A stretch of 64,000 nt of DNA from Candidatus Pacearchaeota archaeon (GTDB lineage: Archaea > Nanobdellota > Nanobdellia > UBA10117 > JABICX01). The stretch covers positions 78,885 through 142,884 of the forward strand of contig JAFCGM010000001.1 of the NCBI GenBank assembly GCA_017608025.1, in the 5' to 3' direction. The notes below the pieces were generated by a model. The model saw only the letters and a list, made by a program, of their open reading frames with translations. It searched no databases and had not been told where the DNA came from. Below are positions 1 through 64,000 of this stretch, piece by piece (the first letter of the stretch is position 1; each line of letters opens with the position of its first letter). The translations under genes and the position numbers were made by a program.

Positions 1-110
1 ACAGTTGCTCTTTCACCACAACTTGCTTATCTATTAGCAAGTCCACCTGGTTTGCCTCTGCAATAAAAAGAATAAGCAAGTCCTCAATAAATAGTTTTTG
101 GGGTTTAGAA

Positions 111-256
111 TTATTCTTTTGTTGCAATCCTTAAAGCGAAGAGATCCACGCTAAGCATAGCTTAGGCGCAAACTAAGTTTTTGCTTCTAGCGACAAATGT
201 TGGTTATGAAACGTCGCTTGTTAAAACAAGAAATTGATTTATTCTTTTGTTGCAAT
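111..256. repeat. Intergenic mini-element (129..238) flanked by an 18-bp perfect direct repeat ttattcttttgttgcaat (111..128 and 239..256). The second copy is the real 3' end plus stop of the Lrp-like gene. The insert carries hairpin gcttaggcgcaaactaag and hairpin agcgacaaatgttggttatgaaacgtcgct (189..218).
   Basis: Direct reading. The 18 nt encoding IATKE-stop occur twice, 110 bp apart. The insert modules resemble other copies (see findings). Confidence 0.6.
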
Positions 257-472
257 TAAAGTGGAAGTTTCTTTGATTTCTTTTATTCTGCGAACTTGCT
301 TTAAAATGAAATCTTCCAGTTTTTGAATGTTTTTGACTCTGAGTTTTGCAATCAAGTCATACTGGCCATAGACAATATGGGCTTCTTTGACTTCATCTGT
401 TTCAAGAAGTTTGTTCATAGCTATTTCATCTTTTCCTGATTCTATAATAAGAAGCAAGTATGCAGTTATCAT
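239..472 (-). CDS. Stand-alone Lrp/AsnC C-terminal (RAM) domain protein, 77 aa
   Basis: Sequence pattern EAHIVYGQYDLIAKLRVKNIQKLEDFI is typical of the AsnC-type ligand-binding domain. No HTH is present, so this is a small RAM-only protein. Confidence 0.45.
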   Translation of the reverse strand: MITAYLLLIIESGKDEIAMNKLLETDEVKEAHIVYGQYDLIAKLRVKNIQKLEDFILKQVRRIKEIKETSTLIATKE

Positions 473-550
473 AAAAATAAGTGGCGGTTATTGCTTATAA
501 AATTATCTGACATAAATTATATATATCTTGTTTTGGATTTTTATTGTAAA

Positions 551-1450
551 ATGCCGATTAATGCAAGTTACGAGTATCTTCAAGCAGAGCAGAAATATTT
601 GGAAGCGGGAAGCACTGCAGAGAAAATAAAAGCATTAAGGGAGATGATTGCCAAGGCTCCAAAGCACAAAGGGGCGGAAAAGCTTATGGCTAATTTGAAG
701 TTAAGGCTTGCAAAACTAAAAGACCTGGCTGAGACAGAAAAGAAGCAAAAGTCAGGCAAGAAATCTGAATTCACAGTTAAGAAAAACGGAGCTTCGCAAA
801 TTGCTATTATTGGATTTCCAAATGCAGGAAAATCAACTCTTCTTAAAAAGCTTTCAAAGACAGAAGTTGAAATAAAACCTTATGCCTTTTCAACAAAAAA
901 GCCTGTTGTGAGGATGATTTCATACGGAAACATAAAGCTTCAGGGTGTTGAAGTTCCTGCGCTTTATGAAGGAGCTTCTGAAAGCAAGGATTACAAGAAA
1001 ATTTTTTCCCTTATACGAAATGCTGATTTTATTTTAGTTGTTTGCAACAAATCAGACGAGTTTGGCAAAATAAAAAAAGAGCTTAGTGCAGAAGGAATCA
1101 TTCTTGAAAAAGAAGGTAGCAGAAAAGTTGCAGGCTTTGAAACAAAGATACCTTACCTTAAAGTTATGAGGGAGAATTTTGATGATTCAAATTTGCTTAA
1201 AAGAATATGGGAAAAGCAAGGTTTGATAAGAGTGATAACTGTTGTAAAGGGAAAGAAAAAGGACAACAAACCTTTAATTTTGGATAAGGGAAGCACAGTT
1301 GAGGATGCTGCGAGACATATCCATAAGGATTTTGTTAAGAAGTTTCGTTTTGCCAGAATCTGGGGAGCTTCAGCAGATTTTCCTGGGCAGCAAGTTGGAT
1401 TGGATTATGAATTGCATGATATGGATAAGATTGAATTTTTTCTTTCTTAA
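551..1450 (+). CDS. DRG/Obg-family GTPase with C-terminal TGS domain (developmentally regulated GTP-binding protein homolog)
   Basis: G1 motif GFPNAGKST, G4 motif NKSD, N-terminal helical region AKLKDL as in DRG, C-terminal TGS-like KGSTVEDAARHIHKDFVKKFRFARIWG. Start moved to the internal Met (MPINASYEY) because the first 20 codons of the ORF lie in the AT-rich promoter region. Confidence 0.6.
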   Translation: MPINASYEYLQAEQKYLEAGSTAEKIKALREMIAKAPKHKGAEKLMANLKLRLAKLKDLAETEKKQKSGKKSEFTVKKNGASQIAIIGFPNAGKSTLLKKLSKTEVEIKPYAFSTKKPVVRMISYGNIKLQGVEVPALYEGASESKDYKKIFSLIRNADFILVVCNKSDEFGKIKKELSAEGIILEKEGSRKVAGFETKIPYLKVMRENFDDSNLLKRIWEKQGLIRVITVVKGKKKDNKPLILDKGSTVEDAARHIHKDFVKKFRFARIWGASADFPGQQVGLDYELHDMDKIEFFLS

Positions 1451-1487
1451 TCAATAAATTTATTATTTTTAATTGTTAGATTAATGC

Positions 1488-1928
1488 ATGAAAATTTCTT
1501 TAAAAGTTGAAGGCATTCCTGTGGCAAAAGGCAGGCCCCGTTTTAGAAGATATGGCAAATTTGTAGGCACTTACACTCCAGCTAAGACTTTGGCAGCAGA
1601 AAAGAAATTGCTTTCAAATGTTAACAAATACAAGCCTTCAACTCCAATTTCAGAACCAATTCATTTGGACATTACTTTTTTTATGCCAATTCCAAAATCA
1701 ACTTCAAAACGAAAAGCAGAATTACTTTGCAAAGAACAGAAACCGCATATTAAAAGACCGGATTTGGATAACTTAGTTAAGCTAGTGAAAGATGCATTGA
1801 ACGGAATTTTCTGGAATGATGATAGTCAGATTTTCTCTATGAATGTTTCAAAAAAATACAGCGACTGCCCATCAACAGAAATAACTATTTCTACAATTAC
1901 AGATACTTCTGAGCAACAAAAATCGTGA
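1488..1928 (+). CDS. rusA: RusA-family Holliday junction resolvase
   Basis: Motifs GRPRF, RPDLDNLVKLVKDAL and WNDDSQI match the RusA catalytic Asp-containing signatures. RusA is usually phage- or prophage-borne. Confidence 0.6.
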   Translation: MKISLKVEGIPVAKGRPRFRRYGKFVGTYTPAKTLAAEKKLLSNVNKYKPSTPISEPIHLDITFFMPIPKSTSKRKAELLCKEQKPHIKRPDLDNLVKLVKDALNGIFWNDDSQIFSMNVSKKYSDCPSTEITISTITDTSEQQKS

Positions 1929-2077
1929 ATAAAGCAACAAGAATTGGCAAGAGCATTATTAGAGAGAAAAACCAAAGCCTTGTTCCAATTGAAAGTTTTA
2001 GAACATATATAAAGAGAGCAGAAAAAACTGCGATTATCAATATGCATATGATAATTAATACAGACCTTATTTTGAGA

Positions 2078-3028
2078 TTAAACTGTTTCATTTTTATAAT
2101 GCTTCATAAATTCTCTTATCAAGGTGAAGGAGATTGAGAGAATAACTGGACCAAGAATTACTCCTGGCAGACCCAATGCTTTTAATCCTCCGAAAATTCC
2201 TATGAAAGTAATTAAAGGGTGAATTCTTGTTCTTTTTCCAAATAAAATCGGCTTTATTATTAAGTCAAGAGTTCCAGATATTCCAATTCCATACACTAAA
2301 ATTCCAATGCCAAGCCAAATTTGGTTTGTTAATATAAAGAAAAGAGCGACACCAGTATAGAGAATAAATGAGCCCATCATCGGAAGTATTGAAAGGATTG
2401 CAGCAGCAATGGCTGCAAAAAGAATGTATTTTAACCCAAACATATAAAATGCAATTGCAGCTATAATTCCCTGCAAAATTCCAATTACTAGCTGAACATA
2501 AATAAATGAGTTAATGCTTTTTTTAATTTTTAAATTAATATCTTTTTTGTCTTTATTTTTTAGAGGTATAAGCTTATCAATGCTTTTATAGAACCTTTCG
2601 CCATCATAAAGAAAGTAGAACATTGCTATAAAGAAAATTATTATTCCTATAACAAGTTCAGGAAATGCTATTATTTGGTGCGAAAACCAGCTTGTCAGGT
2701 TTTCAAGAATTTTCCGCATAAGAGTTTCCAAATACGAGCTTGTTATGTTTATGCTGGTTATTAACTTGTATGCTGAGCCAATTTCCCTTAAGGCAAGATT
2801 TGTTCCAGTTTGAATTGCAAGTGCCAAAACAAAAATAACTGAAGAAGTTATTATTAAGGAAGACGGAAGGTTGTTGATTTTTTTCTTTAAAAGCTTGTGA
2901 AGAGGATAAAAAGCATAAGCAACAATTGCTGCCAACAAAAGGACCAAAATAAAAGGCTTTACTATGAGAATAATTAATGAAGCTGCTATTGCCAAGATAG
3001 CTATTTTTGTTATTGTTCCTTTTTCCAT
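2078..3028 (-). CDS. AI-2E (UPF0118/PerM) family membrane transporter
   Basis: About 8 predicted TM helices; Gly/Pro-rich TM pattern and 316 aa length typical of the AI-2E family. Confidence 0.5.
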   Translation of the reverse strand: MEKGTITKIAILAIAASLIILIVKPFILVLLLAAIVAYAFYPLHKLLKKKINNLPSSLIITSSVIFVLALAIQTGTNLALREIGSAYKLITSINITSSYLETLMRKILENLTSWFSHQIIAFPELVIGIIIFFIAMFYFLYDGERFYKSIDKLIPLKNKDKKDINLKIKKSINSFIYVQLVIGILQGIIAAIAFYMFGLKYILFAAIAAAILSILPMMGSFILYTGVALFFILTNQIWLGIGILVYGIGISGTLDLIIKPILFGKRTRIHPLITFIGIFGGLKALGLPGVILGPVILSISFTLIREFMKHYKNETV

Positions 3029-3029
3029 T

Positions 3030-3659
3030 TTATAATATAGAATCTAGTTCTGAAATTTTGTTTATTATTATTGATGGCTTTTCACTCCAGATTTTTTTTA
3101 TAGCATCTGCTCCAGAAACAATTGCTATTGTTTTCACTCCTGCTTTTTTGCCTGCGCGAATATCATAGATTGAATCTCCAATTAAATACTTAGCTTTGTT
3201 TTTTGATATTTTTTCAGCTTTAAACGCTTCATCAGATTTTCCTTTAATATTGTTTTCAGATCCAATGATTGCGTCAAAATGCTCAAAACCAATTCCTGAC
3301 TTTTCAAGAATTTCAATTATGTTTTTGCGAAATTCATTTGAAACAACAGCAAGAGAGTATCCTTTTTTCCTTAATTTTCTTAATGTGCTTTCTGTATGAG
3401 GTTTTGCTTTTATTTTTTCATAATGCTTTTTTATTATTTCCTGAAAATCAGCGAGGCAGCTTTCCATTTTTCGGGTTGTGATATTTGGAAAAAATTCTTT
3501 TATTATGTTTTCTGTTGTTTCTCCGAGAGCTTCGCTTATTTCATCTGCTGAAACTAAGGAAAGGTTGTTTTTCCTGAAAACTTCATTAAATGTTAGAACA
3601 AGTGCTTTTGTAGAGTCTACTAAGGTGCCATCTAAGTCAAAGCAGAGAAGATTTTTCAT
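3030..3659 (-). CDS. HAD-superfamily phosphatase (phosphoglycolate phosphatase-like)
   Basis: N-terminal DxD motif FDLDGTLVDS, later motif SN and C-terminal GDSIYDIRAGKKAG. Confidence 0.6.
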   Translation of the reverse strand: MKNLLCFDLDGTLVDSTKALVLTFNEVFRKNNLSLVSADEISEALGETTENIIKEFFPNITTRKMESCLADFQEIIKKHYEKIKAKPHTESTLRKLRKKGYSLAVVSNEFRKNIIEILEKSGIGFEHFDAIIGSENNIKGKSDEAFKAEKISKNKAKYLIGDSIYDIRAGKKAGVKTIAIVSGADAIKKIWSEKPSIIINKISELDSIL

Positions 3660-3696
3660 GTAAAGATTAAGCTGTGCTTATTTAAAATCTTTTTTG

Positions 3697-4740
3697 TTAA
3701 ATTTTGTAGCGCAGAATTGCAGCAATTCCTCCAAGCCCTTCAAGCTTTTTGCCAGCGTCTTTTTTCGGGTTGAGGATAAGAACTTCTGCTCCAGATTCTT
3801 CAGCGCGAGATATTATTTTAGATATTTTCTTGAACTGCGATTTAATAAGATGCTCTGAGATAAGAAGAGTTTTCACTGCTCCTGAGCTTACTACTTTTTC
3901 AACTTCATCAAATCCATATTCAGCTTTTCCAGAATTTTTTGATATTTCAGAAAGAAGGTTTTCAATTTCCCGTTCTTCTTTTATGTAATGAGACTCTTTT
4001 ACAATCTTGCTGAAACCCTGCTTTAAAATTAATTCGCGAAATGCTTTTTCAGAGCCAGTTGAAGTTGTTTCTGTTATGACTTTTTTGTTAAGGTCTGGCT
4101 TTATTTCAAGAATTTGCTTTTTCAGCTCGTCTTTCCAGAAAAGCGGGCTTGCAAGGAGAATTATTTCAATCTTTTTTTCAGAAATTTCCTTTATTATTTC
4201 TTTGGCAAGGTTTTTTAATGGGTCTTTCTTTTTTTCAGAATACCTTTTTTTGCTTAGTTCGAGTTTGATGTTTGAAACAGGCTTTATTCCTGAAGAAGTT
4301 ACTTTTCCAAGATTTGCTTCAGAGTCATCTAATGAACAGACAATTGCGCGCGGAATGTTTGTGTTTCTTTCTGCATCTTTTAAAATTTCTTTTTGGTATT
4401 TTTTCCACTGCTTTTGAATCCATAGGTCTGAGCCTTGTGAAACCTCAATTGAGTGGAATTCATCTGATGAAACTTGCTCAAGAGTTGTTTCAAGAATTTT
4501 TCCATGAAGCCGGAGATTGAAATTGTCAAAAGATATTTTTTCTATTTTTATTTTTGCAGTTATTGTTTTTCTTGTTGATTTCTGCCTTTCATTTTCAGAG
4601 CTGAGCTTTTGCTTGTAGGAGCTTTTTCCCTTTACAATATCTCCTGGCTCGAGGACTTTTTGTAAGTACCACAAGTCTTCTGGAGAGTCGATTTTGACAT
4701 GAGCAACGCCTGTTTTTTTGTTTAAGGAAAGCAGTTTCAT
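3697..4740 (-). CDS. pelA: Pelota/Dom34 mRNA surveillance factor
   Basis: N-terminus DLWYLQKVLEPGDIV matches the Pelota consensus DLWHLYNLI.GD. The 347 aa length and the eRF1-like C-terminal domain are consistent. Confidence 0.7.
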   Translation of the reverse strand: MKLLSLNKKTGVAHVKIDSPEDLWYLQKVLEPGDIVKGKSSYKQKLSSENERQKSTRKTITAKIKIEKISFDNFNLRLHGKILETTLEQVSSDEFHSIEVSQGSDLWIQKQWKKYQKEILKDAERNTNIPRAIVCSLDDSEANLGKVTSSGIKPVSNIKLELSKKRYSEKKKDPLKNLAKEIIKEISEKKIEIILLASPLFWKDELKKQILEIKPDLNKKVITETTSTGSEKAFRELILKQGFSKIVKESHYIKEEREIENLLSEISKNSGKAEYGFDEVEKVVSSGAVKTLLISEHLIKSQFKKISKIISRAEESGAEVLILNPKKDAGKKLEGLGGIAAILRYKI

Positions 4741-4774
4741 GGTTTATTTGAGGAATTTTTTATTTTTAAAAGTA

Positions 4775-4846
4775 CCTTTCTTTTAGAAAAAGAAAGCTGA
4801 TAGGCGCGAATTTATACAAAGGGTTCGCTTCTACGCAAAAGAAAAC
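4775..4846. repeat. Copy of the modular intergenic element: cctttcttttagaaaaagaaag + taggcgcgaatttatacaaagggttcgcttct + acgcaaaagaaaac
   Basis: Same GC-rich core ggcgcgaa ... ttcgcttct as the copies at 42251 and 48952. Located in the divergent region between pelota and the 4961 operon. Confidence 0.55.
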
Positions 4847-4930
4847 CATTTTAAATCCACTTAAAAAGAAAACTTGAATTGCGAGAGATTTAACAACCCT
4901 TTTTTTGCTTCCGTGCTATGTTCCAAAATG

Positions 4931-4938
4931 TATATAAA
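4931..4938 (+). promoter_or_regulatory. TATA box tatataaa, 23 bp upstream of the ATG at 4961 (leaderless transcript likely)
   Basis: Archaeal TATA-like octamer at the expected distance for a leaderless mRNA. Confidence 0.3.
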
Positions 4939-4960
4939 CAATTAAATAATAAATATATGT

Positions 4961-6157
4961 ATGCTATTGAATAAGAAAGCTAATGCTAATGCTATTATTC
5001 TTTTTACAATTCTCTTAATTGTCACTGTGATTATAATAACAGTTTTTTCGCCGACAGATTATCGAAGGGCTTTGCTAAATGAGTCTTATTCAAATGCAAA
5101 TGATTACGGCAATGTTGTTCTTTTTGAGGCAGCAGATGTTGTTATAAATGAGACAGACCTTGAAGAGGGAACTGAAAGCATTTACCTTCACGATGCAGAG
5201 CTTGACTATGCTGCGCATCGAAAAGAGGAGCAGATTTCAGGAAGCTTTGAAATAAGCAATTCCTTTATTGAAGACAATTCTGCCAAGTTTTACTTGAATG
5301 TGGATGACTCTTTCCAAGGAATGTACTTTACTTTTTATGTTATTTCAAAAGAGGGTAATGGCAAAATAAACATACTCTTAAATGGCCAAAGCATATACAC
5401 AGCATCTCCTGATGAAGGTGAGAAAGTTAATGTTTATGTTCCTAAAAACGCCCTTAAGAAAGGAGACAATGAAATAGTTATTCGAGCAACATATCCTCTG
5501 AACATTTTCAAAGAAAATTCCTTTTCAATTGTTGATTTAAGAGCTTTTTTAACAGAGAGAAATGAAGAGCAGAGAGTTGAGCACACGTTTATTGTTGAAG
5601 ATGCTTCAGAAATAAGAGAGCCTGCCCTTTATGCTTATGTTACAAAAATGCCTTATTCAATTGCAAACAGCAAAATAAAAATTACAATAAATGAGGTAGA
5701 GGTTTTTGAAGGAGTTCCAGCAACAATAAATGATTATGAAACTCCTCAGGTTTTTTACCTTCCTTTGGAGGAAATTTATTTGAAAGACGGAGTTAATGAA
5801 ATCATTTGGGAAGTTGACCTTGGAGGAGCATATTCTGTTGATTTTGTGAAAATTGAATATGAAACTTTGGAGGAGCCAGATGAAGAGGAAGAAAGTGTTT
5901 TTCGGTTTAATATTGATTCTGATGCTTACAAGAAAGTTCGGAGCAAAAGATATTCCTGTGTTTTGACTTTTGAGTCAGATGACATAAACAAGATGTTTGA
6001 ATACAATATAAATGGAAACAAATCTTCTGCTGCAGTTTCATCTTCTGAAATTTCCTTTGATGTTTGTGATTCTCTTAGAAAAGGTCTTAATTCATTGAAA
6101 GTGTCTTCAGGAGAAGACCTGCTTTTCAGCAGAATCAAATTAGAAATCAAAAGGTAA
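4961..6157 (+). CDS. N-terminally membrane-anchored extracellular protein with three G-NEI beta-rich repeats, function unknown
   Basis: Single N-terminal TM segment (ILFTILLIVTVIIITVF). Repeats around KKGDNEIVIRATYP, KDGVNEIIWEVDLG and RKGLNSLKVSS. First gene of a 4-gene same-strand cluster with a 6-bp spacer to the next gene. Confidence 0.4.
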   Translation: MLLNKKANANAIILFTILLIVTVIIITVFSPTDYRRALLNESYSNANDYGNVVLFEAADVVINETDLEEGTESIYLHDAELDYAAHRKEEQISGSFEISNSFIEDNSAKFYLNVDDSFQGMYFTFYVISKEGNGKINILLNGQSIYTASPDEGEKVNVYVPKNALKKGDNEIVIRATYPLNIFKENSFSIVDLRAFLTERNEEQRVEHTFIVEDASEIREPALYAYVTKMPYSIANSKIKITINEVEVFEGVPATINDYETPQVFYLPLEEIYLKDGVNEIIWEVDLGGAYSVDFVKIEYETLEEPDEEEESVFRFNIDSDAYKKVRSKRYSCVLTFESDDINKMFEYNINGNKSSAAVSSSEISFDVCDSLRKGLNSLKVSSGEDLLFSRIKLEIKR

Positions 6158-6162
6158 TTTTT

Positions 6163-8841
6163 ATGGCGAACTGGAGTAATGCTCTTAAAAAACTTGGTAA
6201 TAAAGCAAAGAAAATTAAGCCTAGCAAAATTAAGGAAGCTTCTGGCAAGGGCGTCAAAGCAGTTAAGGGCAAAGCTAAAAATATTGACTGGAAAAAGCTC
6301 CAAAGACAAGCAAAGGAACAAGCAAAGCAAATTGCAAAGGAACAAGGAAAGGAATTTGTAAAAAGTCAGGTTAAGGGTAAAACAGGCATTGATGTAGATG
6401 CTGTTCAGCAAGGAAACATTAGGTCATCTGCAGAAGGTGTTTTTCAGAAATTCAAAGAAAAAAGAGCCAGTTCTGAAGGAGATGATATTCATCAAATTCC
6501 TGGTTATAATCCATCCGCTCAGGAAGTTGTTGCCCCATCTGCGCAGCAACAAGGGATTCAGAGTGGAATTCCACAGCAGTTTTTGGGAAAATTTGGAAGC
6601 AGGAATAAAGGAAAGGCACCATGGATTGTTGTTTTAATTGCCCTTGCGATTGTTCTTGGCGGATTTTTGCTGATGTTTTCCCCTTTTGATTCAGAGTATT
6701 CAGTTCTGGTTATTCTTGTTGGAGGCGGGGCTCTTTTCGGAGGGCTTCTTTTTATTATTGCAACAAGAACACAGGTTTTTCAGGGAATTGGCATAGTCTT
6801 GAAAATAATTTTCATTGAAAAGCCAAAGCAGTTTTTCTTGTGGGTTAAGAAGAAGTTTGCTGTATGGCGGGAGAGGATTAGAAGAGAAAAAGAGCTTAGA
6901 AAAAAGTCCTGGGATGTTGTTCAGGCGCACAAAGATGAAATATCTCCTCTTTTAATGGAGAGTAAGGGATTTAAGGAGCAAGTAAAGGCAGTAAAGATTT
7001 TTGCTGGCATTGTAATTATTCCAATATTATCGTGCGTATATGCTCTGTACTTTTTTTTCTGGAAAGGCAGGAAAATCAAAAAGCTAATTAAAAAAGAGGA
7101 AAAAGAGCATGAAAAAGAGAGAAAGGCTGAAAAAAAAGCAGAGAAAGACAAACCAGAAGGGTTTTACTCTGGCGGAGCTGGAAGTGGCGGAGGTGCTACT
7201 GGAAAAATTCTTTTAGTTGTTGGAATAATTATTCTTATTCTCGGCGGAACTGCTGGATTCTGGTTTGGATATTACAAGAACACTCCACAAGGGCAGAAGA
7301 TTTCTGAGCAATATCTTTCATTTGGAACAAGTACTTATTCTGCTGAAAGAGGGAGCAGAGGTTTCTTCAATTCAGTTTTTCAGACAATAAAATTTGCATT
7401 TTCAGGAGATGTTGAGGAAATAATGAAGTCAAGAGAAGCAGAGTCAGAATATGCGCAGTTTGAGGAAATAAAAACCACAATGGAGGAAGTAAAGCCCTAT
7501 AAAAATCCAGTTTACAAAGATAGTGATATTTCAATTTACGGATACCTTTCTGTTGAGGACGGACCAGAAGAGGGAACTGCTTTTGAGTTTGAAGTTAGGC
7601 AGCTTATGAATGTTGTAATAAGAAATTACAGGAAAAATCAAGTCTGCGATTCAACTTTGCTGAGCTCTGCAGTTTCTAGCATAGACAGTGTTCTTGATGA
7701 AAATAATCACTGCAACAGCAATCCAGAATGTAAACATTTCTGCACCGACACTTCAGACTGGAAATGCTATATTCCTGGAGGAGATCCTGCAAAGGATTCC
7801 AATGGAAATATTATTCCAAATACATTTTTGTTTAAGAACAGATATAACCAACGAGTAATTTGCAGCCACAGCGGTATACAGGATCCAAAAAAGGATTTGC
7901 AGCTTTCAAAAATAACTCTTATTTGGAAATACTGGACACAGGCAATGCTTGAAAAGAGAGTTTATGTTTTTGATTCTGATTACGCAGCACTTCACAAAAA
8001 TCCACTAAAGTCAGCAAACATCTCAAGGTCTTCTTATGAATCTTTGAGCAAGGCAGAGAAGAACATAGGTTTCGGGGCTGGAATAAGCAAGGACAGGGAT
8101 TACATGGTTACAACTCCGCTAGATGCACTGAAATACGGAATGGATTATATTGAGATTTACAACATTATCTTCACTTTGAGGAACAAGGGTCTTGGTGACA
8201 TTGTGGATTTAAAAGACATTGAGGTATGGATTCCTGATTCTGTAAATGTTGTTGAGGAAGAAGGAGATTTTGAAGTCTGCGGAGAAAAGACTGACAGAGG
8301 AATAGTATTTAAGAAATACTGCCTAAAAAAGGATGTAATAGATTCTTTTGACTCAATTGGGCCAGCGCTGTTCAGGAACTTTTATCTGCCAGTGTATGTT
8401 GAAAGCAGCTTTATAGTTGGAAATGAGTGGTTTGATAGTTTTACTTTGACATCAAAAGTTTATTATAAATACAGAGATGAGGCAATGGTTGATGATGTCA
8501 TAAAAGTTGATGTTGGAAGTTCAGTTAAATTACATAAAACTCAGAACAACACTTCCAGCGCTTCAGAAGTTGTTAGCAAAGAAGAAACTGTTTCTGAATT
8601 AGAGACAATTATTTTTGAGGGTAGGGATGAAAATCATGTCTTTGAAATCACAGATGTAAATCCTGATAAAATTATTTACAATTTTGCTGTATCGCAAGAT
8701 AATGTTATTACAAGCCAGCTAATTATGCTTGGCGAAACAAAAGAATACAACTACAAAAGCGGGCAAGGGGAAATAAAAATATTGCTGAAGCACATTGAGG
8801 GCAATGATGCGCTAGTAAACATAACTGCTACTTATTTTTAA
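6163..8841 (+). CDS. Large polytopic membrane protein with a Lys-rich histone-H1-like cytoplasmic N-tail, 4 TM segments, a Gly-rich linker and a ~530-aa Cys-rich extracellular domain; function unknown
   Basis: N-terminus KKLGNKAKKIKPSKIKEASGKGVKAVKGKAKN; TM helices at ~150-200 and ~280-300; GGAGSGGGATG linker; ectodomain with several Cys (CDSTLL, HCNSNPECKHFCTDTSDWKC). Confidence 0.4.
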   Translation: MANWSNALKKLGNKAKKIKPSKIKEASGKGVKAVKGKAKNIDWKKLQRQAKEQAKQIAKEQGKEFVKSQVKGKTGIDVDAVQQGNIRSSAEGVFQKFKEKRASSEGDDIHQIPGYNPSAQEVVAPSAQQQGIQSGIPQQFLGKFGSRNKGKAPWIVVLIALAIVLGGFLLMFSPFDSEYSVLVILVGGGALFGGLLFIIATRTQVFQGIGIVLKIIFIEKPKQFFLWVKKKFAVWRERIRREKELRKKSWDVVQAHKDEISPLLMESKGFKEQVKAVKIFAGIVIIPILSCVYALYFFFWKGRKIKKLIKKEEKEHEKERKAEKKAEKDKPEGFYSGGAGSGGGATGKILLVVGIIILILGGTAGFWFGYYKNTPQGQKISEQYLSFGTSTYSAERGSRGFFNSVFQTIKFAFSGDVEEIMKSREAESEYAQFEEIKTTMEEVKPYKNPVYKDSDISIYGYLSVEDGPEEGTAFEFEVRQLMNVVIRNYRKNQVCDSTLLSSAVSSIDSVLDENNHCNSNPECKHFCTDTSDWKCYIPGGDPAKDSNGNIIPNTFLFKNRYNQRVICSHSGIQDPKKDLQLSKITLIWKYWTQAMLEKRVYVFDSDYAALHKNPLKSANISRSSYESLSKAEKNIGFGAGISKDRDYMVTTPLDALKYGMDYIEIYNIIFTLRNKGLGDIVDLKDIEVWIPDSVNVVEEEGDFEVCGEKTDRGIVFKKYCLKKDVIDSFDSIGPALFRNFYLPVYVESSFIVGNEWFDSFTLTSKVYYKYRDEAMVDDVIKVDVGSSVKLHKTQNNTSSASEVVSKEETVSELETIIFEGRDENHVFEITDVNPDKIIYNFAVSQDNVITSQLIMLGETKEYNYKSGQGEIKILLKHIEGNDALVNITATYF

Positions 8842-8905
8842 TTTAGAACAACCTTTAAAAATAAGCACTGACTATTAATAAGCATAATTATCAGGGTGAA
8901 AGAAC

Positions 8906-10144
8906 TTGGTTGACTGGAAAAAAATAATAATATCTTTCTTTGCTATTATGTTTATTGTTTTGTTTAGCGGATGCCTTGGAAGCGATGATACTGACTTTGA
9001 TACTAATTTAAATGCTCCAGACTCAGTTTCTATTGAGTTTATACCTGGAAATCCTCCTGACCAGATTTATGAAGGAACTCCATTTTCCCTTGCACTGAAG
9101 ATTGAGAATGAGGGAAATGATAAGATAAATTCAGGAGACATGTGGGTTCATGTGATTGGAGTAGACCCTAATTCAATTAAAGAGTTTTCAAATTATGACT
9201 GTAATTCATTCAGCATAAATGCTGGCTCTGGTTTGATTCCTTTTAAAGACTACTCTTTTTCCTTTTCAAGATATAATGAAGGAACTGGGGAATTGCTAGT
9301 TAATTACATTAAGGAAAGCGATACAAATACGAAAACAATTTCTCTTGGTGAGGAATTTATGCTAGAAGAAGATTTTTACTTGACTGTTAACAATGTTGCT
9401 CCTGACGGAACTATTGAGGGAACTGCTTGTAACGGACCATCTTCTGAAGCAACAGATGTAACTGCAGTAAATTTCTTTTCAAAGGAAATAACCACTAGTT
9501 TAATTCCTTCAGTTGAAGTTGACGGGAAGAAAATTCCAGGAGGAATAACTCAGGTTTCATGGGATGCTTTGAAATACAAGGAGAATATTTCATCTGACCA
9601 GCAGCTTGATTTCCTTGCAAAAGCATGCTATATTTACAGCAGCAAGGCAACTGGAAGAGCGTGCTTTAACATAAACCCTTATTCACAAGTTACTGGAACA
9701 CAGACATGCACAGTAAATGGCGAGAAGGAAGTTGGCAACGAAATTGGACCAATTAAAATTACAAAGATGAATGAGTACTACACTGGAAAAAATGAAGGAA
9801 AACAGAGATATACTTTCACTTTGACAATTGAAAATATAGATGACGGAGATGTTTTCTTAAGAAGCGCAGACCTTGAGAATTGTATGGACTTAAAACAGAA
9901 TGAGCTGAACAGGGTTGAAGTCACAAAATTCAAAATAGGTACAATTGATTATATTGCAAACGGACAGTGCGAAAACAATGAAGTTTATTTGACAAACGGA
10001 GTTGGTGAGTGGAACTGCATGATTTCAAAAGACCCAATTACAGGATATGACTTAGTTAACATTGAGATTGAATATGGGTACACGCAGCAAACAAGAAAAA
10101 CACTTACTTTGAAGAACTCGTTTGAAGATGCAGAGCTCTACTAG
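8906..10144 (+). CDS. Secreted lipobox protein (signal peptide ending LFSGC), paralog of the next gene
   Basis: N-terminus IISFFAIMFIVLFSGCLGSDD is a signal plus lipobox-like motif. Internal motif LALKIENEGNDKINSGD is shared with the 10214 paralog (WLEIENTGEKKIDAGE). Confidence 0.4.
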   Translation: MVDWKKIIISFFAIMFIVLFSGCLGSDDTDFDTNLNAPDSVSIEFIPGNPPDQIYEGTPFSLALKIENEGNDKINSGDMWVHVIGVDPNSIKEFSNYDCNSFSINAGSGLIPFKDYSFSFSRYNEGTGELLVNYIKESDTNTKTISLGEEFMLEEDFYLTVNNVAPDGTIEGTACNGPSSEATDVTAVNFFSKEITTSLIPSVEVDGKKIPGGITQVSWDALKYKENISSDQQLDFLAKACYIYSSKATGRACFNINPYSQVTGTQTCTVNGEKEVGNEIGPIKITKMNEYYTGKNEGKQRYTFTLTIENIDDGDVFLRSADLENCMDLKQNELNRVEVTKFKIGTIDYIANGQCENNEVYLTNGVGEWNCMISKDPITGYDLVNIEIEYGYTQQTRKTLTLKNSFEDAELY

Positions 10145-10213
10145 TTTCCCTTAATGGGAAGCTTTTCTTTTATTTTTAACAAAATTTAAATATATACAGA
10201 AGCAGATATTATC

Positions 10214-11467
10214 ATGAAGATTAAGCACTTGCTGATTTCATTTTTTATTGTTTTGATAGTTCTTTTCAGCGGATGTATTGGCAATCCCTTGAAAGAAGAA
10301 AGCACATTTCTTTCAACTTCGCAATCGCTTGATGCCAGGTTTCTTCAAAACGCTCCGCCAAAAAATATCTTTATTGGTGACAGATTTAATATTTGGCTTG
10401 AAATTGAGAATACAGGAGAAAAGAAAATTGATGCTGGCGAGGTAAGGGTTGATTTGAGCAATGCGAATTTGTTCAGGCATTATTATTCATACAATCTTGA
10501 AGGTCATGATGAGTATGGGAGAAAAAACAGGTATGCGGACTTTTTATGGTGGATGAAGGAGCTAACAAAATACACAAGCCACAAAGAGCCTTTTAACTAC
10601 AACGACAAGTTTGAGTGGGCTTCAGCTCTTGGATGCAAAGACAAAAGAGGTATTTTATGCTCAGAATCAACAGATAATACTTACAAGAATGAATGCATTA
10701 GAAACTGCGTATATGAATTTCAAGAGGATTTGAAAAAAGAGTTTTCACATGTTCCTGACTATAACGAATTCAATTCAACAAATAAGCAGTATATAGAGTT
10801 CAATCCAACAAGATACAATATAAATTATCTGCGACCAGCAAGGAAAGACCCGGAATCTGGAAATCGAATTCCTGGCGCAAATGAATTGATTATGTATGAT
10901 GACCTGACTTATGTTGCTGGAGAATCAATTACAGAGGAAAGGCCAATTGACATTTCTGCAAAGATTTGCTATCCTTACCAAACAGAAGGGATTTCAACAA
11001 TATGTGTTACAAAAAGCTCAATTGAATCAGAAATTTGCGACCCGATTGCTGAAAGAAAAGCAGAAACTTCATCTGGACCAATTCATCTTAAAGCAGTTGA
11101 GCAAAAGACAAATGGATATTCATCAGAGGGAGAAGCCCAAGTTGTGACTAGAATTGATTTTGTATTTGAAAAAGCCGACTATAAGAAAGACATATTTTCA
11201 AACACCCACTGCCTGGAAAGAGTTTCTCCGTACAATAAAGATTCATTTAATGTAACTTTTCTTAAAATCGGCTCTAAGGAGTATGACCCAGAACAGGTTT
11301 GCGGGACTTCTAAAATTGAACTTAGAGCGGATGGAACTGGAAGAATAAGCTGCAAGTTTCCAATTAATGGAGTGCATAATGATTATCTTGAGAGAGTTGT
11401 AATAAGAACAAATTATGTTGTGATTATGGAAACAAGCACAGACACGCATGTGATGCCTACATTGTAA
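10214..11467 (+). CDS. Secreted lipobox protein, paralog of 8906..10144
   Basis: N-terminus LLISFFIVLIVLFSGCIGN; shared IEN.G motif; multiple Cys. Confidence 0.4.
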   Translation: MKIKHLLISFFIVLIVLFSGCIGNPLKEESTFLSTSQSLDARFLQNAPPKNIFIGDRFNIWLEIENTGEKKIDAGEVRVDLSNANLFRHYYSYNLEGHDEYGRKNRYADFLWWMKELTKYTSHKEPFNYNDKFEWASALGCKDKRGILCSESTDNTYKNECIRNCVYEFQEDLKKEFSHVPDYNEFNSTNKQYIEFNPTRYNINYLRPARKDPESGNRIPGANELIMYDDLTYVAGESITEERPIDISAKICYPYQTEGISTICVTKSSIESEICDPIAERKAETSSGPIHLKAVEQKTNGYSSEGEAQVVTRIDFVFEKADYKKDIFSNTHCLERVSPYNKDSFNVTFLKIGSKEYDPEQVCGTSKIELRADGTGRISCKFPINGVHNDYLERVVIRTNYVVIMETSTDTHVMPTL

Positions 11468-11513
11468 GCAATTCCAATAATCTTTTTATATGTTATTTTT
11501 TATTTTTAGGCAG

Positions 11514-11549
11514 GAGCCTTTCTTAAAAAGAAACGCTCGCGAAATAAAT
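11514..11549. repeat. Copy of the intron-like module: gagcctttcttaaaaagaaacgctcgcgaaataaat
   Basis: Aligns with the tRNA-Arg intron gagcccttttctctaaaaagaaaagcgttcgcggaaaaaaac. Confidence 0.5.
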
Positions 11550-11580
11550 ATCTTCACTTGGAGATAAAAGGAATTCAAAA

Positions 11581-12840
11581 ATGAGAATCTACGCTGACCT
11601 TCACATTCATTCCCGGTTTTCAAGGGCAACTTCAAAGCAGCTTAATCTTGAAAATTTGGAGAAATATGGTCGAATTAAAGGATTAAACTTAATTGGAACT
11701 GGAGATTTTACTCATCCAGAGTGGATTAAAGAAATTAAGGAAACTCTTCGAGAAGATGGCACAGGAATTTTAAAATCAAAGTCAGGATTTAATTTTGTTT
11801 TGTCAAGTGAAGTTTCTTTGATGTATACGCAGGGAGGAAAAGCAAGAAAAGTTCATCTTGTTCTTTTGGCACCTTCTTTGGAAATTGTTGATAAGATAAC
11901 AGCTTATTTTAAAAGTTTGGGAAGAATTGATTATGACGGTAGACCTATTTTCGGAAAGTCAATTATTGAGGTTACAAGAAAATTAAAGGAAATTTCTGAC
12001 AAGATTGAGATTATTCCTGCTCACATCTGGACTCCTTGGTTTGGGGTTCTAGGAAGCAAGTCTGGTTTTGATTCAATTAAGGAGGCATTTGGAGATGAGG
12101 AAAAGCATATTTATGCAATTGAAATGGGTCTTAGTTCAAATCCAAAGATGAATTGGATGCTTTCTGAGTTAGACAAATACACTTTGATTGCAAATTCAGA
12201 TTCCCATAGCTTCTGGCCTTGGAGGTTAGGAAGGGAATGCAACATTTTTGATTTTGAGGAAATTACATATGATAATTTGATAAAAGCAATAAGAACGAGA
12301 GAAGGATATGTTGGGACAATTGGTGTTGACCCTAACTATGGAAAATACCACTATGACGGTCATAGAAATTGCGGATTTTCCTGCACTCCAGAGAAAGCAA
12401 AAGAGTTGAATTATCTTTGCCCTGTTTGTAAAAGACCTCTTACACTAGGAGTCATGCATCGCGTGAAAAAACTTGCTGATAGAAATTTCGGATTTGTTTT
12501 AAGAGAAAAAGAAGAGCATCACAATTTTCTTCCTCTTTCAGAAGTTGTCTGCAAGGTCTTTGGAAATGGAGTTGCAACAAGAAAAACAATGGAAGCTTAC
12601 AATAAGTTGGTTGAAGGAACAAATGAGTATTTTGTTTTGCTTGAAATGGAAAAAGCGGATATTGAAAAGAGAAGTAGTAAGGACATTGCTGAGATGGTAA
12701 TAAAAAACAGAAAAGAGGATTTTAAAATAAAACCTGGTTATGATGGTGAATATGGTGTTCTTGAATATGAAAATGCTGAAAAAGAAAAATCAAGAAATAT
12801 TTTTGAAGTGAAAAAGCAGCCTTCTCTGCTTGACTTTTGA
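11581..12840 (+). CDS. Endonuclease Q-like PHP-domain nuclease (EndoQ family)
   Basis: N-terminus ADLHIHSRFSRATSKQL...GLNLIGTGDFTHPEW matches the EndoQ/PHP start. C-terminal Zn-ribbon CPVCKRPLTLGVMHR. Length 419 aa. Confidence 0.55.
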   Translation: MRIYADLHIHSRFSRATSKQLNLENLEKYGRIKGLNLIGTGDFTHPEWIKEIKETLREDGTGILKSKSGFNFVLSSEVSLMYTQGGKARKVHLVLLAPSLEIVDKITAYFKSLGRIDYDGRPIFGKSIIEVTRKLKEISDKIEIIPAHIWTPWFGVLGSKSGFDSIKEAFGDEEKHIYAIEMGLSSNPKMNWMLSELDKYTLIANSDSHSFWPWRLGRECNIFDFEEITYDNLIKAIRTREGYVGTIGVDPNYGKYHYDGHRNCGFSCTPEKAKELNYLCPVCKRPLTLGVMHRVKKLADRNFGFVLREKEEHHNFLPLSEVVCKVFGNGVATRKTMEAYNKLVEGTNEYFVLLEMEKADIEKRSSKDIAEMVIKNRKEDFKIKPGYDGEYGVLEYENAEKEKSRNIFEVKKQPSLLDF

Positions 12841-13150
12841 AATGATAAGTTAGATTAAAGCTAGCAATTATAAGAAAACTCTGAAGTTTTTGAGAGAGAA
12901 TGGCTTTTGATTAAAAAAAGAATCTAGGCAAAATTGGTTATCTTATTTAATTTATTTAGATCCTATTCCAGAAGATTATCTGCTTTAGCCGTTTGATAAA
13001 AGACCGAGATATGAGTTAGCCAAGCTTTATGTAACTGAAGAAAAAACGGCCTTGTTGAGCTTTCATTTTGGGGTTTGCTAGAGTTAGTTCCTTATAAGAA
13101 GAAATTAGTGAAAACTCTTAGAGGAATTCAGCCATGTCTTGAGGACTTTT

Positions 13151-13927
13151 TTAACCTATGTAGCTTGTGTCTTTGTTTTCTGATGAAATTTTCTTTATTT
13201 TTTTCATTAGCTTTGAGTTTTCGATTTTTTCCTCTTTTTCGATTTTTTCCACTTCATTGCCAAGCTTTTTTAAGTCAATTCCAAGATTAAGTGTTTTTTC
13301 AAGGATTTTCATTAAATTTTTAGCTTCTTCAAGTCCAAGGCGATAAGGGTCAGCAAAAGTTTCAATAAGGAGAGAAATTCCTTTCCAGTTTTTCAGCTTT
13401 CCTATTCCAAGCAAAAGACCTGCAATTCCAAGAATTGTTGCTGCGCTATTTCCTTTTGTTTTTATTTCTTTTGAGCTTTTTTTGTATTTTTTTATTATTT
13501 TTTTGTCAGTTCCTGTAATGAATATTCTCTTTTTTTGCGGTGAGGAAGGAAGACCAATTCCGCCAAGAGTTATTGCTTCCTTGCATTTGAATTCACTACA
13601 CAAAGAGATTATTTTTTCTGCAAAATCATAACTTTCCTTTTCTTTTAGGGGCTGAATGTCTCCAGAGAGGACCAGTATGTCGCGAGGTTTTCTTTTTATG
13701 TAATGAAGCTCGACTTTTGGAAGATTAACTATGCCTTCTTCATTAATGAAAACAGAGTGAGGAAAGCTTGAGCTATATATTTCATAAAGTTTTTTTGAAT
13801 TCAGTTCTTCAACAATGAAATCAGTGCAAATCTTTCCAATGTTTCCTATTCCTGGAAGACCTGCAATTATGATTGGGTTTTTTAGTTTCGGCTTTTTTGA
13901 GAAGTTCTTTTTTACTATAAAATCCAT
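13151..13927 (-). CDS. PAC2-family proteasome assembly chaperone
   Basis: N-terminal motif IIAGLPGIGNIGKICTDFIVEEL is the PAC2 signature. Lies in the conserved L44e-S27e-aIF2a-PAC2 neighbourhood. Confidence 0.55.
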   Translation of the reverse strand: MDFIVKKNFSKKPKLKNPIIIAGLPGIGNIGKICTDFIVEELNSKKLYEIYSSSFPHSVFINEEGIVNLPKVELHYIKRKPRDILVLSGDIQPLKEKESYDFAEKIISLCSEFKCKEAITLGGIGLPSSPQKKRIFITGTDKKIIKKYKKSSKEIKTKGNSAATILGIAGLLLGIGKLKNWKGISLLIETFADPYRLGLEEAKNLMKILEKTLNLGIDLKKLGNEVEKIEKEEKIENSKLMKKIKKISSENKDTSYIG

Positions 13928-13928
13928 T

Positions 13929-14711
13929 TTACTTTAATTTGAATTTTCCCTTATTTTTTGATATATGCTTTTCAACTATGTCTAAAATTTCTTCAACGTG
14001 ATTATTTATTTCTTTTTTATTTTCTGTTTCAATCGTTATTTTGTAGTTTGGAGCACCAGCATAGAGCACTTTAAATTTTATGTTTTTCTTTTTTGCATGT
14101 TCTTCAGCAAGTTCAAATGCTTTTTTAATAACTTCAACTCCATTTTCGCAGTAGCAAGATATCTGAACAGTTTTTGTTATTTTTGAGGTAGGGATTGTTA
14201 TTCTTTTTGATATTAAATCCAGAGCTTTTTTCTTTATTTTTGAATCTATTTTTATGTTTTTCAGAATATTTTCATTTCCGCGAGCAATTTCTTCAAAAGC
14301 AGGATACAAAAGACCGTATTTTTCCAGAATTTTATCAGCAAACTTTTTGTAAACTTCTTCAATTTTTAATTTATTCATTTTTGCAAAAGCATGCAAGATT
14401 TCATCTGCTTTTTTCTCATTTTTCCATTCTTTTTCTTTTGTTCTTTTTTGAGATGAACCAACCCTTTTTAATGAAAGATTAATATGTTCTTTGCTGGGAT
14501 TAACATCTATTACAGTGCAGACAAGTTTTCTGCCTTCTTTGAAAAAAGATTTTAGGTTTCTTACAAGCCTTCTTTCAATTTCAGAGGTATGAATCATTCC
14601 TTCAAGATTTTTGTATTCATTGAGATTTACAAAAACTGAATGAGGCAGAACACGAGTTACTGTACCAATAATGATTTCTCTTTTCTTAGGATAACCTTTT
14701 TTTTGATACAT
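13929..14711 (-). CDS. eif2a: Translation initiation factor 2 alpha subunit (aIF2-alpha)
   Basis: N-terminal S1 domain GTVTRVLPHSVFVNL...EGMIHTSEI; 260 aa; conserved neighbourhood. Confidence 0.7.
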   Translation of the reverse strand: MYQKKGYPKKREIIIGTVTRVLPHSVFVNLNEYKNLEGMIHTSEIERRLVRNLKSFFKEGRKLVCTVIDVNPSKEHINLSLKRVGSSQKRTKEKEWKNEKKADEILHAFAKMNKLKIEEVYKKFADKILEKYGLLYPAFEEIARGNENILKNIKIDSKIKKKALDLISKRITIPTSKITKTVQISCYCENGVEVIKKAFELAEEHAKKKNIKFKVLYAGAPNYKITIETENKKEINNHVEEILDIVEKHISKNKGKFKLK

Positions 14712-14723
14712 AATTATGAAAAA

Positions 14724-14909
14724 TTAATTAAGTGTCTGGATTACTTTTCCTTGTATTTTTGCTTTTCCGCCAGTTGGAACTGCAAGAATTTCTCCGCAAA
14801 CAAGGCATTTGACTTTTGTAGATGCTTTGTCAAATATTATTTGCTCGTTCTTGCATTTTTCACATGCGACTTTTATAAACGCACTTGTTGGACCTTTTGC
14901 TGATATCAT
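14724..14909 (-). CDS. rps27e: Ribosomal protein S27e
   Basis: C4 zinc finger CEKCKNEQIIF...CLVCGEILAVPTGGKA. Confidence 0.75.
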   Translation of the reverse strand: MISAKGPTSAFIKVACEKCKNEQIIFDKASTKVKCLVCGEILAVPTGGKAKIQGKVIQTLN

Positions 14910-14913
14910 TTTA

Positions 14914-15204
14914 TTACACCTGCCTTACTTTTTTAGACCTGTTTTTGTAGGCCTTTATTTGAGAATGATTGCATTTTTTGCATGTCAGCTTGAAAACCGG
15001 ATGAGTGCTGACTTTGGATTTTGAACCTTTTGTCCTGGGAAAACCCCCGTAACCCTTAAGAACTCTTGCCATCTGCCGAATTCCCCACTTCAGTGCTTTC
15101 TTCCTTGTCTTTGGTCTCGGCTTGTTCTTTGTCGGAGATATTTTGTGCTCTGTGTGTTTCTTGCACTTCGGACAATACCTTTTTATTTGTTTTGGAACTT
15201 TCAT
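14914..15204 (-). CDS. rpl44e: Ribosomal protein L44e
   Basis: N-terminus MKVPKQIKRYCPKCKKHTEHK and Cys pairs typical of L44e; 96 aa. Confidence 0.75.
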   Translation of the reverse strand: MKVPKQIKRYCPKCKKHTEHKISPTKNKPRPKTRKKALKWGIRQMARVLKGYGGFPRTKGSKSKVSTHPVFKLTCKKCNHSQIKAYKNRSKKVRQV

Positions 15205-15847
15205 TTTCTAATATGCTTACTTTTTTTTGCTCTCTTAAAAGGTTTGCTATTTTTTCAGGCAATTCAGCTGTATCTCTTTTTGAATATGGACCATAAGTTT
15301 TTAAATCTTCCCCATAGAACTGCTCAGATTTTTCAAGGAATTCAACTTTAACTTTTTTCACATTTGCAGTTTTTTCTGCTAAGTCAAATTCGTTTTTCAT
15401 TTCTTCTGCTTCTTTCATCTCTTTTTCAAGGAAGTCAATGCTTTCTGTGGCAGAATGAAGAGTATTAAAAAACTTTTGCTTATTCTGCTGTAAGGTTTGA
15501 ATTAAGTTATTGTAAAGTTCAACTTCAAAATTAAGCATATTTGTGGTGTCTTTAAGTGCAGAACCGCTTCTTATTGTTACAATTGCGCGATTGATGACTT
15601 TACGCTCCCTTTTCTCATACAAGTCTGACAAGGTTCTTCTAGCATTTTCAATTTCATTTAGAATCTGAACTTTTTTTGAAGAGCTCATTATAGATGTATT
15701 CTCTTCTTGTGAAATTAATCTTTCTTTTACTTTGAGATATTCATTTATTTTTTGCAAGTCCTTATCTGTTATTTTTTGAAGCTCAGCAGAGAATTTCTCA
15801 GCACGCAGGAGCTCATATATATCCTCATAAGTAAAACTATCTGCCAT
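15056..15847 (-). CDS. GINS subunit (Gins51/Gins15-like) with a low-complexity C-terminal tail
   Basis: N-terminal A-domain-like YEDIYELLRAEKFSAELQ. B-domain-like VKVEFLEKSEQFYGEDLKTYGPYSKRDTAELPEKIANLL. Adjacent to the primase gene, a conserved archaeal neighbourhood. The last ~40 codons overlap rpl44e in another frame. Confidence 0.4.
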   Translation of the reverse strand: MADSFTYEDIYELLRAEKFSAELQKITDKDLQKINEYLKVKERLISQEENTSIMSSSKKVQILNEIENARRTLSDLYEKRERKVINRAIVTIRSGSALKDTTNMLNFEVELYNNLIQTLQQNKQKFFNTLHSATESIDFLEKEMKEAEEMKNEFDLAEKTANVKKVKVEFLEKSEQFYGEDLKTYGPYSKRDTAELPEKIANLLREQKKVSILENESSKTNKKVLSEVQETHRAQNISDKEQAETKDKEESTEVGNSADGKSS

Positions 15848-15901
15848 TATATCTTATCTACAAAAATTTAATTTAAAAGATTTAGTTTGTTTTAGAAGCG
15901 A

Positions 15902-16114
15902 TTAGGAAAGTAACTCTTCGCGGTCATTCATATTCTCTACTAAAACCGCCATTTCATCTCTTGCAATATCTCCTGTAACTCTTGGCTTATAATTGTCCCA
16001 TTTTTGATCATACCTAATCTTTTTAACTGTTTTAGCAAAACTTTTGTTTAAAATTAATTCATCAAGATACTTTTCTAGACACCCAATACTTTCCTCAGGC
16101 GAACTTGCAACCAC
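15902..16114 (-). CDS. Small hypothetical protein; possibly the C-terminal part of a frameshifted gene
   Basis: A second 49-codon ORF (MKYSGNFADGCFDILLHEKKKGN...) reads into this one in another frame just upstream (approx 16119..16265). Confidence 0.2.
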   Translation of the reverse strand: MVASSPEESIGCLEKYLDELILNKSFAKTVKKIRYDQKWDNYKPRVTGDIARDEMAVLVENMNDREELLS

Positions 16115-16275
16115 GCGATCAGATTTGTTATACCATACAATCTAATTTCAATAATGTTCCCCTTTTTCTTTTCATGGAGTAAAATATCAAAACATCCATC
16201 TGCAAAATTTCCGCTATATTTCATTCCTGAAGAAAACCACTTTCTGAAACGAGAGCCATGTTGTTTAATTTAGAA

Positions 16276-17547
16276 TTACTTTCCATTTCTTCGCCGTTTC
16301 CGTTTAGGATATGATAATGGATTTCTAATGCCTTTGCACAGTTCATCAGGGACGCATACACCAATGTCTTTGTAATACTGCTCAAGACTGCAGTTTGGAG
16401 GCGGAGAGGTTTTAGTTTGAGCCTTGTGCCAGTTTATCTGGCTTTGTATGTATCCTGTTTTAAGCGCTTCAGCATTTCTTGAATTCCATTCAGTAATTTT
16501 AGCTTCAATTTCCGGCCAGGTCCACTTTGCCTTTTGAAGGAAATTAAGCAATATAAACAAGGCGCGCTTTTTTCCATCAGCAAGGCCTTTGAGAATGTTC
16601 TTTATGCAGGGAGGGAAGAATTCTTCTGGAACTCGGTCCTTAAACTCAACAAATTTTCGGTCAGTCGGTACTGAAACTTTCTCGCTTTTCTTTTTTCTAA
16701 ATCTTAGGTCTTTTGCTTCTGTTATTATGAGGCTCATTTCTGTTCCAGAATAGTTTCCTGGAGTCATGAAGTTTTCATTAACTTTTGTTATGTTTTCCGG
16801 TTTTGCCTGTTCTTTTTTGAAATTTTTCAAGTCCTTTGAATTAATTACAACTGATGCAAGGCCAGATTTTTCATGCAGAGAATATGGAGCGCGAATTAAG
16901 TGGCGAGGAGATGCTAGTTGAATGTCAAGGCCGAGCAATTTCGGGACATCAGTTATGTCTTGTTTTGAATATAATTCTCTTTTTTGATTGTGTTTTTTAA
17001 GGAAATCTTTCAAATCAAAATTGATTTCTCTTAATTTTCTTTCAAAAATATTTTTGCTTTCTTTTATTATATAATACATAAGAGCATCAGAAAGTTCTGG
17101 AAACTCTTTTGCTGCTGATTCTGGAAAAGCTTCAAAAGGAACGCAAATGTGCCAACCTTTATTTCCTGAAAATTTTATTTGCGCAATTACACCATATTCT
17201 TTAAGGACTTCAAGAACAGATTCTGCTGCAAGAGTTGAAATTTTAAAGTCTGGGCAGTCAATGTCAATTATAAAATCCCATCCAATTCTTAAATTGTTCA
17301 TTTCCTGAGGAGTGATTTCAGGTGAGAGTTTCATAGCGTCCTGCCATCTTTCTTGGGAAATGTGAAAAGATGTTGCACCTTCTTTTGCAAAGGAAGATAT
17401 GTCTGAGGGAAACTGGATTATTTGCGGTCTTTTGCTGTAATGGCCCCCCTGAAATTGAACAGCTACTTCTCTGTCTTGCGAAACTTTTGCTATAAATGCT
17501 TTGATTTCTGATTTTGAATAATATTTAATTGCTTCTGACTGTCGCAT
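16276..17547 (-). CDS. priS: Archaeo-eukaryotic DNA primase catalytic subunit PriS with a C-terminal Cys-containing helical extension (fused PriS-PriL-CTD-like)
   Basis: Catalytic motifs WDFIIDIDCPDF (DhD) and KFSGNKGWHICVP (SGxRGxH). 423 aa, about 80 aa longer than stand-alone PriS, with 4 Cys in the tail (PPCIKN, NCSLEQ, GVCVPDELC). Confidence 0.6.
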   Translation of the reverse strand: MRQSEAIKYYSKSEIKAFIAKVSQDREVAVQFQGGHYSKRPQIIQFPSDISSFAKEGATSFHISQERWQDAMKLSPEITPQEMNNLRIGWDFIIDIDCPDFKISTLAAESVLEVLKEYGVIAQIKFSGNKGWHICVPFEAFPESAAKEFPELSDALMYYIIKESKNIFERKLREINFDLKDFLKKHNQKRELYSKQDITDVPKLLGLDIQLASPRHLIRAPYSLHEKSGLASVVINSKDLKNFKKEQAKPENITKVNENFMTPGNYSGTEMSLIITEAKDLRFRKKKSEKVSVPTDRKFVEFKDRVPEEFFPPCIKNILKGLADGKKRALFILLNFLQKAKWTWPEIEAKITEWNSRNAEALKTGYIQSQINWHKAQTKTSPPPNCSLEQYYKDIGVCVPDELCKGIRNPLSYPKRKRRRNGK

Positions 17548-18006
17548 GAAGAAACAATTCTTGTTAAATTTTATATAGTTTTGTAAGATTAAGGGATGTA
17601 TAAAATAGGAGCCAATTGGATGTTTGGATTTTTTAGATTTTGCACTTTATGCAATTCATAAAATTGTTGAAGACAACTGAATTCAAGTAGTATAATTAGT
17701 TTAAATTGTCTAGTTTATTTACCTGATTCTGGAGGACTGAATAAAGAAAATTAGGAAATAGAAATGCTTTTTTAATGAAATTTTTTATATATTTATATTT
17801 ATTATTTAGGTATGGAAAAATTATACGATTCTACAAAAGAGCTGTATTCTTTATTGCCAGAAAAAACAGAAAAAGACAGTCTGAAGTTGTTCTTGAGGTT
17901 TTATTAGATGCCTGTAAAAATTAATTAATTTTGTGCGTGCTATACTTTAATAAGTTTAGAAACCTTTTTAAACAACACAACGAACTATCTTTTACAATGA
18001 CAAACG

Positions 18007-18129
18007 GTGATTACCCCACAGCCCTTTTAAAAAAAGCGCTATTTCATAGGCACGAACTATGTTCGTTTCTGGCGGAAAAATCACTGACACGATAAAAATG
18101 GAAACTGGTGATTACCCCCATCAAGGCTA
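18007..18129. repeat. Modular element (18019..18117) flanked by direct repeats ggtgattacccc (18007..18018 and 18118..18129)
   Basis: The insert cagcccttttaaaaaaagcgctatttcataggcacgaactatgttcgtttctggcggaaaaatc combines the cccttttNaaaaagcg module and the ggcRcgaac-loop-gttcgtttct hairpin seen at 48985. Confidence 0.55.
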
Positions 18130-18201
18130 GAATTTATTTAACTAGCAGGAGGTATTTTCACTGTTTTGAGTCTTTTTTTAATTTTAGACATAGAAATTAA
18201 T

Positions 18202-18277
18202 GGCTGGGATAGGGTAGCCTGGTTTATCCTCTGTGGCTGTGGCCCGCAGGACCCGAGTTCGAATCTCGGTCCCGGCC
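18202..18277 (+). tRNA. tRNA-His (anticodon GTG) with genome-encoded G-1 opposite C73
   Basis: Manual fold. Acceptor GCTGGGA/TCCCGGC; anticodon stem TGTGG/CCGCA; loop CTGTGGC; T arm CCGAG-TTCGAAT-CTCGG; extra 5' G pairing with discriminator C. One T-T mismatch in the D stem. No CCA encoded. Lies 66 bp upstream of hisS. Confidence 0.7.
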
Positions 18278-18343
18278 CGAACTTTTCTTTCAAAAAAAAG
18301 CTTACAAAACAATTCTTACTACTGCTCGAAAAGAGGTGCTGTG

Positions 18344-19618
18344 ATGTTAGAAACAAATATAAACAAAGAAAGTGTAGGTAGCATTATGTTATCTACTCCA
18401 AAAGGAATGTCAGATTATCTTCCAGAACAACAGATTGTTATTGAGGATATCAAGAAAGTTGTTAGAGAGATTTTTGAAAGATATGGCTTTGTTCCGCTGG
18501 ACACTCCTGGATTAGAAAACATTGATGTTCTTACTTCAAAAGGTTCTGGAGGTGAAGAGATTGGAAAAGAGATTTTCACTCTTAAAGACCGAGCAGGAAG
18601 AAGACTTGGATTGAGATTTGACCTTACTGTTCCATTGGCCAGGGTTTTTGCTTCAAATTCAAATTTAAATAAGCCATTTAAAAGATATCAGGAAGGGAAA
18701 GTCTGGAGGCAGGAGTTCGGAACAAGGACTCGTGAGTTCCTGCAGTTTGATGCTGATACTCTTGGAGCAAAGCCCGGGATTGCTGATGCTGAAATTTTAG
18801 CTGCTTGTCAGGATATATTTAATTCCCTAAAAATTGATGTTGTAATAAAAGTGAATAATCGGAAATTGCTTTCAGATGTTATTGAAAAGGCGGGAATTGA
18901 AAAAGCAAAAGTTATGGATGCAATAATGTGCATTGACAAGCTTGAGAAAATTGGTAAAAAGGGTGTTTTGAAGGAGGCGAAAATAAGAGGAATTTCTGAG
19001 AAAATCATGAGTAATGTCTTGAAGACACTTTCTGGTGGTTTAAACTGCTTTAAGAGTTACAAAGGATATGATGAGCTTTTGTCAATTATTAATTATTCAA
19101 AAGCCCTTGGAGCGAATGTTAAATTTGTACCTAATTTAGCAAGAGGCCTTGACTATTACACTGGGATGGTTTTTGAGGTTTTCTGGAAAGAAAGACCTAA
19201 CAAGCTTTCTCTTGCTGCTGGCGGAAGATATGATGATCTTATTGCAAGGTTTTCAAGAAAAGATGAAAAAGTTCTTGCTGTTGGAGGCAGTATAGGTGTT
19301 ACAAGAATTTATGAAATACTTAAAGATAAAGAAGGAAGAAAAACAAACACTAAGGTTTTCATTGCCCCAATTGGAACAGAAGAGTACTGCTTAAAATTAG
19401 CAACACAATTAAGAAAGAAAGGAATAAATTCTGAAATTGACTTGATGGAGCGAGGCCTTTCTGCAAACTTTAGATATGCTGACAAGAAGGGAATTTTATA
19501 CTCTTTGGTTGTTGGAGAAAAGGAATTGAAAGACAAGAAATTCACTTTGAAGAGCATGAAGACAGGAGAGCAGGAAAAACTCACTTTGAAGCAAATTATT
19601 AATAAATTAAACAATTAA
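18344..19618 (+). CDS. hisS: Histidyl-tRNA synthetase
   Basis: Class II motifs FTLKDRAGRRLGLRFDLTVPLAR, REFLQFDADTLG and GGRYDDL; C-terminal anticodon-binding domain. Start set at the ATG at 18344; the longer ORF runs back through the tRNA. Confidence 0.8.
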   Translation: MLETNINKESVGSIMLSTPKGMSDYLPEQQIVIEDIKKVVREIFERYGFVPLDTPGLENIDVLTSKGSGGEEIGKEIFTLKDRAGRRLGLRFDLTVPLARVFASNSNLNKPFKRYQEGKVWRQEFGTRTREFLQFDADTLGAKPGIADAEILAACQDIFNSLKIDVVIKVNNRKLLSDVIEKAGIEKAKVMDAIMCIDKLEKIGKKGVLKEAKIRGISEKIMSNVLKTLSGGLNCFKSYKGYDELLSIINYSKALGANVKFVPNLARGLDYYTGMVFEVFWKERPNKLSLAAGGRYDDLIARFSRKDEKVLAVGGSIGVTRIYEILKDKEGRKTNTKVFIAPIGTEEYCLKLATQLRKKGINSEIDLMERGLSANFRYADKKGILYSLVVGEKELKDKKFTLKSMKTGEQEKLTLKQIINKLNN

Positions 19619-19631
19619 TAAGCAAGAAAAT

Positions 19632-22106
19632 TTATTCCAGATAAATGGCAGGTCTGCCTGGCTTTGCCTTTTTTGCTTTGTTTTCAGGGTCATATTTCTT
19701 TTTGTCATTTACTGCAAACACTTTTACTTTCTTTCCAGTTTTTTTTGACAATTTTTCTTCATTGAATATCTCAAGGTCTTTTGGAATTGCATAAATGAAA
19801 ACTTTTTTTGGCTCTTTTTTCTTTTTGTCTTTTATTATTTTTGAGATTTCAGCAATGTCTGAAATTGTGTTTTCGAATATTTTGTCTTGCTGCTCGAATT
19901 TTTCATTTATTTTTTTAGTGTCTGCTTCTGGCCAGTTTTGGATTGTAATGAATTTTTTGTTTCCGAGTTTCTCCCAAAGCTCTTCAGTTATGTGCGGGCA
20001 GAAAGGATGCAATAGCTTAAGGAAAATTTCTGCATGTTTTTTGCTTAAATTCTTTTCATCTTCAATTGCTTCAAAAAGCTCGCGAATTTTTATTGCTGAA
20101 ATATTATATTTGAAATTTTCAATGCTTTCTGAGACTTCCAAAATTGTTTTGTTTATTTTGCTTTCCAACCGTGGGCTTGTTTTTGATGGGTTGAATTCTG
20201 AATAGAAATCTATTATTCTGTTAATCAGTTTTTTGCTTCCTTGAATTCCTTTATCACTCCATTCTATATCTTTGTCTAGAGAAGCAAGAGATATAAGGAA
20301 CAGCCGTGCAGTGTCCATTCCGTATTTTTTTGAAACTGTTTCTGGCAGTATAACATTTCCCCAGGACTTTGACATTTTTCTTTTATCTGGACCGTGCAAC
20401 ATTCCCTGATTGAACAGTTTTATTGCGGGTTCGCTGAATTTCAAAAGACCCTGGTCGCGAAGGAATTTTGTGTAGAATCTGAAATAAATAAGATGCATGC
20501 AAGCGTGTTCGCGTCCGCCAATGTAAAGGTCAACAGGACACCAGTAGTTTGCCTTTTTTGAGTCAAATATTTTCTTGGAATTTTTCGGGTCAGTGTATCT
20601 GAGAAAGTACCATGAGGAGTTTACAAAAGTGTCCATTGTGTCTGTTTCCCTTTTCGCAGGTCCTTTGCATTTAGGACATTTTACATTTGCAAAAGACTTG
20701 CTTGTTTCAAGAGGATTTCCTTTTCCGAACTTAATATCTTTTGGTAGCTTTATTGGAAGTTCTTTTTCTGGAACTGGCACAGCTCCGCATTTTTCGCAAT
20801 GAATTATTGGTATTGGTGTTCCCCAATATCTCTGCCTTGATATAAGCCAGTCCCGGAGCTTGAATTGGATAACTCTTCTTCCTATTTTCCTTTTTTCAAG
20901 GTATTCTGCAATTTCATCTATTGCGTCACGATTCCAAGTTGCATTGAATTCTTTTGAGTTAACAAGATTTCCGTCGCCAGTATATGCTCGGGACATTCTT
21001 TCAGCATTAAGCTCATACATTTCAGGCTGGATTACAACTTTAATTGGAATATTATATTTTTTTGCAAACTCAAAATCCCGCTGATCATGAGCAGGAACTG
21101 CCATAACCATTCCGCAGCCATAGTCAGCAACAACAAAATTTCCAGCATAAACTGGAATTCGGTCTCCTGTTACAGGATTTTCAGCATAGCTTCCAGTGAA
21201 GACTCCTTCTTTTTCAAGCTCTTCTTTTTGTTTTTCTGAAACTGAATGAATTTTCTTCAGGAACTTTTCAACATTTTTTTTATGCTTTTCAGTTACAATA
21301 TCCATTAAGTCTGGGTGCTGTGCAGAAATCACCATGAAAGTTACACCGTAAATTGTGTCTGGTCTTGTTGTGAAAATCGGCCAAGTTTTTTCCTTTATCT
21401 TAAAGTCGATTTCAACTCCGTGGCTTTTTCCAATCCAGTGGCGCTGCATTGCTTTTATGTCTTCTGGCCATTTTTTTAATTTTTCAATGTCATTGTAAAG
21501 CTCATTAGCGTATTTTGTTATCTTGAAAAACCACTGCTTCAATGGCTTTATTTCAACATTTGTGTTTTCATGGCGCCAGCATTTTCCATTATAGACCTGT
21601 TCATTTGCAAGCACTGTTTGGCATTTTGGGCACCAATTCACGCTTGACTTTTTTTGATAAGCGAGGCCTTTTTTGAACATCTGCAAGAAAATCCATTGGT
21701 CCCATTTATAATATTCTGGATCAGAAGTTACAATCATTCTTTCCCAGTCATAGCTCAAGCCAATTGACTTGTGCTGTTTTATGAAATTCTTAATTGACTT
21801 TTTAGTGTAGTCTTCTGGATGAATTTTTGCCTTGATTGCTGCGTTTTCAGCAGGAAGTCCGAGGGCATCATAACCCATTGGATACATAACATTAAATCCT
21901 TTCATTCTTTTGTATCTGGCGAAAATGTCTCCGATTGTGTAATTGAAAGCATGTCCCATGTGAAGACCGTAAGCAGAAGGGTAAGGGAACATTTCAAGAA
22001 CATAGAATTTTTTCTTTTTTGGATTGGCTTTTGCTTGAAAGACTTTTTTGTCTTCCCATTTCTTTTGCCACTTTTCCTCGATTTTCTTAAAATTGACTGC
22101 AGTCAT
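19632..22106 (-). CDS. leuS: Leucyl-tRNA synthetase, bacterial-type
   Basis: MFPYPSAYGLHMGHAFNYTIGDIFARYKRMKGFNVMYPMGYDALGLPAEN matches the bacterial LeuRS consensus (HMGH ... NYTIGD ... DAFGLPAE). KMSKS present. 824 aa. Confidence 0.75.
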   Translation of the reverse strand: MTAVNFKKIEEKWQKKWEDKKVFQAKANPKKKKFYVLEMFPYPSAYGLHMGHAFNYTIGDIFARYKRMKGFNVMYPMGYDALGLPAENAAIKAKIHPEDYTKKSIKNFIKQHKSIGLSYDWERMIVTSDPEYYKWDQWIFLQMFKKGLAYQKKSSVNWCPKCQTVLANEQVYNGKCWRHENTNVEIKPLKQWFFKITKYANELYNDIEKLKKWPEDIKAMQRHWIGKSHGVEIDFKIKEKTWPIFTTRPDTIYGVTFMVISAQHPDLMDIVTEKHKKNVEKFLKKIHSVSEKQKEELEKEGVFTGSYAENPVTGDRIPVYAGNFVVADYGCGMVMAVPAHDQRDFEFAKKYNIPIKVVIQPEMYELNAERMSRAYTGDGNLVNSKEFNATWNRDAIDEIAEYLEKRKIGRRVIQFKLRDWLISRQRYWGTPIPIIHCEKCGAVPVPEKELPIKLPKDIKFGKGNPLETSKSFANVKCPKCKGPAKRETDTMDTFVNSSWYFLRYTDPKNSKKIFDSKKANYWCPVDLYIGGREHACMHLIYFRFYTKFLRDQGLLKFSEPAIKLFNQGMLHGPDKRKMSKSWGNVILPETVSKKYGMDTARLFLISLASLDKDIEWSDKGIQGSKKLINRIIDFYSEFNPSKTSPRLESKINKTILEVSESIENFKYNISAIKIRELFEAIEDEKNLSKKHAEIFLKLLHPFCPHITEELWEKLGNKKFITIQNWPEADTKKINEKFEQQDKIFENTISDIAEISKIIKDKKKKEPKKVFIYAIPKDLEIFNEEKLSKKTGKKVKVFAVNDKKKYDPENKAKKAKPGRPAIYLE

Positions 22107-22181
22107 GATTAAGATATATATTTACTTAGTTTTAAAAGTTTTATTAAATCCCGTGTTCAAGTGCTTTTTCAAGTGCAGATT

Positions 22182-22442
22182 TTAATTTAATGTTTTTCTT
22201 TCTTCTAAGTCATATTTTAGGTCAATCATCCATGCATCTCGTTTGTATTCATTAATGTATCTGAAAGCATATACTTTATTGAAAAAATCCAAAAAGTAAA
22301 CTGCTTCATTTACTTCTGCTTGAAATCTTGGAAGTTCTTTAATGTCTTTTAGTATTACTAATCCCATTTCTTTTAAATAAAGCATTGTTTTGTTAGATAT
22401 TTGTTCTGGAAATTCCATTATGCTTTTTTGAAATGTTTGCAT
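22182..22442 (-). CDS. Hypothetical small protein (about 86 aa from the internal Met)
   Basis: The longer ORF 22182..22595 reads through the tRNA-Arg gene (GFESLRA is the translated T-arm), so it is trimmed to the Met after the tRNA. Confidence 0.25.
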   Translation of the reverse strand: MQTFQKSIMEFPEQISNKTMLYLKEMGLVILKDIKELPRFQAEVNEAVYFLDFFNKVYAFRYINEYKRDAWMIDLKYDLEERKTLN

Positions 22443-22488
22443 TTCCAAATGCTTTTTTCGAGCGAAGCGAGAATTTTTGGCAACTTGC

Positions 22489-22523
22489 AGAACCTTTCTT
22501 AAAAAGAAATGTTCATGAAAGAA
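22489..22523. repeat. Copy of the intron-like module gaacctttcttaaaaagaaatgttcatgaaag, ~20 bp downstream of the tRNA-Arg 3' end
   Basis: Aligns with 27110 gaacccttttagaaaaagcgttcacggaaaaac and with the intron. Confidence 0.45.
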
Positions 22524-22541
22524 GAACTTTAGTTTTTTGAA

Positions 22542-22679
22542 AAAGGCAGAGCGAGCCCGGAGGGATTCGAACCCACGATCTACAGCTTCCTTCAACCTGT
22601 CGCAGAAGTTTTTTTCCGCGAACGCTTTTCTTTTTAGAGAAAAGGGCTCTTAGAAGGCTGTCGCCCTATCCAGACTAGG
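22542..22679 (-). tRNA. tRNA-Arg (anticodon TCT) interrupted by a ~63-nt intron at the canonical 37/38 position (intron approx 22578..22640)
   Basis: Manual fold of the reverse complement. Acceptor GGGCCCG/CGGGCTC; D arm GCCT-AGTCTGGATA-GGGC; anticodon stem ACAGC ... GCTGT with loop CTTCTA|intron|A; T arm GTGGG-TTCGAAT-CCCTC (one T-T mismatch). Exon CTTC pairs with the intron 3' end GAAG, giving a BHB-like central helix. Confidence 0.7.
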
Positions 22680-22839
22680 CTACGGGCCCAGAAATAAGAA
22701 CTTTGACTAATTTATAAAAGTTTTCAATATTTTTTCCAACAAAAATTTAGGAATAAAGCATATTTAATTGTTTAACTCTAGTAGCAAAATATTTAAAAAC
22801 ATCATTTTTGAGTAACAACATAACACACTTGGAGAATTA

Positions 22840-25137
22840 ATGATGAAAAAAATACTTTTATTAACTATACTAGCAGTAACTTTACTTGTCAGTTTTTCAG
22901 CTGTGAATGCAGCAGTTGTTATAAATGAATTTGAGCCGAATCCAGATGATGGATGTCTTGATTGTGCTGAGTGGGTTGAGATAAGAAGAACAACTTCAAG
23001 TGACCCAACATCTTTTGTTTTGGATGCTGGCGGACAAAATACAAGCTTTTCTTTTAATTCTGAAGGCTATTTAGTTGTGACGGGCAACTTGTCTGTTTTT
23101 TCAACAATGTATCCAAATGCTTCTGGAACAATTATTGAAGGGAATATAAGCTTAAATAATGACAAAGATACAATAATAATATACAATTCTTCAAATAATG
23201 CTGTTTTGGATAATGTAACATATGGTGATTTTTCATCAAAAGAAGGACAATCTTTAGGATTATATTATGATAATCTGAATGACCATTACTATTCATATGC
23301 AAACCCAACACCAACACAACAAAACCCTGATGTATTACCTCCAGGTAAACCAACTAACATCAATTCAGAAGTAGGTTTGTCCTCTATTAAATGGACCTGG
23401 ACAAACCCTTCTGATGAAACAGATGGCTCTGGATTCAAGCATGTTGAAGTCTACTTGAATGGCGTATTTCAGGAAAACTCCACTTTAGGAGAATTTACTG
23501 CAACAGGACTTACAAGAGATACAATTTACACTATAAAATTAATTGCTGTTGATAATGCAGGGAACAAGGCTGGTGAAGTTACAAGCCAGACAAAAACTCT
23601 TGCACAAGGAGTTTACATTAAATCAGTTGATTTGAGCAGAGAAGTTGATTCAGAAAGGCAGACTGTTGTTGAGACTTCAATAATAAACAATACTGCGCTT
23701 GAAGATTATTCTGCGCTTTCTTATGAGATTTCAAACTTGAAATGGGAAGGGAAAGATTCTTATTCATTTGAAAGTCCTGAGTTCATATCAATAAGGCAAT
23801 CACCAATAAGCCTTGCAAGTGGCTCTTCAGCAACTCTTGTTTTTGATGTTACAATTCCTTCAAGAAGTGAGGTTGAAGGATATGGTTATTATAAGGCAAC
23901 ATATAGAGTTCTTGAAGGCACAACAGAACTTGCCACAGAGTCATTCAACTTGAGGCTTTTGCCAGAAGATTATGATAATGACTTAGAGATTTCAGACATT
24001 GACTTAGATGATGATGAGCTTTTCCCTGGAGATGAGACAACTCTTGAAATTGAAGTTGATAATAACTTTGATGATGACATTGATGATGTTGAAGTTATTG
24101 TGCTAAATGAGAATCTTGATATTGATGAATCTTTTGACATTGGAAGCATTGATGAGGGAGATGATGCAACAGTATCAGCTGATTTACAAATTCCTTATGA
24201 TTCTGAAGAAGGAGATTATACTCTTTTAATTTTGGTTACTGGGGAAGACCCAGATGGAAATGATATCTCAACTTATGATTTAATTGATTTGAGTGTTGAG
24301 AAAGATAGCCATGATTTGGTCATTTCTGAAATAGATGTTTCAGATGAGGAAATAAGCTGCGGGTCAATACTTTATGTTGATGTGGAAGTTACAAACATTG
24401 GAACAAGTGATGAAGATGACCTTGTTATAAGGCTTAAAAACAGTGAGCTTAACTATGAGGAAATTGAAACTCTTGATGAGCTTGAGGAAAATGAGGACGA
24501 GACATTCACTTTTGAAGTAAGGCTTCCTGTCGACATTGACTCTGGAGCTTATATTTTTAATGCTGAGATTGAATATGATGACGATGAGGATCAGGACAAT
24601 GACAATCATTTGAGAAGTTCTGTAGGAGTGACAATTAACTGCGGGGAAAGTAACGCAAGAGGAGAAACTGGCGAAGCAACGCTTTCCGGAGACATGGAAA
24701 AGACAATAACTCAAGGAACAAATGCAGTGTTTTCATTTGAGCTTGAGAATATTGGTGATAAAGATGCAGAGTATGAGTTGAAAGTTTCTGGATATTCTGG
24801 ATGGGCTTCTGAAGTTGTAACTGAACCAGAAGGAGTTTTCATAATCTCGCCTGGTGAGACAGTTCCAGTTAAAATATATGTTTATCCAGAATCAGACGCA
24901 GCTGGAAGCGCAAGCTTGTTTTTGAAAGTTTACTCAAATGATGAAGTTGTTATTTCAGAAACAATTTCTCTGAACATTGTTTCTTTAAGAGAACGAGCAG
25001 AAACTGGTGGAGAAATTGACTATTCAACAATTTTCCTTGTTGGCGCAATTGTTGTCGGAATTGCTGCCCTAGCAGGAATTTATATATTTGCAAACAAAAA
25101 TTCATTGCTTAATGGCAGGAAAAAGAGGGAAAAATAG
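22840..25137 (+). CDS. Secreted cell-surface protein with a fibronectin type III domain, acidic Asp/Glu-rich repeats, CARDB-like domains and a C-terminal TM anchor
   Basis: Signal peptide; FN3 signature SSIKWTWTNPSDETDGSGFKHVEVYLNG...TIYTIKLIAVDNAGN; repeats ending V.V.N.G; C-terminal IFLVGAIVVGIAALAGIYIF followed by KKREK. Confidence 0.5.
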   Translation: MMKKILLLTILAVTLLVSFSAVNAAVVINEFEPNPDDGCLDCAEWVEIRRTTSSDPTSFVLDAGGQNTSFSFNSEGYLVVTGNLSVFSTMYPNASGTIIEGNISLNNDKDTIIIYNSSNNAVLDNVTYGDFSSKEGQSLGLYYDNLNDHYYSYANPTPTQQNPDVLPPGKPTNINSEVGLSSIKWTWTNPSDETDGSGFKHVEVYLNGVFQENSTLGEFTATGLTRDTIYTIKLIAVDNAGNKAGEVTSQTKTLAQGVYIKSVDLSREVDSERQTVVETSIINNTALEDYSALSYEISNLKWEGKDSYSFESPEFISIRQSPISLASGSSATLVFDVTIPSRSEVEGYGYYKATYRVLEGTTELATESFNLRLLPEDYDNDLEISDIDLDDDELFPGDETTLEIEVDNNFDDDIDDVEVIVLNENLDIDESFDIGSIDEGDDATVSADLQIPYDSEEGDYTLLILVTGEDPDGNDISTYDLIDLSVEKDSHDLVISEIDVSDEEISCGSILYVDVEVTNIGTSDEDDLVIRLKNSELNYEEIETLDELEENEDETFTFEVRLPVDIDSGAYIFNAEIEYDDDEDQDNDNHLRSSVGVTINCGESNARGETGEATLSGDMEKTITQGTNAVFSFELENIGDKDAEYELKVSGYSGWASEVVTEPEGVFIISPGETVPVKIYVYPESDAAGSASLFLKVYSNDEVVISETISLNIVSLRERAETGGEIDYSTIFLVGAIVVGIAALAGIYIFANKNSLLNGRKKREK

Positions 25138-25303
25138 TGAAAAAATTATGTTCACTTGAGCCCCTTTTAGAAAAAGCGGCTGCGGAAAACACAGCAGGCA
25201 AGCAAAAAATGATGCCTGCAAGCCCCGTTTGGAAAAAGCGGCTAAGACTGCGTCTAAGGCGGCTACGCCTTCTGCGGAAAAGTGAAAAAATAATGTTCAC
25301 TTG
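25136..25303. repeat. Two copies of the cccttttNgaaaaagcggct module (25159..25280) flanked by the 23-bp direct repeat agtgaaaaaat(t/a)atgttcacttg (25136..25158 and 25281..25303)
   Basis: Direct reading. The first repeat copy starts at the stop codon of the upstream gene. Confidence 0.55.
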
Positions 25304-25377
25304 GCAAAGCAAAGCCTTATAAAGGCAATTCTTTGCTGAGTATAATATTCCAAATCTGATTTGGAGGTGCAAATTAA

Positions 25378-26982
25378 ATGAAAAACCTATGGAAAAAAGG
25401 AATACTTGGAATTTTAGGAATTATTGTATGTTTAGCCATGACAACAGCTGTTTCAGCTTATAGCATGGTGAATGTGCAAGATACAAATATAGAGTTGACA
25501 ACAGATGACGCAGTTATTCCTATACCAATAACTTACACAAATGATGGCAGTGATGTTGATATAACTGTTATAATGGACGCAAGTCCAGTTAATGACTACA
25601 CTGAACAGCAGTTTTCTATTGGAGGAAGTGTTACACCTGTTTCAGATGTAATTAACTTTCCTGTATCTGGAGAGCTTCCAATGGGAGAAATTACTGTTTC
25701 TGTGAATATTTCAGGACCAGATGCAGTTTATATTGGTAGTTCAACAGACAATAAGAACGGAGAGTTCTTTGATATAACTCTTACTGTAACAGAAGCAATT
25801 CCAGACAAAGACACAGAAATTGCTCCTGGTTTGATAACAGAAATTGACATTGAGGAAGATGAAGTTGCTCCTGGAGTAGATGTTGAGTTTGAAGTAGTTC
25901 TTGAAGCTGCTGAAGACGAGCGTTTTGAGGATGTAACAATAACTGCTTGGCTAGAGGATGTTTACGGTGAAAGACTTACAGACAAATACGAGACTGGAGA
26001 ATTCAATCTTGGAAGAACAGATGACGACGATGAAGAGTCTAGATTCATGACAATTGAAGTTCCAGAAGATGCTGATGAGGAAGAATATTTCCTTGTTGTA
26101 AGAGTTGAAGGAACAGAGATTGAAAATGGAGTCGGAATTGAAGGACTTTTGGACATGTCAAGAAATGACATAATCGATGTTGTGAGAAACGAGCACTCAT
26201 TGGAAATTCAGTCAGTTGAAACAAGAGGAACAGCAGCAGCTGGCTCAACACTTGACTTCGTAGTTACTGTTTTGAACAACGGAAACAATGATGAAGACGA
26301 TGTTGTAATTCGAGTTGCAGTTCCAGAACTGGGAATTTCACAAGCTTCAATGCCAATGACAATTGAAGAAAGTGAGGAAATTACAAATTACTTCACAATT
26401 TCAATTCCACAGAACGCTGAAGCAAATGAGTATTCAGTTCTTGTAAGTGCTTTCAACTCAAAGTATACTGATGTCTCTCAGTTTAGTCTGGATGTTTCAG
26501 GAACAGAAGCTAAAGAGGATTCACAAATAGTTGTAAACACTGGCGATTCAATAAAGTCAGTTGGTGAATCTGGAGCAGTTTTTACTGTATCCTTAACAAA
26601 CACTGGTTCAAATGCAAGAACTCTTTCATTAGAAGCTAGCGGAGTCAGAAACTGGGGAGAAATTAGCATCAACCCAGCAACTGTTGTTGTACCAGCAGGT
26701 TCAACAAAAATTGTTTCTGTTTTTGTTACAGCTGACGAAGGAGTTAAAGGAGACCAGCAATTTAGTCTTTTTGTAAGAGAAGACTCAAAAATTGTTGACA
26801 GTATTTCCTTTACTGCAGAAATTGACTCAGATAATGTGGACACTGTTTCTTTGACAACAGCACTTAAGTGGGGAATTGGAATTTTGATTCTGGTTCTTGT
26901 TGTAGCTTTTGTTGTTTGGTCATGGAGACGTGAAGTTTCTGAGACAAGCGGAAAAAAGAAGTCTGGTAGAAAATACTACTAG
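25378..26982 (+). CDS. Secreted acidic cell-surface protein with CARDB-like domains and a C-terminal TM anchor
   Basis: Signal peptide; repeated motifs V.VLNNGN.DEDDVVIRV and SLTNTGSNARTLSLEASG; C-terminal GIGILILVLVVAFVVWSW then basic tail. Confidence 0.5.
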   Translation: MKNLWKKGILGILGIIVCLAMTTAVSAYSMVNVQDTNIELTTDDAVIPIPITYTNDGSDVDITVIMDASPVNDYTEQQFSIGGSVTPVSDVINFPVSGELPMGEITVSVNISGPDAVYIGSSTDNKNGEFFDITLTVTEAIPDKDTEIAPGLITEIDIEEDEVAPGVDVEFEVVLEAAEDERFEDVTITAWLEDVYGERLTDKYETGEFNLGRTDDDDEESRFMTIEVPEDADEEEYFLVVRVEGTEIENGVGIEGLLDMSRNDIIDVVRNEHSLEIQSVETRGTAAAGSTLDFVVTVLNNGNNDEDDVVIRVAVPELGISQASMPMTIEESEEITNYFTISIPQNAEANEYSVLVSAFNSKYTDVSQFSLDVSGTEAKEDSQIVVNTGDSIKSVGESGAVFTVSLTNTGSNARTLSLEASGVRNWGEISINPATVVVPAGSTKIVSVFVTADEGVKGDQQFSLFVREDSKIVDSISFTAEIDSDNVDTVSLTTALKWGIGILILVLVVAFVVWSWRREVSETSGKKKSGRKYY

Positions 26983-27063
26983 ATTTTTCTTTCTTTTTTT
27001 ATTTATCTTTTTCTTTTTTGAAAAAAGAAAACCAATGCTAAAAAAACTATTTAATTTTTAATA

Positions 27064-27239
27064 TCTTCTGCAAAAGAACTTTTTATTTCTTATATTATAA
27101 CTATTGAACCCTTTTAGAAAAAGCGTTCACGGAAAAACTTTTAGAAAAAGTTTCATCAAAAAAAGAATATAAGATAAGAGCTTTTCTTAGAAAGAACATC
27201 TTCTGCAAAAGAACTTTTTATTTCTTATATTATAACTAT
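27064..27239. repeat. Element (27105..27198, containing gaacccttttagaaaaagcgttcacggaaaaac) flanked by the 41-bp perfect direct repeat tcttctgcaaaagaactttttatttcttatattataactat (27064..27104 and 27199..27239)
   Basis: Direct reading. Confidence 0.6.
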
Positions 27240-27287
27240 CAGAGTGAATAAAAGTATATATACTAATTTTTAAAATTAATTACTATA

Positions 27288-29495
27288 ATGTTAAAGCTTA
27301 ATATTAAACTAATAATCATTGTTTTAGCAGTATTGATTGTTCTTCCAAGTGCATTTGCTGCATCTGATTTTGATGTATTTTCATCGCAGGATTCAAAAGA
27401 AACTTGCCCAAGTTATTTTGTTGTTTATGAATATACTATTAAAAACACAGGAGATGAGGTCGACAGCTACACTGTTTCAAAAAGCGGGCTTGCTGCTGAC
27501 TGGGCTATTGCTTCTCCGTCTGGTTTTGTTTTGCAGCCAGGCCAAAGCCAAGATATTTATGTTTATGTTACTCCAAGCAAAAATGCCTTAACTGGAGAAT
27601 ATTCTCTTGAAATAAAATTTAGTTCAGAAAATGCAGGTTCAGAAAAGATTTTAAATTCTTTAATTGTAAAGGACTGCAATGCAGTTGAATTAAGTGCAGA
27701 AGACAAAAGCATTGATATTTGTTCAGGAGAGCTTGCAGAGCTTTCATTTCAGATTGCAAATGAAGGGATTTGGACAGAGACTTTTGACCTTTTTTTAAGT
27801 GGCAAGATTGCTGAGCATGCTTCATTGAATAAGGAGGTTTTGAGACTTGAGCCAGAGCAAACAGATGAAGTTGTGATTCAGGTTGACACTTCTCAACTTT
27901 TAAAAGGAGAGTATTATCTTTCTGCAACTGCAGAATCAAGAGAAAGCGAAGCTGCAGACATTTTGGATTATGTTCTTAATATTGAGGGATGCTACGGCTT
28001 TTTGGTTTCAGCAGAGTCCTATTATGAGCAGTGCGAGAATTCAAAAGAAGAGGCTTCTATTTTAATTGAAAACATTGGAAAGTCAACAGACACATTTGAA
28101 CTTGAGGTTTCAGGTCCAGACTGGGCTTCTCTTGGAAGAAGAAGAATTATTATTCCTGGAGGAAGTTCAGAAGAAATTACGCTTTTCCTTTCTCCAGATT
28201 ATAAAGATATAGGCACACAAGACATAAAGGTTTCTGTTAGAGCAGTTAATGGCGGAGAAACAAAAGAGCTTGAAATAAAGTCAAAAGTTAATGAATGCTA
28301 CGGTGTTCGGGCAGACATTTCAAGAGAATCTGACATTGTTTGTTCAGGAAATTCTGTTGTTTATCCTGTTAGCATTAAAAATGTGGGAGAATTTAAAGAG
28401 GATTTTGTAGTTAGTTTAGATGGACCAGAATGGGCTAAAATTGACGAAGATTTTTTATCTTTGGATGCAGGTGAATCTCGTGAGTTTAATTTGAAGATTT
28501 CAGTTCCAAAAGATGCAGAAGCTGGCGATTATGATATTAAGCTGATTGCAGAGCTTCAGAATAACAAAGGAATTTCAAATTCAGATGAGATTTCAATAAA
28601 TGTTCCTACAAAAACAGACTGCTTTGGAATACTTGTTGAGGCGGAATTAGATAAAATCGATGTTCCTTATGGTGAAGCTGCTTTGATTCCAATTCTTATT
28701 GAAAATGTAGGTCGCGAGACAGCAACATATGTTCTTGATATAAGCGGAACAGGTGTGAGTTATGTTAATTTAAATCCTTCAGCAATTGAAGTGAAAAGCG
28801 GAACATCAGAGATAGCTTATTTATATATTTCAGTTCCAGAAGATGCAGACAAGGAAATTTATGAAGTTGTTATTTCTGCAAGAGATGAAAATGGAGTTGT
28901 TTCAAGTTCCACAAAAGTGAAGTTTTCCCCATATGAACGATCTGAGGAGGAGACAATTATTTTAGTGAACAAGACAGAAGAAGAGTCCTTTTTTTTGAGG
29001 ATTTTTTCAAAAATAAGATTGTGGTTTACTCCTACAGAAGAGCCTGCTGAGAGTTTTACAGAGGAAGCTTTTGAAGAGAAGACTGAAGCAGGTGCTGAGG
29101 GGGAAGAGCAAGCAGAAGTTTCTGAGGAGCTGAAGGAACAGGAAAAAGAAGCTGAGAAGCAGGCAAATGAAACTCAGGAAGGCATTGAGGAACATAAAGA
29201 AACAGAAGGAAAGGGTTTTGGATATTATTGGAATCTTGCTAAAAGCAACTGGCACTTAGTTTTAATTGGCACCTTTATATTTATTCTTTCAGTAGCAATA
29301 ATTAAAGTTGCTTTTACTGAGGAAGATGAAGAGCTTAAAAATCTTATATTTGAAAGAGAAAATGGCAAAGGCACTAAAAAGAAAATTGAAAAGAAGATGC
29401 CATCAAAATCCAGGAAAAGGAAATCAAAAGAAGGATTGAAAAACAAAGCCAGGGTCTATTGGGAAAAGTTCAAAAAATGGCTTGAAGAAGAGTGA
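27288..29495 (+). CDS. Secreted cell-surface protein with 6 or more repeated ~100-aa CARDB-like domains, a coiled-coil Glu/Lys-rich stalk, a TM segment and a basic cytoplasmic tail
   Basis: Repeats YTIKNTGDEVDSYTVSKSG..DWA, FQIANEGIWTETFDLFLSG, LIENIGKSTDTFELEVSGPDWA, SIKNVGEFKEDFVVSLDGPEWA, LIENVGRETATYVLDISG. TM segment LVLIGTFIFILSVAII. Confidence 0.5.
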   Translation: MLKLNIKLIIIVLAVLIVLPSAFAASDFDVFSSQDSKETCPSYFVVYEYTIKNTGDEVDSYTVSKSGLAADWAIASPSGFVLQPGQSQDIYVYVTPSKNALTGEYSLEIKFSSENAGSEKILNSLIVKDCNAVELSAEDKSIDICSGELAELSFQIANEGIWTETFDLFLSGKIAEHASLNKEVLRLEPEQTDEVVIQVDTSQLLKGEYYLSATAESRESEAADILDYVLNIEGCYGFLVSAESYYEQCENSKEEASILIENIGKSTDTFELEVSGPDWASLGRRRIIIPGGSSEEITLFLSPDYKDIGTQDIKVSVRAVNGGETKELEIKSKVNECYGVRADISRESDIVCSGNSVVYPVSIKNVGEFKEDFVVSLDGPEWAKIDEDFLSLDAGESREFNLKISVPKDAEAGDYDIKLIAELQNNKGISNSDEISINVPTKTDCFGILVEAELDKIDVPYGEAALIPILIENVGRETATYVLDISGTGVSYVNLNPSAIEVKSGTSEIAYLYISVPEDADKEIYEVVISARDENGVVSSSTKVKFSPYERSEEETIILVNKTEEESFFLRIFSKIRLWFTPTEEPAESFTEEAFEEKTEAGAEGEEQAEVSEELKEQEKEAEKQANETQEGIEEHKETEGKGFGYYWNLAKSNWHLVLIGTFIFILSVAIIKVAFTEEDEELKNLIFERENGKGTKKKIEKKMPSKSRKRKSKEGLKNKARVYWEKFKKWLEEE

Positions 29496-29496
29496 T

Positions 29497-29583
29497 TTAT
29501 CTTCTTTTTTTGTAAAAGTAGTATGCTGCAGCTATAATTGCAATAATTGCAACAGCGCCTACAACAAGGTATGTTGTTGCCAT
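29497..29583 (-). CDS. Tiny hydrophobic peptide MATTYLVVGAVAIIAIIAAAYYFYKKRR (28 aa), paralog of 42098..42175
   Basis: Hand-translated, below the ORF-track cutoff. Shares the G.VAAII...YYF pattern with a second peptide in a similar convergent position. Confidence 0.25.
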   Translation of the reverse strand: MATTYLVVGAVAIIAIIAAAYYFYKKRR

Positions 29584-29635
29584 GTTTTGGAGAAGAGATT
29601 ATTATTTATTTAGTTATGTAATTATTTTTAAGTAA

Positions 29636-30538
29636 TTATATGCTTATTTTGTCAAAATCCTTTGCAAACTTTGAGTTTTTGAATACAGATATGGCTTCCT
29701 TTTCAAGTTCTTTTGTGTTTTTGTACCTTTGGCTGAAGTGAAGTATGTAGAGTTCTTTTGATTTGGATTTCTTTGCAAGCTTTGCTGCATCCTTGACTGT
29801 CATGTGCCCGCCTTTTTCCCTTGCCTTTTCTCTGAGCTTGTTTGAGAATGTGCCTTCTGAAATCAAAATGTTTGAGTCCTTTACAAATTCAGTAAGGTCT
29901 GGAAAGAATTCTGTGTCGAGGACTACTGAGATTTTCTTTCCTTTTTCAATATAAACAGCGTCCTTTGGTTTTATTTCCTTTCCTTCAACATTAATTGATT
30001 TTCCTTCAAGCAAAGGCTTCACTTTAGGGGTGTCTTGCAGCCCGTATTTGGTAAGAACTTTTTTGTTAAGCTTTTTTCTGTCTTTTTCCTTAAAGAAGTA
30101 AGCTACAGTAGGGATTGAGTGATTTACATTCATTCCATATATTTCATATGTTTTTTCGTCAACCACCTTGACTGGCTTTTTTGATGAAAATTCTTTTATT
30201 TTGACTTTAAATGGCAAGCCTATTTTGAATGCTTCCATTATTTCTTTGAATTTTTTCTTTGTTCCTGTTGGTCCATAGATTTCAAGAGAAGGAATTCGGT
30301 TTGATGTTGCAAGAGATTGTATTAGACCTGGAAGACCAAAAACATGGTCCCCATGCCAGTGAGTGATGAATATTTTACTGATTTTCATTGGATTTTCTTT
30401 TGCTATTCTAAACTGACGCTGAGTTCCTTCTCCACAGTCAAAGAGCAAGGACTCACCATTGTACTTGAGAAGCACTGCTACGTGATTTCTTTTTTCTGTT
30501 GGATATGCTGAGCTTGTGCCCAGAAAAACGACTTTCAT
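29636..30538 (-). CDS. rnz: Ribonuclease Z (tRNA 3' endonuclease, metallo-beta-lactamase fold)
   Basis: MKVVFLGTSSAYPT...FDCGEGTQRQ ... ITHWHGDHVFGLPGL (HxHxDH motif). Confidence 0.7.
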   Translation of the reverse strand: MKVVFLGTSSAYPTEKRNHVAVLLKYNGESLLFDCGEGTQRQFRIAKENPMKISKIFITHWHGDHVFGLPGLIQSLATSNRIPSLEIYGPTGTKKKFKEIMEAFKIGLPFKVKIKEFSSKKPVKVVDEKTYEIYGMNVNHSIPTVAYFFKEKDRKKLNKKVLTKYGLQDTPKVKPLLEGKSINVEGKEIKPKDAVYIEKGKKISVVLDTEFFPDLTEFVKDSNILISEGTFSNKLREKAREKGGHMTVKDAAKLAKKSKSKELYILHFSQRYKNTKELEKEAISVFKNSKFAKDFDKISI

Positions 30539-30591
30539 TATAGTGTAGAGTAAACAGCAATTCTTTTAAAACTTGTTCTTTATTTTAATTC

Positions 30592-31131
30592 ATGAAAAAA
30601 CAAGAAGTTTCTGGGGACATTGTAAGGGGAAAGGTTATTATTGAGGATGATTTTCAAAAAGCGCAGTATCTGAACAGTAGGAGTTTTTTCGGCGAAGTAA
30701 AGGGTGGCAAAAATCCAAGATTGGAATTGTCGCTTTTTGAAGCACTTTATCTTAAGGAAGACGAAAAGTTGAGTGTCAAGAAAAATTCGAAGAAGATTTC
30801 TGTTAAGGCATTTATTGAAAAAGCAGAGAAAGTTATTGATGATTTTTATTCTAAATATTGCGTTTTCAAAGATTTAAGAACTCGCGGATACATTCTTAAG
30901 ACTGCTTTGAAATTTGGAGCAGATTTTAGGGTTTATGACAAAGGAGTCAAGCCAGGAAAGAAGCACGCTCGCTGGCTGCTTTATTGCGCTGATGAAAATG
31001 AAAAAATGACCTGGAAGCAGTTTTCTGCAATGAATCGCGTTTCACACTCAACAAAAAAAGCCCTTTTGGTCGGAATTGTTGATTCTGAAGGCGATGTTAC
31101 CTATTATGAGATTAATTGGATTCGGCCTTAA
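30592..31131 (+). CDS. endA: tRNA-splicing endonuclease catalytic subunit (EndA, homotetramer type)
   Basis: N-terminal domain SFFGEVKGG...ELSLFEALYL. Catalytic C-terminus VFKDLRTRGYILKTALKFGADFRVYDKG...HARWLLY with conserved Tyr/His/Lys positions. Confidence 0.65.
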   Translation: MKKQEVSGDIVRGKVIIEDDFQKAQYLNSRSFFGEVKGGKNPRLELSLFEALYLKEDEKLSVKKNSKKISVKAFIEKAEKVIDDFYSKYCVFKDLRTRGYILKTALKFGADFRVYDKGVKPGKKHARWLLYCADENEKMTWKQFSAMNRVSHSTKKALLVGIVDSEGDVTYYEINWIRP

Positions 31132-31233
31132 TTTCTTTTAGTGGAGGTTTTCTTTTTAAGAAAAAGTCCTATGAGATTAATTGGATTCGGCCTTAATTTC
31201 TTTTAGTGGAGGTTTTCTTTTTAAGAAAAGTCT
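31107..31233. repeat. Perfect ~64-bp tandem duplication (31107..31170 and 31171..31233) of the last 8 codons plus stop of endA and 40 bp of downstream sequence
   Basis: Direct reading: atgagattaattggattcggccttaatttcttttagtggaggttttctttttaagaaaa(a)gtc occurs twice head-to-tail. Confidence 0.7.
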
Positions 31234-31246
31234 TAGTTTTGTAAAC

Positions 31247-31513
31247 TTAATTAATATCTTCTTTTTCTAAGTAATTGCTAAGGTCATAGTCATCAACAGG
31301 TTCTTCTGGGGTGTAAACAATTTCAACTTCCTCATCTTTGGTTTTAAGATGAACTGGCAGAGTTCCATTTATGTAATTAAGAACTTCAGAACTTGCATTA
31401 TAATTAGGCGTGTTGGAAGAAGTTTTTTCTAGTTGTAATTGTTCTCCCCGAGACCTTATTTCATTTCTTATGTCGAAAAGTTTCTCAAGTTCAAGTTTTT
31501 CCTTGTTTTTCAT
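31247..31513 (-). CDS. Hypothetical protein (88 aa)
   Basis: ORF only. No recognisable motif. Confidence 0.3.
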   Translation of the reverse strand: MKNKEKLELEKLFDIRNEIRSRGEQLQLEKTSSNTPNYNASSEVLNYINGTLPVHLKTKDEEVEIVYTPEEPVDDYDLSNYLEKEDIN

Positions 31514-31572
31514 AAAATACTAATCCAAAGAATTTCTTTAAATAAAAAGATTATTAAAATAAAGAAAAGGAA

Positions 31573-31920
31573 TTATCCCCAGAACTCATGTGTTACTTTT
31601 ATAGGTTTTCCGTCTGTGGAATAAATTTCTATTGGATACATCAAACCAAGATCTTCAAGCTCTTTTGCTGTTCTATTTATCTTTGATATATTTTCTTGAT
31701 TTAATCTTTTTTGTGTGAGATTATGAATTTTGTTTATTAAACTCACATTTTTAGAATCATATTTAATTGTTGCAATATCTCCGATTGTTAGTTCAGAGCA
31801 AGCAGGGCAAGAATACTCTTCTGTTTCTGCTTTACATTCTGCTGGCTTTTCTTTTGTTATGTTGCTGTTTTTTATATATCTAAATTCTTTTTTTGGTGTT
31901 AGTGCGCCTTCAAATAACAT
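31573..31920 (-). CDS. Hypothetical protein with an N-terminal Cys cluster (C..x9..CPAC)
   Basis: ORF. Possible small metal-binding motif. Confidence 0.3.
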   Translation of the reverse strand: MLFEGALTPKKEFRYIKNSNITKEKPAECKAETEEYSCPACSELTIGDIATIKYDSKNVSLINKIHNLTQKRLNQENISKINRTAKELEDLGLMYPIEIYSTDGKPIKVTHEFWG

Positions 31921-32029
31921 TTTTTTCTCCCATTAACTTTAAGGTAGTTAATACAGGATTTTCTATTTTATTTTGTGTTTATAAATATTTTGTTTTATGA
32001 TACTTTGTGATATGTATTTCAGAAAGAGA

Positions 32030-32911
32030 TTATTGTTCTATTTTTTCCCGAGCTCTTGAGAATACACTTTCTATTCTATCAGATAAATCTGTGTTTTCCT
32101 TTTCTTTTTGATAAGACAGAATTTGCATATATTCTGAATTAGCGCGCATAGAGTAGAAATCATTTCCTGTTTCCTTAGCAATTATTGATAGAGCGTTTGC
32201 ACCACTTAATCTTTCCTCAAGCGCCAAAACTTTTGAACCTACAACTTCGTATGCAATGGAAGATATTTTTTTATTTTTGCGCCATCTTTCAAGCCAGAGA
32301 AGTCTTTTTTCTTTTTTTGTTTCTTCAGGCAGAGAATTGTCTCTGCTGATTTCTATAGCTATTTTCCTAGCGTATTTTCCAGCGTAGCTTATTATATCTG
32401 CACAGACTTTTTCAGAAAATCCGTATTTTTCTCCAAATTCAAGAGCCATTGAATAAAATCGCATGCTAATATTATATGCATTAACTAAGTTCTTAGTGTT
32501 GCCTGTTTTTTTGAATTTATCCCTATACTTTAAAATTTCTTTCTTGTATTTTCTTTTACAGCTTTCTACCAATGCTTTGCTTATTAAATCCCATAGTTCA
32601 GCTGTTTCGCTGTCTTCTGCTACCAAAGCCATGTATCTTGCTGCTTTTGCAGCATTTCTCTTGGAGTAATTCTCAGAAATTCGCGCTTCAAATGTCCTGT
32701 ATGATTTTAGCAAAGATATATTTTCTTTAAAAGCATTATATACTCGCTCGATTGTTTTTTGAGAAATTTCTTCCTTGTTGTCTTTGCAGAAAAACGGCCA
32801 AGTTGATTTGTTGAATTCTATTATGCTTTCTAAATCCTTTTCTTTCTTTTCAAATTTATCTAACAAAAGAATTAGTTTTTTTTCAGTTTCATTCATTATG
32901 AATTTAATCAT
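32030..32911 (-). CDS. Hypothetical all-helical protein (293 aa)
   Basis: ORF. No recognisable catalytic motif. Confidence 0.35.
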   Translation of the reverse strand: MIKFIMNETEKKLILLLDKFEKKEKDLESIIEFNKSTWPFFCKDNKEEISQKTIERVYNAFKENISLLKSYRTFEARISENYSKRNAAKAARYMALVAEDSETAELWDLISKALVESCKRKYKKEILKYRDKFKKTGNTKNLVNAYNISMRFYSMALEFGEKYGFSEKVCADIISYAGKYARKIAIEISRDNSLPEETKKEKRLLWLERWRKNKKISSIAYEVVGSKVLALEERLSGANALSIIAKETGNDFYSMRANSEYMQILSYQKEKENTDLSDRIESVFSRAREKIEQ

Positions 32912-32980
32912 GCAGTAGTAGATTTTTAACTTTTTATATATGCCAGAAATCTTTTTAATCTAACATTTCTTAAAAAGAAC

Positions 32981-34438
32981 ATGAAAGATGAGGATTTTGC
33001 TTCATTTGCAAAGAAGAATCATTTTATTTGGGGTCCTGAGCCAGAAATTTACGGAGGTTCTGCAGGACTTTACTCTTACGGCCTTAATGGAAAGCTTTTG
33101 AAGAACAAAATTGAGAATCGTTTTCGGGAAATTTTCATTTTAAATGATTTTTGGGAAATTGAAACTCCTTTGATTACACCAGAGGCGGTTTGGAATGCTT
33201 CGGGACATTTGGAGAAATTTGTTGACAAGATTTTAGTTTGTTCAAAATGCAATTCAATGGTTCGGGCAGACAATTTTATTGAGAAGCAGCTCAAAATTGA
33301 TGCTTCATCTTTTACTGACAAAAAAATTCTTGAAACTGTGACAAAGAAAAACCTTAAGTGCCCTCGATGCAATGGGAGGTTTCTAGAGGAAGTTCGGCAT
33401 TTTAATTTGATGATGAAAACAAATCTTGGATTTGAGGATGCTTATATAAGGCCTGAGACAGCAACAACAACTTATCTTCCATTTAAGAATTTTTATGATT
33501 TTTTTAGGAAAAAGCTTCCTTTTGGTGTTTTCCAGATCGGAAAGGCTTTCCGTAATGAGGTTTCTCCGAGGCAGAACATTTTGAGAATGAGAGAATTCAC
33601 TCAAGCAGAGGCGCAGTTGTTTATTTTTGAAAACGAGAAAAACAAGTTTTCCAAAATTAAAAACATTCTTGAAGAATCTCTGCCTTTAATTCCAGTAAAA
33701 GCAAGAAAAAAGAGGAATGCAACAATAAAGCAGGCGTTAAAAGAGAAATGGATACTGAACAAGGCTTTAGCATGGGCAATCTGGCTTTCTTATGAATATG
33801 CGCTTTCTCTTGGGATTCCAAAGAATAGAATTAGGTTTCGGCAGCATGCAAAAGAGGAAATGGCTCATTATGCAGAAGATGCATGGGACTTGGAAGTGAG
33901 GACAGAAAATTATGGCTGGATTGAGGTAATTGGAAATCATGATCGAGGAAATTTTGACCTGAAGCAGCACGGAAAGTTTTCGGGTCAGAATATGAGTGCA
34001 GAAGGCAAGGTTCCTGGAATTGTTGAAATAGCAGCAGGAATTGACAGGCTTTTTTTCTGCCTTATTGAGAATTCATATGTTTCTGAAAATGTTAATGGAA
34101 GAAAGAGAGCTGTTTTGAAGTTCAAACCCAAGGTTGCGCCGATTCAGGCAGCTGTTTTTCCACTTCAATTAAAGGACAAACTGCCAGAACTTGCAAGAAA
34201 GATTTATTTAGATTTGAAAAATTTTTTTCCAGGATTTACAATTATTTATGATGAAGCAGGAAGCATTGGAAAGAGATACAGGAGAATGGATGAAGTTGGA
34301 ACTCCGTTCTGCATTACAATTGACTATGATTCTTTGAAAGATAAGGATGTTACGATTCGAGATAGAGATTCAATGAAGCAGAAACGAGTTAAAATTATAG
34401 ACTTGCCTGCGGTCTTGAGTGTTGGTTTGAGTAAATAA
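32981..34438 (+). CDS. glyS: Glycyl-tRNA synthetase (archaeal/eukaryal alpha2 type)
   Basis: FIWGPEPEIYGGSAGLYSYGLNGKLLKNKIENRF...IETPLITPEAVWNASGHLEKF matches the GlyRS N-terminus. Class II motifs and a C-terminal anticodon-binding domain. Confidence 0.75.
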   Translation: MKDEDFASFAKKNHFIWGPEPEIYGGSAGLYSYGLNGKLLKNKIENRFREIFILNDFWEIETPLITPEAVWNASGHLEKFVDKILVCSKCNSMVRADNFIEKQLKIDASSFTDKKILETVTKKNLKCPRCNGRFLEEVRHFNLMMKTNLGFEDAYIRPETATTTYLPFKNFYDFFRKKLPFGVFQIGKAFRNEVSPRQNILRMREFTQAEAQLFIFENEKNKFSKIKNILEESLPLIPVKARKKRNATIKQALKEKWILNKALAWAIWLSYEYALSLGIPKNRIRFRQHAKEEMAHYAEDAWDLEVRTENYGWIEVIGNHDRGNFDLKQHGKFSGQNMSAEGKVPGIVEIAAGIDRLFFCLIENSYVSENVNGRKRAVLKFKPKVAPIQAAVFPLQLKDKLPELARKIYLDLKNFFPGFTIIYDEAGSIGKRYRRMDEVGTPFCITIDYDSLKDKDVTIRDRDSMKQKRVKIIDLPAVLSVGLSK

Positions 34439-34507
34439 GGCCTTTATAAATTTGTTTTTAGCAGTCCGCAAATTTTTATAAGTGCGAATTTCAAAGAAAA
34501 AATTAAG

Positions 34508-34705
34508 ATGAAAAACCAAATTTCTATTGAAGATTTTTTAAGAGCAAAAGAGATTGCACAAAAACAGAAGACTTTGAAAGATGAGATGCCAGACGTTGAT
34601 AAAATTGCTGAATACATAAACAGCGAAAATTATACTCCTTTTGAAAGAAATAGAAAACTGCTTCTTCCAAAAATTAGTAGAAATTACAAATTAGATGAAT
34701 TTTAA
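34508..34705 (+). CDS. Hypothetical small protein (65 aa)
   Basis: ORF. Its last 5 codons lie within repeat copy R1. Confidence 0.25.
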   Translation: MKNQISIEDFLRAKEIAQKQKTLKDEMPDVDKIAEYINSENYTPFERNRKLLLPKISRNYKLDEF

Positions 34706-34974
34706 CTCATATAATATTTTATGGTGCAGTCTGTCTCGCCCAGACTGTGCGGCAGCGACCAAATTCTGGTTGAAGGTCACTTTTATATGAATTTTAACTC
34801 ATATAATATTTTTTGATGCTCTGAAAGTTTTGTGGTCCTCCTAGCCGAGAGACCCAGGCTGGCGACGAATGTTGGTAATGAAAAGTCGCTTAAATATACA
34901 ATTTCATTAAGATTATTCAAATTCAGTTAGATGAATTTTAACTCATATAATATTTTTTGATGCTCTGAAAGTTT
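34693..34974. repeat. Three direct copies (34693..34719 partial; 34787..34830; 34929..34974) of gatgaattttaactcatataatatttt(ttgatgctctgaaagtttt), the 3' end plus stop of gene 34927..35208. They are separated by two inserts that each carry a gcgacNaaTNtTGGTNaNgaa..gtcRc hairpin (34754..34779; 34860..34889).
   Basis: Direct reading. The third copy encodes KLSEHQKILYELKFI-stop of the minus-strand ORF. Confidence 0.6.
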
Positions 34975-35208
34975 TATGTTGAGAAGCTTTTTTGCAAACA
35001 AGACAATGTCCTCTTCATCTTTTTCAACATAGCCGTCTTTGTAGACTGTTTTTAATATTGTTTTGTATATGTCCAGGCGGTTGGCATTTTCAGGTAGCTT
35101 TGCAAGCTCTGACAGAATTTCATCTTCCTGATCTGAGATTTTCCTGTCATTGTCTTTTGCTTCCTTTTCAATTAGGTTCATTATTTCAATTACATTAGGC
35201 AGTTTCAT
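34927..35208 (-). CDS. Hypothetical small protein (93 aa)
   Basis: ORF; overlaps the start of the downstream M50-like gene by 4 bp. Confidence 0.3.
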   Translation of the reverse strand: MKLPNVIEIMNLIEKEAKDNDRKISDQEDEILSELAKLPENANRLDIYKTILKTVYKDGYVEKDEEDIVLFAKKLLNIKLSEHQKILYELKFI

Positions 35209-35810
35209 AAAATCCCTCCGATTAGATTAAAGAGCGAGATAATAACTTTTGAACCGTCCAGAGGAGGAATTGGCAACATATTTAGTATGAAAAGCCAGAT
35301 GTTTATTCTTTTTGTAAGGTAGAGAATTCTTTTCCATTTTGATGAAAGCTTTGCATATTTTAGGGTGAGGATTGCGCCAGTGAAGAGAAGAAGGTTTGCA
35401 AAAGGGCCTGCAAATGAGATAATGAATGTTTGCCAAGGAGTTGTGTTTGCTGCGACGATTTGGACATAGCCAGGAATAAAAAAGATTATTCCAGAGCCAA
35501 TTGCTCGGAGAACAATTCCGATAGCAAGACCAAACAAGCTCATATTGTAGAAAGCAGGAATGCCTAAGGCAAGTGAAGCGAATTTATGGAAAAGTTCATG
35601 CAGGATTATTGCAGGTATGCCTATCATTGCAGCCATTTTAAATTCTTCAACATCAAACAATGAAAGGCTTGGTTTGAAAACTCCAGGCCGGATTTGTTTG
35701 AAGAACTGCTTTTTCGGGACAAAGGCAGTGAAGATATAGCTTATTGCTAAAGCAGTTATAGCAATAGCAAATATTTCTGCAAAGCTTGTTATCTGGTTCA
35801 AAGGAAGCAT
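35205..35810 (-). CDS. Membrane-embedded zinc metalloprotease, M50/S2P-like (HExxH)
   Basis: ILHELFHKFASLAL HExxH motif inside a TM helix; about 6 TM segments. Confidence 0.45.
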   Translation of the reverse strand: MLPLNQITSFAEIFAIAITALAISYIFTAFVPKKQFFKQIRPGVFKPSLSLFDVEEFKMAAMIGIPAIILHELFHKFASLALGIPAFYNMSLFGLAIGIVLRAIGSGIIFFIPGYVQIVAANTTPWQTFIISFAGPFANLLLFTGAILTLKYAKLSSKWKRILYLTKRINIWLFILNMLPIPPLDGSKVIISLFNLIGGIL

Positions 35811-35915
35811 GCTTAAGATTAGGCGTACTTCTTTTTAATAGTTTTTCTTATTAATCAGTAACTACTATATTAGAGTGATGCAAATTTTTTAAATAACGTA
35901 ATACTAATTAATTGT

Positions 35916-36212
35916 ATGAGACTTGCTAAAAACAAACTGCTTTTGTCTGTTACAGCTATTGCTGTTCTGGGAATTGTTGCAACAACGATTTTTGTTTTCT
36001 CCAATTCAGAGTCTGGAGAATGTATTTTAGATTCAGATTGTGTTTCTGCTTCCTGCTGCCATGCAACAAGCTGTGTTCCAAAAGCAGAGGCGCCTGACTG
36101 CAGCACTGTTTTTTGCACCCAGGAATGCGTTCAAGGAACCCTTGACTGCGGACAGGCAGAGTGCAAGTGCGTAAGAGGAGAATGTGTAATAGAGCAGGAG
36201 ACTGAATTATGA
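35916..36212 (+). CDS. Small secreted Cys-rich protein (98 aa, 14 Cys)
   Basis: Signal peptide, then CILDSDCVSASCCHATSCVPKAEAPDCSTVFCTQECVQGTLDCGQAECKCVRGEC. Immediately upstream of the subtilase gene. Confidence 0.4.
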   Translation: MRLAKNKLLLSVTAIAVLGIVATTIFVFSNSESGECILDSDCVSASCCHATSCVPKAEAPDCSTVFCTQECVQGTLDCGQAECKCVRGECVIEQETEL

Positions 36213-36263
36213 ACAATGAAATAATTTCCAAAAATAAAATTAATATTTTAATAGGAGTGTTTA

Positions 36264-39200
36264 ATGGCTGACAAAAAAATTCAAATAAGTGTATCAATAG
36301 CTCTTGTATTAAGTATTTTATTCGTATTTAGCCCTTCTTTTACTGGTTTTCTTATATTGGAAGGAGAATCTGAAGATATGCAGGAAAACCTAGTGCAGGA
36401 TATGCTTAAGATTTCATTTTCAGACTCTAAAATTATTGATTGGCAGCCAACTCTTTCTGAAAACCAGTACATATCTGCTGTAGGTGTAAGTGGAGAATAT
36501 TCTGGTAGCGGTAATTTTCAAGTTTATCTTGTTGACAGAAATGAAGAATATCTTTTATTTAAAAGCTCTGACTTAAAGGTATCACCAATAACTGGATTCT
36601 TAGTAAAGGATAATCACCCAGTAAATAAGAATAAAGAAAAAACTAAAGAAAAGTTAATTTTTGAATCAGAGAAAAAAGAAGTTGAATCAGTTTATGAAAA
36701 TAGCTCTGAAGAAAAATCTGAAACTTCTGAGTCAGAAATTATAATTGAAAACAAAATAAATGAATCAACAATTATTCCCGAGGAAAACCAAACAATTAAA
36801 GAACCAGAAGAAAACATAACAACTAAAATTAATGAAAGTTATTCAGCAAATCAAACAATTGTAAACGAAGAACAAAATCAAACTATTGAAGAACCAAAAT
36901 CTATTGAACTTGAAAATCAAACAATTGAACATCCAGAAAATGAAACAATTGAAGAAGAGTTTGCATTTTCATTTAAAGAATTATATTTTGTTGAAATATC
37001 AAACACAAATCTAAAATTAAGAATAGAAACAGATGGAGATGTTAATGGAGTCATTTCTTCAATAACATATAATGTGAAAGATTTACCTGAGCAGATTAAA
37101 AATGAAACAATAGAGCAGTTACTAGTTCCTGAAAATCAAACCATCCAAAACAAAGAGATGTTTGAAGTTATTATTGTTCCAAAATCTAAAGAATTTGTTT
37201 TAGAACCAGTATCTGCGCATAAATCTGATTTTGCAATACAGGAAAATAATACTAAATTCTCAAAGCATGATTTTGTTAAGCTGGACAAGGAAGTTATTAA
37301 AGAACTTGAAAATAAAGGTGTTGAAGTTGATAGTGTTTTAAAAGAAAAAAAAGTTGCTAAAAATGTAAGCATGAAAGCAGCAGAGTTTAAGGATTCAGTT
37401 AAGATTATTGGAAAATACAGAAACACAAAAGCAGTAATTGCAGAAGTTACTGCAGATGAGCTTTTGGCACTTGAAGATAATCTTGATATTGAAAAAGTTT
37501 ACACAACATCACAGACACTTTATCATGCGCTTTTGCAGGATTCAGTTGGAATAATAAATGCAACGCAAACATATGCAATTCAAGTTAATGAAACGAATAT
37601 AACTGGAGCAGGACAGGTTGTCTGCGTAATTGATTCTGGAATTGATTATACGCATCCAGACTTTTGGGGAAACTATTCAGCAATAAATATATCAGAAACA
37701 TTTAATGTTACATCTGGCTATGTTTATTACAACAGCACAAATGTTTCACACACGATTTTTTTAATTAACTCTTCAGCACTTTCAATAACAGAAAACTACA
37801 CTATAGAATTTTCATTTGATAATTCAACATGGTTTAATGACACTGAAAAATGGCAACCACCTTATTATAATAATACAACTCTTTACTATAAAATAAACAC
37901 TACATTATTTTCAGCAAATAACTCTATTGTAACAATCTCAGGAATTTCTGTTTTTATTGCAGTTGAACCGAAAATTATTGGCGGATATGATTTCTCAAAT
38001 TCAGATAATGATGTTTTAGATGACCACGGACATGGAACTCATGTTGCCGGAATAATTGCTGCAAACGGCGGAATCAAAGGAGTTGCACCTGATGCAAAAC
38101 TTGTTATTGTCAAAGTTCTGGATTCTGCAGGAGGAACATCTAGCTCTGTTTTCAGGGACGGATTTTATTACTGCGCAAATTACTCAAACACGCACAGTGA
38201 AAATATATCAGTAATTAGTGTAAGCATTGGAAGCGATAGCACTTATTCCAGCTACTGCGATAATTCAGATACAACAATTTTTCCTGCAATTGATTATACT
38301 GTAACAACAAAGCAAATTCCTTTAATTATTGCAACAGGAAATACGAATGGAGCAGAGACAAATGCAACAAGCGGAATATCTTCACCATCTTGTTTTGAGA
38401 ATGTGTCGCGCGTATCTGCAACAGACAAGAGTTTGTATATGGCAGGTTATGCTTTTAGGCATAAAATATTTACAGACATAATTCTTGCTCCAGGAAGCTC
38501 AATAAATTCAACATGCATGAATGGGGAATATTGTTTTAAATCAGGAACCTCAATGGCAACACCGCATGTTGCAGGCGTAATTGCTCTTATGTCGCAGAGC
38601 TATGAACTGAGTGAATCTTCAAAAACTCCTGCAGAAATTGAGCAGGTTCTTCTTGACTCTGGATTTTCAATTTATGATTCAGCTTCTGGGTCAAACTACA
38701 CTTTTGTTGATGCTTATGCTGCTGTGAATTCGGCTCCGACAATCGATTTCTGGCAGATAAGGACAATGAACGGCTCAAGACAGATTTCAATTTACAACAA
38801 TTCACTAGGAGTTCAGCAGATTGATGCTTATATTAACAATGAGACAAATTCTTGGTTTGATGTAAATGCTTCAGATGTTAATTCAGACACCTTAAGTTAT
38901 TACTGGATTCTTGATGGAACAGCCATAAACAGCAATCTAGCAAACTTTTCTGGATGTTTTGAAGCCAGCGACGAGGGAAACCACACTTTGAATCTGACTG
39001 TTTCAGACAGCATAGTTAACACAACAATTGAATTCAATCTGACAGTTCATCCAGATATTGCAAGTTCAGTTGAGAGGTATTTTGAAACAGGAGATCTGAT
39101 TAATTTCACTTTCACTGGCTCTGGAAGGAATTCAACTGCTGCTTGGTATGACAACTCAACAGCAAATATTTCTTTGACAGAGATTAACGATACTGATATT

Positions 39201-40913
39201 TTTTATCTTAACACATCTTCGTGGACTTTAGAGGAATACAATATTTCAGTTTACATAAATGTTACTGACAAGGAGACTTTTGAAAATTCAACTTACATGA
39301 ATGAATTCTTTTTTGAGAAGAATAATATTCCACAAATTGATTTCTGGCAAATTATCTCCACAAATAAGTCAGGCCAGACTTCAACTTACAATAATTCTAA
39401 TTATAATACAAGAATTTATGTTTATGAGAATATCAGCCGAGCAAATTACACAGACAATGCAATTGTTAATTTCTCAGTTTCAGCAAGCGATTTGGATGGA
39501 GATATTTTAACGTATTACTGGATAAAAGACAGTGAGATGCTTAATTACAATGGAACTGATTATCTTCAGAACTTTACTTACTGGTTTAATTCATCCTCAG
39601 CAGGAAACTACACACTTTCAATAATTGCGTCTGACTTGAAGGTAAATTCCACGATAGTTTTGAATCTGAGTGTTGTTGACGAGTATCCTCCAAGCTTTAC
39701 TCAGGAGCTTCCTGATGCAGATGCTGTTTCTGAAAATGGCGGCGAACTTTCGTATAATGTAAGCCAGTATGTAAATAATTTGGATGGAGATATTCTTGAG
39801 TATGATTATGCTATGACAAACGGAGAAGATATTGGATTTAGCATTGGAAGCGACGGAATTCTTGAAGCTACATTCAGTTGCGATGATGCTGGAGATTATG
39901 ATTTGAATATTTCTGTTTCTGATGGCTGGACAAGGATTGTTGACAACATTGACCTTGATGTTGAATCATCAGCTTCATGTGATGAAGGAACAGAAGAAAC
40001 AACTGAAGAACAGCAACAAGAAACAACTCAGCAGACAGATGTGGATTCCGGAGTTTCTTATTCGAGAGCTTATTCCTCTTTAGCTTCTGGTGAAGTGCAG
40101 TCATTTACTGTGAGCAAAACCGGAATTCCTGTGACAAATTTTGTTTTCAAGCCAAGTGCAGATTTGGAAAATGAGAAAATCACTTTCAAAGGTTATGATT
40201 CAAAACCAAGCGCAGTTTCATCTGTTCCAGGCACTGCTTATAAATACTTTAGCATAACTTCGACAGCTTTGGGAGATTATCTTACATATGCGAAAGTTAC
40301 TGTTAAAGTTCCTAAGTCCTGGATTTCAAGCAATAATATTATTGAAGACAGCATTTCAGTTCTTCACAATGCCGGATCTGGATGGGAAAAATTAGATATT
40401 AAGAAAACAAATGAAAATACTGCTAGCATATATTATGAATTTACAGTAGGCTCCTTCTCTTATTTTGCGATTACTGGAAACAAGAAATCTTTAGAATCTG
40501 AAGTTGTAAATGAAACTCTTTCAGCAACACAGGAGACTGAAACTTCAAACATTCCAACAGGAAATTTAACAAAGAATGTTTTAAACTTTTTTGAAGATTA
40601 TATCTTTGTTATTTCTGTTGTTGCAGCGACAATTACAGTTATTGTTGTAATTGCTTTAATTAAAACAGGAGCGATTGGTTTTCTCTTTAAGAAAAAAACA
40701 CAATTAAAACAACCTAAGAAAAAGTCCAATTCAATTCAGATCTTTTTCAAAAGAACAGCAAATTCGCTAAGAGCTTTTTTAGGAAACTTGTTTATTAGTC
40801 TTGCTGTTAAATTTAAGAAAAATCCAGAACGCCTTTCAAGCAGAGACCTAGTTTCAAAAAGAATTATCAACATGCAGAAACAACTAGAGGACCTTAAGAA
40901 AAGGCTTAAATAA
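36264..40913 (+). CDS. Giant secreted subtilisin-like serine protease (S8) with I9 propeptide, PKD-like repeats and a C-terminal TM anchor
   Basis: Catalytic triad motifs VCVIDSGIDYTHPDF, HGHGTHVAGIIAANGG and GTSMATPHVAGVIALM. I9-like propeptide. Repeated IDFWQI..N.S modules. C-terminal TM plus basic tail. Confidence 0.8.
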   Translation: MADKKIQISVSIALVLSILFVFSPSFTGFLILEGESEDMQENLVQDMLKISFSDSKIIDWQPTLSENQYISAVGVSGEYSGSGNFQVYLVDRNEEYLLFKSSDLKVSPITGFLVKDNHPVNKNKEKTKEKLIFESEKKEVESVYENSSEEKSETSESEIIIENKINESTIIPEENQTIKEPEENITTKINESYSANQTIVNEEQNQTIEEPKSIELENQTIEHPENETIEEEFAFSFKELYFVEISNTNLKLRIETDGDVNGVISSITYNVKDLPEQIKNETIEQLLVPENQTIQNKEMFEVIIVPKSKEFVLEPVSAHKSDFAIQENNTKFSKHDFVKLDKEVIKELENKGVEVDSVLKEKKVAKNVSMKAAEFKDSVKIIGKYRNTKAVIAEVTADELLALEDNLDIEKVYTTSQTLYHALLQDSVGIINATQTYAIQVNETNITGAGQVVCVIDSGIDYTHPDFWGNYSAINISETFNVTSGYVYYNSTNVSHTIFLINSSALSITENYTIEFSFDNSTWFNDTEKWQPPYYNNTTLYYKINTTLFSANNSIVTISGISVFIAVEPKIIGGYDFSNSDNDVLDDHGHGTHVAGIIAANGGIKGVAPDAKLVIVKVLDSAGGTSSSVFRDGFYYCANYSNTHSENISVISVSIGSDSTYSSYCDNSDTTIFPAIDYTVTTKQIPLIIATGNTNGAETNATSGISSPSCFENVSRVSATDKSLYMAGYAFRHKIFTDIILAPGSSINSTCMNGEYCFKSGTSMATPHVAGVIALMSQSYELSESSKTPAEIEQVLLDSGFSIYDSASGSNYTFVDAYAAVNSAPTIDFWQIRTMNGSRQISIYNNSLGVQQIDAYINNETNSWFDVNASDVNSDTLSYYWILDGTAINSNLANFSGCFEASDEGNHTLNLTVSDSIVNTTIEFNLTVHPDIASSVERYFETGDLINFTFTGSGRNSTAAWYDNSTANISLTEINDTDIFYLNTSSWTLEEYNISVYINVTDKETFENSTYMNEFFFEKNNIPQIDFWQIISTNKSGQTSTYNNSNYNTRIYVYENISRANYTDNAIVNFSVSASDLDGDILTYYWIKDSEMLNYNGTDYLQNFTYWFNSSSAGNYTLSIIASDLKVNSTIVLNLSVVDEYPPSFTQELPDADAVSENGGELSYNVSQYVNNLDGDILEYDYAMTNGEDIGFSIGSDGILEATFSCDDAGDYDLNISVSDGWTRIVDNIDLDVESSASCDEGTEETTEEQQQETTQQTDVDSGVSYSRAYSSLASGEVQSFTVSKTGIPVTNFVFKPSADLENEKITFKGYDSKPSAVSSVPGTAYKYFSITSTALGDYLTYAKVTVKVPKSWISSNNIIEDSISVLHNAGSGWEKLDIKKTNENTASIYYEFTVGSFSYFAITGNKKSLESEVVNETLSATQETETSNIPTGNLTKNVLNFFEDYIFVISVVAATITVIVVIALIKTGAIGFLFKKKTQLKQPKKKSNSIQIFFKRTANSLRAFLGNLFISLAVKFKKNPERLSSRDLVSKRIINMQKQLEDLKKRLK

Positions 40914-41003
40914 ACAAAACCCTTTTAAATCCTTGAAATTAACCAATTATACCCCTGTTAGCTGGAATGTGGGTTTTATACCTGAACCAGAGAAGGTGAT
41001 ATC

Positions 41004-41507
41004 ATGAAAGGACTTTATCAGTATGTAAGAGAGCTTTGGAAAAATCCAAAGAAAAATTTAGGAAAAAAATTTGTAAACAGCAGACTAATTGAATGGCGAA
41101 AACAGCCAGCAATAATTAGAATTGAACGGCCCACAAGAATTGACAGAGCACGCGCTCTTGGATACAAGGCAAAGCAAGGTTATGTTATTGCAAGAGTTAG
41201 GATTAAGAAAGGAACAACAAAAAGACCTGCGGCAAGGAGAAGAGGAAGGCGGCCAAAAAGATATGGTTTAAACAAACTTCCTTTGAAAATCGGAAAGCAA
41301 CAGATTTCTGAGAAAAGAGCTGCAAGAAAGTTTCCAAACCTTGAAGTTCTTAATTCATATTGGGTTGGAGAAGACGGAAAGCAGGAATGGTTTGAGGTAA
41401 TTCTTGTTGACCCTGAGCATCCTGTTATAAAGAATGACAAGAAAATAAATTGGATTTGCGAGCCTCAGCATAGAAAAAGAGTTTTTCGAGGCCTAACAAA
41501 GAAATAA
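41004..41507 (+). CDS. rpl15e: Ribosomal protein L15e
   Basis: [17 protein letters not shown] ... typical L15e N-terminus and basic composition. Confidence 0.8.
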
Positions 41508-41509
41508 TT

Positions 41510-42097
41510 ATGCAACTGGATATTGTAATTCCGAAGAACAATGAAGAAGAGCTTTACAAAGAGGCTCTTTCAAAAAGCAAGATTCCAGTTTTTCTTTATT
41601 CTTCATTAAAATATGATGATTTGCTTTTGAAATTAAAGAGGCTTGAAACTTTTGAAAAGCACAAAACAGCATATCTTTTTGCTCCGAAAAATCCCTCAAA
41701 TCTTAATTTGGACAAGAGAATACGTAAAAAAGTTGATTATGTTATAGGAACTGCACAGGAATTGAAAACTGTTAGAGCTCTTGCAGAAAAAGGCAAAATT
41801 GATTTTTTAGTTAACATTGAAACTGCTGGTGGAAGAGACCACACACATTATCGGCAAAGTAATTTTAACCAGGTTATTGCACGGATTTGCAAGGAAAACC
41901 AGATTTTTTATGCAATTGACTTTTCAAGAATTCGAAAGGTGGAGGGATTTAAACGAGCTATTCTTCTTGGAAGGATTATGCAGAATGCGAAAATATGTAA
42001 GAAGGAAAAAGTCAAAATTAATGTTTTCAGCTTTGCTGTGAAAGAGCAAGAGCTTTTTAATTCAGATATACTAAGTGCCTTTCAATGTATTCTCTAA
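41510..42097 (+). CDS. Probable RNase P protein subunit Rpp30 (Rnp3)
   Basis: Size (195 aa), position directly after rpl15e in the exosome/RNase P superoperon, and an alternating hydrophobic/Asp pattern compatible with a TIM-barrel. Call by context, no diagnostic motif. Confidence 0.35.
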   Translation: MQLDIVIPKNNEEELYKEALSKSKIPVFLYSSLKYDDLLLKLKRLETFEKHKTAYLFAPKNPSNLNLDKRIRKKVDYVIGTAQELKTVRALAEKGKIDFLVNIETAGGRDHTHYRQSNFNQVIARICKENQIFYAIDFSRIRKVEGFKRAILLGRIMQNAKICKKEKVKINVFSFAVKEQELFNSDILSAFQCIL

Positions 42098-42175
42098 TTA
42101 AAGTAAAAAGTAATAAACAACAAGTACGACTACAATAATTGCTGCAACAATTCCAGCAATAACTTTTGCATCCAT
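42098..42175 (-). CDS. Tiny hydrophobic peptide MDAKVIAGIVAAIIVVVLVVYYFLL (25 aa)
   Basis: Hand-translated; paralog of 29497..29583. Confidence 0.25.
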   Translation of the reverse strand: MDAKVIAGIVAAIIVVVLVVYYFLL

Positions 42176-42218
42176 GTAAAAAAATAAAAAATAATTATTT
42201 AAATATTTATCTTAAATT

Positions 42219-42380
42219 AAATGTTTATAACTTCTCCGTTTTTAGGCGCAGCACTTTTTCTTAAAAAGAAAACCTGAATTAAATTCAGGCGCGAATTGAA
42301 ACAAAAGTTCGCTTCTGCACTAAAAGAAATTGTTTTTCAATAAAACTCAAATGTTTATAACTTCTCCGTTTTTAGGCGCA
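42219..42380. repeat. Element (42251..42348: gcactttttcttaaaaagaaaa-cctgaattaaattcagg-cgcgaattgaaacaaaagttcgc-ttctgcactaaaagaaa...) flanked by the 32-bp perfect direct repeat aaatgtttataacttctccgtttttaggcgca (42219..42250 and 42349..42380). The second copy is the last 10 codons plus stop of the beta-CASP gene.
   Basis: Direct reading. The outer copy even keeps a stop codon (TAA instead of TGA). Confidence 0.65.
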
Positions 42381-43588
42381 ATTGCGTCAATTCCAAACCG
42401 AGACTTCATTTCAACTGCAAATTTCTGAGGATATTCTCCGTGCATGCATATAAGCTTTTTAGGTCTTATTTTTTTTACTAAATTTATTAAGTCTTTTCTT
42501 CCTGCATGGCCTGAAAAGTCAATCTGATGTATTTGCATTTTAAGTTTTAAGTTCATGTTCTCATTTACATAATATCCTGTGTCAACAAGGTAACGTCCAG
42601 CTGTTTTAGGAATCTGAAATCCTGTTAATATAAGAGAAGAGCTTTCATCTGTGTACAGGTGCTTTAGCAAGCTTACAACAGGTCCGCCATCGAGGCAACC
42701 TCCTGTTGTTATTATTGCGCAACCTTTGCTTATTGCTTCCTTCATGTTGTTTTTTGTCATAAGTTCTGCATACTCAAAAGCAGCTTTTAAATCATCAGGG
42801 TTTTTCAAATATTCCTTGTTTTTGAGCATAATTTTAATTGCCTTTACACCCATTCCAGCTATGTATACTGGAAAGGGAAATTTGTATTTTTTAAGAATAA
42901 GTATTAATTCAGGCATTCTAAGAGCAAAAGCAGGTATTACTGCAACACCGCCTCTTTGAATTGTTTCTTTTGCTACTTTTACAAGTTTTTTCTCGTTTTC
43001 AATTCTTGGAGAATGGTCTCTGCTTGAGTATGTTGTTTCCATGAACATTATGTCAATCTTTTCTTTTGGCATATCCAAGCCATTAATTAATTCCCGGTCT
43101 ATTGTGTTTATATCTCCAGTATATAGAATATTCTTTCCTTGTGTTTTTATTAAGTACATTGCGCTTCCAGGTAAGTGTCCTGAATCAATAACTTTCACTA
43201 TTGATTCTTTTAGTTTTATTTTGTCATTGTATTTTATTTTCTTACAATTTCTTGAAAAGGCCTTAATTTGATTTTCATTAAACAATGGCCGAATGTTTCG
43301 GAGTTTTGCAACCTTAAGACTGTCTTTTAAAATAAGCATCCCAAGATCTTTAGTCATTGATGTGAGAAATGTTTTTGGATTTGATCTTTTGTAAAAAGAA
43401 GGCACTACACCAATATGGTCAAGGTGAGCGTGGGTTACGAAGATGTTTTTTGGAGCTGATGTTGGCTTCAAAGGCGGCAAATGTTCCTCAACATTAAGAC
43501 CATATTCAAGTAGAATTTTGTCCTTGTTGTTGATGAAAACTGCGTTTCTTCCTACTTCTCTAAATCCACCTAAGCATTCTATTTTCAT
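42347..43588 (-). CDS. Beta-CASP family metallo-beta-lactamase RNase (aCPSF2-like, no KH domains)
   Basis: IFVTHAHLDHIG (HxHxDH) plus downstream beta-CASP motifs; 413 aa. Confidence 0.65.
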   Translation of the reverse strand: MKIECLGGFREVGRNAVFINNKDKILLEYGLNVEEHLPPLKPTSAPKNIFVTHAHLDHIGVVPSFYKRSNPKTFLTSMTKDLGMLILKDSLKVAKLRNIRPLFNENQIKAFSRNCKKIKYNDKIKLKESIVKVIDSGHLPGSAMYLIKTQGKNILYTGDINTIDRELINGLDMPKEKIDIMFMETTYSSRDHSPRIENEKKLVKVAKETIQRGGVAVIPAFALRMPELILILKKYKFPFPVYIAGMGVKAIKIMLKNKEYLKNPDDLKAAFEYAELMTKNNMKEAISKGCAIITTGGCLDGGPVVSLLKHLYTDESSSLILTGFQIPKTAGRYLVDTGYYVNENMNLKLKMQIHQIDFSGHAGRKDLINLVKKIRPKKLICMHGEYPQKFAVEMKSRFGIDAIAPKNGEVINI

Positions 43589-43752
43589 TTTTTCTTCTTT
43601 AGTTCCACGCCAAGTTTTTTAAGTTCTTCAGAATGTGCACTTATTAAGTTGTCAATAATTTGAATAATCTTAACCATTTCTTCTCTTTCCTTAAGAAGAG
43701 TTGAAATAGAACCTTTGTGAAATCCTATTTTTTCATGTTTATTTATATCCAT
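43585..43752 (-). CDS. Unannotated small ORF (~55 aa) MDINKHEKIGFHKGSISTLLKEREEMVKIIQIIDNLISAHSEELKKLGVELKKKK
   Basis: Hand-translated. Its stop overlaps the start codon of the beta-CASP gene. No motif recognised. Confidence 0.2.
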   Translation of the reverse strand: MDINKHEKIGFHKGSISTLLKEREEMVKIIQIIDNLISAHSEELKKLGVELKKKK

Positions 43753-43800
43753 AATAACAATATCTTTTGCGTTTGCTTGTATTTAAAGATTTTGAGAAAG

Positions 43801-44391
43801 CTATTCAAAATCCTCTACTTTTAGGGAAGTTCCTTTTGTTGATTTCTTGTTGATCTTTAAATATTCATTTGTCAAAATCCAGAAAATTAAGGCAAGTGAT
43901 TTTGAACCTTTGTTGTTGCAAGGAATTGCCAAATCAACATTATTCAAAGTATTATTTGAGTCGCACAGAGCTACAACAGTTATTCCTTTTTTTACAGCGT
44001 CAGTTATTGCGTTTTTGTCAATCCACGGGTCTGAAACAATTACAAGTTTTGGTTCTATGAAGTTCTTCAGTTCTGGATTGGTCATAACTCCGGCAGGATA
44101 TCTTCCTGAATAATATTTTGCTCCAATTGTCTCTGCAAAGGCTTTTACAGCTTTCCAAGAATTTTCCCTTCTGCCGATAACCAGAATGTCTTTAGGATTA
44201 TATTTTGAGATGAACTTTGATGCATATGCAAGGCGTTCATCAATTTTCTGAACATTAAGAATTGAAAGTCCTTTTGGGTTTACTTTGTAGATAAAAGGTT
44301 TCATGTCCTTTGTTTTGAATTTTGTTCCAATGTGCACTCCTGCAGACAAATAATCTTCTGCTGGTACAAGTGTTTTATTTTTTGAAGCCAT
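43801..44391 (-). CDS. rps2: Ribosomal protein S2
   Basis: MASKNKTLVPAEDYLSAGVHIGTKFKT matches the S2 N-terminus. Confidence 0.8.
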   Translation of the reverse strand: MASKNKTLVPAEDYLSAGVHIGTKFKTKDMKPFIYKVNPKGLSILNVQKIDERLAYASKFISKYNPKDILVIGRRENSWKAVKAFAETIGAKYYSGRYPAGVMTNPELKNFIEPKLVIVSDPWIDKNAITDAVKKGITVVALCDSNNTLNNVDLAIPCNNKGSKSLALIFWILTNEYLKINKKSTKGTSLKVEDFE

Positions 44392-44392
44392 T

Positions 44393-44572
44393 TTACTTTA
44401 ATGAAGGCGTTGGCCTTTTTATTGTAATTGGAAGAACTCCTTTTTCAAGTTCTTGTTCAGATATTTTTACAGTATCTTTTTCCTTTGTCTTTATGAGCAA
44501 AGGTGCTCCCATTGCAAGTTGCAGTGCTCTTGCACCGATGATTCTTGCGAGTTCAAACTTTGTGTATTTCAT
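44393..44572 (-). CDS. rpoK: DNA-directed RNA polymerase subunit K (Rpo6), 59 aa, missed by the ORF track
   Basis: Hand-translated MKYTKFELARIIGARALQLAMGAPLLIKTKEKD... The E.ARIIGARALQ..MGAP motif is the RpoK/Rpb6 signature. The rpoK-rps2 pairing is conserved. Confidence 0.65.
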   Translation of the reverse strand: MKYTKFELARIIGARALQLAMGAPLLIKTKEKDTVKISEQELEKGVLPITIKRPTPSLK

Positions 44573-44673
44573 TTTGAATACTCTTTAGTGTCCCTATTTA
44601 AATGTTTCGCTGCCTTTTTCGAAAAAAGGCAAGTTGCCAAAGAGCTTGGTTTTGGGATGAGGTAAAGCCCCAT

Positions 44674-45471
44674 CTAATTCTTTTTTATTATTTTCAATTT
44701 TTCTTTCTCCAGCTTTATTGCTGAGTCAATAATGTTGTAAATTTCTTCTTCTTTGAAAAATCCTTCTTTGCTTTTTTGAATTGCACAGATTTCGCCATTT
44801 GCTATTGCAATATGCATTTCTGCGTCAGCAACAGTTTCCTCTTCTTTTGTCGGATCTAATATTATTTCATTTCCAATTTTTGCAAAAGTAGTCATAATTG
44901 GCGTAACTTTGTCATTCAATGCTATTTTGTTTTTTGTTTTTTCCTTATGATTTACTTTATCTTCTTTTTTGTCGTATTTTGGAAACAATGCTGTCCTTAG
45001 TGCTGTAACTGCTCCGAGTTGGCAAGCATCAAATAAGTTTCCGTCATTGTTTAATATTACTGCGTCAATGAAAACCATCCAAACTTTCTCGTCTTTTTTA
45101 ATACAAAGCTTTTTTGTGTCTAAGAATTTTGACTCGCGGATTGCGCGGTCAACAACCCTTGAAAGTTCTATTGCATCTTCTCTTGGAGGACCTGGCTCAA
45201 ATTCATAGTCGGCAATAGGAGTCATTTCAGCGCTTACAATAAGCGTGCCTTCTTCTCCAGAATCTGGGAAAGGCTCTCCTACATCAAGCTTTACTCCAAC
45301 AATAACTTCAGTTTCACCGATTCTGATTCTTGCAGAGCCGTTTGCTGCGGAAATATAGTCTGTTTCAATTTTTATTTCCCGAATTTCATCTTTTTTTCTG
45401 CCATCAATTCTTATATTTTTCTTTAAAAGCTCTTCAATATGCTTTCTTAATGCAGTATATTCTTTTTCCAT
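44674..45471 (-). CDS. rrp42: Exosome subunit Rrp42 (RNase PH-like)
   Basis: RIDGRKKDEIREIKIETDYISAANGSARIRIGETEVIVGVK; position after rrp41. Confidence 0.7.
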   Translation of the reverse strand: MEKEYTALRKHIEELLKKNIRIDGRKKDEIREIKIETDYISAANGSARIRIGETEVIVGVKLDVGEPFPDSGEEGTLIVSAEMTPIADYEFEPGPPREDAIELSRVVDRAIRESKFLDTKKLCIKKDEKVWMVFIDAVILNNDGNLFDACQLGAVTALRTALFPKYDKKEDKVNHKEKTKNKIALNDKVTPIMTTFAKIGNEIILDPTKEEETVADAEMHIAIANGEICAIQKSKEGFFKEEEIYNIIDSAIKLEKEKLKIIKKN

Positions 45472-46202
45472 TATTCTGCACCCCCTTGCTCTTTAAATCT
45501 TTTTACAATCGCTTTTTTCTGCATTTTGTAAAGTTCCTTACATCCTTTTTTGCAAAGTTCCATTGCTTCTTTAAATTCCTTTTTGGTAAGATTTCCGTCA
45601 AATTGCATTAGAGTTATTTTTTCGTTTCGAGGCATTATTGCTATTGGCAAATCTCCCTCTCCGAAATTGTCTTCTGGCTGAAACAAATCCAAAGCGATTT
45701 TTCCGTTTATTTTTCCTGCTGCAATTGAAGTTACTAAATCCTTCATTTCAATTCCAGCATCAGCCAAAGCAATAGATGCAGCGTTTATTGCAGCTGTTCT
45801 TGTTCCTGCGTTTGCATTTATAACTTCAACAAAAACATCAATCTTTGCATTCGGGTATTTTTCAAGGATTATTGCTTCTGAAAGGGCGTTTTTCATAACC
45901 ATTGAAATTTCCTTGCTTCTTCTTGATGGTCCTGGTCTGTTTCTTTCAGTTGTTGCAAATGAATCCATAGTGTAAATTACATTCAAATACGCTTTTGTGC
46001 TGTCCTGCAATCTCCTAGGATGCATTTTTCTAGGTCCATAAACTCCTGCAATTGCTATTGTATCTCCGATTTTGAATTCAGCAGAACCATCTGCAGAAGG
46101 AATTACTCCAGATTTTATGGAAATTGGCCGCATTTCATTTAGTTTTCTTCCATCAAGCCTTTTTCCATTTACAATTAGTTTTTCATTTCCTGAACCTGCC
46201 AT
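45471..46202 (-). CDS. rrp41: Exosome catalytic subunit Rrp41 (RNase PH)
   Basis: NGKRLDGRKLNEMRPISIKSGVIPSADGSAEFKIGDTIAIAGVYGPR. Confidence 0.7.
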   Translation of the reverse strand: MAGSGNEKLIVNGKRLDGRKLNEMRPISIKSGVIPSADGSAEFKIGDTIAIAGVYGPRKMHPRRLQDSTKAYLNVIYTMDSFATTERNRPGPSRRSKEISMVMKNALSEAIILEKYPNAKIDVFVEVINANAGTRTAAINAASIALADAGIEMKDLVTSIAAGKINGKIALDLFQPEDNFGEGDLPIAIMPRNEKITLMQFDGNLTKKEFKEAMELCKKGCKELYKMQKKAIVKRFKEQGGAE

Positions 46203-46323
46203 TATTCCTTCACCGTCCTTCCACTAAAGGGACCTATAAAAGTGCTATTTTCGGAAACAAAGTTTCCTCGATAACACATAACTTCTTTTGAGTTTATCTT
46301 TTTAGATGTGTTTTTTGTGTATA

Positions 46324-47046
46324 TCATTTTTTCACCTCTGTCAGCAATTCTTTTACTTTGTCAGTCAAGCCGTGTGTGTGTGATTTTTCTTCAATAAGCT
46401 TTATGGCTTTTGACAAGGCAACTATTTTTTCTGCGTCGCCCTTAACCCATACCCAGCCGTTCTGGCCTACAATTATCTGACATTTTGAGTATTCTTTAAG
46501 CACTTTTATCATGCTTCCCTGCTTTCCAATTATTCTTGGAATTTTTGAAGGGGAAACTTCAATTGTTATTCCGCCAGAAAGTTTCTGGTAAGGTCGGTTT
46601 TTCATGCTCAGTTTAACATATCCCTGCTTGCTTACATCGTAGATTTCTGCGAAAACATACTCTCCGACATCAATCATTTTTGTAAGAGGAACTCTTTTGT
46701 CAACTCTTCTAGCAAATGCGTCAAGCACATTTAGCTCTGCTTCAAACGGACTTTTTATTTCAACATTCCATCCGTATTTTGAGACATCTGTTACTTTTCC
46801 AATTACAGCATCTCTTTGTTTTGGCACATATCTTCCAGATAAGGGAATTACTTTTATTACATGCCCTTTGACATTAATTAGTCCCAAGCTTGTGGAAATA
46901 ATTTTATTGTCTTCTCTTATAGCATTTCCAGAAGGGAGAAAATCCATTCCTTCAGCTAGTATATCTCCAGGAACCACAATGTCTCCGTGCTTTACATTTA
47001 TTTTTTCTGTCATTTTATTTTCACTCCTTTTGAATATTAGTTTCAA
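46324..47046 (-). CDS. rrp4: Exosome RNA-binding subunit Rrp4 (S1 + KH)
   Basis: N-terminal domain VVPGDILAEG, S1 and KH-like regions. True start may be the internal MTEKINV. Confidence 0.7.
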   Translation of the reverse strand: MKLIFKRSENKMTEKINVKHGDIVVPGDILAEGMDFLPSGNAIREDNKIISTSLGLINVKGHVIKVIPLSGRYVPKQRDAVIGKVTDVSKYGWNVEIKSPFEAELNVLDAFARRVDKRVPLTKMIDVGEYVFAEIYDVSKQGYVKLSMKNRPYQKLSGGITIEVSPSKIPRIIGKQGSMIKVLKEYSKCQIIVGQNGWVWVKGDAEKIVALSKAIKLIEEKSHTHGLTDKVKELLTEVKK

Positions 47047-47086
47047 TTTCTGCTTTGTAAGATATTGTTTTTCTATTTTTCTTCTT

Positions 47087-47803
47087 CTATTCTTCTATTT
47101 GTGCTGTTCCATTAGTGAGTTTGTTTACTAATGAAAACAAGTCCTGCTTTTCACCACTAACAATATCCAGCTCAAAATATACAGAACCGTCATTTTTCCA
47201 CGATTCTGAGGACAAAGAATATTTTCTTTTTACTGCACTATATGTTTTTGCAGCGTGCTCCTGAGGTATTGTGATTTTTAAATGGAGCTTCTCAAAAGAT
47301 ATTGGGAGAACTGTTTTTATTTTTTCAATAACTCTTTTGAGAATATAATCAAAGTTCTCTTCTGGATTTATGCTGATTTTAGCTTCTTCAAGCGCATTTT
47401 CTATCCTCTGAACTGGATGAGGTAGCTTTGTCTTTGGGTCAAAGCCGTTTCGATGGATATAAGCGATTATTTTTCTTTTCTTTGCTTCATTTATTTTATC
47501 TCTTTGTTCTGAAGTAAGGTTGATTTCACCTTCCTTGATAATTGTTTCTGCGACTTTTAGAGGGTTGCTTGTTTCAAAAACTTTTTCTAAATCATCTTCA
47601 GAAGCTAAATTTCCTTTTTTTGCATCAAAGAATATATGTTCTGAGCGAATAATTTCATCTATTTTCTCTTCCTTTCCCTGCCTTAAATTAAAGGCTTTTT
47701 CAACATCTTTTAAGACAACTTCAAATGTTTCTCCATGCTTTTTCAGCCGAGCAAGGTTCATATGAAGTTTTTCTTTTGGAAATATGTTTTGCTGAATATT
47801 CAT
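47087..47803 (-). CDS. sdo1: SBDS/Sdo1 ribosome maturation protein
   Basis: NLARLKKHGETFEVVL matches the SBDS N-terminal FYSH motif; conserved superoperon position. Confidence 0.7.
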   Translation of the reverse strand: MNIQQNIFPKEKLHMNLARLKKHGETFEVVLKDVEKAFNLRQGKEEKIDEIIRSEHIFFDAKKGNLASEDDLEKVFETSNPLKVAETIIKEGEINLTSEQRDKINEAKKRKIIAYIHRNGFDPKTKLPHPVQRIENALEEAKISINPEENFDYILKRVIEKIKTVLPISFEKLHLKITIPQEHAAKTYSAVKRKYSLSSESWKNDGSVYFELDIVSGEKQDLFSLVNKLTNGTAQIEE

Positions 47804-48510
47804 TTTGCCAGTTTTCTTTTAATTTCACCTTCAGAAAGAGTATTAGTTCCTGCTTTTGAGGAAGTTACTACTTCTAGTTTTTTCATGCTGAAATTCTTTG
47901 ACTGGATTCTCTTAAAAATTTTGACTCCAAGAGTTATTGCTTCCTCTTCAGTCATATTTTCTTTCCAGTCTTTCTCAAGCATTTTGTTAGCTTCATCGCT
48001 TTTTTGGCCAATTGCCTTGGCTTTGTATTCAAAGTAGCTTCCGCTTGGTTCAGTCAGGAAAATTGAAGGTTTTTTTCCTACTCCTGCGATTATGAATGAT
48101 ATTCCGAACGGCCTTGCGCCGCCGTACTGAGTGTAAGCCTGCTTAATGTCTGCAATGTATTTTACAATGCTTTCAACTTCAATATCTTCTCCGTAAGTTA
48201 CTTTGTGCTGCTGAGCACGAACTCTTGCTTTTTTAACAAGAATTCTTGCGTCGCTCATGAAACCAGACGATGCTGCAATGATGCAATCATCTATTTTGAA
48301 AACTTTGCTTACAGAATCCTGCATAAGAAGCTTGTCTGTTCTATATCTATCAGCAATAATGACAACACAGTCTTTTGCTGCGATTCCGATTACAGTTGCG
48401 CCTAGAGAAACTGCTTTTTTAGCATATTCAACTTGAAGAAGTCGTCCATCTGGACTGAACATAGTAATTGCTCGGTCATATCCCATTGCTTGGTTTGGCA
48501 TAAATTGCAT
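47800..48510 (-). CDS. psmA: Proteasome alpha subunit
   Basis: GYDRAITMFSPDGRLLQVEYAKKAV is the 20S alpha-subunit signature. Confidence 0.8.
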   Translation of the reverse strand: MQFMPNQAMGYDRAITMFSPDGRLLQVEYAKKAVSLGATVIGIAAKDCVVIIADRYRTDKLLMQDSVSKVFKIDDCIIAASSGFMSDARILVKKARVRAQQHKVTYGEDIEVESIVKYIADIKQAYTQYGGARPFGISFIIAGVGKKPSIFLTEPSGSYFEYKAKAIGQKSDEANKMLEKDWKENMTEEEAITLGVKIFKRIQSKNFSMKKLEVVTSSKAGTNTLSEGEIKRKLAK

Positions 48511-48630
48511 TTTAATTTCACTCCTTTTTTGCAGAAGCTTTTTCTAAAAGCTTCATTTTACTTTGACCTTATTTAGAAGGCCTGAAGTTTTTAATGGAAT
48601 CCCTTTCAAAAAGGTCTTCCAACCCCAAAC

Positions 48631-48942
48631 TTATTTTAATTTATTAATAACGCCCGAGGTTTTTAATGTTTCGATTTTCACTTTTTTTACTAAAGAGAGA
48701 GCAATTTTTACATGGTTAACCCATTTTGAATTTACAGCAACAACTCCTTGTTGCTTGGTTTTGTTCCATGTTTCCTTTAGGAATGTTACTCCGGCTTTCG
48801 CGTAGCCGAACTCGCCTAGAAATGACAGACATGCTTTCATGACAATGTCTGAGATTTCATTTTTGTCTCTTTTATTTTTAGATTTCACTTCAAAGAGTAT
48901 ATAATGCTTTCGTTCTTTCAAAGTCGGCAGTAATGGTTTCAT
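48631..48942 (-). CDS. RNase P protein subunit Pop5 (Rnp2)
   Basis: HYILFEV ... GVVAVNSKWVNHVKIALSL pattern and superoperon position upstream of psmA. Start moved to the internal Met (MKPLL) because the upstream codons lie in a repeat element. Confidence 0.5.
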   Translation of the reverse strand: MKPLLPTLKERKHYILFEVKSKNKRDKNEISDIVMKACLSFLGEFGYAKAGVTFLKETWNKTKQQGVVAVNSKWVNHVKIALSLVKKVKIETLKTSGVINKLK

Positions 48943-48951
48943 TGCTAATCC

Positions 48952-49035
48952 TTTTCTTTCCCGAAAGAAAGGTCTGAACAAGTTCAGGCGCGAACTCTGT
49001 TCGTTTCTAAGCCTTACCCTAAAGAAAGGGTTCTT
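48952..49035. repeat. Copy of the modular element: ccttttctttcccgaaagaaagg-tctgaacaagttcagg-cgcgaactctgttcg-tttctaagccttaccctaaagaaaggg
   Basis: Same arrangement as 42251..42348, with a compensatory base-pair change in hairpin 1 (ctgaaT..Attcag versus ctgaaC..Gttcag). Confidence 0.55.
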
Positions 49036-49119
49036 CCGAGAATATTACTTAAAATGAAAAAATCAGGGTTTTTAAAGGTTATTTGTACTTTTGTTCAAGC
49101 TTAGAATTGCTTATTTTAA

Positions 49120-49428
49120 TCATTTCCAGGAAAGATGGTCTGCGAGGTATTCTCCAGTAAAGTGTCCGCCAGTAAAACCACTTATCATTGAAATGTCTCC
49201 ATCAACAACTTCGTAAGCCGGAGTGTTGTATATAATTCTTTCTAGAATATCACTAACTGCTGTTACAGAAGTTCCTATTCCGATTTTTGCGAAAACTGCT
49301 GGGGCTGTTTTTTCAGAGAACACTGAACGTGCTTTCTTGCTTACAAATCCTACACCTATTCCTGTAAGATATCCAAGTCCGCCTTCCCATATAAATCGTC
49401 CAAAGAACTTTAAAGTTTCGTCATCCAT
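49120..49428 (-). CDS. Hypothetical Gly-rich small membrane-associated protein
   Basis: ORF only. Confidence 0.3.
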   Translation of the reverse strand: MDDETLKFFGRFIWEGGLGYLTGIGVGFVSKKARSVFSEKTAPAVFAKIGIGTSVTAVSDILERIIYNTPAYEVVDGDISMISGFTGGHFTGEYLADHLSWK

Positions 49429-49540
49429 TTCAATTAAATTATGTTAAAATTCCTTTAAAAATCTTATTGTTTTGTAATTACTAATTGGAAACGACTGATT
49501 TAAGCAGGATTTATATTTTAAAACAGGCATATAAATAATT

Positions 49541-49864
49541 ATGAAACTAAGACTGCCTACTTTCAGCGAAAGGATTGCAGGGATTTCTGTTCTGACAATG
49601 CTTGGAATTATTTTCTTTTCATGGCAAGAACTTTCACTTGTTGTTAATGTTATTTTCGTATTTTATGTCAGTGGAATGGTAAGCATGTTGATTTCAACAG
49701 GATTAATTTTGTTTTTTGAAAAAGAGTTTCCAGAATTCAAGGAATTTCTGTTTGTTGACAATTTAGGACCAATGAACTTTTCCCTTAGCCTTTTCACTGT
49801 GCTTTTGTTTGTAATTGGATTTATTTTAAGATACTGGATAATTAATTACTATTTGATTCCCTGA
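49541..49864 (+). CDS. Hypothetical membrane protein (3 TM)
   Basis: ORF; hydrophobic segments. Confidence 0.3.
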   Translation: MKLRLPTFSERIAGISVLTMLGIIFFSWQELSLVVNVIFVFYVSGMVSMLISTGLILFFEKEFPEFKEFLFVDNLGPMNFSLSLFTVLLFVIGFILRYWIINYYLIP

Positions 49865-49948
49865 GCCCTTTTGAAAAAAGCGTGAGCAGAAAAAACTATC
49901 TTATAATTATTTTCATATCAGAGCTCTTTTGGAAAAAGCGTTGGGAAA
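49863..49948. repeat. Two copies of the module gagcccttttgaaaaaagcgtgagcagaaaaaac (49863..49895) and ctcttttggaaaaagcgttgggaaac (49921..49946), between the convergent gene ends
   Basis: Alignment with the tRNA-Arg intron and with the 25159/27110 copies. Confidence 0.5.
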
Positions 49949-49949
49949 C

Positions 49950-50120
49950 TTATTGTTCTTTTTTTGAAGCCCACTTTCTTTTTGCAGGGTTTCTCTTGAG
50001 TTTGAGAAGGTTTTTTTCGCATTTTGATGAGCAAAACCACAATATCTTACCGTTTTTCTTTATGAGCATTTTTCCAGTTCCTCTTGGAATCTCTTTTTTG
50101 CAAAAACTGCAGAATTCCAT
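49950..50120 (-). CDS. rpl24e: Ribosomal protein L24e, 56 aa, missed by the ORF track
   Basis: Hand-translated MEFCSFCKKEIPRGTGKMLIKKNGKILWFCSSKCEKNLLKLKRNPAKRKWASKKEQ. The C.FC...I..G.G ... FCS.KC pattern is the L24e signature. The start overlaps the S28e stop (TAATG). Confidence 0.7.
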   Translation of the reverse strand: MEFCSFCKKEIPRGTGKMLIKKNGKILWFCSSKCEKNLLKLKRNPAKRKWASKKEQ

Positions 50121-50374
50121 TATCTTCTGCCTCCTTTTAATGGAGATGCTTCAATTTCTGTTTGCGTTAAAAGCAAGTAATCTCCGACCTGAATCGGACC
50201 GAGAACATTCCTTCTCATAACTTTTCCAGAATCCTTTCCTTCCAAAACCTTGCACCGGACTTGGTATCCGCCTTTATGTCCAAGAGAACCGAGAACTTCA
50301 ATTACTTTGGCAGAAGACACGCTCTCTTGATGTTCCTCAAGTGTTTTTTTCTTTTTTTCTGCTCCTCGTGCCAT
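50120..50374 (-). CDS. rps28e: Ribosomal protein S28e
   Basis: AKVIEVLGSLGHKGGYQVRCKVLEGKDSGKVMRRNVLGPIQVGDYLLL matches the S28e consensus. Confidence 0.75.
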   Translation of the reverse strand: MARGAEKKKKTLEEHQESVSSAKVIEVLGSLGHKGGYQVRCKVLEGKDSGKVMRRNVLGPIQVGDYLLLTQTEIEASPLKGGRR

Positions 50375-50512
50375 AGTTTTCTTCTAAATTTTTTGAAGAG
50401 ACCCACTCAACCGCGAAATCAGCTAGGGCTAAAGCCCAAGGCGGAACTATGTTCCTTCTGGCGCTTTCATCAGGCAGGTGTTAGTTTGATGCCTGATAAT
50501 GTTAAAGGTTTC

Positions 50513-51043
50513 TTATTTTTTGTCCTCCTCTTTCTCTTCAGGTTTCTTTTCCTCTGAAGCTTCTTCTTTGGATTCAGATTTTTCCTGTTTTTCTGTTTCA
50601 GATTCTTCAGGAGTTTTTTCTTGTTTTTTTGTTTCCTGTTTTTCTGAATCAGATTTTTCCTTTGGCTTTTCTTCTTTCTTTTCTTCAGGTGCAGAACCCT
50701 TCTTTAAAGTTTCAATTGACTTTAATACAGATATTAGTTGCTTTTTAGAGTCTCCTGCGTTTACAATTGAAACAGCAGCAGTTCCAACCGGAAGTCCGGC
50801 AGCAGTACCAAGCTCTGTTTTTGAAGGAACGATTACCAAAGGAATTTCCTTTTCCTTAGATAGAAGTGGAAAATGCATTGTGATTTCCTGGGGCTGAACA
50901 TCACTAGCTATTATAACAAGCTTTGCTTCAGCTTTTTCAATGCTTTTGGTAACTTCATTGGCACCTTTCCGTAGTTTGCCGTCTACCTTCACGCTCTCAA
51001 TGAGCTTGTAGACTTTTTCAGCTAATTCTTGTGGTATTTCCAT
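50513..51043 (-). CDS. rpl7ae: Ribosomal protein L7Ae (K-turn binding) with a ~55-aa Lys/Glu/Ser-rich C-terminal tail
   Basis: KLRKGANEVTKSIEKAEAKLVIIASDVQPQEITMHFPLLSKEKEIPLVIVPSKTELGTAAG matches the L7Ae core; low-complexity EEKKEEKPKEK tail. Confidence 0.75.
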   Translation of the reverse strand: MEIPQELAEKVYKLIESVKVDGKLRKGANEVTKSIEKAEAKLVIIASDVQPQEITMHFPLLSKEKEIPLVIVPSKTELGTAAGLPVGTAAVSIVNAGDSKKQLISVLKSIETLKKGSAPEEKKEEKPKEKSDSEKQETKKQEKTPEESETEKQEKSESKEEASEEKKPEEKEEDKK

Positions 51044-51486
51044 CCTTGGTCACCTTTGTTATGATTAAGTTAGTGAGTTTAAAAAGATTTCGCTGGCTTT
51101 TTCTAAAAGGGCTTATTTGTGCATAAATATGATTTTATTTATTATATAAAGATACTAAGGTAACTCGTTGAATTGTATTGTTCTGTAAGCAATGCTGGTT
51201 CAATTCCAATGCTTTCAAGAGAAGATATTATTGAACTAATTTTTGTGTCATTTCCGCGTATTGATATATTACATATGTCTGTTGGAGAATTTGTAGTTTT
51301 ATAATAACTGAGCTTAAAATCACTTATTGGATAATTAAGTGATTCTTCATCTTTTAATAATGCTACTTTACTTAAAGAAAGAAGTTCTGTTAATCCAATG
51401 ATTCCTCTTTCATCGTGAAAAATACAACGGCCGCAGTTTGTTGCTTCTTGAAGTTTTTTACCAGTATAAAAAATTATTGTGTTTGA

Positions 51487-53142
51487 TTATTTATGAGTAA
51501 AAATAAATTCCAGTTTGTCCTTTGATTTTTTCTCCAATCTGCAGAAGCCGAACCTTTCAAACTGGATAACTTCACCGACTTTTATATCTGAGCAGTTCTT
51601 CTCGCAAAGGCCTTTGGTCTTTGTGCCGTCTGTCATTAATATTTCTGCTTTGAGATTTGAATCTGGAACCCAATGTATTTTCTGAGTTGAATGTTTTACT
51701 TGATTATCAGTTATTTTTGCTTTTTTATTTAGAATTACATTTGTCAGGTCTTTTAATCGAGTTTCTTTGCCTTTGTTTTTAATGAAATCTTTTTTATTTA
51801 CATAGACAATGTCATTCACTTTTATTTTTCTTTTTGCTTTTTTGTCTGGGTGAAGTGGGATTTCCGCAGTTTTTTTGTGCTTTCCAACAAGCTCTATTTT
51901 TACTGGATTTTTTACAAAGAAATAACGGTTGCATTCTTTGTCAAGGAACTTTCGGTTAATTGATGACAAAAGAGTTTCATCAATTGGAGTAGGGGTTTTT
52001 GAAAGCCCGACTTTTTTCGCAAGCTCGTAAAAGGTTTCTTTTACAAATCCCCGCCTTTCAAGTGCTGAGAGTGTTGGGAGTGTAGGATGATTCCAAGGAA
52101 GTCCTTTTTCTTCAACAAGCTTTCGAAGATATCTGCCAGAGGATTTTTCAAGACCTACAACATCAAATCTTCCATATTGAATATAGGTTTTTTCCCTAAA
52201 TCCAAGGAGTTTTGACAGGTATTTTTGGAGTTCTATTCTTTCATTTCCAAATTCTATGCTTCTCATAACATGAGTCACTTTAGTGTACTCTTCCTCGCAG
52301 ACAGATTCAAAATCATAAAGAGGCCAGACATTAAATTTGTTGCCTTGGCGATAGTGTTTTGAATAGTTTATTCTGAATAAAGAAGGGTCTCTTAATACGT
52401 AATTTTTTGATTTAATATTTCCTTTTAACCTAAGAGAGCATTCACCTTCTTTGTATTTTCCTGAAAGCATTTTTTTCCACAAATTTTCTGTTTCTTTTAC
52501 AGATGTTTTTGAGCAAGCGCAGGATTTTCCTTGTTTTCTAAAGTTTGAAATTGTCTCTCGGTTGCAGAAGCAGACATACGCCTTGTTCTTTTTAATGAGT
52601 TTTTCAGCATCTTTATACATTTTTTCAATATCGTCTGAAGCAAATATTGTTTTGCTAGGCTTTATTTTTAGATAATCAATAATTCCGTGCTTAAATGAAT
52701 TGACAAACTCTTGCTTATCTTTGTCTGGATTTGTGTCATCAAATCGAAGAACGCATTTTCCATTGTATTCCTTTGCATAAATATAATTTATTAAGAAAGA
52801 TATTGCATGTCCTGCTGTCATGAATTTGCTTGGTCCTGGCGGAATTCTGGTTACAACTTTTCCCTTTTCAGCATTAGGTATTTTTGCAAGGCCTTTCTCC
52901 TTTTTTTTCTGAACTAGAATTTCTGGAAATTTTGACTTTATTCTACTTTTTTGTTTTGAAAATGAAAGAGAATTGATCTTTTTTACAGTACTGATAATTT
53001 TTGGCATTACACTTTTTATTTTTTCTTTGGAAATTATTTTGTTTCCAAGGAGCTTTCCCAAAACTGCCTTTTCATTTGCTTTTCCATTATGCGCGAATGC
53101 ATTTTCCAAAGCAAATTTTTCAATAGAATCTTTAAATTTCAT
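51487..53142 (-). CDS. gltX: Glutamyl-tRNA synthetase (archaeal type)
   Basis: RIPPGPSKFMTAGHAISF ... CVLRFDDTNPDKDK matches the class I Glu/GlnRS signature; 551 aa. Confidence 0.7.
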   Translation of the reverse strand: MKFKDSIEKFALENAFAHNGKANEKAVLGKLLGNKIISKEKIKSVMPKIISTVKKINSLSFSKQKSRIKSKFPEILVQKKKEKGLAKIPNAEKGKVVTRIPPGPSKFMTAGHAISFLINYIYAKEYNGKCVLRFDDTNPDKDKQEFVNSFKHGIIDYLKIKPSKTIFASDDIEKMYKDAEKLIKKNKAYVCFCNRETISNFRKQGKSCACSKTSVKETENLWKKMLSGKYKEGECSLRLKGNIKSKNYVLRDPSLFRINYSKHYRQGNKFNVWPLYDFESVCEEEYTKVTHVMRSIEFGNERIELQKYLSKLLGFREKTYIQYGRFDVVGLEKSSGRYLRKLVEEKGLPWNHPTLPTLSALERRGFVKETFYELAKKVGLSKTPTPIDETLLSSINRKFLDKECNRYFFVKNPVKIELVGKHKKTAEIPLHPDKKAKRKIKVNDIVYVNKKDFIKNKGKETRLKDLTNVILNKKAKITDNQVKHSTQKIHWVPDSNLKAEILMTDGTKTKGLCEKNCSDIKVGEVIQFERFGFCRLEKKSKDKLEFIFTHK

Positions 53143-54182
53143 GCTAATTCAGGGTATGCTTTTTTCAGCAGAAGTTTGTTTTTGTTTAGCCTATTTCTGA
53201 CTTTAGATATTATGGCTTCAAGTTCTTCTGCAAGGGAGTTTTTCAGGTCCATTGGATGTATTTTTCCCTGAGAAAATGACTTTTGCAATTCTGAAAATGT
53301 TTTGAAAGTTACATTTCCTCCGAATTTTTCTGGCCGTTTTATTAGCAAGTTTCTTTTTTGATATTCCAGCATTGGGAAAACAACGAGCTCGAAAATATCA
53401 AGAACTGGATTATTTTTGGTTTCTCCTGCCTTGCAGAAAGCGTTTTTCACTTTTTTATATATTTCCTTTTTCGAATCAATTAAGGATATTTTTTTTCCAG
53501 AAGAGGAAGACATTTTTCCACCCATTTTATTTCCTTCAAGGTTTCCAATTAAAGGAGTGAAAATGCAAACCGGCTTTTGATGGCCAATTTGAGGCAATAG
53601 TTCGCGGCCGAGCATGTAAATTCCTCTTTGGTCAACTCCAGAGAAGGCAATGTCTGCCTTTAGTGCAATTATGTCTTCGATTTGCATGAATGGATAAAAG
53701 AAGCCACCCATTTTCGGGGCGTTTCCAAATCGAACAACTTCAGAGGTTGCTCTTTTTGTTCTTTTTAGAGTTACGAGATTGCTCATTTGCAGAATGTCAA
53801 GCCAATATTGCTTGCTGAATTCAAAATCAGAACCCTTGACCATTTTAATTTTTGACTCGTTTATTCCAAGGACTGAGAGAACTGCTTTTATGATTTCAAT
53901 ATATATTTTTGCGCGTGCGTCGAGAAGGTTCCACGGAGCCTTTTTATCATCAAGATATGCGTGAAGGTTTGCAGCCATAAATGTGAAGTCAATTCCAGAA
54001 GAAATTAAATCTCCTATTTTAAAGATAGGAACCAAATGACCGATGTGGAGCATTCCTGAAGTGGCATATCCCATGTATGCTTTTGGCTTTTTGTTTGATT
54101 TCAGAAGAGCCTGGAGTTCAGCTTCCTCAACAATTTCAAGAGTGTTTCTTTTTATTTTTTCAAGCTTTTCTTTTAGATTCAT
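53139..54182 (-). CDS. tyrS: Tyrosyl-tRNA synthetase
   Basis: High similarity in pattern to archaeal TyrRS: MGYATSGMLHIGH, LHAYL, GGKMSSSSGKK (KMSKS variant), and C-terminal RPEKFGGNVTFKTFSELQKSFSQGKIHPMDLKN. Confidence 0.8.
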   Translation of the reverse strand: MNLKEKLEKIKRNTLEIVEEAELQALLKSNKKPKAYMGYATSGMLHIGHLVPIFKIGDLISSGIDFTFMAANLHAYLDDKKAPWNLLDARAKIYIEIIKAVLSVLGINESKIKMVKGSDFEFSKQYWLDILQMSNLVTLKRTKRATSEVVRFGNAPKMGGFFYPFMQIEDIIALKADIAFSGVDQRGIYMLGRELLPQIGHQKPVCIFTPLIGNLEGNKMGGKMSSSSGKKISLIDSKKEIYKKVKNAFCKAGETKNNPVLDIFELVVFPMLEYQKRNLLIKRPEKFGGNVTFKTFSELQKSFSQGKIHPMDLKNSLAEELEAIISKVRNRLNKNKLLLKKAYPELA

Positions 54183-54378
54183 ATTATTAAAAACAAAGCA
54201 GAGAAATAAAAAGTTTTGCTATCAATTGAATTTTTCCAAAAAATTAACTACTGCAAAGAAATTAATATTTTATTTTTTATAACTAATATTAATCACAAAA
54301 GATTGTAGGATGTAAAAGTGTAAAGATACTCGCGCGAGTCGCCCATCATCAAGTTGAAGGTAACCTAAATAATAAATA

Positions 54379-55083
54379 TTACCTGCAATCCACTGCTTTT
54401 ACATATTTTCTGGCAATTTGGGCAAGCTCTTCTGCTTCTTCCTCTGAAAAGCTTTTTTCGCTGTTGTAAGTAGGATTTAAGCAGTTTCCTGGCTTGAATC
54501 TTTGAAGAAAGTATTTTTTACTGCCTTTTATCCACTTTGCAATTTTTTCAATGTCTTTTTTTGAATGATGCTTTGGAAGAATTGTTGTTCTAAATTCATA
54601 TTCTTGAGCCAGTTTTTTTATTACTTCAATGCTTGCTTCTATTTTGGAAATATCAACTGGAATTCCTGCGGTTTTAAAGTATTTTTCTTTGCAGTTTTTG
54701 ATATCCATTGCTACATAATCAACCAGTTTTTTACTTAAGATTTTTTCAAGAATTTTAGGAGCTGAGCCATTTGAGTCAAGCTTTACTAAAAAACCTTCTT
54801 TTTTCAGAAGTTTAAGCATTGGAATTAATTTAGGGAACATTGTGGGTTCCCCGCCAGTTATTTCAACTGCATCAATCCATTTTTTTCTTTTCTTTAAGTC
54901 AGAAAGGATTTCATAAAAATCAAGGTCATTATATTCTTCTGGATGCATTACAATGTGGCTGTTGTGGCAGTAAGGGCATTTGAAATTGCAGCCAGGAGTG
55001 AATATTATTGAAACAATTTTGCCTGGCCATTCAACCATGCTGCTTCGTTCATATCCTTTTACAAGAATCTCTTTATATTTCAT
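54379..55083 (-). CDS. nrdG: Anaerobic ribonucleotide reductase activating enzyme (radical SAM)
   Basis: CNFKCPYCHNS radical-SAM Cys triad; last gene of the nrdD operon. Confidence 0.75.
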   Translation of the reverse strand: MKYKEILVKGYERSSMVEWPGKIVSIIFTPGCNFKCPYCHNSHIVMHPEEYNDLDFYEILSDLKKRKKWIDAVEITGGEPTMFPKLIPMLKLLKKEGFLVKLDSNGSAPKILEKILSKKLVDYVAMDIKNCKEKYFKTAGIPVDISKIEASIEVIKKLAQEYEFRTTILPKHHSKKDIEKIAKWIKGSKKYFLQRFKPGNCLNPTYNSEKSFSEEEAEELAQIARKYVKAVDCR

Positions 55084-55093
55084 ATTAACATGA

Positions 55094-55390
55094 TTAGTTT
55101 GTGAGATTGTTAATTGTTTTTTCAGATTTTTCAGCTGAATGGCTGTTTGGTTTAAGGAGATTGTGCAGCTGCTTTGATGTTATATTGTAAAACACGCTGT
55201 ATTCATCAGGTTTCTGCTTGAATTTTAAGCTGCTAACTCCGTATTTTTTTAATTCTATTTGGAATTCTCTTGCTTTTAAGTCCGAGTCTGTGTTTATTCC
55301 GCACATGTATTCTCCATTGACATTTGCTGGAGAATGCACTATATATCCTTTTTCTTCAAGTTTGTGCATGTATTCTTGTAGTTCTTTCAT
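55094..55390 (-). CDS. Hypothetical small protein between nrdD and nrdG
   Basis: ORF; operonic position. Confidence 0.3.
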   Translation of the reverse strand: MKELQEYMHKLEEKGYIVHSPANVNGEYMCGINTDSDLKAREFQIELKKYGVSSLKFKQKPDEYSVFYNITSKQLHNLLKPNSHSAEKSEKTINNLTN

Positions 55391-55409
55391 TTAACAATAA
55401 AGTAAAAAA

Positions 55410-58013
55410 CTAGTCACTAAATGAAGTTAGCTTACTTTTGTCTGGTTCATTTCCTGTTTTTTCATTTTTGAATTTTGAGACAAAAGCTTTTTCTTCGCTA
55501 AAGGTTTTTCTGTCCTTCCATTCTTCCCTTTTTCCTTTGTTCCAACGCTGAACTGGCCTGAAATATCCAACAATTCTACTGTAAACTTCACATTCTTTTC
55601 CACAAGTAGGACATTCCCAGTGCTCTCCAGGTATGTATTTGTGTTCTTTGCATACACTGAATGTGGGTGTTATTGAAAAATAAGGGATTTTTGTGTTGTA
55701 AGCAATTTTCTTTATTAATGCCTTGCAAGATTCCCCTGATTTTAGCTTTTCTCCTACAAATGTGTGGAAAATTGTTCCTCCAGTGTAAAGAACCTGAAGG
55801 TCGTTTTGGTGTTCAAGAGCAGCTACAACATCGTCTGAAAAGTCAACTGGAAGCTGGCTCGAGTTTGTTAAATAAGGCTCTTCTGTTCCAGCAGTTATTA
55901 TATTTGGATAGTGCTTCTTGTCAAGTCTTGCTAATCTATATGAAGCACCTTCTGCTGGAGTTGCTTCTAAATTATAAAGGTTGTTTGTTTCCCTTTGGAA
56001 CTTAATCAAGACTTCTCTCATGAAATTCAAAGTTCTTATTGCAAGAGCTTTACCTTTTTCAGTTGTTATGTCCTCTTCAATTAAGTTTTTGCAAGCTTCA
56101 TTCATTCCAATAAGACCTATTGTTGAGAAATGGTTGTTAAAATGGCCAAGATATCTTTTTGCAAAAGGCATAAGTCCATTTTTCATGTTTTGATTAACAA
56201 TTCTTCTTTTTATTTCAAGAGATTCCTTTGCTAAATGCATATAATGCTCTATTTTCTCAAAAAATTCTGCTTCAGTTTTTGACTCATAAGCAAGCCGATT
56301 TAAATTTATAGTTACAACACCGATTGAACCAGTGTTGTCTCCCATTGCAAATGTGTGTCCTGGCCGATTTATCAGTTCAAGCATGTTCAGGTTGAGACGG
56401 CAGCACATTGCTCTAATTGATTTTGGGTCAAGGTCAGAGCCAATATAGTTCTGAAAATAAGGAATTCCATATTTTGCAGTAACTTCGAAAATTTTTTCTG
56501 CAACTTCTGAGTTCCAGTTAAAGTCTTTTGTTAAATTGTATGTTGGAATTGGAAAAGTGAATATTGCTCCAGAAGCATCACCTTCAACCATTACTTCAAG
56601 GAAAGCTTTGTTTATAATGTTCATTTCCTTTTGGCAGTCTCCATAGGTAAATTCCTGCTCTTTTCCACCAACAATAGCTTTTTCGTTTCTAAGGTCTTCT
56701 GGGCAAATCAAGTCAAAAGTAAAATTTGAAAAGGGATATTGCGAACCCCATCGAGATGGTATGTTTAAGGAGAATATCAGTTCTTGCATGCACTGCTTAA
56801 CTTCTTTGAATGTTAAGTTATCTATTTTTACAAAAGGAGCAAGGAAAGTGTCTACAGATGAAAATGCCTGAGCTCCAGCAAATTCCATTTGCAAGCAGCC
56901 AATGTAATTAACAATATGGTTTACCAGCGTTCTGAGATGCTTTGCTGGTTTTGAATTGACTTTGTTCGGAACTCCGCCAAAGCCCCATAAAATCAAGTTT
57001 TTAAGTGACCAGCCAGAGCAGTATCCAACAACACCCTCACCAAGGTCATGAATATGTATATACCCCTTTTTATGGGCATCTGAAACTGCCTGAGGGTAGA
57101 TTTCATTCAAAATGTAGTTTGAGATGATTGTACTTCCTGCATAATGCATAAGTCCTGAAAAAGAGTAGGCTTCATTTGCATTTTCCTTGACTTTCCAGTC
57201 TTTTTGATGAAGATAAGAGCCAATTGTATTTGATACATCTAAAAAAACAGAACGAGTTGTTGAAAGCTTTGTTTCCTGCTGCCTTTTCAAAATAAATGTT
57301 TTTGCAAGCTGGGGATGGTTGTTGTCTAGCAAGACTTTTTCAATTGCATCTTCAATTTCATTTGTTGTTACAATTGAAGCTTCTTTTAACTTGCTTTCAA
57401 GAAGAAAAATCACTTCTATAGTAAGTGCTTCTGCAAGCTCAAAATCCTCTTTTTCAATTTCTTGCTGGCAATGGAGAATTGTTTCCATTATTTTGTTTTT
57501 GTCAAACAATGAAACTTCGCTATTTTTTCTTTTTACTTGAGTTATTGAATTTCGTATTCTTGTTTTTGTTCTTTTTTTCAAAAGCTTGAGTTCTTTTTCA
57601 AATGAAGAATAATCTTCAAATCCACGATATATTGAAGCAAATCTTAAATATGCTACTGGATCTAGCATGCGGAGATTTTTCAGAACAATTTTTCCAATTT
57701 CTGATGAAGAAATTTCTTGTTTTTTACTGCTTAGGATTTCTTGTTCAATTTTATCTGTAAAAAACTCAATTTGGTTTTCATCTGCCCGTTTTTTGCAAGC
57801 CAGTTTTAAGCCATTTTTTATTTTTTCTCTTGAATATTCTTGTTTTGTTTTGTCTTTTTTTATTACATATATATTTGGCTTTTCTATTTTTTCATAAGTT
57901 GTGAATCTATGTCCGCAATTAAGACATTTTCTTCGTCGTCTAATGTCTTTTGTTGGTGATTCTCGAGTATCTAAAACTTTTATATTATCTGAAGCACAAG
58001 AAGGGCATCTCAT
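55410..58013 (-). CDS. nrdD: Class III anaerobic ribonucleoside-triphosphate reductase NrdD with an N-terminal NrdR-like zinc-ribbon plus ATP-cone
   Basis: N-terminus MRCPSCASDNIKVLDTRESPTKDIRRRRKCLNCGHRFTTYE resembles NrdR. ATP-cone follows. C-terminal CPTCG and the glycyl-radical motif RIVGYFRPV. Confidence 0.75.
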   Translation of the reverse strand: MRCPSCASDNIKVLDTRESPTKDIRRRRKCLNCGHRFTTYEKIEKPNIYVIKKDKTKQEYSREKIKNGLKLACKKRADENQIEFFTDKIEQEILSSKKQEISSSEIGKIVLKNLRMLDPVAYLRFASIYRGFEDYSSFEKELKLLKKRTKTRIRNSITQVKRKNSEVSLFDKNKIMETILHCQQEIEKEDFELAEALTIEVIFLLESKLKEASIVTTNEIEDAIEKVLLDNNHPQLAKTFILKRQQETKLSTTRSVFLDVSNTIGSYLHQKDWKVKENANEAYSFSGLMHYAGSTIISNYILNEIYPQAVSDAHKKGYIHIHDLGEGVVGYCSGWSLKNLILWGFGGVPNKVNSKPAKHLRTLVNHIVNYIGCLQMEFAGAQAFSSVDTFLAPFVKIDNLTFKEVKQCMQELIFSLNIPSRWGSQYPFSNFTFDLICPEDLRNEKAIVGGKEQEFTYGDCQKEMNIINKAFLEVMVEGDASGAIFTFPIPTYNLTKDFNWNSEVAEKIFEVTAKYGIPYFQNYIGSDLDPKSIRAMCCRLNLNMLELINRPGHTFAMGDNTGSIGVVTINLNRLAYESKTEAEFFEKIEHYMHLAKESLEIKRRIVNQNMKNGLMPFAKRYLGHFNNHFSTIGLIGMNEACKNLIEEDITTEKGKALAIRTLNFMREVLIKFQRETNNLYNLEATPAEGASYRLARLDKKHYPNIITAGTEEPYLTNSSQLPVDFSDDVVAALEHQNDLQVLYTGGTIFHTFVGEKLKSGESCKALIKKIAYNTKIPYFSITPTFSVCKEHKYIPGEHWECPTCGKECEVYSRIVGYFRPVQRWNKGKREEWKDRKTFSEEKAFVSKFKNEKTGNEPDKSKLTSFSD

Positions 58014-58188
58014 TTTAAACTATTTCCATATTTTGTGTTTTTGTTTTTTTCAAAACACAATATTTAGTATATATATAATTAGAAGTATATAATAATATTG
58101 TGACACTTATGTAAAAGTAATAGTTATTAATTACTGTAACAAAATACTAAATATAGTATATAAATATATTAACAATAACTAATTATAG

Positions 58189-58392
58189 TTATTTTATTTT
58201 GTTTTTAATTTCTTTTATTATTTCATCAATTGCTTTGTCATTTAGTCCATGAGCTTTGCATCCTTGCTCAATTGTTTCAAACTGTGCCATTACACATCCT
58301 ATGCATCCAAAACCTTTTTTCGAAAAAATTTCAGCTATTTCTGGGTTCTCTGAAACTACGTCTTTTATATTTGTTTTTCTTGTTATTTTCAT
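58189..58392 (-). CDS. DUF1858-like small redox protein
   Basis: FGCIGC ... CKAHG pattern. Confidence 0.4.
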   Translation of the reverse strand: MKITRKTNIKDVVSENPEIAEIFSKKGFGCIGCVMAQFETIEQGCKAHGLNDKAIDEIIKEIKNKIK

Positions 58393-58464
58393 GATTTTAT
58401 TTTTTGTTTTTAGTTTATAATATTATAGGATAGGTTTTTATTTTTTAAATGCTTATTTTTTCTT

Positions 58465-58839
58465 ATGAGTAGATTAACAAATTTCTTGAAAACAGAGGAA
58501 GTCCAAGGATTTTTCAAATGGCTTCCAAGAATTTTGGCAATACTTTTTATTTTATTCATACAAATGTTTGCTTTAGATGTTTTTGGTCAAGGATATGGAT
58601 TTTGGGGGACTGTTATTGCCTTTACAATCCACACAATTCCGTCTGCAGTTTTGCTTGTAATGCTTATAGTTTCATGGAAATTTGATATTGTTGGGGGATG
58701 GATTCATATAATTGTCTCGCTCATTTTTATGGCATTTTTCTGTTCAGTTCTTTTGGGACTTCCCTTAGCATTAATCGGCCTTTTGTTTTTGTTTTATGAG
58801 TATGTTATAAAGAAATATGAAAAAAAGAAATTAGACTAA
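58465..58839 (+). CDS. Hypothetical membrane protein (3-4 TM)
   Basis: ORF; hydrophobicity. Confidence 0.3.
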   Translation: MSRLTNFLKTEEVQGFFKWLPRILAILFILFIQMFALDVFGQGYGFWGTVIAFTIHTIPSAVLLVMLIVSWKFDIVGGWIHIIVSLIFMAFFCSVLLGLPLALIGLLFLFYEYVIKKYEKKKLD

Positions 58840-58841
58840 TT

Positions 58842-59030
58842 TTACTTTTTAAGATGAATGCAGTTTACTGGGCAAGCTTCTTCTGCTTGCTTGTTGCAAC
58901 TTTCTTCTTTTGGATGAGTGTTTTTGCATTTTGATTTTCCATCATTAGCCATTTCCCAGTTTGAAGGGCAGATTGCTGCGCAAGCTCCGCATCCAATGCA
59001 TTTGCTTCTCTCATGAATTATTTCTACCAT
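58842..59030 (-). CDS. 4Fe-4S ferredoxin
   Basis: CIGCGACAAICP and CNKQAEEACPVNC cluster motifs. Confidence 0.6.
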   Translation of the reverse strand: MVEIIHERSKCIGCGACAAICPSNWEMANDGKSKCKNTHPKEESCNKQAEEACPVNCIHLKK

Positions 59031-59065
59031 AAAGAAAATAAAAAAAGGATATATAAAAGAGTTGC

Positions 59066-59299
59066 TTAAATTCCAATTAAGTGCTTTAGCTTTTCCTCGT
59101 CAAAGCCAATTACAAAGTTTTCGCCTTTTTCTGTTACTGGAACTTTCATCTGCCCGGTTTTTTTAACCATTTCAATTGCTTTTTGCCTATCTTCAGCAAC
59201 ATTTATTTCTTCAAATTCAATTTCATGCTCTTTCAGAAAATTCTTCACTTTTTCGCAATAAGGGCATGCTGGTGTTGAATAAACTTTAATTTCTGCCAT
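59066..59299 (-). CDS. Glutaredoxin-like protein (CPYC active site, NrdH-like)
   Basis: VYSTPACPYCEKVKNFL. Confidence 0.6.
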   Translation of the reverse strand: MAEIKVYSTPACPYCEKVKNFLKEHEIEFEEINVAEDRQKAIEMVKKTGQMKVPVTEKGENFVIGFDEEKLKHLIGI

Positions 59300-59316
59300 G
59301 AAAGTGAAAACCTGTT

Positions 59317-60576
59317 TTAGTTATTAAGATTTTCTAGTATTATGTCAACAGCTTCATTAAGGTTTTCTGCTGTAAAATCTGGTTTTATATCTATTTCAGT
59401 GCTTCCTCCTTTTCCGTTTTCTCCGGTTTTGACAAGAATTGTTCTTGCCCCAACCATTTGTCCAGCTTTGATGTCGCTTCTTTTGTCTCCAACCATCCAG
59501 GATTTTTTGAAGTTTATTGGAAAATCTTCTGCAGCTTGAAGAAGCATTCCAGGTTTTGGCTTTCTACAGTAGCAGAATTTTTTGTATTTTCCTTTTCCTT
59601 TATAGGGATGGTGAAAGCAATGATATGCTCTGTCAATTTTTCCTCCAATTTCTCGGAGATAGTTGATATATTTGTAATGGAAAATTCTGAATTCATCTTC
59701 TGTGCAAATTCCTCTTCCAACAACAGGAGCATTGCTTACAATTATTGTTCTTTTGTTTGCTTTTGCAAGTTTTCTTAGTGCTTCCTTTACTTTAGGATAA
59801 AGTTCAAAGTCCTTAAATTTGTGTGTAAATCCCTTGTCTTTATTTATTACTCCGTCTCTGTCAAGAAAAATCGCACCCTCTGCGTTCATGTATTTTTCAG
59901 TTTTTAAGAGTCTTTCAAATGTTCCAATGTCGCGAGTATATTCTTCTGAAACATAACCATGAACAAATTTATCTGAATTAATTAATTTAGGATACAAATA
60001 AGTTTCAAATGTAAAAACATCTTCTTTCATATAATCAAAAACTTCTGGCTCCATTATTGCAAGACCTGCATTTCCCATCTCACCTGCGCCAGTATGGTCG
60101 TCATGCTTGCTTATAAATTTCACAACTTCTTCATTATCATTTATTTGAAGAATGTCGGAATCCTGTGGGTGGTTGGACTTGTGGAGCAAAACAGACATAA
60201 TTGCGTTTTTGTTTTTATGGCTTTGAATCATTTTTTTAAGATTAACTTCAGTGTAAAGGTCTCCAGAAATATAAGCAAAAGTTCCATTTACAAACTTTCG
60301 AGCGTTTTTAATTGCTCCTCCGCTTCCAAGAGGCATGTCTTCATTTGAATATTCAATTTTAATTCCAAATTTTGAGCCATCTCCAAAATGGTTTTTAATT
60401 TTGTCTGCCAGATGGCCAGTTAGAAATACAACTTCAGTAATTCCGCTTTCTTTTGCCCATTCAACCAAATGCTCAAGAACTGGTTTTCCATTTAATTTTA
60501 CCAGTGGTTTTGGAATATTTTTAGTTAAAGGCATGAGTCTTTTGCCTTTTCCGCCTACATTAATCATTAGTTTCAT
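59317..60576 (-). CDS. Bifunctional sugar-phosphate nucleotidyltransferase / HAD-type (GmhB-like) phosphatase
   Basis: N-terminal GGKGKRLMPLTKNIPKPLV NTP-transferase motif. C-terminal AIFLDRDGVINKD HAD motif. Confidence 0.55.
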   Translation of the reverse strand: MKLMINVGGKGKRLMPLTKNIPKPLVKLNGKPVLEHLVEWAKESGITEVVFLTGHLADKIKNHFGDGSKFGIKIEYSNEDMPLGSGGAIKNARKFVNGTFAYISGDLYTEVNLKKMIQSHKNKNAIMSVLLHKSNHPQDSDILQINDNEEVVKFISKHDDHTGAGEMGNAGLAIMEPEVFDYMKEDVFTFETYLYPKLINSDKFVHGYVSEEYTRDIGTFERLLKTEKYMNAEGAIFLDRDGVINKDKGFTHKFKDFELYPKVKEALRKLAKANKRTIIVSNAPVVGRGICTEDEFRIFHYKYINYLREIGGKIDRAYHCFHHPYKGKGKYKKFCYCRKPKPGMLLQAAEDFPINFKKSWMVGDKRSDIKAGQMVGARTILVKTGENGKGGSTEIDIKPDFTAENLNEAVDIILENLNN

Positions 60577-60622
60577 GATTTTTTTATCAAAAAAGAGCTT
60601 ATAAGTGTTTTTATATAGAAAT

Positions 60623-61963
60623 TTACAATGCTTTTTTGATTTTAGAATTTATGCCAAACATTTCCCTTGCTTCCTCAGAGAGTGCGAAGAGGTTTTTTCT
60701 CTTGAATTTTAGTTTTTTAACTTTCTGAACTTTTTGGGTTGCGCAGACCATTTGAATTTCCTGCTCAAGAGCTTGAATATATTTTTCTATACCTTCTTTT
60801 CCTGTTATTTTTATTTTGCTTTCAATTACTGGGCAGTGCTTTTGGCAGTTTGCGGCGATTAGGAAGCTTCTGCCCATTGCAACTCCAGATGCTCCGAGCA
60901 TTATTGCCTTTGAAATATCAACTCCGTCAGTATATCCGCCAGCAAGTATTATGTCAAAAGGATATTTCTTTTTTATGCAAAGAACTGATGCTGATGGCAG
61001 GGAAGTTTCATTCATAATTAGCCAAGGACTCATTCCAGTTCCTCCTCCATGGCCGTCAATTGTAACTGCTTTGACTGGGAAGTGATATTTTTTAACAAGT
61101 TTTTTTACAAGAGTTAGGAATCTTATAATTCCAGAGCCTACTGCTATTTTTATCCAAATAGGCAGACCTGCTTTTTCTGCCTCAAGAAGCAATTGCTTTA
61201 CTTTTTCTGAACTGATTTCGCAAACAGGAGTGTGTCTTTGAAAAGTTCCATCAGGATTTTCAACTATATGATAACCAAGAGCTTTGTATTTCCTAGCTTC
61301 GGTTCTGCTTTTGAACTTGATTTCACCGCCAAGATTCAGCTTTGCACCTTGCCCAAGTTTTATTTCAATTCCATGAGCTTTGAATTTTTTAGCTAACTGG
61401 AATATTCCAGATTTTATTTCAATTGCATTTCCCTGAACAAGAACTGCTCCATGCTTTCCATTGAATTCACTTAAGTAAAAATCAATTCTTTTTTTTAAGC
61501 CTTTTTCACCAAAAGTTGAGAGAACATTTTCACCAATAACTAAAGGAATTCCTGCTTTTGCAGCCCCTTTTACAAGCTCCTCAGCGTGGTCTGAAGCAAC
61601 TTTTGTAGAGCCCATAGCTGCAACGCAGACAGGTATTCTTGATTTGAATCCACCTATTTTGGATTCAGTTTCAACTTCATGGAAATTCACTGCTTTTCCA
61701 AAAATTTCTGGCAAAATCTGAATGTCATCTAGATTTGGAAGGATTTTTTCTGCTCCGAATTGAGAAGTTCCAAAAGGTTCTGGAAACATTGTCTGTCCAG
61801 TTCTTGACTTTTTTCCGATTTCACAGAGACCGTCTTTTATGCAGACTGCGCAGATTCCTCCTGCTGAGCTTTGGTGCTCTGGATTAGTAAGACTGGTTCT
61901 AGTTACCTTGCTAGCATTTTTGTGTCTTCTTGCGCCGTCTTTTGAACCCCACATATTTTCCAT
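60623..61963 (-). CDS. Archaeal glutamate synthase FMN-binding domain protein (GltB domain 2)
   Basis: IKLGQGAKLNLGGE and DGHGGGTGMSP motifs. Confidence 0.5.
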   Translation of the reverse strand: MENMWGSKDGARRHKNASKVTRTSLTNPEHQSSAGGICAVCIKDGLCEIGKKSRTGQTMFPEPFGTSQFGAEKILPNLDDIQILPEIFGKAVNFHEVETESKIGGFKSRIPVCVAAMGSTKVASDHAEELVKGAAKAGIPLVIGENVLSTFGEKGLKKRIDFYLSEFNGKHGAVLVQGNAIEIKSGIFQLAKKFKAHGIEIKLGQGAKLNLGGEIKFKSRTEARKYKALGYHIVENPDGTFQRHTPVCEISSEKVKQLLLEAEKAGLPIWIKIAVGSGIIRFLTLVKKLVKKYHFPVKAVTIDGHGGGTGMSPWLIMNETSLPSASVLCIKKKYPFDIILAGGYTDGVDISKAIMLGASGVAMGRSFLIAANCQKHCPVIESKIKITGKEGIEKYIQALEQEIQMVCATQKVQKVKKLKFKRKNLFALSEEAREMFGINSKIKKAL

Positions 61964-61964
61964 T

Positions 61965-62903
61965 TCAGTAGAATTCTGTTGTCCAGATTCCTCCTTTTTT
62001 TATTTTTTCCCACTCAGTGTTTATTATTTTTTGAATTTCTTTAATTTGCTTTGAATCAAGATGCTGAAATCTTTTTTGATTTTTCATAGCTTCTTTTACA
62101 GGAATCATTTTAGGTTTGTGAGTTAGGATGAATTCTCCTTTTTTATTGATTTCATACAAAGGCCACATTCCAGATTCAACTAGTTTTTCTCCAATTCTGC
62201 TTCCTTGACTTTCTTCAATTCCCCAGCCAGGTATGCACGGGCACAGAAGATCTATAAAAGCAGGACCTCCTGATTTTGCTGCCCGACGAAGCTTGTTTAT
62301 GTAGTCAACGGGATGCGAAGTTGAGGCTGTTGCAGAGTAAGCAGCTCCATTTATGTGCATCATCTTTACTATATTTTTTCTTTTGAATATGTTTCCAATT
62401 TCTGACTTTTTTCCTGGCGGAGTAGTTGTTGTATTAGCTCCATAAGGTGTGGCAGCAGATTTTTGAAATCCAGTGTTTCCGAAAGTTCCATTGTTATAAC
62501 AGATGTAAATTATTTTTTCGTTTCTTGAAACCATTCCAGAAAGTGCTTGGAGTCCGATATCATAGGTTGCACCGTCCCCAGCATAAACAACAATATTTGT
62601 GTTTTTGTCTTTTTTCAGGGCTTTGAGACCCATTAATATTCCTGATGCAGTTGATGCTCCATTTTCAATTGCATTGTGCACCCAGGGAACTTTGTAAGGC
62701 GTGAAAGGATAGATTGCAGTAAGAGTCATGCATCCAGAAGTATTAACCATTATTGTGTTTTTTCCAAGAGCTTTTAGCGTGAGACGCGTGCCATAGATTG
62801 CATTGCAGCCTCCACAGGCAAAAGTTCCTCCAGTGACTAACTCTTCTTCTGGAATTTCCTTAATTGTTTTGATTTCTTTCAAATTATTTTTTACATTACC
62901 CAT
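61965..62903 (-). CDS. porB: 2-oxoacid:ferredoxin oxidoreductase beta subunit (TPP-binding)
   Basis: GCMT ... VYAGDGATYDIGLQALSG TPP motif. Confidence 0.7.
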   Translation of the reverse strand: MGNVKNNLKEIKTIKEIPEEELVTGGTFACGGCNAIYGTRLTLKALGKNTIMVNTSGCMTLTAIYPFTPYKVPWVHNAIENGASTASGILMGLKALKKDKNTNIVVYAGDGATYDIGLQALSGMVSRNEKIIYICYNNGTFGNTGFQKSAATPYGANTTTTPPGKKSEIGNIFKRKNIVKMMHINGAAYSATASTSHPVDYINKLRRAAKSGGPAFIDLLCPCIPGWGIEESQGSRIGEKLVESGMWPLYEINKKGEFILTHKPKMIPVKEAMKNQKRFQHLDSKQIKEIQKIINTEWEKIKKGGIWTTEFY

Positions 62904-64000
62904 TTTCTCATTTCTTTTTTTTCTCGAAGCAAGGTTTTGAAGATTTCTTCAAAATCTTTTTCAGACACAGGTTTTCCGCCAAGACCGCCGATAAATGAGG
63001 AGACATTTTTGTTTTTTTTAAGACAAGCCTTAACTTCTGAATAAAGAATTCCTCCAAGTCCAGGCGACAGATTTTGGTCAAACACTCCGATTTCATTAAC
63101 ATGCCCCAGAGCAGACCTGATTTCGTCACTTGGAAACGGTCGAATTAACCTTAATCTTACTATTCCGACATTTATTCCTTTGCTTTTTAGATTGTCAACT
63201 GCAGATTTTGCAATTGTTGAATAAGAGCCCATTATAACCAATGCTGCCTTGGCATTTTTCATTCCATACTCTTCAACAACATAGTATCTTCTTTTGAATT
63301 TGTCCTTCCATTTTTTCTGAACATTTTTTATAACATTAATTGCTTCAAGGTGGGCTGAGTGAAGCTGAGAGCGATATTTTATATATTCCTCTTCAAGAAC
63401 TGCCCCACCTAGAGTCATGGGCTTTTTGACATCGAGGCGGTTTTTTTGCTTTGTTTTCATAAGGAATTTTGAAACCTTTTTCTGGTCTGGAATTTCAACT
63501 TCAGTTCTTGTGTAAGAATGAATAAAGCCATCCATATTAATTAGAACAGGAAGCATAACTTTTTTGTTTTCAGCTATTTTGTAAGCCATTATTATTGTGT
63601 CAAGAACTTCTTGATTTGTTTCGCAGCAAAACATAATCCATCCAGCATCACGCATGGCAAGAAAATCATTGTGGTCTGGCCAGAGAGTTATTGGTGCTGA
63701 CAATGCACGAGATACATTAACCATTACAAGAGGCATTCTTGTTCCTGAAATAATTGGAAGAATTTCATGCATTAGCATAATTCCTTGAGAAGAAGTTGCT
63801 GTGAATGTTCTTGCTCCAGTCATCTGGGAGCCCAGAGCTGCTGAAATGACTGAATGCTCTGACTCAAGTTCATTGAAGACAAGGTTCTTGAGTTTTCCAT
63901 CTGCTTTCCATTTTGCTATTGTTTCAATTATTTCTGTTTGAGGAGTAATTGGAAAGCAAGGAAATGACTGCACATTAGCAAGTTTTACTGCCCATGCTGC
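62891..64000 (-). CDS. porA: 2-oxoacid:ferredoxin oxidoreductase alpha subunit (N-terminus lies beyond the window end)
   Basis: FPITPQTEI ... GTRMPLVMVNVSRAL; the reading frame continues past position 64000. Confidence 0.7.
   Translation of the reverse strand, partial: AAWAVKLANVQSFPCFPITPQTEIIETIAKWKADGKLKNLVFNELESEHSVISAALGSQMTGARTFTATSSQGIMLMHEILPIISGTRMPLVMVNVSRALSAPITLWPDHNDFLAMRDAGWIMFCCETNQEVLDTIIMAYKIAENKKVMLPVLINMDGFIHSYTRTEVEIPDQKKVSKFLMKTKQKNRLDVKKPMTLGGAVLEEEYIKYRSQLHSAHLEAINVIKNVQKKWKDKFKRRYYVVEEYGMKNAKAALVIMGSYSTIAKSAVDNLKSKGINVGIVRLRLIRPFPSDEIRSALGHVNEIGVFDQNLSPGLGGILYSEVKACLKKNKNVSSFIGGLGGKPVSEKDFEEIFKTLLREKKEMRKWVM

Follow-up and report, generated by a model that had tools for sequence, protein, structure and literature searches.

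At the start of the 64-kb window (the whole stretch of DNA that was analysed), the stop and the last 5 codons of an Lrp/AsnC-like gene (239-472, minus strand) are present twice. The functional end of the gene at 239-256 is separated by a 110-nt insert (129-238, plus strand) from an exact outer copy of 18 nt at 111-128, as the first-pass annotation had proposed, and this outer copy is also read through by a plus-strand open frame that runs off the window start. The insert of this event, c1, consists of a degenerate A-unit start, a B-unit, a C-unit (GCGAC-AATGTTGGTTATGAAA-GTCGC) and an AT-rich tail, these units being small hairpins. In c6, the exact 32-nt repeat annotated earlier was also recovered; its inner copy (42349-42380) carries the last 10 codons of a beta-CASP gene (42347-43588, minus strand), and its outer copy (42219-42250) is followed on the minus strand by the original stop, TAA. 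The c6 insert (42251-42348) is an antisense D-type hairpin unit split by a 41-nt B-unit (42276-42316, plus strand), and its final bases complete a new TGA stop for the beta-CASP gene. In c5, three copies were found, as previously noted; they start at 34691, 34783 and 34927. Copy R1 (34691-34720) contains the last 5 codons and stop of a convergent small ORF (34508-34705, plus strand), which is conserved (homolog in contig L081, E = 9e-21). It is followed by insert Ia (34721-34782, plus strand; a GC-rich hairpin and a diverged C-unit), the orphan copy R2 (34783-34834), insert Ib (34835-34926, plus strand; a GC-rich hairpin, a C-unit and an AT-rich tail) and copy R3 (34927-34978), which is the functional end of gene 34927-35208 (minus strand). 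R1 and R3 are identical across 30 nt, and R2 differs from R3 by 2 substitutions in 52 nt. The earlier description of outer copies as orphans is therefore false for c5, and probably also for c1.

For c2, the perfect repeat first placed at 18007-18018 and 18118-18129 does not exist, as these segments are not identical. The true repeat (17996-18017 and 18097-18118) is 22 nt long and 82% identical, with an exact 12-nt core, GGTGATTACCCC. A conserved tiny ORF (METGDYPHQG), which lies upstream of tRNA-His (18203-18278) and HisRS, begins with the right copy, and a duplicate of this ORF (MTNGDYP...) begins with the left copy; the insert (18018-18096, plus strand) is composed of an A-unit, in which a B-unit is nested, and 16 further nt. 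The 23-nt repeat of c3 was present as annotated, except that it contains one mismatch; the left copy (25136-25158) begins within the TAG stop of gene 22840-25137 and extends into its 3' flank, while the right copy (25281-25303) directly adjoins the conserved region upstream of gene 25378-26982. Between them lie an A-unit, a GC hairpin and a second A-unit with a nested B-unit (25159-25280, plus strand), terminating exactly at the A-unit tail GCGGAAA. For c4, the exact repeat was upheld, at 42 nt (27063-27104 and 27198-27239), but not its assignment to a gene terminus, since the left copy is intergenic and the right one directly adjoins the conserved promoter region of gene 27288-29495. The c4 insert (27105-27197, plus strand) contains three hairpin units, namely an A-unit that gave the top model hit (53.6 bits), an E-unit and one other. 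Finally, c7 is a tandem duplication without a foreign insert, as had been stated, with a period of 65 nt, of which 60 nt are exact (31105-31164 and 31170-31229, plus strand); each repeat contains the last 27 nt of endA including the stop and a D-type hairpin unit.

Local direct repeats are far more numerous in the window than in block shuffles. It contains 8 pairs, at 6 loci, of exact repeats that are 16 nt or longer and no more than 400 nt apart, against an expectation of approximately 0.05; of the 20 block-shuffled windows used as the chance control, 19 gave no pair and one gave a single pair. The material comprises 64 kb of genome and approximately 12 events overall. The flanking duplications differ in sequence at each locus and are variable in length, as the first-pass annotation had claimed, ranging from 12 to 52 nt. 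Their edges are sharp, with identity falling to background (31% and 17%) beyond them. Substitutions in the orphan copies range from 0 to 18%, which we read as different ages. As the contig is metagenome-derived, strain variants mis-joined during assembly could create such repeats. This is extremely unlikely, however, as final k-mers and reads are typically longer than repeats of 12-52 nt, independent assemblies (the window, L081, L112 and L146) show the same architecture, substitutions have accumulated in orphan copies, and R1 of c5 is a functional coding end.

The first-pass annotation had suggested a search for empty sites in relatives, and single-copy, insert-free orthologous sites were found in sister MAGs for c2 to c7, which are all the testable events. 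These are located in L203 for c2, in L001 for c3, c4 and c7 (for c4 and c7 also in L204), and in L082 for c5 and c6 (for c5 also in L081); the c4 repeat sequence is single-copy in both L001 and L204. In L081, the closest relative (80% identical), an independent event with a different insert and an 18-nt repeat was found at the same beta-CASP terminus. Together, the empty sister sites and this independent event indicate that the insert-plus-duplication structures are derived, lineage-specific and recurrent. Similar events are present in unrelated contigs. In L112 the repeat is 31 nt long and covers the stretch where two convergent genes overlap, in L146 a repeat of 14 nt encloses a 28-nt unit and nothing else, and further cases are found in L087 and L119. 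Plain tandem duplications were also found at hairpin-bearing gene ends, in c7 (65 nt), L001 (53 nt, 3886-3956) and L081 (89 nt, three copies).

The inserts are not random sequence; they are mosaics of small hairpin units (A, B, C, D and E), forming non-coding blocks of 28-122 nt with one to three units each, which are GC-rich, multi-hairpin and of small-RNA size. The A-unit is approximately 31 nt long, as conservation across 114 copies falls to background outside positions -3 to +28. It folds as a plain hairpin with a 1x1 mismatch, in which a 9-bp stem contains an invariant C·C mismatch, and its closing base pair covaries through all four Watson-Crick types (AT 51, GC 23, CG 22 and TA 10 of 115). 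Insert starts lie 0-2 nt before the A-unit hairpin in c2, c3, c4 and L081, with a degenerate A-unit start in c1, and insert ends coincide with a unit tail in c3, L081 and L146. The B-units (30-41 nt) always lie 3' of CT and end in TTCT, and they were separate insertions in all four filled-versus-empty comparisons. No insert matched an Rfam 15 covariance model at the gathering score or at E ≤ 5, and the hairpin repeat family seems to be undescribed. When terminal inverted repeats were searched for, the best match was no better than in shuffles for 6 of the 7 inserts, and only c6 scored, in low-complexity sequence.

Units without a duplication are also present in the window. The gap from the TGA stop of ORF 49541-49864 (plus strand) to the stop of the L24e gene (49950-50120, minus strand) is filled exactly by two A-units (49862-49953, plus strand). 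Upstream of the Rpp14 gene, a B-unit (48976-49008, plus strand) has been inserted on the 3' side of TCT, at a site whose L082 orthologue is without the unit, and an A'-variant unit (11513-11548, plus strand) lies in an intergenic spacer. Another A-unit (22610-22650, minus strand) lies inside the 65-nt intron of tRNA-Arg(TCT) (22552-22689). A-units were found in at least 120 metagenome contigs, in tRNA introns, at stop codons and in frame in conserved proteins, and their left edge is flush with a stop codon in 10 of 60 metagenome copies. Sense-orientation in-frame A-units account for 21 of 116 copies, with none inside a CDS in the window; the host genes encode Dph2, a GT4 glycosyltransferase, CbiZ, a radical-SAM protein and IS200-like TnpA, and in the Dph2, GT4 and CbiZ proteins Pfam domains align across the insert. 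For single A-units in metagenomes, target duplication, whether long or short, was not above control, therefore the long duplications are not the normal signature of the A-unit family. The window has 10 A-units in 64 kb, compared to 1 in 61 kb and none in another 10.8 kb for sister-lineage loci, and a single copy in 1.24 Mb from other genomes; as a summary figure, the window is approximately 100-fold denser than its relatives. The window belongs to a Woese-/Pacearchaeota-like DPANN archaeon with a small genome, and a burst of small, non-coding repeat units that form hairpins took place recently in its lineage.

Since A-units make up the 5' portion of tRNA introns, in the window and in several contigs, the inserts could be cDNA of small structured RNAs, such as excised tRNA-intron RNAs or mRNA 3' ends already ending in a unit array, inserted by target-primed reverse transcription, for which variable-length target duplications are typical. 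The inserts of c2 and L081 open with ACAGCCC, as does the tRNA-Gly intron of L106, and the small-RNA size and multiple hairpins of the inserts, their one fixed and one variable end and the A-rich unit tail would also fit. Bulge-helix-bulge motifs were detected by a home-made scan in 61 of 115 A-unit copies compared to approximately 50 of 115 with shuffled flanks, although the scan missed its positive control and is not discriminating. The RNA route is very unlikely, because the window ORFs include no reverse transcriptase, there is no poly(A)-like junction, the tail-to-target junctions are without primer-type microhomology, and the B-units act as strand-specific insertions at the DNA level. 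A diversity-generating retroelement, which has a nearby reverse transcriptase and a template/variable repeat pair of approximately 100 nt differing at adenines, was also rejected, as the window ORFs include no reverse transcriptase and the repeats here are 12-52 nt long and identical or near-identical, with few mismatches, which are not adenine-specific.

In the window, unit blocks were inserted directly at stop codons, beside them or in short spacers, and each insertion in the window lineage is bounded by a sharp-edged direct target duplication of 12-52 bp. It is very probable that this represents derived insertion plus duplication of mobile units. The reading that we slightly favour overall is that non-autonomous mobile hairpin repeats were inserted with a variable-length target duplication, and by analogy the units may be non-autonomous mobile elements resembling REP/BIME, IS200/IS605 mini-elements and Rickettsia palindromic elements. 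An enzyme encoded elsewhere would move the hairpin units, making two nicks a variable distance apart at the target; the unit block would be joined between the nicks and the gaps filled, so that the flanking repeat would be a true target-site duplication. The endA tandem duplication of 65 nt would then be a product of this reaction in which no insert was captured. That the duplication itself arose from such staggered cleavage and fill-in, instead of copy-choice or att-like integration, is a tentative proposal, to which we give somewhat less than an even chance. Among the window ORFs scanned (64 kb of genome), there was no Pfam match to a transposase, reverse transcriptase, integrase or Cas1.

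Copy-choice during replication or break repair (FoSTeS/MMBIR-like) could produce a similar outcome. A nascent strand stalled at a hairpin-rich gene end would switch locus, copy approximately 30-120 nt from a unit-array locus and re-anneal 12-52 nt upstream, resulting in an insert and a duplication, while re-annealing without the detour would give a plain tandem duplication. The same lineages do have tandem duplications of similar size at gene ends with hairpins (c7, L001 and L081), and these also resemble duplications derived from slippage or flaps. The unconstrained duplication length would fit a switch-back, and the period (duplication plus insert) is bunched at 92-145 nt. Single units also usually insert without duplication, which means that a second process is needed in any case. 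On the other hand, in 4-5 events the start of the insert coincides with a unit boundary, a precision not expected of a switch guided by microhomology, and no microhomology was found past the repeat edges. Moreover, the window holds no donor copy of any composite insert, and for its single plain tandem duplication there are six events with inserts, all of which hold foreign unit blocks between the copies, unlike slippage products. Copy-choice is therefore possible but unlikely.

The position of the repeats relative to stop codons is not predicted by random staggered cuts and selection. In 7 of 10 events, the distance from one repeat edge to a stop codon is 0-4 nt, and this edge never runs past the stop; in c6, L081 and L112, the new stop that the insert brings falls exactly where the old one was (joint chance approximately 0.003). 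The stop codons after the two copies differ, being TAA/TGA in c6, TGA/TAG in L081 and TTT TAA / TTC TAG in L112. The preference for gene ends claimed earlier is real, but it does not extend to c2, at the start of a tiny ORF, or to the intergenic c4. The duplications keep overlapping or abutting gene ends intact, as in c5, where R1 serves the convergent ORF. Since the genes abut or overlap, the duplication gives each neighbour a complete end, and this is the reason that the insertions survived.

The only model that naturally explains identity ending at the stop codon is att-like integration, in which the incoming DNA, a small circle or an allele with a unit block inserted at the stop codon without duplication, already bore the last codons of the gene and recombined with an empty allele inside those codons. 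The recombination could be Campbell-type or homology-facilitated, and the repeats would be similar to attL and attR, as in integrative elements that restore the 3' terminus of the gene they target. It would also explain the different stop codon after the gene-proximal copy (c6, L081 and L112); units flush with stops and without duplication exist, at 49862-49953 and at the metagenome left edges mentioned above, and the reiterated c5 insertion resembles tandem integration at an att site. Integrative elements and casposons at gene or tRNA 3' ends are kilobases long, encode an integrase or Cas1 and have repeats that are element-specific or of fixed length (14-15 bp in casposons). Like them, c1, c5, c6, L081 and L112 have direct repeats that are the target gene 3' end, bounded by the gene end, with a proximal copy that restores the gene; in contrast, the inserts here encode nothing, share no att core and have a different repeat in each event. 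We consider this explanation decidedly unlikely, because the window ORFs include no integrase and the inserts are merely 28-122 nt, each event would need its own locus-specific repeat, two steps and coexisting alleles are required, and the non-coding events (c2, c3, c4 and L119) share the architecture with no gene end to restore. Casposon or Cas1-type integration was rejected on the basis of the variable 12-52 nt repeats, the lack of terminal inverted repeats and the lack of a Cas1 match in the window ORFs.

It had been stated in the first-pass annotation that no nameable transposon family fits such duplications; however, IS1549 and IS1634 insertions have direct repeats of variable length, 8-514 bp (PMC2266710), therefore long variable target duplications are already known. 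These elements belong to an IS4-related family that is frequent in Euryarchaeota, and their repeats resemble the 12-52 bp duplications found here. They differ in being 1.5-2 kb long with terminal inverted repeats and a DDE transposase, whereas the window inserts are 28-122 nt without terminal inverted repeats, and no Pfam transposase match was found among the window ORFs tested. A classical MITE was rejected, as the inserts have neither terminal inverted repeats nor a short target duplication of fixed length.

Rickettsia palindromic elements are bacterial, approximately 100-150 bp long and inserted in frame in protein and RNA genes of a reduced genome. Palindromic A-units likewise lie in frame within otherwise intact protein genes in metagenome contigs, but they are archaeal and only approximately 31 nt long, and to our knowledge no long target duplication has been reported for the Rickettsia elements. 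REP/BIME and IS200/IS605-derived mini-elements (PATEs), which are moved by Y1 HUH transposases, share with the units described here short imperfect palindromes with a conserved mismatch, mosaic clusters in short gene-end spacers and a strand bias; the insertion of single units without duplication and the position of the B-units, always 3' of a fixed dinucleotide, would also fit. The differences are that the events studied here carry long duplications, which are not known for REP/BIME or PATEs, that the unit sequences are unrelated, and that the A-unit family is archaeal and is also found in tRNA introns and ORFs. A TnpA/RAYT (Y1 HUH transposase) gene was not seen in the 64-kb window, and IS200-like tnpA genes that themselves bear A-units exist in other contigs.

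Direct inspection and two independent repeat scans upheld the short-range direct repeats at the reported places in this window of 34% G+C. The window scan for exact repeats of at least 16 nt, spaced by at most 400 nt, gave 8 pairs at 6 loci, and in the block-shuffled control for such repeats 19 of 20 windows held none and one window held a single pair. Among the seven loci, c1 to c7, the two copies are exact in c1 (18 nt, 111-128 / 239-256), in c4 (42 nt, 27063-27104 / 27198-27239) and in c6, at the end of the beta-CASP gene (32 nt, 42219-42250 / 42349-42380), and differ by one mismatch in c3 (23 nt, 25136-25158 / 25281-25303). The end of the gene at 34927-35208 (minus strand) is present as three copies in c5, R1, R2 and R3, at 34691, 34783 and 34927; R1 equals R3 over 30 nt, and R2 matches R3 over 52 nt with two mismatches. 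The endA duplication c7 carries no insert and is a tandem of period 65 with 60 nt exact (31105-31164 / 31170-31229). For c2, the 12-mers quoted in the first-pass annotation are not the same; the repeat in fact lies at 17996-18017 / 18097-18118 and spans 22 nt, with 82% identity and an exact core of 12 nt.

Substitutions in the orphan copies range from 0 to 18%, with none in c1, c4 and c6, 1 of 23 in c3, 2 of 52 in c5 R2 and 4 of 22 in c2; the duplication process has been active over time. The repeat edges are sharp, as identity in the 10 nt outside them was 31% and 17%, which is background, and microhomology or 'fuzzy edges' outside the repeats could be ruled out on this basis.

The window genes are archaeal housekeeping genes, including EndA, RNase Z, exosome, proteasome, aIF2-alpha, GINS, the primase small subunit and several aminoacyl-tRNA synthetases. 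The closest genome-collection match to the prolyl-tRNA-synthetase-like protein was from a Woesearchaeota MAG at 65% identity, with none nearer, and some LeuRS homologs carried the source names Pacearchaeota, Woesearchaeota or Nanoarchaeota. Sister lineages were reached via protein homologs: MAG GCA_964558255.1 (loci L081 and L204), with approximately 80% amino-acid identity to the window proteins, and MAG GCA_964435825.1 (loci L001, L082 and L203), with approximately 65-75% identity, both syntenic with the window from 17,500 to 58,000. For none of the five consecutive plus-strand ORFs at 4961-12840 (398, 892, 412, 417 and 419 aa) did Pfam give a significant match, even with the threshold relaxed to E <= 1.

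As c1 lies at the window edge, the empty-site comparison covers c2 to c7, and at all of these testable events the orthologous loci of the sister MAGs had one repeat copy and no insert. Empty sites were found for c2 in L203, where a single tiny ORF, MKNGDYPHQC, lies upstream of tRNA-His; for c3 in L001; for c4 and c7 in both L001 and L204; for c5 in L082 and L081, the convergent genes overlapping by 8 nt in L081; and for c6 in L082, where the convergent stops are just 20 nt apart. The beta-CASP terminus of L081 carries a separate event, in which the repeat has 18 nt (6356-6373 / 6468-6485) and the insert, of 94 nt, is a different one. It follows that the structures are derived, recurrent and younger than the split from the 80%-identical relative. 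An assembly artefact is scarcely credible as an explanation, as the repeats are shorter than reads, the repeat copies have diverged and the architecture was seen in four independent assemblies. We are highly confident that the window events are derived insertions of mobile hairpin-unit blocks accompanied by target duplication. The core of the first-pass reading largely holds.

The orthologous loci have tandem structures of their own. A 53-nt tandem duplication lies at 3886-3956 of L001, in the c4-orthologous spacer, which otherwise has none of the window's insert. At the contig end of L081 (1-282), upstream of the proteasome alpha gene, an 89-nt segment bearing a hairpin is present three times in tandem, which may be a genuine array or an artefact of the contig end; the window has a single copy, at approximately 48560-48630.

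The duplications keep both neighbouring genes whole. The convergent ORF 34508-34705 takes its stop and its last five codons from the outermost c5 copy; this ORF is conserved in L081, where the partner gene overlaps it. In L112, another retrieved locus, a 31-nt repeat covers the overlap between convergent RNase HII-like and uridine-kinase-like genes. In c1, the open frame from the window start runs through the outer copy, and without the insert a stop would follow directly after that copy. In 7 of 10 events (c1, c3, the two c5 insertion events c5a and c5b, c6, L081 and L112), a stop codon stands within 0-4 nt of one repeat edge, which never goes past the stop. Where the repeat falls slightly short of the stop, a new stop is supplied by the insert at the exact old position, with TAA changed to TGA in c6, TGA to TAG in L081 and TTT TAA to TTC TAG in L112, for which the joint chance is estimated at approximately 0.003.

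Selection for intact genes tolerates overshoot, and therefore explains neither the edge pinning nor the replaced stops. A terminator T-tract was ruled out as the cause of the pinning, because in c5 and L112 the convergent gene's own codons form the flank, and a 'shortest viable duplication' was ruled out because the unconstrained repeats of c3, c4, c2 and L119 are equally long. The pinning and the replaced stops are best accounted for by an att-like integration of DNA that already bears the gene end; this requires two steps and lacks an integrase, and we consider it quite improbable. Among the window ORFs scanned against Pfam, no integrase, transposase, RT or Cas1 was matched.

The inserts are mosaics of small hairpin units. 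The A-unit, of approximately 31 nt, has the consensus (N)AA-C-C-CTTTT-RRA-AAAAG-C-G-TT(N')-(A/G)CGGAAAA, a pattern found in at least 120 metagenome contigs, with 26-55% G+C among the matches listed. Among these listed matches, only positions -3 to +28 are conserved and the flanks are random (114 non-redundant copies), the closing pair takes all four Watson-Crick types (AT 51, GC 23, CG 22 and TA 10 of 115) and the C·C mismatch is invariant (115 copies). B-units (30-41 nt), in which GGC joins two hairpins and TTCT stands at the end, are on the plus strand in all five copies and were separate insertions, always 3' of CT, in 4 of 4 filled-versus-empty comparisons. C-units are common to c1 and c5, and their loop motif was not found in any of the retrieved loci, while T/A-armed hairpins of the D and E types recur in c4, c6, c7 and many contigs.

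The inserts start 0-2 nt before an A-unit hairpin in c2, c3, c4 and L081, and with a degenerate A-unit in c1; they end with an exact unit tail in c3, L081 and L146. In the minimal case, L146, a bare 28-nt unit is enclosed by two 14-nt repeat copies and sits in frame at the C-terminus of a protein. Copy-choice template switching could bring c7 and the other tandem duplications under one process, but it does not predict such unit-precise starts and no donor was seen in the window; we consider it unlikely. There are no terminal inverted repeats on the inserts, and an Rfam search of the inserts matched no family at gathering score or at E <= 5. The A-unit was not found in 2.9 million viral contigs, the unit sequence did not occur in the searchable full-text literature, and in the literature searched no paper tied MITE-like repeats to these lineages. 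The units are small non-autonomous repeats, apparently of an undescribed archaeal family; they break gene and tRNA callers and are in no Rfam model.

A covariance model built from 32 A-unit copies detected 10 in the window, including one within the tRNA-Arg(TCT) intron. In sister-lineage DNA it detected 1 in 61 kb and none in another 10.8 kb, and 1.24 Mb of other archaeal and bacterial loci yielded 1. This enrichment of approximately 100-fold points to a recent burst. Single metagenome A-units had no excess of long flanking direct repeats (5/104 versus 7/520 controls, among the matches listed), nor of short ones, and long duplication is therefore not the general signature of the family; it is concentrated in the window lineage and sporadic elsewhere (L087, L112, L119 and L146).

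In metagenome contigs, A-units occur in tRNA introns and directly after tRNAs. Among the matches listed from these contigs, 60 copies have a sense ORF upstream, and 10 of these are flush with a stop codon; 21 of 116 copies are in frame within intact proteins in the sense orientation, versus 6 antisense. Dph2, a GT4 glycosyltransferase, CbiZ and a radical-SAM protein are among these proteins, as is, at two sites, an IS200-like TnpA. The sense bias may reflect selection, as the antisense strand has T5 tracts, which are terminators of archaeal transcription. The tRNA-intron link is suggestive of cDNA insertion of small structured RNAs, but this is very improbable, with no RT found among the scanned window ORFs.

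A 65-nt intron interrupts the tRNA-Arg(TCT) gene (22552-22689, minus strand) at the anticodon loop; the intron's 5' part is an A-unit variant, and its 3' part (GCGACAGGTTGAAGG) is similar to the diverged C-unit of insert c5a. The IS200-like tnpA (HUH motif VDHVHLFIK) is a multi-copy gene in many metagenomes, with in-frame 39-nt A-unit insertions at two positions (L094, L114, L138, L182, L196; L088, L092, L101, L105, L129 and others), the second being empty in L138, L193 and L196. In L157 (1748-2238), an A-unit and a GIY-YIG-like small ORF lie between two tRNA genes with an identical 35-nt 3' half.

To our knowledge, long and variable target duplications have no accepted mechanism. Our preferred reading, held tentatively and at somewhat under an even chance, is that two nicks would be made at a variable distance and the gaps then filled, producing the target duplication; the gene for the enzyme would lie outside the window, and c7 would be the same reaction with no insert captured. 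This behaviour is that documented for IS1549/IS1634 (PMC2266710), which make direct repeats of 8-514 bp with no accepted mechanism, a 2008 review having proposed none (PMC2266710); the initial claim that no transposon family does this could therefore not be maintained. Possible, although on the unlikely side, is an unrecognised DPANN insertion mechanism that would mobilise the approximately 30-nt tRNA-intron/in-frame-peptide hairpin units at the CDS/stop boundary, copying 12-52 bp of the gene end and writing a new stop, so that overlapping genes would be parted undamaged; it could be target-primed or act via small circles carrying the gene end.

DGRs, classical MITEs and casposon/CRISPR-type integration were ruled out on their defining features. 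Like REP/BIME and IS200/IS605 mini-elements, the units have hairpins in which a mismatch is conserved, form mosaic clusters, show strand bias and lack duplication when single; like Rickettsia palindromic elements, they insert in frame into ORFs, and into RNA genes, of a reduced genome. The duplications are similar to those of IS1634/IS1549, and also to the att repeats of elements targeting gene 3' ends. No single known family matches all tested features, and the long, variable duplication pinned to stop codons is an unusual trait of this archaeal family.

DPANN archaea have tiny, tightly packed genomes with few recognised mobile elements. The expansion in one lineage of hairpin units that settle in tRNA introns, conserved proteins and gene ends shows ongoing remodelling of these genomes, and the parting of overlapping genes via duplicated ends is one way in which new spacers, 3' UTRs and possibly terminators can form. 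A second, far smaller system with long variable duplications would make the mechanism question tractable, as would the edge pinning to stop codons.

Between the Rpp14 and L24e genes (48990-49950), approximately 840 nt hold two small ORFs without Pfam match (49120-49428, minus; 49541-49864, plus), with a B-unit at one border and two A-units at the other; the sister-MAG site has just approximately 130 nt (L082 4690-4820), and the segment is therefore a lineage-specific insertion. The tiny ORF METGDYPHQG (18097-18130) is conserved as MKNGDYPHQC in L203 (approximately 4776-4808) and lies with a conserved box (AACTAGGAGGTATTTTCACTGTTT) directly upstream of tRNA-His (18203-18278) and the HisRS gene; ORF and box could be a leader or regulatory element of the histidine tRNA/synthetase pair. 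Downstream of the beta-CASP gene, a small ORF of approximately 24-25 aa (42099-42176, minus strand) encodes a hydrophobic peptide, MDAKVIAG..., conserved in L081 (approximately 6500-6575) and not evident at the orthologous site of L082, where the beta-CASP stop is 20 nt from that of the convergent gene. GC skew is positive from 1 to approximately 44 kb and turns negative for the remainder, up to 64 kb; the switch near 44000 could be a replication origin or terminus, or merely a change of gene orientation, and every repeat-insert-repeat event falls in the positive part.

What the first reader, a model, noticed from the sequence alone, without database searches (positions are those of the whole stretch)
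4775..49035. Conserved two-hairpin GC-rich core (aggcgcgaa-loop-ttcgYttct) in an AT-rich genome, with compensatory changes
Copies at 4801..4846, 18046..18075, 42270..42320 and 48975..49012, plus a variant at 160..188, share ggcRcgaa ... ttcgYttct, often preceded by a second hairpin (cctgaattaaattcagg versus tctgaacaagttcagg). The stems keep their pairing while the loops differ. This suggests a structured RNA or a protein-binding DNA element rather than simple repeats. The copies sit in 5' and 3' untranslated positions of housekeeping genes (pelota, the primase/tRNA-His region, the beta-CASP RNase, pop5).
Basis: seen in the sequence. Interest (0 to 1): 0.65.

Follow-up and report, generated by a model that had tools for sequence, protein, structure and literature searches.

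The report
Tiny hairpin insertion repeats, DPANN-like archaeon
A 30-41-base GC-rich double hairpin sits in six or seven spacer regions of this small AT-rich archaeal genome, always on the same DNA strand and absent from the matching sites of related genomes, so it looks like a miniature mobile palindromic repeat rather than a conserved RNA gene.

Summary
The motif AGGCRCRAA-loop-TTYGYTTCT occurs 5 times, against 0.0075 expected. A covariance model adds a sixth copy at 50425-50459. An architectural variant lies at 25244-25273. All seven are intergenic and all are on the + strand, whatever the direction of neighbouring genes.

Each copy follows a CT and ends in TTCT. Each has a variable, fully Watson-Crick hairpin H1 (CT-X-loop-X'-AG) abutting the conserved hairpin H2.

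Four copies align against orthologous or paralogous sites that lack exactly this 30-41-nt block. No copy was found in about 92 kb from four related assemblies. A narrow form of the motif gave only chance hits in the genome, metagenome and viral collections. Rfam has no match.

The copies lie at the foot of T/A-tract hairpins, inside mosaic intergenic blocks. Several of these blocks are bounded by 17-60-nt direct duplications of the local sequence.

Best reading (confidence about 0.45): a lineage-specific, REP-like hairpin insertion element that probably moves as single-stranded DNA. No enzyme was identified, and the variability of H1 is unexplained. A conserved structured RNA or an L7Ae site is not supported. 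The H2 covariation itself is thin (2 pairs).

The parts
153..188 (+). Copy c5 (36 nt): AAGCATAGCTT-AGGCGCAAA-CTAAGTT-TTTGCTTCT, inserted after CT at 151-152.
   Evidence: 38.9 bits. The paralogous carrier at 34842-34902 lacks exactly these 36 nt (A4).
4799..4832 (+). Copy c1 (34 nt): GAT-AGGCGCGAA-TTTATACAAAGGG-TTCGCTTCT, after CT at 4797-4798. H1 is minimal (CT gat AG).
   Evidence: 35.9 bits. It lies inside about 135 nt that three relatives lack between the divergent pelota and 4961 genes.
18041..18070 (+). Copy c2 (30 nt): ATTTCAT-AGGCACGAA-CTATG-TTCGTTTCT, after CT at 18039-18040, inside an M1 carrier.
   Evidence: 37.4 bits. A5 aligns it with empty M1 units. The whole 101-nt block is absent at this site in L146 and L144.
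25244..25273 (+). Variant c6 (30 nt): AAGACTGCGTCTA-AGGCG-GCTA-CGCCTTCT, after CT at 25242-25243. Same architecture, shorter H2.
   Evidence: A5 shows a clean 30-nt block absent from the neighbouring M1 unit 25160-25190 and from the M1 of L146. Only 9.8 bits with model R1, so membership rests on architecture alone.
42276..42316 (+). Copy c3 (41 nt): GAATTAAATTC-AGGCGCGAA-TTGAAACAAAAG-TTCGCTTCT, after CT at 42274-42275, inside an M2 carrier.
   Evidence: 35.4 bits. A single 41-nt gap against the L001 ortholog and against the paralog 31130-31172 rc.
48976..49008 (+). Copy c4 (33 nt): GAACAAGTTC-AGGCGCGAA-CTCTG-TTCGTTTCT, after CT at 48974-48975.
   Evidence: 36.3 bits. The L002 ortholog (4800-4840 rc) has the flanking hairpins but lacks one block of 33-38 nt; the boundary is ambiguous.
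50425..50459 (+). Copy c7 (35 nt): AGGGCTAAAGCCCA-AGGCGGAAC-TAT-GTTCCTTCT, after CT at 50423-50424.
   Evidence: (18.4 bits, E 0.015-0.033). It lies in a 138-nt spacer between L7Ae and S28e. In L002 these two genes are 1 nt apart.
42252..42331 (+). M2 carrier around c3: T/A-tract hairpin CACTTTTTCTTAAAAAGAAAACCT, then the insertion point, then GCACTAAAAGAAATT.
   Evidence: hairpins H0, H1 and H2 fold in series.
31130..31237 (-). Two empty M2 carriers (31130-31172 and 31195-31237) directly after the stop codon of the tRNA-splicing endonuclease gene.
25160..25190 (+). Empty M1 carrier GCCCCTTTTAGAAAAAGCGGCT then GCGGAAAAC. The same 31-mer is present in the distant relatives L146 and L147.
34842..34902 (+). 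Empty M3 carrier (GAGAGACCCAGGCT then GGCGACGAATGTTGGTAATGAAAAGTCGCTT), a paralog of the c5 flanks.
106..256 (+). Block A: 23-nt direct repeats (106-128 and 234-256) flanking 105 nt that contain c5. The right repeat is the 3' end of an AsnC-like minus-strand gene.
17996..18118 (+). Block B: 22-nt direct repeats (82% identical) flanking 79 nt that contain c2. The block interrupts a sequence conserved upstream of tRNA-His.
25136..25303 (+). Block C: 23-nt direct repeats flanking 122 nt, made up of an empty M1, the M4 hairpin, and an M1 carrying c6.
42214..42380 (+). Block G: 37-nt direct repeats (32 nt identical) flanking 93 nt that contain c3. The right repeat is the 3' end of the beta-CASP gene.
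   Evidence: In L002 the intergenic spacer here is only 20 nt.

Best explanation
The two-hairpin core is a lineage-specific, REP-like miniature insertion element of 30-41 nt that works at the DNA level.

Its constant part is hairpin H2. H2 has a distal stem GCGAA/TTCGC and a partly mismatched base AGGC/TTCT containing a fixed C.T mismatch and a G.T pair.

Its left part, H1, is a sequence-free palindrome. The outermost H1 pair is the CT at the left junction with the AG that abuts H2.

Inferred mechanism:
1. A structure-specific nuclease or transposase, of the kind known from HUH/Y1 enzymes of IS200/IS605 and REP-RAYT systems, recognises folded H2 on single-stranded DNA.
2. It cuts after a CT that is held next to the AG(G) at the foot of H2. 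At the right end this is the CT of TTCT. At the left end, or in a new target, it is a CT lying 1-3 nt past the foot of an existing T/A-tract hairpin.
3. The block is joined in at that point.

This would explain the CT at both junctions, the single orientation on the strand expected to be exposed as lagging-strand template, and the nesting inside hairpin-rich, terminator-like modules.

Once inserted, the copies probably add hairpins to transcript ends, as bacterial REPs do. That is not what defines them.

Shown here: the repeat family, its anatomy, the filled and empty sites, the strand bias, and absence from the sampled DNA of relatives. Inferred: mobility as single-stranded DNA, the guide role of AG(G), and the type of enzyme.
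For: (1) The family is real: 5 exact copies against 0.0075 expected, plus c7 from the covariance model. The next hit scores no more than 11.5 bits.

(2) The block is discrete. Single-block gaps of 36, 30, 41 and 33-38 nt separate filled sites from orthologous sites (L001, L002) and paralogous sites (34842-34902, 25160-25190, 31130-31172; also L146).

(3) All seven copies follow CT and end in TTCT.

(4) No copy was found in the related loci. The covariance model covered 78 kb (L001, L002, L140-L143). L144, L146 and L147, a further 19 kb, were only read or scanned for the carrier modules. The narrow pattern that requires TTCAGG before H2 gave only chance hits in genome, metagenome and viral contigs.

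(5) The arms and flanks of H2 are conserved while the loops vary. Two loop subfamilies are visible: c1 and c3 have long loops with TTCGCTTCT; c2, c4 and c7 have CTNTG-type loops (c7 read with the closing C and G of its stem), with TTCGTTTCT in c2 and c4. Bacterial REP families behave in the same way (PMC3333891).

(6) Seven of 7 copies are on the + strand although neighbouring genes run both ways. GC skew at fourfold-degenerate sites, expressed on the + strand, is positive for + genes (0.06) and for - genes (0.30) along the whole window. This gives the + strand leading-strand composition, which makes it the lagging-strand template.

(7) In 5 of 7 copies the target CT lies 1-3 nt past the 3' foot of a T/A-tract hairpin.

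(8) H1 is present far more often than chance allows (P about 1e-8) and is entirely Watson-Crick.

(9) The E. coli REP transposase needs a stem mismatch and a 5' tag, and cuts at C|T dinucleotides near the hairpin (PMC3333891). This is a mechanistic precedent, not evidence of homology.
Against: - No transposase, HUH, integrase or Cas1 domain was found in the 40 ORFs scanned, which include most of the large ones. The rest of the genome could not be reached.
- H1 differs almost completely between copies and does not follow the H2 subfamilies. c3 and c4 share H1 but differ in H2 type. Simple copy-and-paste from a master copy does not predict this.
- The direction of change (gain here, not loss elsewhere) rests on parsimony. 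A hairpin flanked by CT repeats could also be lost by slipped mispairing.
- Seven copies on one strand is only P about 1/64. The skew argument borrows a bacterial rule.
- c6 fails the H2 model, and part of its H2 repeats the adjacent carrier sequence.
- Fold energies of the regions are only modestly better than shuffles (z -1.0 to -2.2).
Confidence: 0.45

Rival explanations
1. The hairpins are made on the spot by replication template switching, or by error-prone repair at hairpin-forming terminator modules. They are not transposed. Similar sequences recur because the carriers (M1, M2) are themselves repeated, and because switching can copy from another hairpin.
For: - H1 is a near-perfect palindrome with a 1-4-nt centre and no G.T pairs.
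- In c2-c5 the 3' arm of H1 can also pair with the 5' arm or loop of H2 in the same copy, an X-X'-X arrangement. Within-copy matches beat between-copy matches (permutation p about 0.05).
- The H2 of c6 repeats the adjacent carrier sequence AAAGCGGCT.
- The same genome is unusually rich in short-range direct duplications: 11 repeat pairs of at least 16 nt, at 8 places, against 0-1 in shuffles. One is a fresh 65-nt tandem duplication.
- Template switching is known to create hairpins with apparent compensatory changes (PMC8794818).
Against: The same 18 nt of H2 arms and flanks occur at five unlinked loci, in three different carrier types (M1, M2, M3). The junctions are identical (CT ... TTCT). 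Purely local copying cannot produce that. It would need ectopic templating, which amounts to a copy mechanism anyway.
Confidence: 0.2
2. The element is a functional structured RNA. It could be a cis-acting UTR hairpin (3'-end stabiliser, terminator or attenuator) or a small RNA bound by a protein such as L7Ae.
For: - Pairing is kept with some covariation.
- A G.U at the base of H2 is conserved on the + strand. The + strand RNA folds better than the - strand RNA in c1, c3, c5 and c6.
- Copies lie next to T-tracts at gene ends. Copies c3, c4, c5 and c7 are downstream of, or between, minus-strand genes.
- The H1/H3/H2 alternatives resemble an attenuator layout.
Against: - The element is missing from the orthologous sites of close relatives, where the flanking motifs are conserved.
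- Orientation is fixed to the chromosome, not to the host transcript.
- There is no Rfam hit.
- No K-turn or C/D signature is shared by the copies.
- H2 is followed by TTCT and then a G/C-rich tetramer, not by a U-run.
- c1 and c2 lie between divergent genes.
Confidence: 0.15
3. The copies are duplex-DNA binding sites for a chromosomal or regulatory protein, such as operator or architecture sites.
For: Conserved inverted half-sites (GCGCGAA and TTCGC), intergenic location, and one orientation.
Against: The spacing between half-sites varies from 3 to 13 nt. This is incompatible with a dimer on duplex DNA. There is also the insertion-like presence or absence and no conservation in relatives.
Confidence: 0.05

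Closest known systems
Bacterial REP/BIME elements and their RAYT (TnpA_REP) transposases
   Same: - Imperfect palindromes of 30-40 nt, GC-rich for the genome, extragenic, multicopy and species-specific.
- Conserved stem and flanking tag with an obligatory stem mismatch, and variable loops.
- Embedded in mosaics with other short motifs, often at gene 3' ends.
- The E. coli enzyme cuts at C|T near the hairpin (PMC3333891, PMC3733652).
   Different: - No GTAG or CGTC tag; the flanks here are AGGC and TTCT.
- The copies are singletons in one orientation, not inverted pairs (BIME, REPIN).
- A second, sequence-free hairpin (H1) is part of the unit.
- The host is a DPANN-like archaeon.
- No RAYT gene was seen in the 64 kb available.
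IS200/IS605-family ends and their non-autonomous derivatives (PATEs)
   Same: A subterminal hairpin a few nucleotides from the cleavage site. Insertion next to a short specific sequence without a classical duplication. Strand-specific orientation tied to the lagging-strand template. A short sequence at the hairpin foot can pair with the cleavage site.
   Different: The element is ten times smaller. Only one conserved hairpin is present, and the left hairpin differs between copies. No tnpA or tnpB was found in the window.
MITEs such as Correia elements, Rickettsia palindromic elements and archaeal MITEs
   Same: Small non-autonomous insertions with filled and empty sites, intergenic, lineage-specific.
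   Different: No terminal inverted repeats. The junction repeat is only CT. At 30-41 nt the element is well below typical MITE sizes.
Integron attC sites
   Same: Folded single-strand recombination sites with conserved ends and a variable centre. One orientation, downstream of genes.
   Different: The R''/R' core sites (RYYYAAC and GTTRRRY) are not present. There is no cassette array and no integrase. The element is much shorter.
Intrinsic-terminator-like hairpins and archaeal oligo-T terminators
   Same: The copies sit beside T/A-tract palindromes (M1, M2) that directly follow stop codons, which is a terminator-like position.
   Different: The core is not oriented with the upstream gene, is not followed by a T-run, and also occurs between divergent genes.

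Membership tests
REP / REPIN-RAYT | Imperfect palindrome of 20-40 nt, extragenic, many copies per genome | tested here: met
   Seven intergenic copies of 30-41 nt in 64 kb. H2 is fully paired apart from a fixed C.T mismatch.
REP / REPIN-RAYT | Conserved unpaired GTAG or CGTC tetranucleotide at one foot of the hairpin | tested here: not met
   The flanks are AGGC (5') and TTCT (3'). Neither tag defined in PMC3733652 and PMC3333891 is present.
REP / REPIN-RAYT | Frequent arrangement as inverted pairs (BIME, REPIN) | tested here: not met
   All copies are single and on the + strand. There are no inverted partners.
REP / REPIN-RAYT | A cognate Y1 (RAYT) gene flanked by the repeats | tested here: inconclusive
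   No Y1, HUH or transposase domain in the 40 window ORFs scanned. The other 93 kb of the source contig and the rest of the genome were unreachable.
IS200/IS605-derived element (PATE) | Similar subterminal hairpins at both ends | tested here: not met
   Only H2 is conserved. H1 differs in sequence in every copy.
IS200/IS605-derived element (PATE) | Insertion 3' of a short fixed sequence; orientation tied to the lagging-strand template | tested here: inconclusive
   CT precedes all 7 copies, and all 7 are on the strand with leading-strand composition. The sample is small and the direction of replication is inferred, not known.
MITE | Terminal inverted repeats and a fixed-length target-site duplication | tested here: not met
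   The termini are not inverted repeats (sequences). Only CT recurs at both junctions.
Any Rfam family, including C/D-box sRNAs, riboswitches and known archaeal sRNAs | Match to a curated covariance model | tested here: not met
   No hit on any copy at the gathering threshold or at E<=5.
K-turn / L7Ae-binding motif | Three-nucleotide bulge followed by tandem sheared G.A/A.G pairs, or C (RUGAUGA) and D (CUGA) boxes | tested here: not met
   By inspection of the aligned copies. CUGA occurs in only 3 of 7 H1 arms. No copy has RUGAUGA. The internal loop of H2 is C.U plus G.U.
Integron attC | R''/L'' and L'/R' core sites (RYYYAAC ... GTTRRRY) with extrahelical bases | tested here: not met
   By inspection. 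The ends are CT-X and TTCT, and no GTTRRRY is present.
Archaeal bulge-helix-bulge intron | Two 3-nt bulges separated by a 4-bp helix formed between the intron ends and the flanking exons | tested here: not met
   By inspection of the c3 and c4 junctions on both strands. The start of the insert cannot pair with the downstream flank.

The most novel reading that the evidence does not exclude
This may be a previously undescribed class of ultra-small (30-41 nt) single-hairpin mobile element in DPANN-type archaea. The element would carry its own two- or three-base guide, the AG(G) at the foot of H2. The guide would select CT sites at the foot of existing terminator hairpins on the lagging-strand template, stacking hairpins into mosaic intergenic arrays.

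The same machinery, or the breaks that these hairpins provoke, may also cause the unusual 17-60-nt direct duplications. These duplications repeatedly copy gene 3' ends right up to the stop codon.
Probability: 0.2. Interest if true: 0.75.

Novelty: new variant of a known kind. Interest (0 to 1): 0.45.

Why it matters
REP-type palindromic repeats and their domesticated transposases are described mainly from bacteria. Three full-text searches here turned up no REP-like family in DPANN archaea.

DPANN genomes are very compact. In the relative L002, neighbouring genes are 1-20 nt apart at sites where this genome has 130-250-nt mosaics. If the element is mobile, it is among the smallest insertion units known. 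It would also show how a reduced genome acquires spacer DNA, hairpins and perhaps terminators.

The precise filled and empty pairs give a directly testable substrate (CT, H1, H2, TTCT) for finding the responsible enzyme.

There is also a practical point. These blocks interrupt conserved non-coding sequence and duplicate gene ends, which can mislead gene callers and assemblers working on such MAGs.

Tried and rejected
- **More copies from the same genome.** The window's own proteins are not retrievable. The single genome-collection scan and the single metagenome scan, using TTCAGGCGCGAA-N3-20-TTCGYTTCT, gave only chance hits in GC-rich bacterial DNA. Because that pattern requires TTCAGG, it would miss copies with a different H1.
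- **Viral contigs.** The loose pattern is swamped by chance matches. The strict patterns gave 0 and 3 hits. The only AT-rich hit (L151) lies inside a coding region, as does the reading frame around it, and is a chance match.
- **Rfam**, at the gathering threshold and at E<=5: nothing on the elements.
- **K-turn, C/D box, BHB intron and attC**: rejected on inspection, as set out in the membership tests.
- **Diversity-generating retroelement.** Considered because of the duplicated gene 3' ends. The repeats are too short (17-60 nt) and nearly identical, they occur at many loci, and no reverse transcriptase was found.
- **CRISPR-like mini-array** for the triple repeat at 34691-34975. The "repeats" are local gene ends, the "spacers" are 55-95 nt, and there are no cas genes.
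- **Simple tandem duplication** as the origin of the repeat-flanked blocks. This fits only 31105-31229. For block G, the sequence after the second repeat is unrelated to the sequence between the repeats.
- **Terminal inverted repeats** on the inserted blocks: none.
- **Transposase or integrase in the window**: none by Pfam in the 40 ORFs scanned.
- **Raw GC skew**: dominated by gene orientation. Only the fourfold-site analysis was informative.
- **Thermodynamic z-scores**: weak, because shuffled T/A-tract sequence also folds.

Full report
**What is there**

A regular-expression scan of both strands finds AGGCRCRAA-N3-25-TTYGYTTCT exactly five times, all on the + strand. The left half occurs nowhere else. 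Markov-1 simulations of the window give 0.0075 such matches.

A covariance model of H2 built from the five copies (A1, R1) recovers them at 35-39 bits. It adds one more copy, c7 at 50437-50462 (18.4 bits, E 0.015-0.033). With filters off, nothing else exceeds 11.5 bits.

A seventh unit, c6 at 25244-25273, has the same layout but a shorter H2 (AAGGCG-gcta-CGCCTT). It is not significant with R1, so I treat it as an architectural variant.

A generic scan for AGGC-hairpin-TTCT gives six hits on the + strand. On the - strand it gives only three weak, AT-rich hits inside coding sequence.

**Anatomy**

Every copy reads CT | X-loop-X'-AG | GCRCGAA-loop-TTCGY | TTCT.

- *H2.* The five distal pairs and the basal A-T, G-C and G.T pairs hold in all five canonical copies, and there is a fixed C.T mismatch. 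Two pairs change on both sides and one becomes G.T. With five sequences the shuffle control is only suggestive (32 of 500).
- *H2 loops.* They fall into two types. c1 and c3 have 12-13-nt loops and TTCGCTTCT. c2, c4 and c7 have CTNTG-type loops (for c7, counting the closing C and G of its stem), with TTCGTTTCT in c2 and c4.
- *H1.* It differs in sequence in every copy: CT gat AG; CTAT ttc ATAG; CCTGAATT a AATTCAGG; CTGAAC aa GTTCAG; CTAAGC ata GCTTAG; CTaAGAC tgc GTCTaAG; CTaGGGC taaa GCCCaAG. It is a hairpin of at least 4 bp in six of seven copies, against 3.5% of AG positions generally (P about 1e-8). All its pairs are Watson-Crick.
- *Possible third pairing.* There is a weak signal (permutation p about 0.05) that the 3' arm of H1 can also pair with the 5' arm or loop of H2 in the same copy.

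**Host and context**

The window is a 34% GC archaeal segment. It encodes pelota, a fused PriS/PriL primase, HisRS, LeuRS, exosome and proteasome subunits, L7Ae/S28e/L24e, Pop5, a short beta-CASP RNase and the tRNA-splicing endonuclease. The nearest named homologues are Woesearchaeota, Nanoarchaeia and Aenigmarchaeota MAGs.

All copies are intergenic:
- c1 and c2 lie between divergent genes.
- c3 lies between convergent genes.
- c4, c5 and c7 lie downstream of, or between, minus-strand genes.
- c6 lies between plus-strand genes.

**Filled and empty sites**

I fetched syntenic contigs of four related assemblies:
- GCA_964558255.1: L001 and L140. Protein identity to the window is about 75-80%.
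- GCA_964435825.1: L002, L141 and L144. Protein identity to the window is about 59-75%.
- Metagenome assembly ERZ23498390: L143 and L146, about 61-63% identity.
- Metagenome assembly ERZ23498388: L147.

L142 is a second contig that carries the same pelota protein as L141.

The comparisons, copy by copy:
- *c3.* Downstream of beta-CASP, L001 reads AAAAAGAAAACCTGCACTAAAAGAAG. The window has the same string with 41 nt inserted after CCT. Two paralogous units at 31130-31237 are also empty.
- *c4.* Upstream of pop5, L002 keeps both flanking purine/pyrimidine hairpins but lacks one block of 33-38 nt. The boundary is ambiguous.
- *c5.* Its flanks have a paralog at 34842-34902 that lacks exactly the 36 nt (A4).
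- *c6.* It is a 30-nt block missing from the adjacent M1 unit (25160-25190) and from the identical M1 of L146 (A5).
- *c7.* It sits in a 138-nt spacer between L7Ae and S28e, which are 1 nt apart in L002.
- *c1.* It sits in about 135 nt that three relatives lack.
- *c2.* It sits in a 101-nt block that interrupts a sequence conserved upstream of tRNA-His in L146 and L144.

No copy was found in the relatives. The covariance model was run over 78 kb of them. L144, L146 and L147 were read or scanned only for the carrier modules.

**Distribution elsewhere**

The source genome itself is not retrievable. A narrow form of the motif, with TTCAGG required, gives only chance hits in about 186,000 species genomes and in the JGI metagenomes. 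Nothing credible turned up in IMG/VR. This does not exclude copies elsewhere that have a different H1.

**Strand**

Seven of seven copies on one strand is not explained by transcription, because host genes run both ways.

At fourfold-degenerate sites, GC skew expressed on the + strand is +0.06 for plus-strand genes and +0.30 for minus-strand genes. The orientation-independent component is positive in the three window segments that hold genes on both strands. The last 15 kb has only minus-strand genes, so the components cannot be separated there. By the rule established for bacteria and some archaea (my own knowledge, not tested here), the + strand then has leading-strand composition. That would make it the parental strand exposed as lagging-strand template.

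**Carriers and mosaics**

The insertion point is always just past a CT. In five copies that CT lies 1-3 nt beyond the 3' foot of a T/A-tract hairpin.

These hairpins belong to recurrent modules:
- M1: GCCCCTTTTAGAAAAAGCGGCT then GCGGAAAAC
- M2: CTTTTTCTTAAAAAGAAAACCT then SCACTAAAAGAAATT
- M3: GAGAGAYCCASGCT then RGCGAC...GTCGCTT
- M4: CAGGCA-N12-13-TGCCTG

M1 and M2 resemble bidirectional oligo-T terminators, and several lie directly after stop codons. M1 is identical in the distant relatives L146 and L147. M3 and M4 were seen only in the window.

Several blocks that contain these modules are bounded by direct repeats of the local sequence, 17-60 nt long. There are 11 repeat pairs of at least 16 nt at 8 places, against 0-1 in shuffles. 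Relatives have far fewer.

Several repeats are gene 3' ends that stop at or within a nucleotide or two of the stop codon. Examples are beta-CASP, an AsnC-like gene, and the overlapping ends of the convergent genes 34508-34705 and 34927-35208, which are present three times. The duplication keeps both genes intact.

I could not establish how these duplications arise. One locus (31105-31229) is a plain 65-nt tandem duplication. The others are not.

**Mechanism**

The data fit a REP-like element that is recognised as a folded single strand. The supporting features are:
- conserved stem, flanks and mismatch;
- free loops;
- a sequence-free helper hairpin;
- junctions at CT;
- one strand only;
- targets at hairpin feet.

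The closest precedents are the Y1/HUH systems. The E. coli TnpA_REP needs the 5' tag and the stem mismatch of REP and cuts at C|T dinucleotides around it (PMC3333891). IS200/IS605 elements use a short sequence at the hairpin foot to read the cleavage site, and they insert into the lagging-strand template (my own knowledge).

I propose that AG(G) at the H2 foot plays that role for both CT junctions. This part is inference. No enzyme was found in the window.

Three problems remain. The diversity of H1 is unexplained, and its independence from the H2 subfamilies is the main difficulty. The direction of change is argued only from parsimony.

**Rivals**

- *Local template switching or hairpin-provoked repair.* This explains the perfect palindromes, the X-X'-X pattern and the many duplications (PMC8794818 gives the precedent). 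It does not explain an identical 18-nt H2 at five unlinked loci in three carrier types.
- *A functional RNA.* This is disfavoured by absence from orthologous sites, transcript-independent orientation, the lack of any Rfam or K-turn signature, and the lack of a following U-run. Secondary use as 3'-end hairpins remains possible.
- *A duplex binding site.* This is excluded by the variable half-site spacing.

**Verdict**

It is wrong in its preferred reading of a conserved RNA or an L7Ae site.

The element is not a member of the GTAG or CGTC REP superfamilies, the IS200/IS605 ends, MITEs or attC. It works most like a REP. I rate it a new variant of a known kind, of moderate interest. Its value would rise sharply if the whole-genome census and read mapping confirm strand-switching at the origin and active insertion.

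Noticed in passing
window 106-256, 17996-18118, 25136-25303, 27063-27239, 34691-34975, 42214-42380; L001 6356-6485: Intergenic blocks of 55-122 nt are bounded by direct duplications of the local sequence, 17-49 nt long and often 100% identical. Several duplications are gene 3' ends that stop at the stop codon, and in two cases the stop codon differs between the two copies (TGA/TAA, TAG/TGA). There are 11 repeat pairs of at least 16 nt in the window, against 0-1 in shuffles, and far fewer in relatives. The mechanism is unknown.
   Followed up: partly
window 31105-31229: A perfect 60-nt direct repeat with 65-nt spacing. It is a fresh tandem duplication of the last 25 nt of the tRNA-splicing endonuclease gene plus its terminator-like M2 module.
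   Followed up: partly
window 34508-34705 (+) and 34927-35208 (-): Two small convergent genes whose 3' ends overlap in the relative L001. Here the overlap region is present three times, so each gene keeps an intact end, and two different hairpin-rich inserts lie between the copies.
   Followed up: partly
window 17960-18170 (interrupted); L146 6190-6300; L144 235-320: A sequence of about 75 nt, ATGACAAACGGTGATTNCCCCCAT...CTAG...GGAGGTATTTTCAC, is conserved upstream of tRNA-His in three species and can form a long hairpin. It has no Rfam match. It is probably an undescribed small RNA or a tRNA-His leader element. In the window it carries the 101-nt insertion that contains c2.
   Followed up: partly
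window 25160-25190; L146 6440-6480 (-); L147 95-130 (-): The 31-nt M1 module (GCCCCTTTT.AGAAAAAGCGGCTGCGGAAAA) is virtually identical at non-orthologous sites in genomes whose HisRS proteins are only 63% identical. It is either a conserved signal, perhaps a terminator, or itself a mobile module.
   Followed up: partly
window 196-222 and 34866-34900; window 25195-25218 and 50471-50495: Two further repeated hairpin modules with conserved sequence: M3 (GCGAC-RAATGTTGGTWATGAAAM-GTCGC, with a conserved loop) and M4 (CAGGCA-N12-13-TGCCTG). Neither was seen in the sampled DNA of relatives.
   Followed up: partly
window 22552-22689 (-): Rfam finds a tRNA spread over 138 nt, which implies an intron of about 65 nt. 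ARAGORN does not call it.
   Followed up: no
window 16276-17547 (-): A single 423-aa ORF carries both primase small-subunit and large-subunit domains, that is, a fused PriS-PriL.
   Followed up: no
window, whole length: GC skew at fourfold-degenerate sites is positive on the + strand for genes of both orientations, with a replication-like component of about +0.18. This suggests the whole window lies in one replichore.
   Followed up: yes
L001 1-282: At least three tandem copies of an 89-nt unit containing a CCCTTTTTAAAAAAGG hairpin, at the end of the contig upstream of the proteasome alpha gene. This is where the assembly broke.
   Followed up: no
window 4861-4895: CTTAAAAAGAAAACTTGAATTGCGAGAG resembles the M2 carrier plus the start of c3, with most of the core missing. 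It may be a decayed eighth copy next to c1.
   Followed up: no
window 55410-58013 (-): The anaerobic ribonucleotide reductase NrdD carries an N-terminal NrdR-type zinc ribbon and two ATP-cone domains in the same ORF. The L002 ortholog has the same arrangement.
   Followed up: no

What the first reader, a model, noticed from the sequence alone, without database searches (positions are those of the whole stretch)
4961..11467. Four-gene same-strand cluster of novel secreted or membrane proteins, including a polytopic protein with a histone-H1-like Lys-rich cytoplasmic tail and two paralogous lipobox proteins
The genes are tightly spaced (a 6-bp gap between the first two) and have no recognisable enzymatic motifs. 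Gene 2 (892 aa) combines a strongly basic N-tail, 4 TM helices and a Cys-rich ectodomain. Genes 3 and 4 are paralogs with LFSGC lipobox-like signal peptides. In a small-genome, possibly episymbiotic archaeon, this is a candidate cell-surface or host-interaction apparatus.
Basis: partly seen in the sequence, partly recalled or inferred. Interest (0 to 1): 0.6.

Follow-up and report, generated by a model that had tools for sequence, protein, structure and literature searches.

The report
Conserved DPANN archaeal cell-surface protein operon
The four genes are real and belong to an unannotated module of membrane-anchored surface proteins that sits at the same place next to housekeeping genes in many Woesearchaeota/Nanoarchaeota genomes, most likely forming a multi-subunit envelope complex whose exact role is unknown.

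Summary
Positions 4961-11467 carry four same-strand genes with no Pfam, NCBIfam or PDB sequence match. g1 has an N-terminal membrane anchor and three tandem beta-sandwich repeats. g2 has a basic tail, a hydrophobic region and an acidic ectodomain with conserved Cys. g3 and g4 are lipobox paralogs.

The cluster is not an oddity of this genome. Three protein families, which I call A (g1), B (g2) and C (g3/g4), occur in the fixed order pelota(-)|A|B|C|C(|C) in about 18 loci from Woesearchaeota/Nanoarchaeota MAGs. An exhaustive HMMER search found 1783 cluster representatives. In genomes with three C genes, C1, C2 and C3 are distinct positional orthogroups, and B usually overlaps C1 by 4 nt.

The AlphaFold model of g3 (pLDDT 89.5) is an all-beta protein with CARDB-like motifs and no Foldseek neighbour in PDB or BFVD. 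The g2 ectodomain core resembles tandem Ig-like "legs" of integrins and Gram-positive adhesins.

- The g1-g2 gap is 5 nt.
- Four membrane spans cannot put the tail inside and the ectodomain outside; three crossings fit the charges.
- "Histone-H1-like" is composition only.

Best reading: a constitutive heteromeric surface complex. Its function (structural coat or host contact) is inferred, not shown.

The parts
4931..4938 (+). TATA-like element (TATATAAA) about 27 nt upstream of the g1 ATG. It is a candidate archaeal promoter in the 220-nt divergent region shared with pelota.
   Evidence: Read directly from the sequence. This is an inference and was not tested.
4961..6157 (+). g1, family A (398 aa). 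It has an N-terminal signal anchor (aa about 10-32) followed by three tandem beta-sandwich repeats. The ectodomain has pI 4.45.
   Evidence: The family alignment is A4. Repeats D1 and D2 match by hhalign with probability 96%. There are only weak Pfam hints: BetaGal_gal-bd, Filamin and CBM-like. Relatives are P0008, P0010, P0046 and P0154.
6163..6618 (+). g2 N-terminal tail (aa 1-152). It is Lys-rich, with net charge +19 and pI 10.2, and is predicted to be cytoplasmic.
   Evidence: The relatives P0012, P0095 and L018 also have charged tails. No linker-histone or other Pfam hit was found.
6619..7275 (+). g2 membrane region (aa 153-371). It holds four hydrophobic segments separated by two strongly basic loops (203-275 and 299-346). 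Three true crossings are most likely.
   Evidence: Hydropathy and charge analysis. AF2 confidence is below 50 here. The close relatives have 1 span (P0012) and 3 spans (P0095).
7276..8841 (+). g2 ectodomain (aa 372-892), pI 4.9. The core at aa about 430-784 consists of two beta-sandwich domains with family-invariant C567, G678, P691, C706 and Y768. A lineage-specific 5-Cys insert lies at 495-535. The C-terminal region 786-892 is modelled with low confidence.
   Evidence: Alignments A3 and A13. The B-family profile hits g2 collinearly. P0012 matches the whole ectodomain at 3.5e-51. The AF2 core has pLDDT 73-94. Foldseek hits integrin alpha legs at 4e-7, MSCRAMM adhesins and transglutaminase barrels.
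8854..8899 (+). Promoter-like TTTAAAAATA (8854-8863) and Shine-Dalgarno-like GGTGA (8895-8899) upstream of g3. The element is conserved in the orthologous locus L001.
   Evidence: This is an inference from the sequence.
8906..10144 (+). g3, family C (412 aa, TTG start). The signal peptide and lipobox LFSG|C end at Cys23 (8972-8974). Two CARDB-like beta domains follow, with a lineage-specific insert of about 100 aa at aa about 95-200. Six conserved Cys.
   Evidence: The AF2 model m1f2172e0841c has pLDDT 89.5. A lipobox is present in 112 of 128 family members. The family consensus scores 21.8 bits against CARDB, whose cutoff is 22.7.
10143..10196 (+). Hairpin plus T-run after g3 (10143-10183), then the TATA-like TTTAAATATATA (10185-10196) about 24 nt before the g4 ATG. 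g4 may have its own promoter.
   Evidence: This is an inference.
10214..11467 (+). g4, family C paralog (417 aa). The lipobox LFSG|C ends at Cys21 (10274-10276). It has the same two-domain core as g3 and a different Cys-containing insert at the same site.
   Evidence: The ortholog is P0005.
11482..11508 (+). T-rich stretch after g4, a probable archaeal oligo-T terminator and the end of the cluster. The next gene (11581-12840) is a PHP/TIGR00375 (MJ0043-like) protein that is syntenic in the closest relatives but cytoplasmic.
3697..4740 (-). pelota, transcribed divergently. It is the conserved left-hand neighbour of the module in every locus that has upstream sequence. It is a positional marker, not a functional part.

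Best explanation
The four genes encode subunits of a conserved, constitutive, heteromeric cell-surface complex of Woesearchaeota/Nanoarchaeota (DPANN) archaea.

The three subunit types are:
- Family A (g1) is held in the membrane by an uncleaved N-terminal helix and displays three tandem beta-sandwich repeats.
- Family B (g2) crosses the membrane an odd number of times, most likely three. Its variable, highly charged N-tail stays in the cytoplasm and it displays a two-domain Ig-like "leg" outside.
- Family C (g3 and g4) are Sec-exported lipobox proteins, presumably lipid-anchored through the conserved Cys. Each is built from two divergent CARDB-like beta domains stabilised by conserved disulfides.

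The acidic ectodomains are proposed to assemble on the outer face of the membrane into a scaffold, either a surface coat or an adhesive layer. B would be the only component that connects this scaffold to the cytoplasm.

Shown: the gene and domain anatomy, the predicted localisation signals, conservation and synteny, positional orthogroups, the B/C1 start-stop overlaps, and the fold class.

Inferred: physical assembly into one complex, lipidation, disulfides, and the structural or adhesive role.
For: 1. Fixed gene order. The order pelota(-)|A|B|C|C(|C) occurs in L003-L011 (GTDB MAGs), L015, L016/L017, L018+L001, L020 and L021.
2. Family size. The exhaustive HMMER search found 1783 representatives at E<=1e-3 and 825 at E<=1e-10.
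3. Non-redundant subunits. C1, C2 and C3 are positional orthogroups: 119/132, 123/132 and 132/132 best hits go to the same position.
4. Coupling. B and C1 overlap by 4 nt or are at most 2 nt apart in 8 of 9 three-paralog loci. A-B gaps are typically 0-13 nt, and 5 nt in the window (coordinates).
5. Localisation. A lipobox is present in 112 of 128 C members, 108 of them with K/R in the first ten residues. Six Cys are invariant or nearly so in C. The ectodomains have pI 4.3-5.3, while the g2 tail and loops have pI about 10.
6. Lipobox proteins are prevalent in DPANN, and AliA-type lipidation enzymes occur there (PMC12462473).
7. Fold class. g3 is modelled at pLDDT 89.5 as an all-beta protein. 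The g2 ectodomain core (pLDDT 73-94) matches integrin alpha legs, MSCRAMM/AgI-II adhesins, alpha-2-macroglobulin MG domains and transglutaminase barrels.
8. No enzyme, transporter or ATPase signature appears in any family.
9. The module is single-copy in the window.
Against: - No direct evidence of physical interaction exists. No multimer prediction was possible.
- In the window, g3 and g4 appear to have their own promoter-like elements, and a hairpin with a T-run separates them. They are therefore not strictly one operon here.
- Known S-layers are usually built from one or two proteins, not four or five.
- The window has other large Ig-domain surface proteins at 22840-29495 that could be the actual S-layer.
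- g2 matches the bulk of family B only weakly (E 2e-6 against two sequences). The membrane domain of B is not conserved in g2's own clade, where it has 1 to 4 hydrophobic segments. Any function of that domain is therefore dispensable or variable.
- The AF2 model of g2 is low confidence outside the ectodomain core.
Confidence: 0.5

Rival explanations
1. The cluster is a dedicated host-attachment or host-penetration apparatus of an episymbiont. The beta-sandwich ectodomains would act as adhesins for the host envelope. Lineage-specific inserts and add-on domains would provide host specificity.
For: - The organism is a DPANN archaeon.
- The g2 ectodomain resembles bacterial adhesins (BspA/AspA, FnBPA, ACE) and integrin legs.
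- The sequences diverge fast, with 15-25% identity between genera.
- g3 and g4 carry different inserts of about 100 aa at the same exposed site, and these inserts are absent in L015.
- Some B members append a Peptidase_M23 or FN3 domain.
- g1 shows weak CBM/galactose-binding-like hints.
Against: - The module is single-copy and sits at a fixed core-genome position between housekeeping genes over deep divergence. That is not the pattern of variable host-range loci.
- No host is known.
- No pore-forming or fusogen fold was found. Class II fusion and aerolysin-type hits all have probability below 0.1.
Confidence: 0.27
2. The cluster is a solute or nutrient capture system. The C lipoproteins would act as substrate-binding proteins that hand ligands to the polytopic B protein, which would act as a channel or transporter.
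For: - The combination of lipoproteins and a polytopic membrane protein resembles binding-protein-dependent uptake systems.
- An Asp at the end of the first TM segment is conserved in most B members.
- The consensus of the B membrane domain weakly resembles the Yip1 5-TM domain (E 2e-4, below the cutoff).
Against: - No ATPase or permease gene is nearby.
- C has no periplasmic-binding-protein fold. It is all-beta and CARDB-like.
- The only hit to a solved binding protein (6all) covers just the signal-peptide region.
- The B membrane domain shrinks to a single helix in P0012, a close relative of g2.
Confidence: 0.07
3. The cluster is a type IV pilus-like or prepilin-processing module. B would be a prepilin (A24) peptidase and A a pilin-like substrate with a class III signal peptide.
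For: - NCBI nr names one B member (P0167) "prepilin peptidase".
- Most A-family N-termini read [KR][GA]Q followed by a hydrophobic stretch of about 22 residues.
Against: - No Peptidase_A24 hit was found in Pfam or NCBIfam for any of 12 B members, even at E<=10.
- No conserved second Asp or GxGD motif is present.
- No pilus ATPase or platform genes are adjacent.
- g1 itself reads KKANANA, without the G/A-Q motif.
- B relatives with a single TM segment cannot be A24 peptidases.
Confidence: 0.03
4. The cluster is an integrated viral or mobile-element envelope-protein cassette.
For: - The products are secreted, Cys-containing beta-rich proteins of unknown function.
- Low-probability Foldseek hits to viral glycoproteins appear in the lists.
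Against: - GC content is the same as in the flanks.
- The housekeeping neighbours are identical across many genomes.
- No integrase, tRNA attachment site or repeats are present.
- No relative was found in the IMG/VR scan.
- No significant BFVD match was found.
Confidence: 0.01

Closest known systems
CARDB-domain (PF07705) and DUF11-type archaeal/bacterial surface proteins
   Same: Family C shows the CARDB-like strand motif (...PP.eV..g..F.v.v.v.N.G...). The family consensus hits CARDB at E 2e-4 in two stretches. Ten of 128 members have a CARDB hit, which in the one member inspected (P0007) appears from its sequence to lie in a C-terminal add-on. The best BFVD hit is a DUF11 protein. All are extracytoplasmic beta-sandwich proteins.
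   Different: g3 and g4 give no CARDB hit at E<=1, and the consensus stays below the gathering score. The family has its own conserved 6-Cys pattern, a CY.Y.T motif, a lipobox anchor and a fixed two-domain architecture. The whole model has no PDB neighbour.
Lipobox lipoproteins of archaea (AliA/AliB-dependent, Haloferax volcanii; PMC12462473)
   Same: The signal has an N-terminal K/R n-region, a hydrophobic core and [LVI][ASTVI][GAS]C with Cys at about position 20. It is conserved across the family. The cited paper predicts such proteins to be abundant in DPANN.
   Different: Lipidation has not been shown for any DPANN protein. The mature domains are unrelated to the substrate-binding proteins that dominate haloarchaeal lipoproteins.
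Archaeal S-layer systems with a membrane-anchored stalk plus canopy (for example Sulfolobales SlaA/SlaB, or the Methanosarcina DUF1608 S-layer)
   Same: All are acidic, Ig-like or beta-sandwich, membrane-anchored envelope proteins encoded together. There is a weak Foldseek hit of g3 to the DUF1608 S-layer domain 3u2g (E 0.015, probability 0.85).
   Different: No sequence homology exists. This module has four or five different subunits rather than one or two, uses three kinds of anchor, and includes a polytopic subunit with a cytoplasmic tail. Lattice formation is unknown.
Integrin alpha-subunit legs (thigh/calf domains) and Gram-positive MSCRAMM/AgI-II adhesins
   Same: The g2 ectodomain core matches these tandem Ig-like domains by Foldseek (E 4e-7 to 1e-4). 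Like integrins, g2 pairs an extracellular leg with a charged cytoplasmic tail.
   Different: Identity is 6-10% and TM-scores are about 0.1, so only the domain class matches. g2 has no beta-propeller or ligand-binding head, no sortase or isopeptide motifs, and a different membrane topology.

Membership tests
Lipobox (bacterial-type) lipoprotein signal, g3/g4 | A positively charged n-region, a hydrophobic h-region, and the lipobox [LVI][ASTVI][GAS]C within about 15-35 residues of the start | tested here: met
   g3 reads MVDWKK...IVLFSGC (Cys23) and g4 reads MKIKH...IVLFSGC (Cys21). With -3 = F the motif fits a relaxed pattern. In the family, 112 of 128 members match the relaxed pattern and 78 of 128 the strict one.
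Lipobox (bacterial-type) lipoprotein signal, g3/g4 | Actual lipid modification of the Cys, and the presence of a lipidation enzyme (AliA/AliB in archaea) | not testable with these tools
   Only the literature statement that arCOG02177 (AliA) occurs in DPANN with gaps is available. The enzyme was not looked for in this genome.
CARDB domain (PF07705), family C | A match to the Pfam model at or above its gathering score | tested here: inconclusive
   g3 and g4 have no hit at E<=1. The family consensus scores 21.8 bits against a cutoff of 22.7. Ten of 128 members hit. In P0007 the CARDB-like sequence appears to lie in a C-terminal add-on (sequence reading); the hit's position was not reported.
Known archaeal S-layer protein families | Sequence or fold homology to a characterised S-layer protein | tested here: not met
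   No Pfam, NCBIfam or PDB sequence hit was found. The only fold hint is 3u2g at E 0.015 with TM 0.19.
Known archaeal S-layer protein families | Forms a 2-D paracrystalline lattice and is among the most abundant cell proteins | not testable with these tools
   This needs cryo-ET or proteomics.
Type IV prepilin peptidase (A24), family B/g2 | A Peptidase_A24 profile match and two catalytic Asp, the second in a GxGD motif | tested here: not met
   No A24 hit was found for 12 B members in Pfam or NCBIfam. Only one Asp is conserved. g2's relative P0012 has a single TM segment.
Class III (type IV pilin-like) signal peptide, family A/g1 | A short basic leader ending in [KR][GA], followed directly by a hydrophobic helix (the FlaFind-type pattern, recalled from memory) | tested here: inconclusive
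   Most A members read [KR][GA]Q, then 5-10 small residues, then the hydrophobic helix. g1 reads MLLNKKANANAIILF..., which does not fit at +1. No peptidase partner was identified.
Linker histone H1, g2 tail | Homology to the H1 globular (winged-helix) domain or to H1 C-terminal tail repeats | tested here: not met
   No Linker_histone or other DNA-binding Pfam hit was found. The tails of relatives are compositionally charged but not alignable.
Yip1 domain (PF04893), family B membrane region | A Pfam match at or above the gathering score | tested here: not met
   The consensus of typical B members scores 21.7 bits against a cutoff of 28.6. g2 itself has no hit.

The most novel reading that the evidence does not exclude
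A, B and C are three previously undescribed protein families that together form a lineage-defining, five-component envelope machine of Woesearchaeales/Nanoarchaeota. It would be the main proteinaceous interface between these ultra-small archaea and their surroundings or hosts. The polytopic B subunit would couple the surface assembly to the cytoplasm through its charged tail. The C-family fold would have no solved structural relative.
Probability: 0.35. Interest if true: 0.7.

Novelty: new variant of a known kind. Interest (0 to 1): 0.52.

Why it matters
Woesearchaeota/Nanoarchaeota are abundant and uncultivated, and their cell envelopes and host-contact structures are essentially unknown. This work gives a core-genome module of three unannotated protein families that occurs in many lineages. 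It comes with clear localisation signals, a high-confidence structural model for one subunit, and defined orthogroups. It is therefore a concrete target for cryo-ET, surface proteomics, antibody or labelling reagents, and multimer modelling. It would also let Pfam or arCOG annotate well over a thousand "hypothetical proteins".

Tried and rejected
- Whole g2 as a query to the word-indexed protein search returned only itself. The low-complexity tail swamped the 8000-candidate limit.
- A concatenated A+B+C profile in the same tool was swamped in the same way, and that search was wasted. The same idea worked in the exhaustive HMMER search using window-only rows.
- Fused g1+g2 rows, meant to model two proteins in one AlphaFold job, failed. 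As a result g1 was not modelled.
- Profile-profile comparisons of A against C and C against B found no relationship.
- PDB sequence searches with the three profiles found nothing meaningful.
- The prepilin-peptidase lead from an NCBI name was not reproduced.
- An SLT-like motif that I thought I saw in the C-terminus of L003 B has no Pfam support and is not claimed.
- The IMG/VR scan found no relatives. The larger alignment was too diverse for that tool.
- N-glycosylation sequons are not clearly enriched in the ectodomains.
- The sigma-70-type promoter scan is irrelevant for archaea and was at chance level.
Full report
**What is in the sequence**

The region 4961-11467 holds four + strand ORFs:
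- g1, 4961-6157, 398 aa
- g2, 6163-8841, 892 aa
- g3, 8906-10144, 412 aa, TTG start
- g4, 10214-11467, 417 aa

GC content is the same as in the flanks, about 34-37%. The rest of the window is archaeal housekeeping:
- pelota, eIF2-alpha, GINS, primase, aminoacyl-tRNA synthetases
- exosome, proteasome, NrdD

None of the four proteins reaches a Pfam or NCBIfam threshold.

**g1.** A single N-terminal hydrophobic helix is followed by an acidic ectodomain, pI 4.45.

**g2.**
- The tail (aa 1-152) has 32 K/R against 13 D/E, pI 10.2.
- Four hydrophobic segments follow, separated by two strongly basic loops.
- The C-terminal part of 521 aa is acidic (pI 4.9). It holds 8 of the 9 Cys, five of them in 495-535.

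**g3 and g4.** They are paralogs (BLASTP 1e-14 and 7e-11). Both begin with a basic n-region, a hydrophobic core and LFSGC.

The gap between g1 and g2 is 5 nt.

**Topology of g2**

Four membrane spans would put the tail and the C-terminal domain on the same side. All three basic segments (1-152, 203-275, 299-346; pI 9.7-10.2) fit the cytoplasm. The Cys-containing acidic C-terminal domain fits the outside.

The simplest reading is three crossings, at about 155-173, 181-199 and 349-367. The hydrophobic helix at 279-297 would then not span the membrane.

Two close relatives found later support an N-in, C-out topology. P0012 has one predicted span and P0095 has three. The AlphaFold model is below pLDDT 50 in this region and does not decide the matter.

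**The cluster is a conserved module**

A profile of g3+g4 found an orthologous pair (P0006 at 63% identity to g3, and P0005) on a syntenic contig, plus a distant relative.

A scan of one genome per GTDB species with that profile returned 12 loci. Eight are titled Woesearchaeota, Nanoarchaeota or simply "archaeon". Four TPA assemblies are labelled Methanosarcinales, probably wrongly.

Searching their ORFs with the window proteins showed the same arrangement wherever the contig reached far enough:
- pelota on the opposite strand
- a g1-like protein of about 400 aa
- a polytopic protein of 540-1017 aa
- three consecutive lipobox proteins of about 300-330 aa
- usually RFC small subunit after them

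I call these families A, B and C.

Further loci with the same order were reached through database relatives of g1 and g2:
- L015 (GCA_964435825.1) has the window's exact wider neighbourhood: GTPase-TGS, RusA, AI-2E transporter, HAD, pelota | A, B, C, C, PHP protein ... PAC2, eIF2-alpha.
- L016/L017.
- L018, which together with L001 is the closest relative; the assembly is broken between B and C.
- L020 and L021.

**Size and independence of the families**

I ran an exhaustive HMMER search of 1.84 billion cluster representatives. The profile was made of window-only concatenated rows plus P0007. It found 1783 proteins at E<=1e-3 and 825 at E<=1e-10. Most were C-family proteins of 300-340 aa. It also found:
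- A-family members P0008, P0010, P0046 and P0154
- two g2-like B proteins, P0012 (3.5e-51 over the whole ectodomain) and P0095

Against a profile of the more typical B proteins g2 scores only weakly. The match is collinear, however, running from the last TM segment through the ectodomain (E 2e-6 for two targets). Cys567, Gly678, Pro691, Cys706 and Tyr768 are invariant in the joint alignment.

The three families are unrelated to one another by profile-profile comparison. Their profiles have no PDB sequence relatives. The window holds no further copies.

**Signs that the products work together**

In the genomes with three C genes, the copies are positional orthogroups. Best cross-genome hits go to the same position in 119/132 (C1), 123/132 (C2) and 132/132 (C3) comparisons. 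The copies are therefore old, non-redundant subunits rather than recent duplicates.

The window's own clade (window, L001, L015, L016) has only two copies, both closest to C3.

The stop of B and the start of C1 overlap by 4 nt, or are at most 2 nt apart, in 8 of 9 such loci. A-B gaps are typically 0-13 nt (coordinates). This pattern is typical of translational coupling.

The arrangement is looser in the window:
- g1 and g2 are 5 nt apart.
- g3 is preceded by a conserved TTTAAAAATA element and a GGTGA.
- g3 is followed by a hairpin and T-run.
- g4 has its own TATA-like element about 24 nt upstream.

The four genes probably form two or three transcription units. This is an inference from the sequence only.

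**Domain and fold information**

*Family A.* The alignment shows an N-terminal anchor, then a conserved LPPEER..LL motif, then three repeats. Each repeat contains an L.I.LNG...F motif and a G.N.L.F...I..I.V strand pair. Repeats 1 and 2 match by hhalign at 96% probability. Only weak hints to galactose-binding/CBM-like and filamin domains exist. g1 could not be modelled (see "What was tried and failed").

*Family C.*
- A lipobox-type signal is present in 112 of 128 members. Nearly all of the rest have a Cys right after the hydrophobic core.
- Cys253, Cys268, Cys355 and Cys371 are invariant. Cys241 and Cys326 are nearly so.
- With a 128-sequence alignment AlphaFold2 gave a g3 model with mean pLDDT 89.5 and pTM 0.76. 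It is almost all-beta, with an N-terminal sandwich and a C-terminal domain built from very long strands.
- Residues of about 95-200 form an extra beta subdomain at the position of a lineage-specific insertion. g4 carries a different insertion with four extra Cys at that site. Typical family members lack the insertion.
- Foldseek found no PDB chain at E<1e-3, and TM-scores were below 0.2.
- Nothing convincing was found in BFVD. The best hit was a DUF11 protein at probability 0.2. Scattered class II fusion, aerolysin-type and bunyavirus glycoprotein hits had probability at or below 0.15.
- The family consensus hits CARDB in two stretches at 21.8 bits, just under the cutoff of 22.7. Ten of 128 members hit CARDB.

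C is best described as a lipoprotein made of two divergent CARDB-like domains.

*Family B and g2.* The g2 model (13-sequence alignment) is poor overall, with mean pLDDT 58.8. The ectodomain core (g2 residues of about 430-784) reaches 73-94, apart from the 5-Cys insert.

Its Foldseek neighbours are tandem Ig-like domain arrays:
- integrin alpha legs (4e-7)
- protein 4.2 and transglutaminase barrels
- the AglB/STT3 soluble domain
- alpha-2-macroglobulin MG domains
- cohesin dyads
- Gram-positive adhesins (BspA/AspA, FnBPA, ACE)

Identity is 6-10% and TM-scores are low, so only the fold class is informative.

The membrane region of typical B proteins has 4-7 predicted spans and a conserved Asp after the first one. 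Its consensus weakly resembles a Yip1 domain at 21.7 bits, below the cutoff. This region is not conserved in g2's clade.

Some B proteins carry extra C-terminal domains, namely Peptidase_M23 in P0159 and FN3 in P0161 and P0166.

**Leads checked and dropped**

*Prepilin peptidase.* One B member is named "prepilin peptidase" in NCBI nr. Most A proteins start with [KR][GA]Q followed by a hydrophobic helix, which recalls class III signals. Against this:
- No A24 profile hit exists for any of 12 B proteins.
- There is no GxGD motif.
- g1 lacks the motif.
- No pilus genes are adjacent.

*Histone H1.* The g2 tail has no homology support for this label. Tails across family B range from 7 to 318 residues and are charged rather than specifically basic.

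*Viral or mobile origin.* This is excluded by the synteny and by the empty IMG/VR scan.

**Interpretation**

The shown facts are:
- three unannotated families
- predicted extracytoplasmic, membrane-anchored products with three kinds of anchor
- conserved Cys and acidic ectodomains
- deep conservation of gene order at a core-genome site
- non-redundant C subunits
- start-stop overlaps

The most economical inference is a constitutive heteromeric surface complex, in which B alone links to the cytoplasm.

Literature supports the prevalence of lipobox proteins, and the presence of AliA-type enzymes, in DPANN (PMC12462473).

The evidence does not settle what the complex is for. It could be a structural coat, a platform for adhesion to hosts, or both. 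I give the general complex model 0.5 and a dedicated host-attachment role 0.27.

Two points argue against a classical S-layer. The module has many subunits. The window also has other large Ig-domain surface proteins at 22840-29495.

Two full-text searches found no description of this module. That does not prove it is undescribed.

**What was tried and failed**

- Two of the three word-indexed protein searches were lost to low-complexity or over-long queries.
- Fused-chain alignments failed, so g1 has no model.

**Verdict**

It is a widespread, conserved, unannotated envelope module. It consists of ordinary building blocks, namely beta-sandwich surface domains and lipobox or TM anchors. Its function is still unknown.

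Noticed in passing
window 22840-29495 (+): Three adjacent large ORFs (765, 534 and 735 aa) carry NEW3/NPCBM_assoc, FixG_C and DUF4625 Ig-like domains. This is a second surface-protein cluster, with no A, B or C profile hit, and an alternative S-layer candidate.
   Followed up: partly
window 36264-40913 (+): A 1549-aa protein has a subtilase (Peptidase_S8) domain at aa 448-799 and long unannotated flanks. It is probably a secreted or surface protease.
   Followed up: no
window 22552-22689 (-) and 18203-18278 (+): Rfam finds a tRNA spanning 138 nt, presumably intron-containing, which ARAGORN missed. ARAGORN's tRNA-His overlaps the longest-ORF start (GTG 18233) of the histidyl-tRNA synthetase gene, so that gene's real start must lie further downstream.
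   Followed up: no
L007 4358-7114 (P0159); L008 and L011 B genes (P0161, P0166): Some family-B proteins carry lineage-specific C-terminal add-ons. P0159 has a Peptidase_M23 domain (32 bits, above the cutoff). P0161 and P0166 have FN3/purple-acid-phosphatase-N-like domains. This suggests the B ectodomain serves as a surface scaffold for extra modules.
   Followed up: partly
L012 309-2174 (P0167): NCBI nr names this family-B protein "prepilin peptidase". Neither Pfam nor NCBIfam reproduces the name, so it is probably an annotation artefact.
   Followed up: yes
L003-L011, N-termini of family A: Most A proteins begin with [KR][GA]Q, then small residues, a hydrophobic stretch of about 22 residues, and a conserved LPPEER..LL motif. 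This resembles a class III (prepilin-like) signal. The window's g1 lacks the G/A-Q motif.
   Followed up: partly
L001 1-230 and the end of L018: In the closest relative (GCA_964558255.1) the module is split across two contigs between B and C. The L001 end carries a direct repeat of about 115 bp, probably the cause of the assembly break.
   Followed up: no
window 8906-8950: The public gene call for g3 (P0004, 398 aa) starts at an internal Met and removes the n-region of the signal peptide. The TTG at 8906 restores it. The ortholog P0006 starts with an ATG one codon further upstream.
   Followed up: yes
window 11581-12840 (+): A PHP-domain protein (TIGR00375/MJ0043-like, with a Cys-rich zinc-ribbon-like insert) follows the module in the window, L001, L015 and L016. 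More distant genomes have RFC small subunit at that position.
   Followed up: no
L004 3621-5303 and L006 3152-4849: Two family-A proteins carry a Cys-rich insertion of about 170 aa (many CxxC-like pairs) between the second and third beta-sandwich repeats.
   Followed up: no
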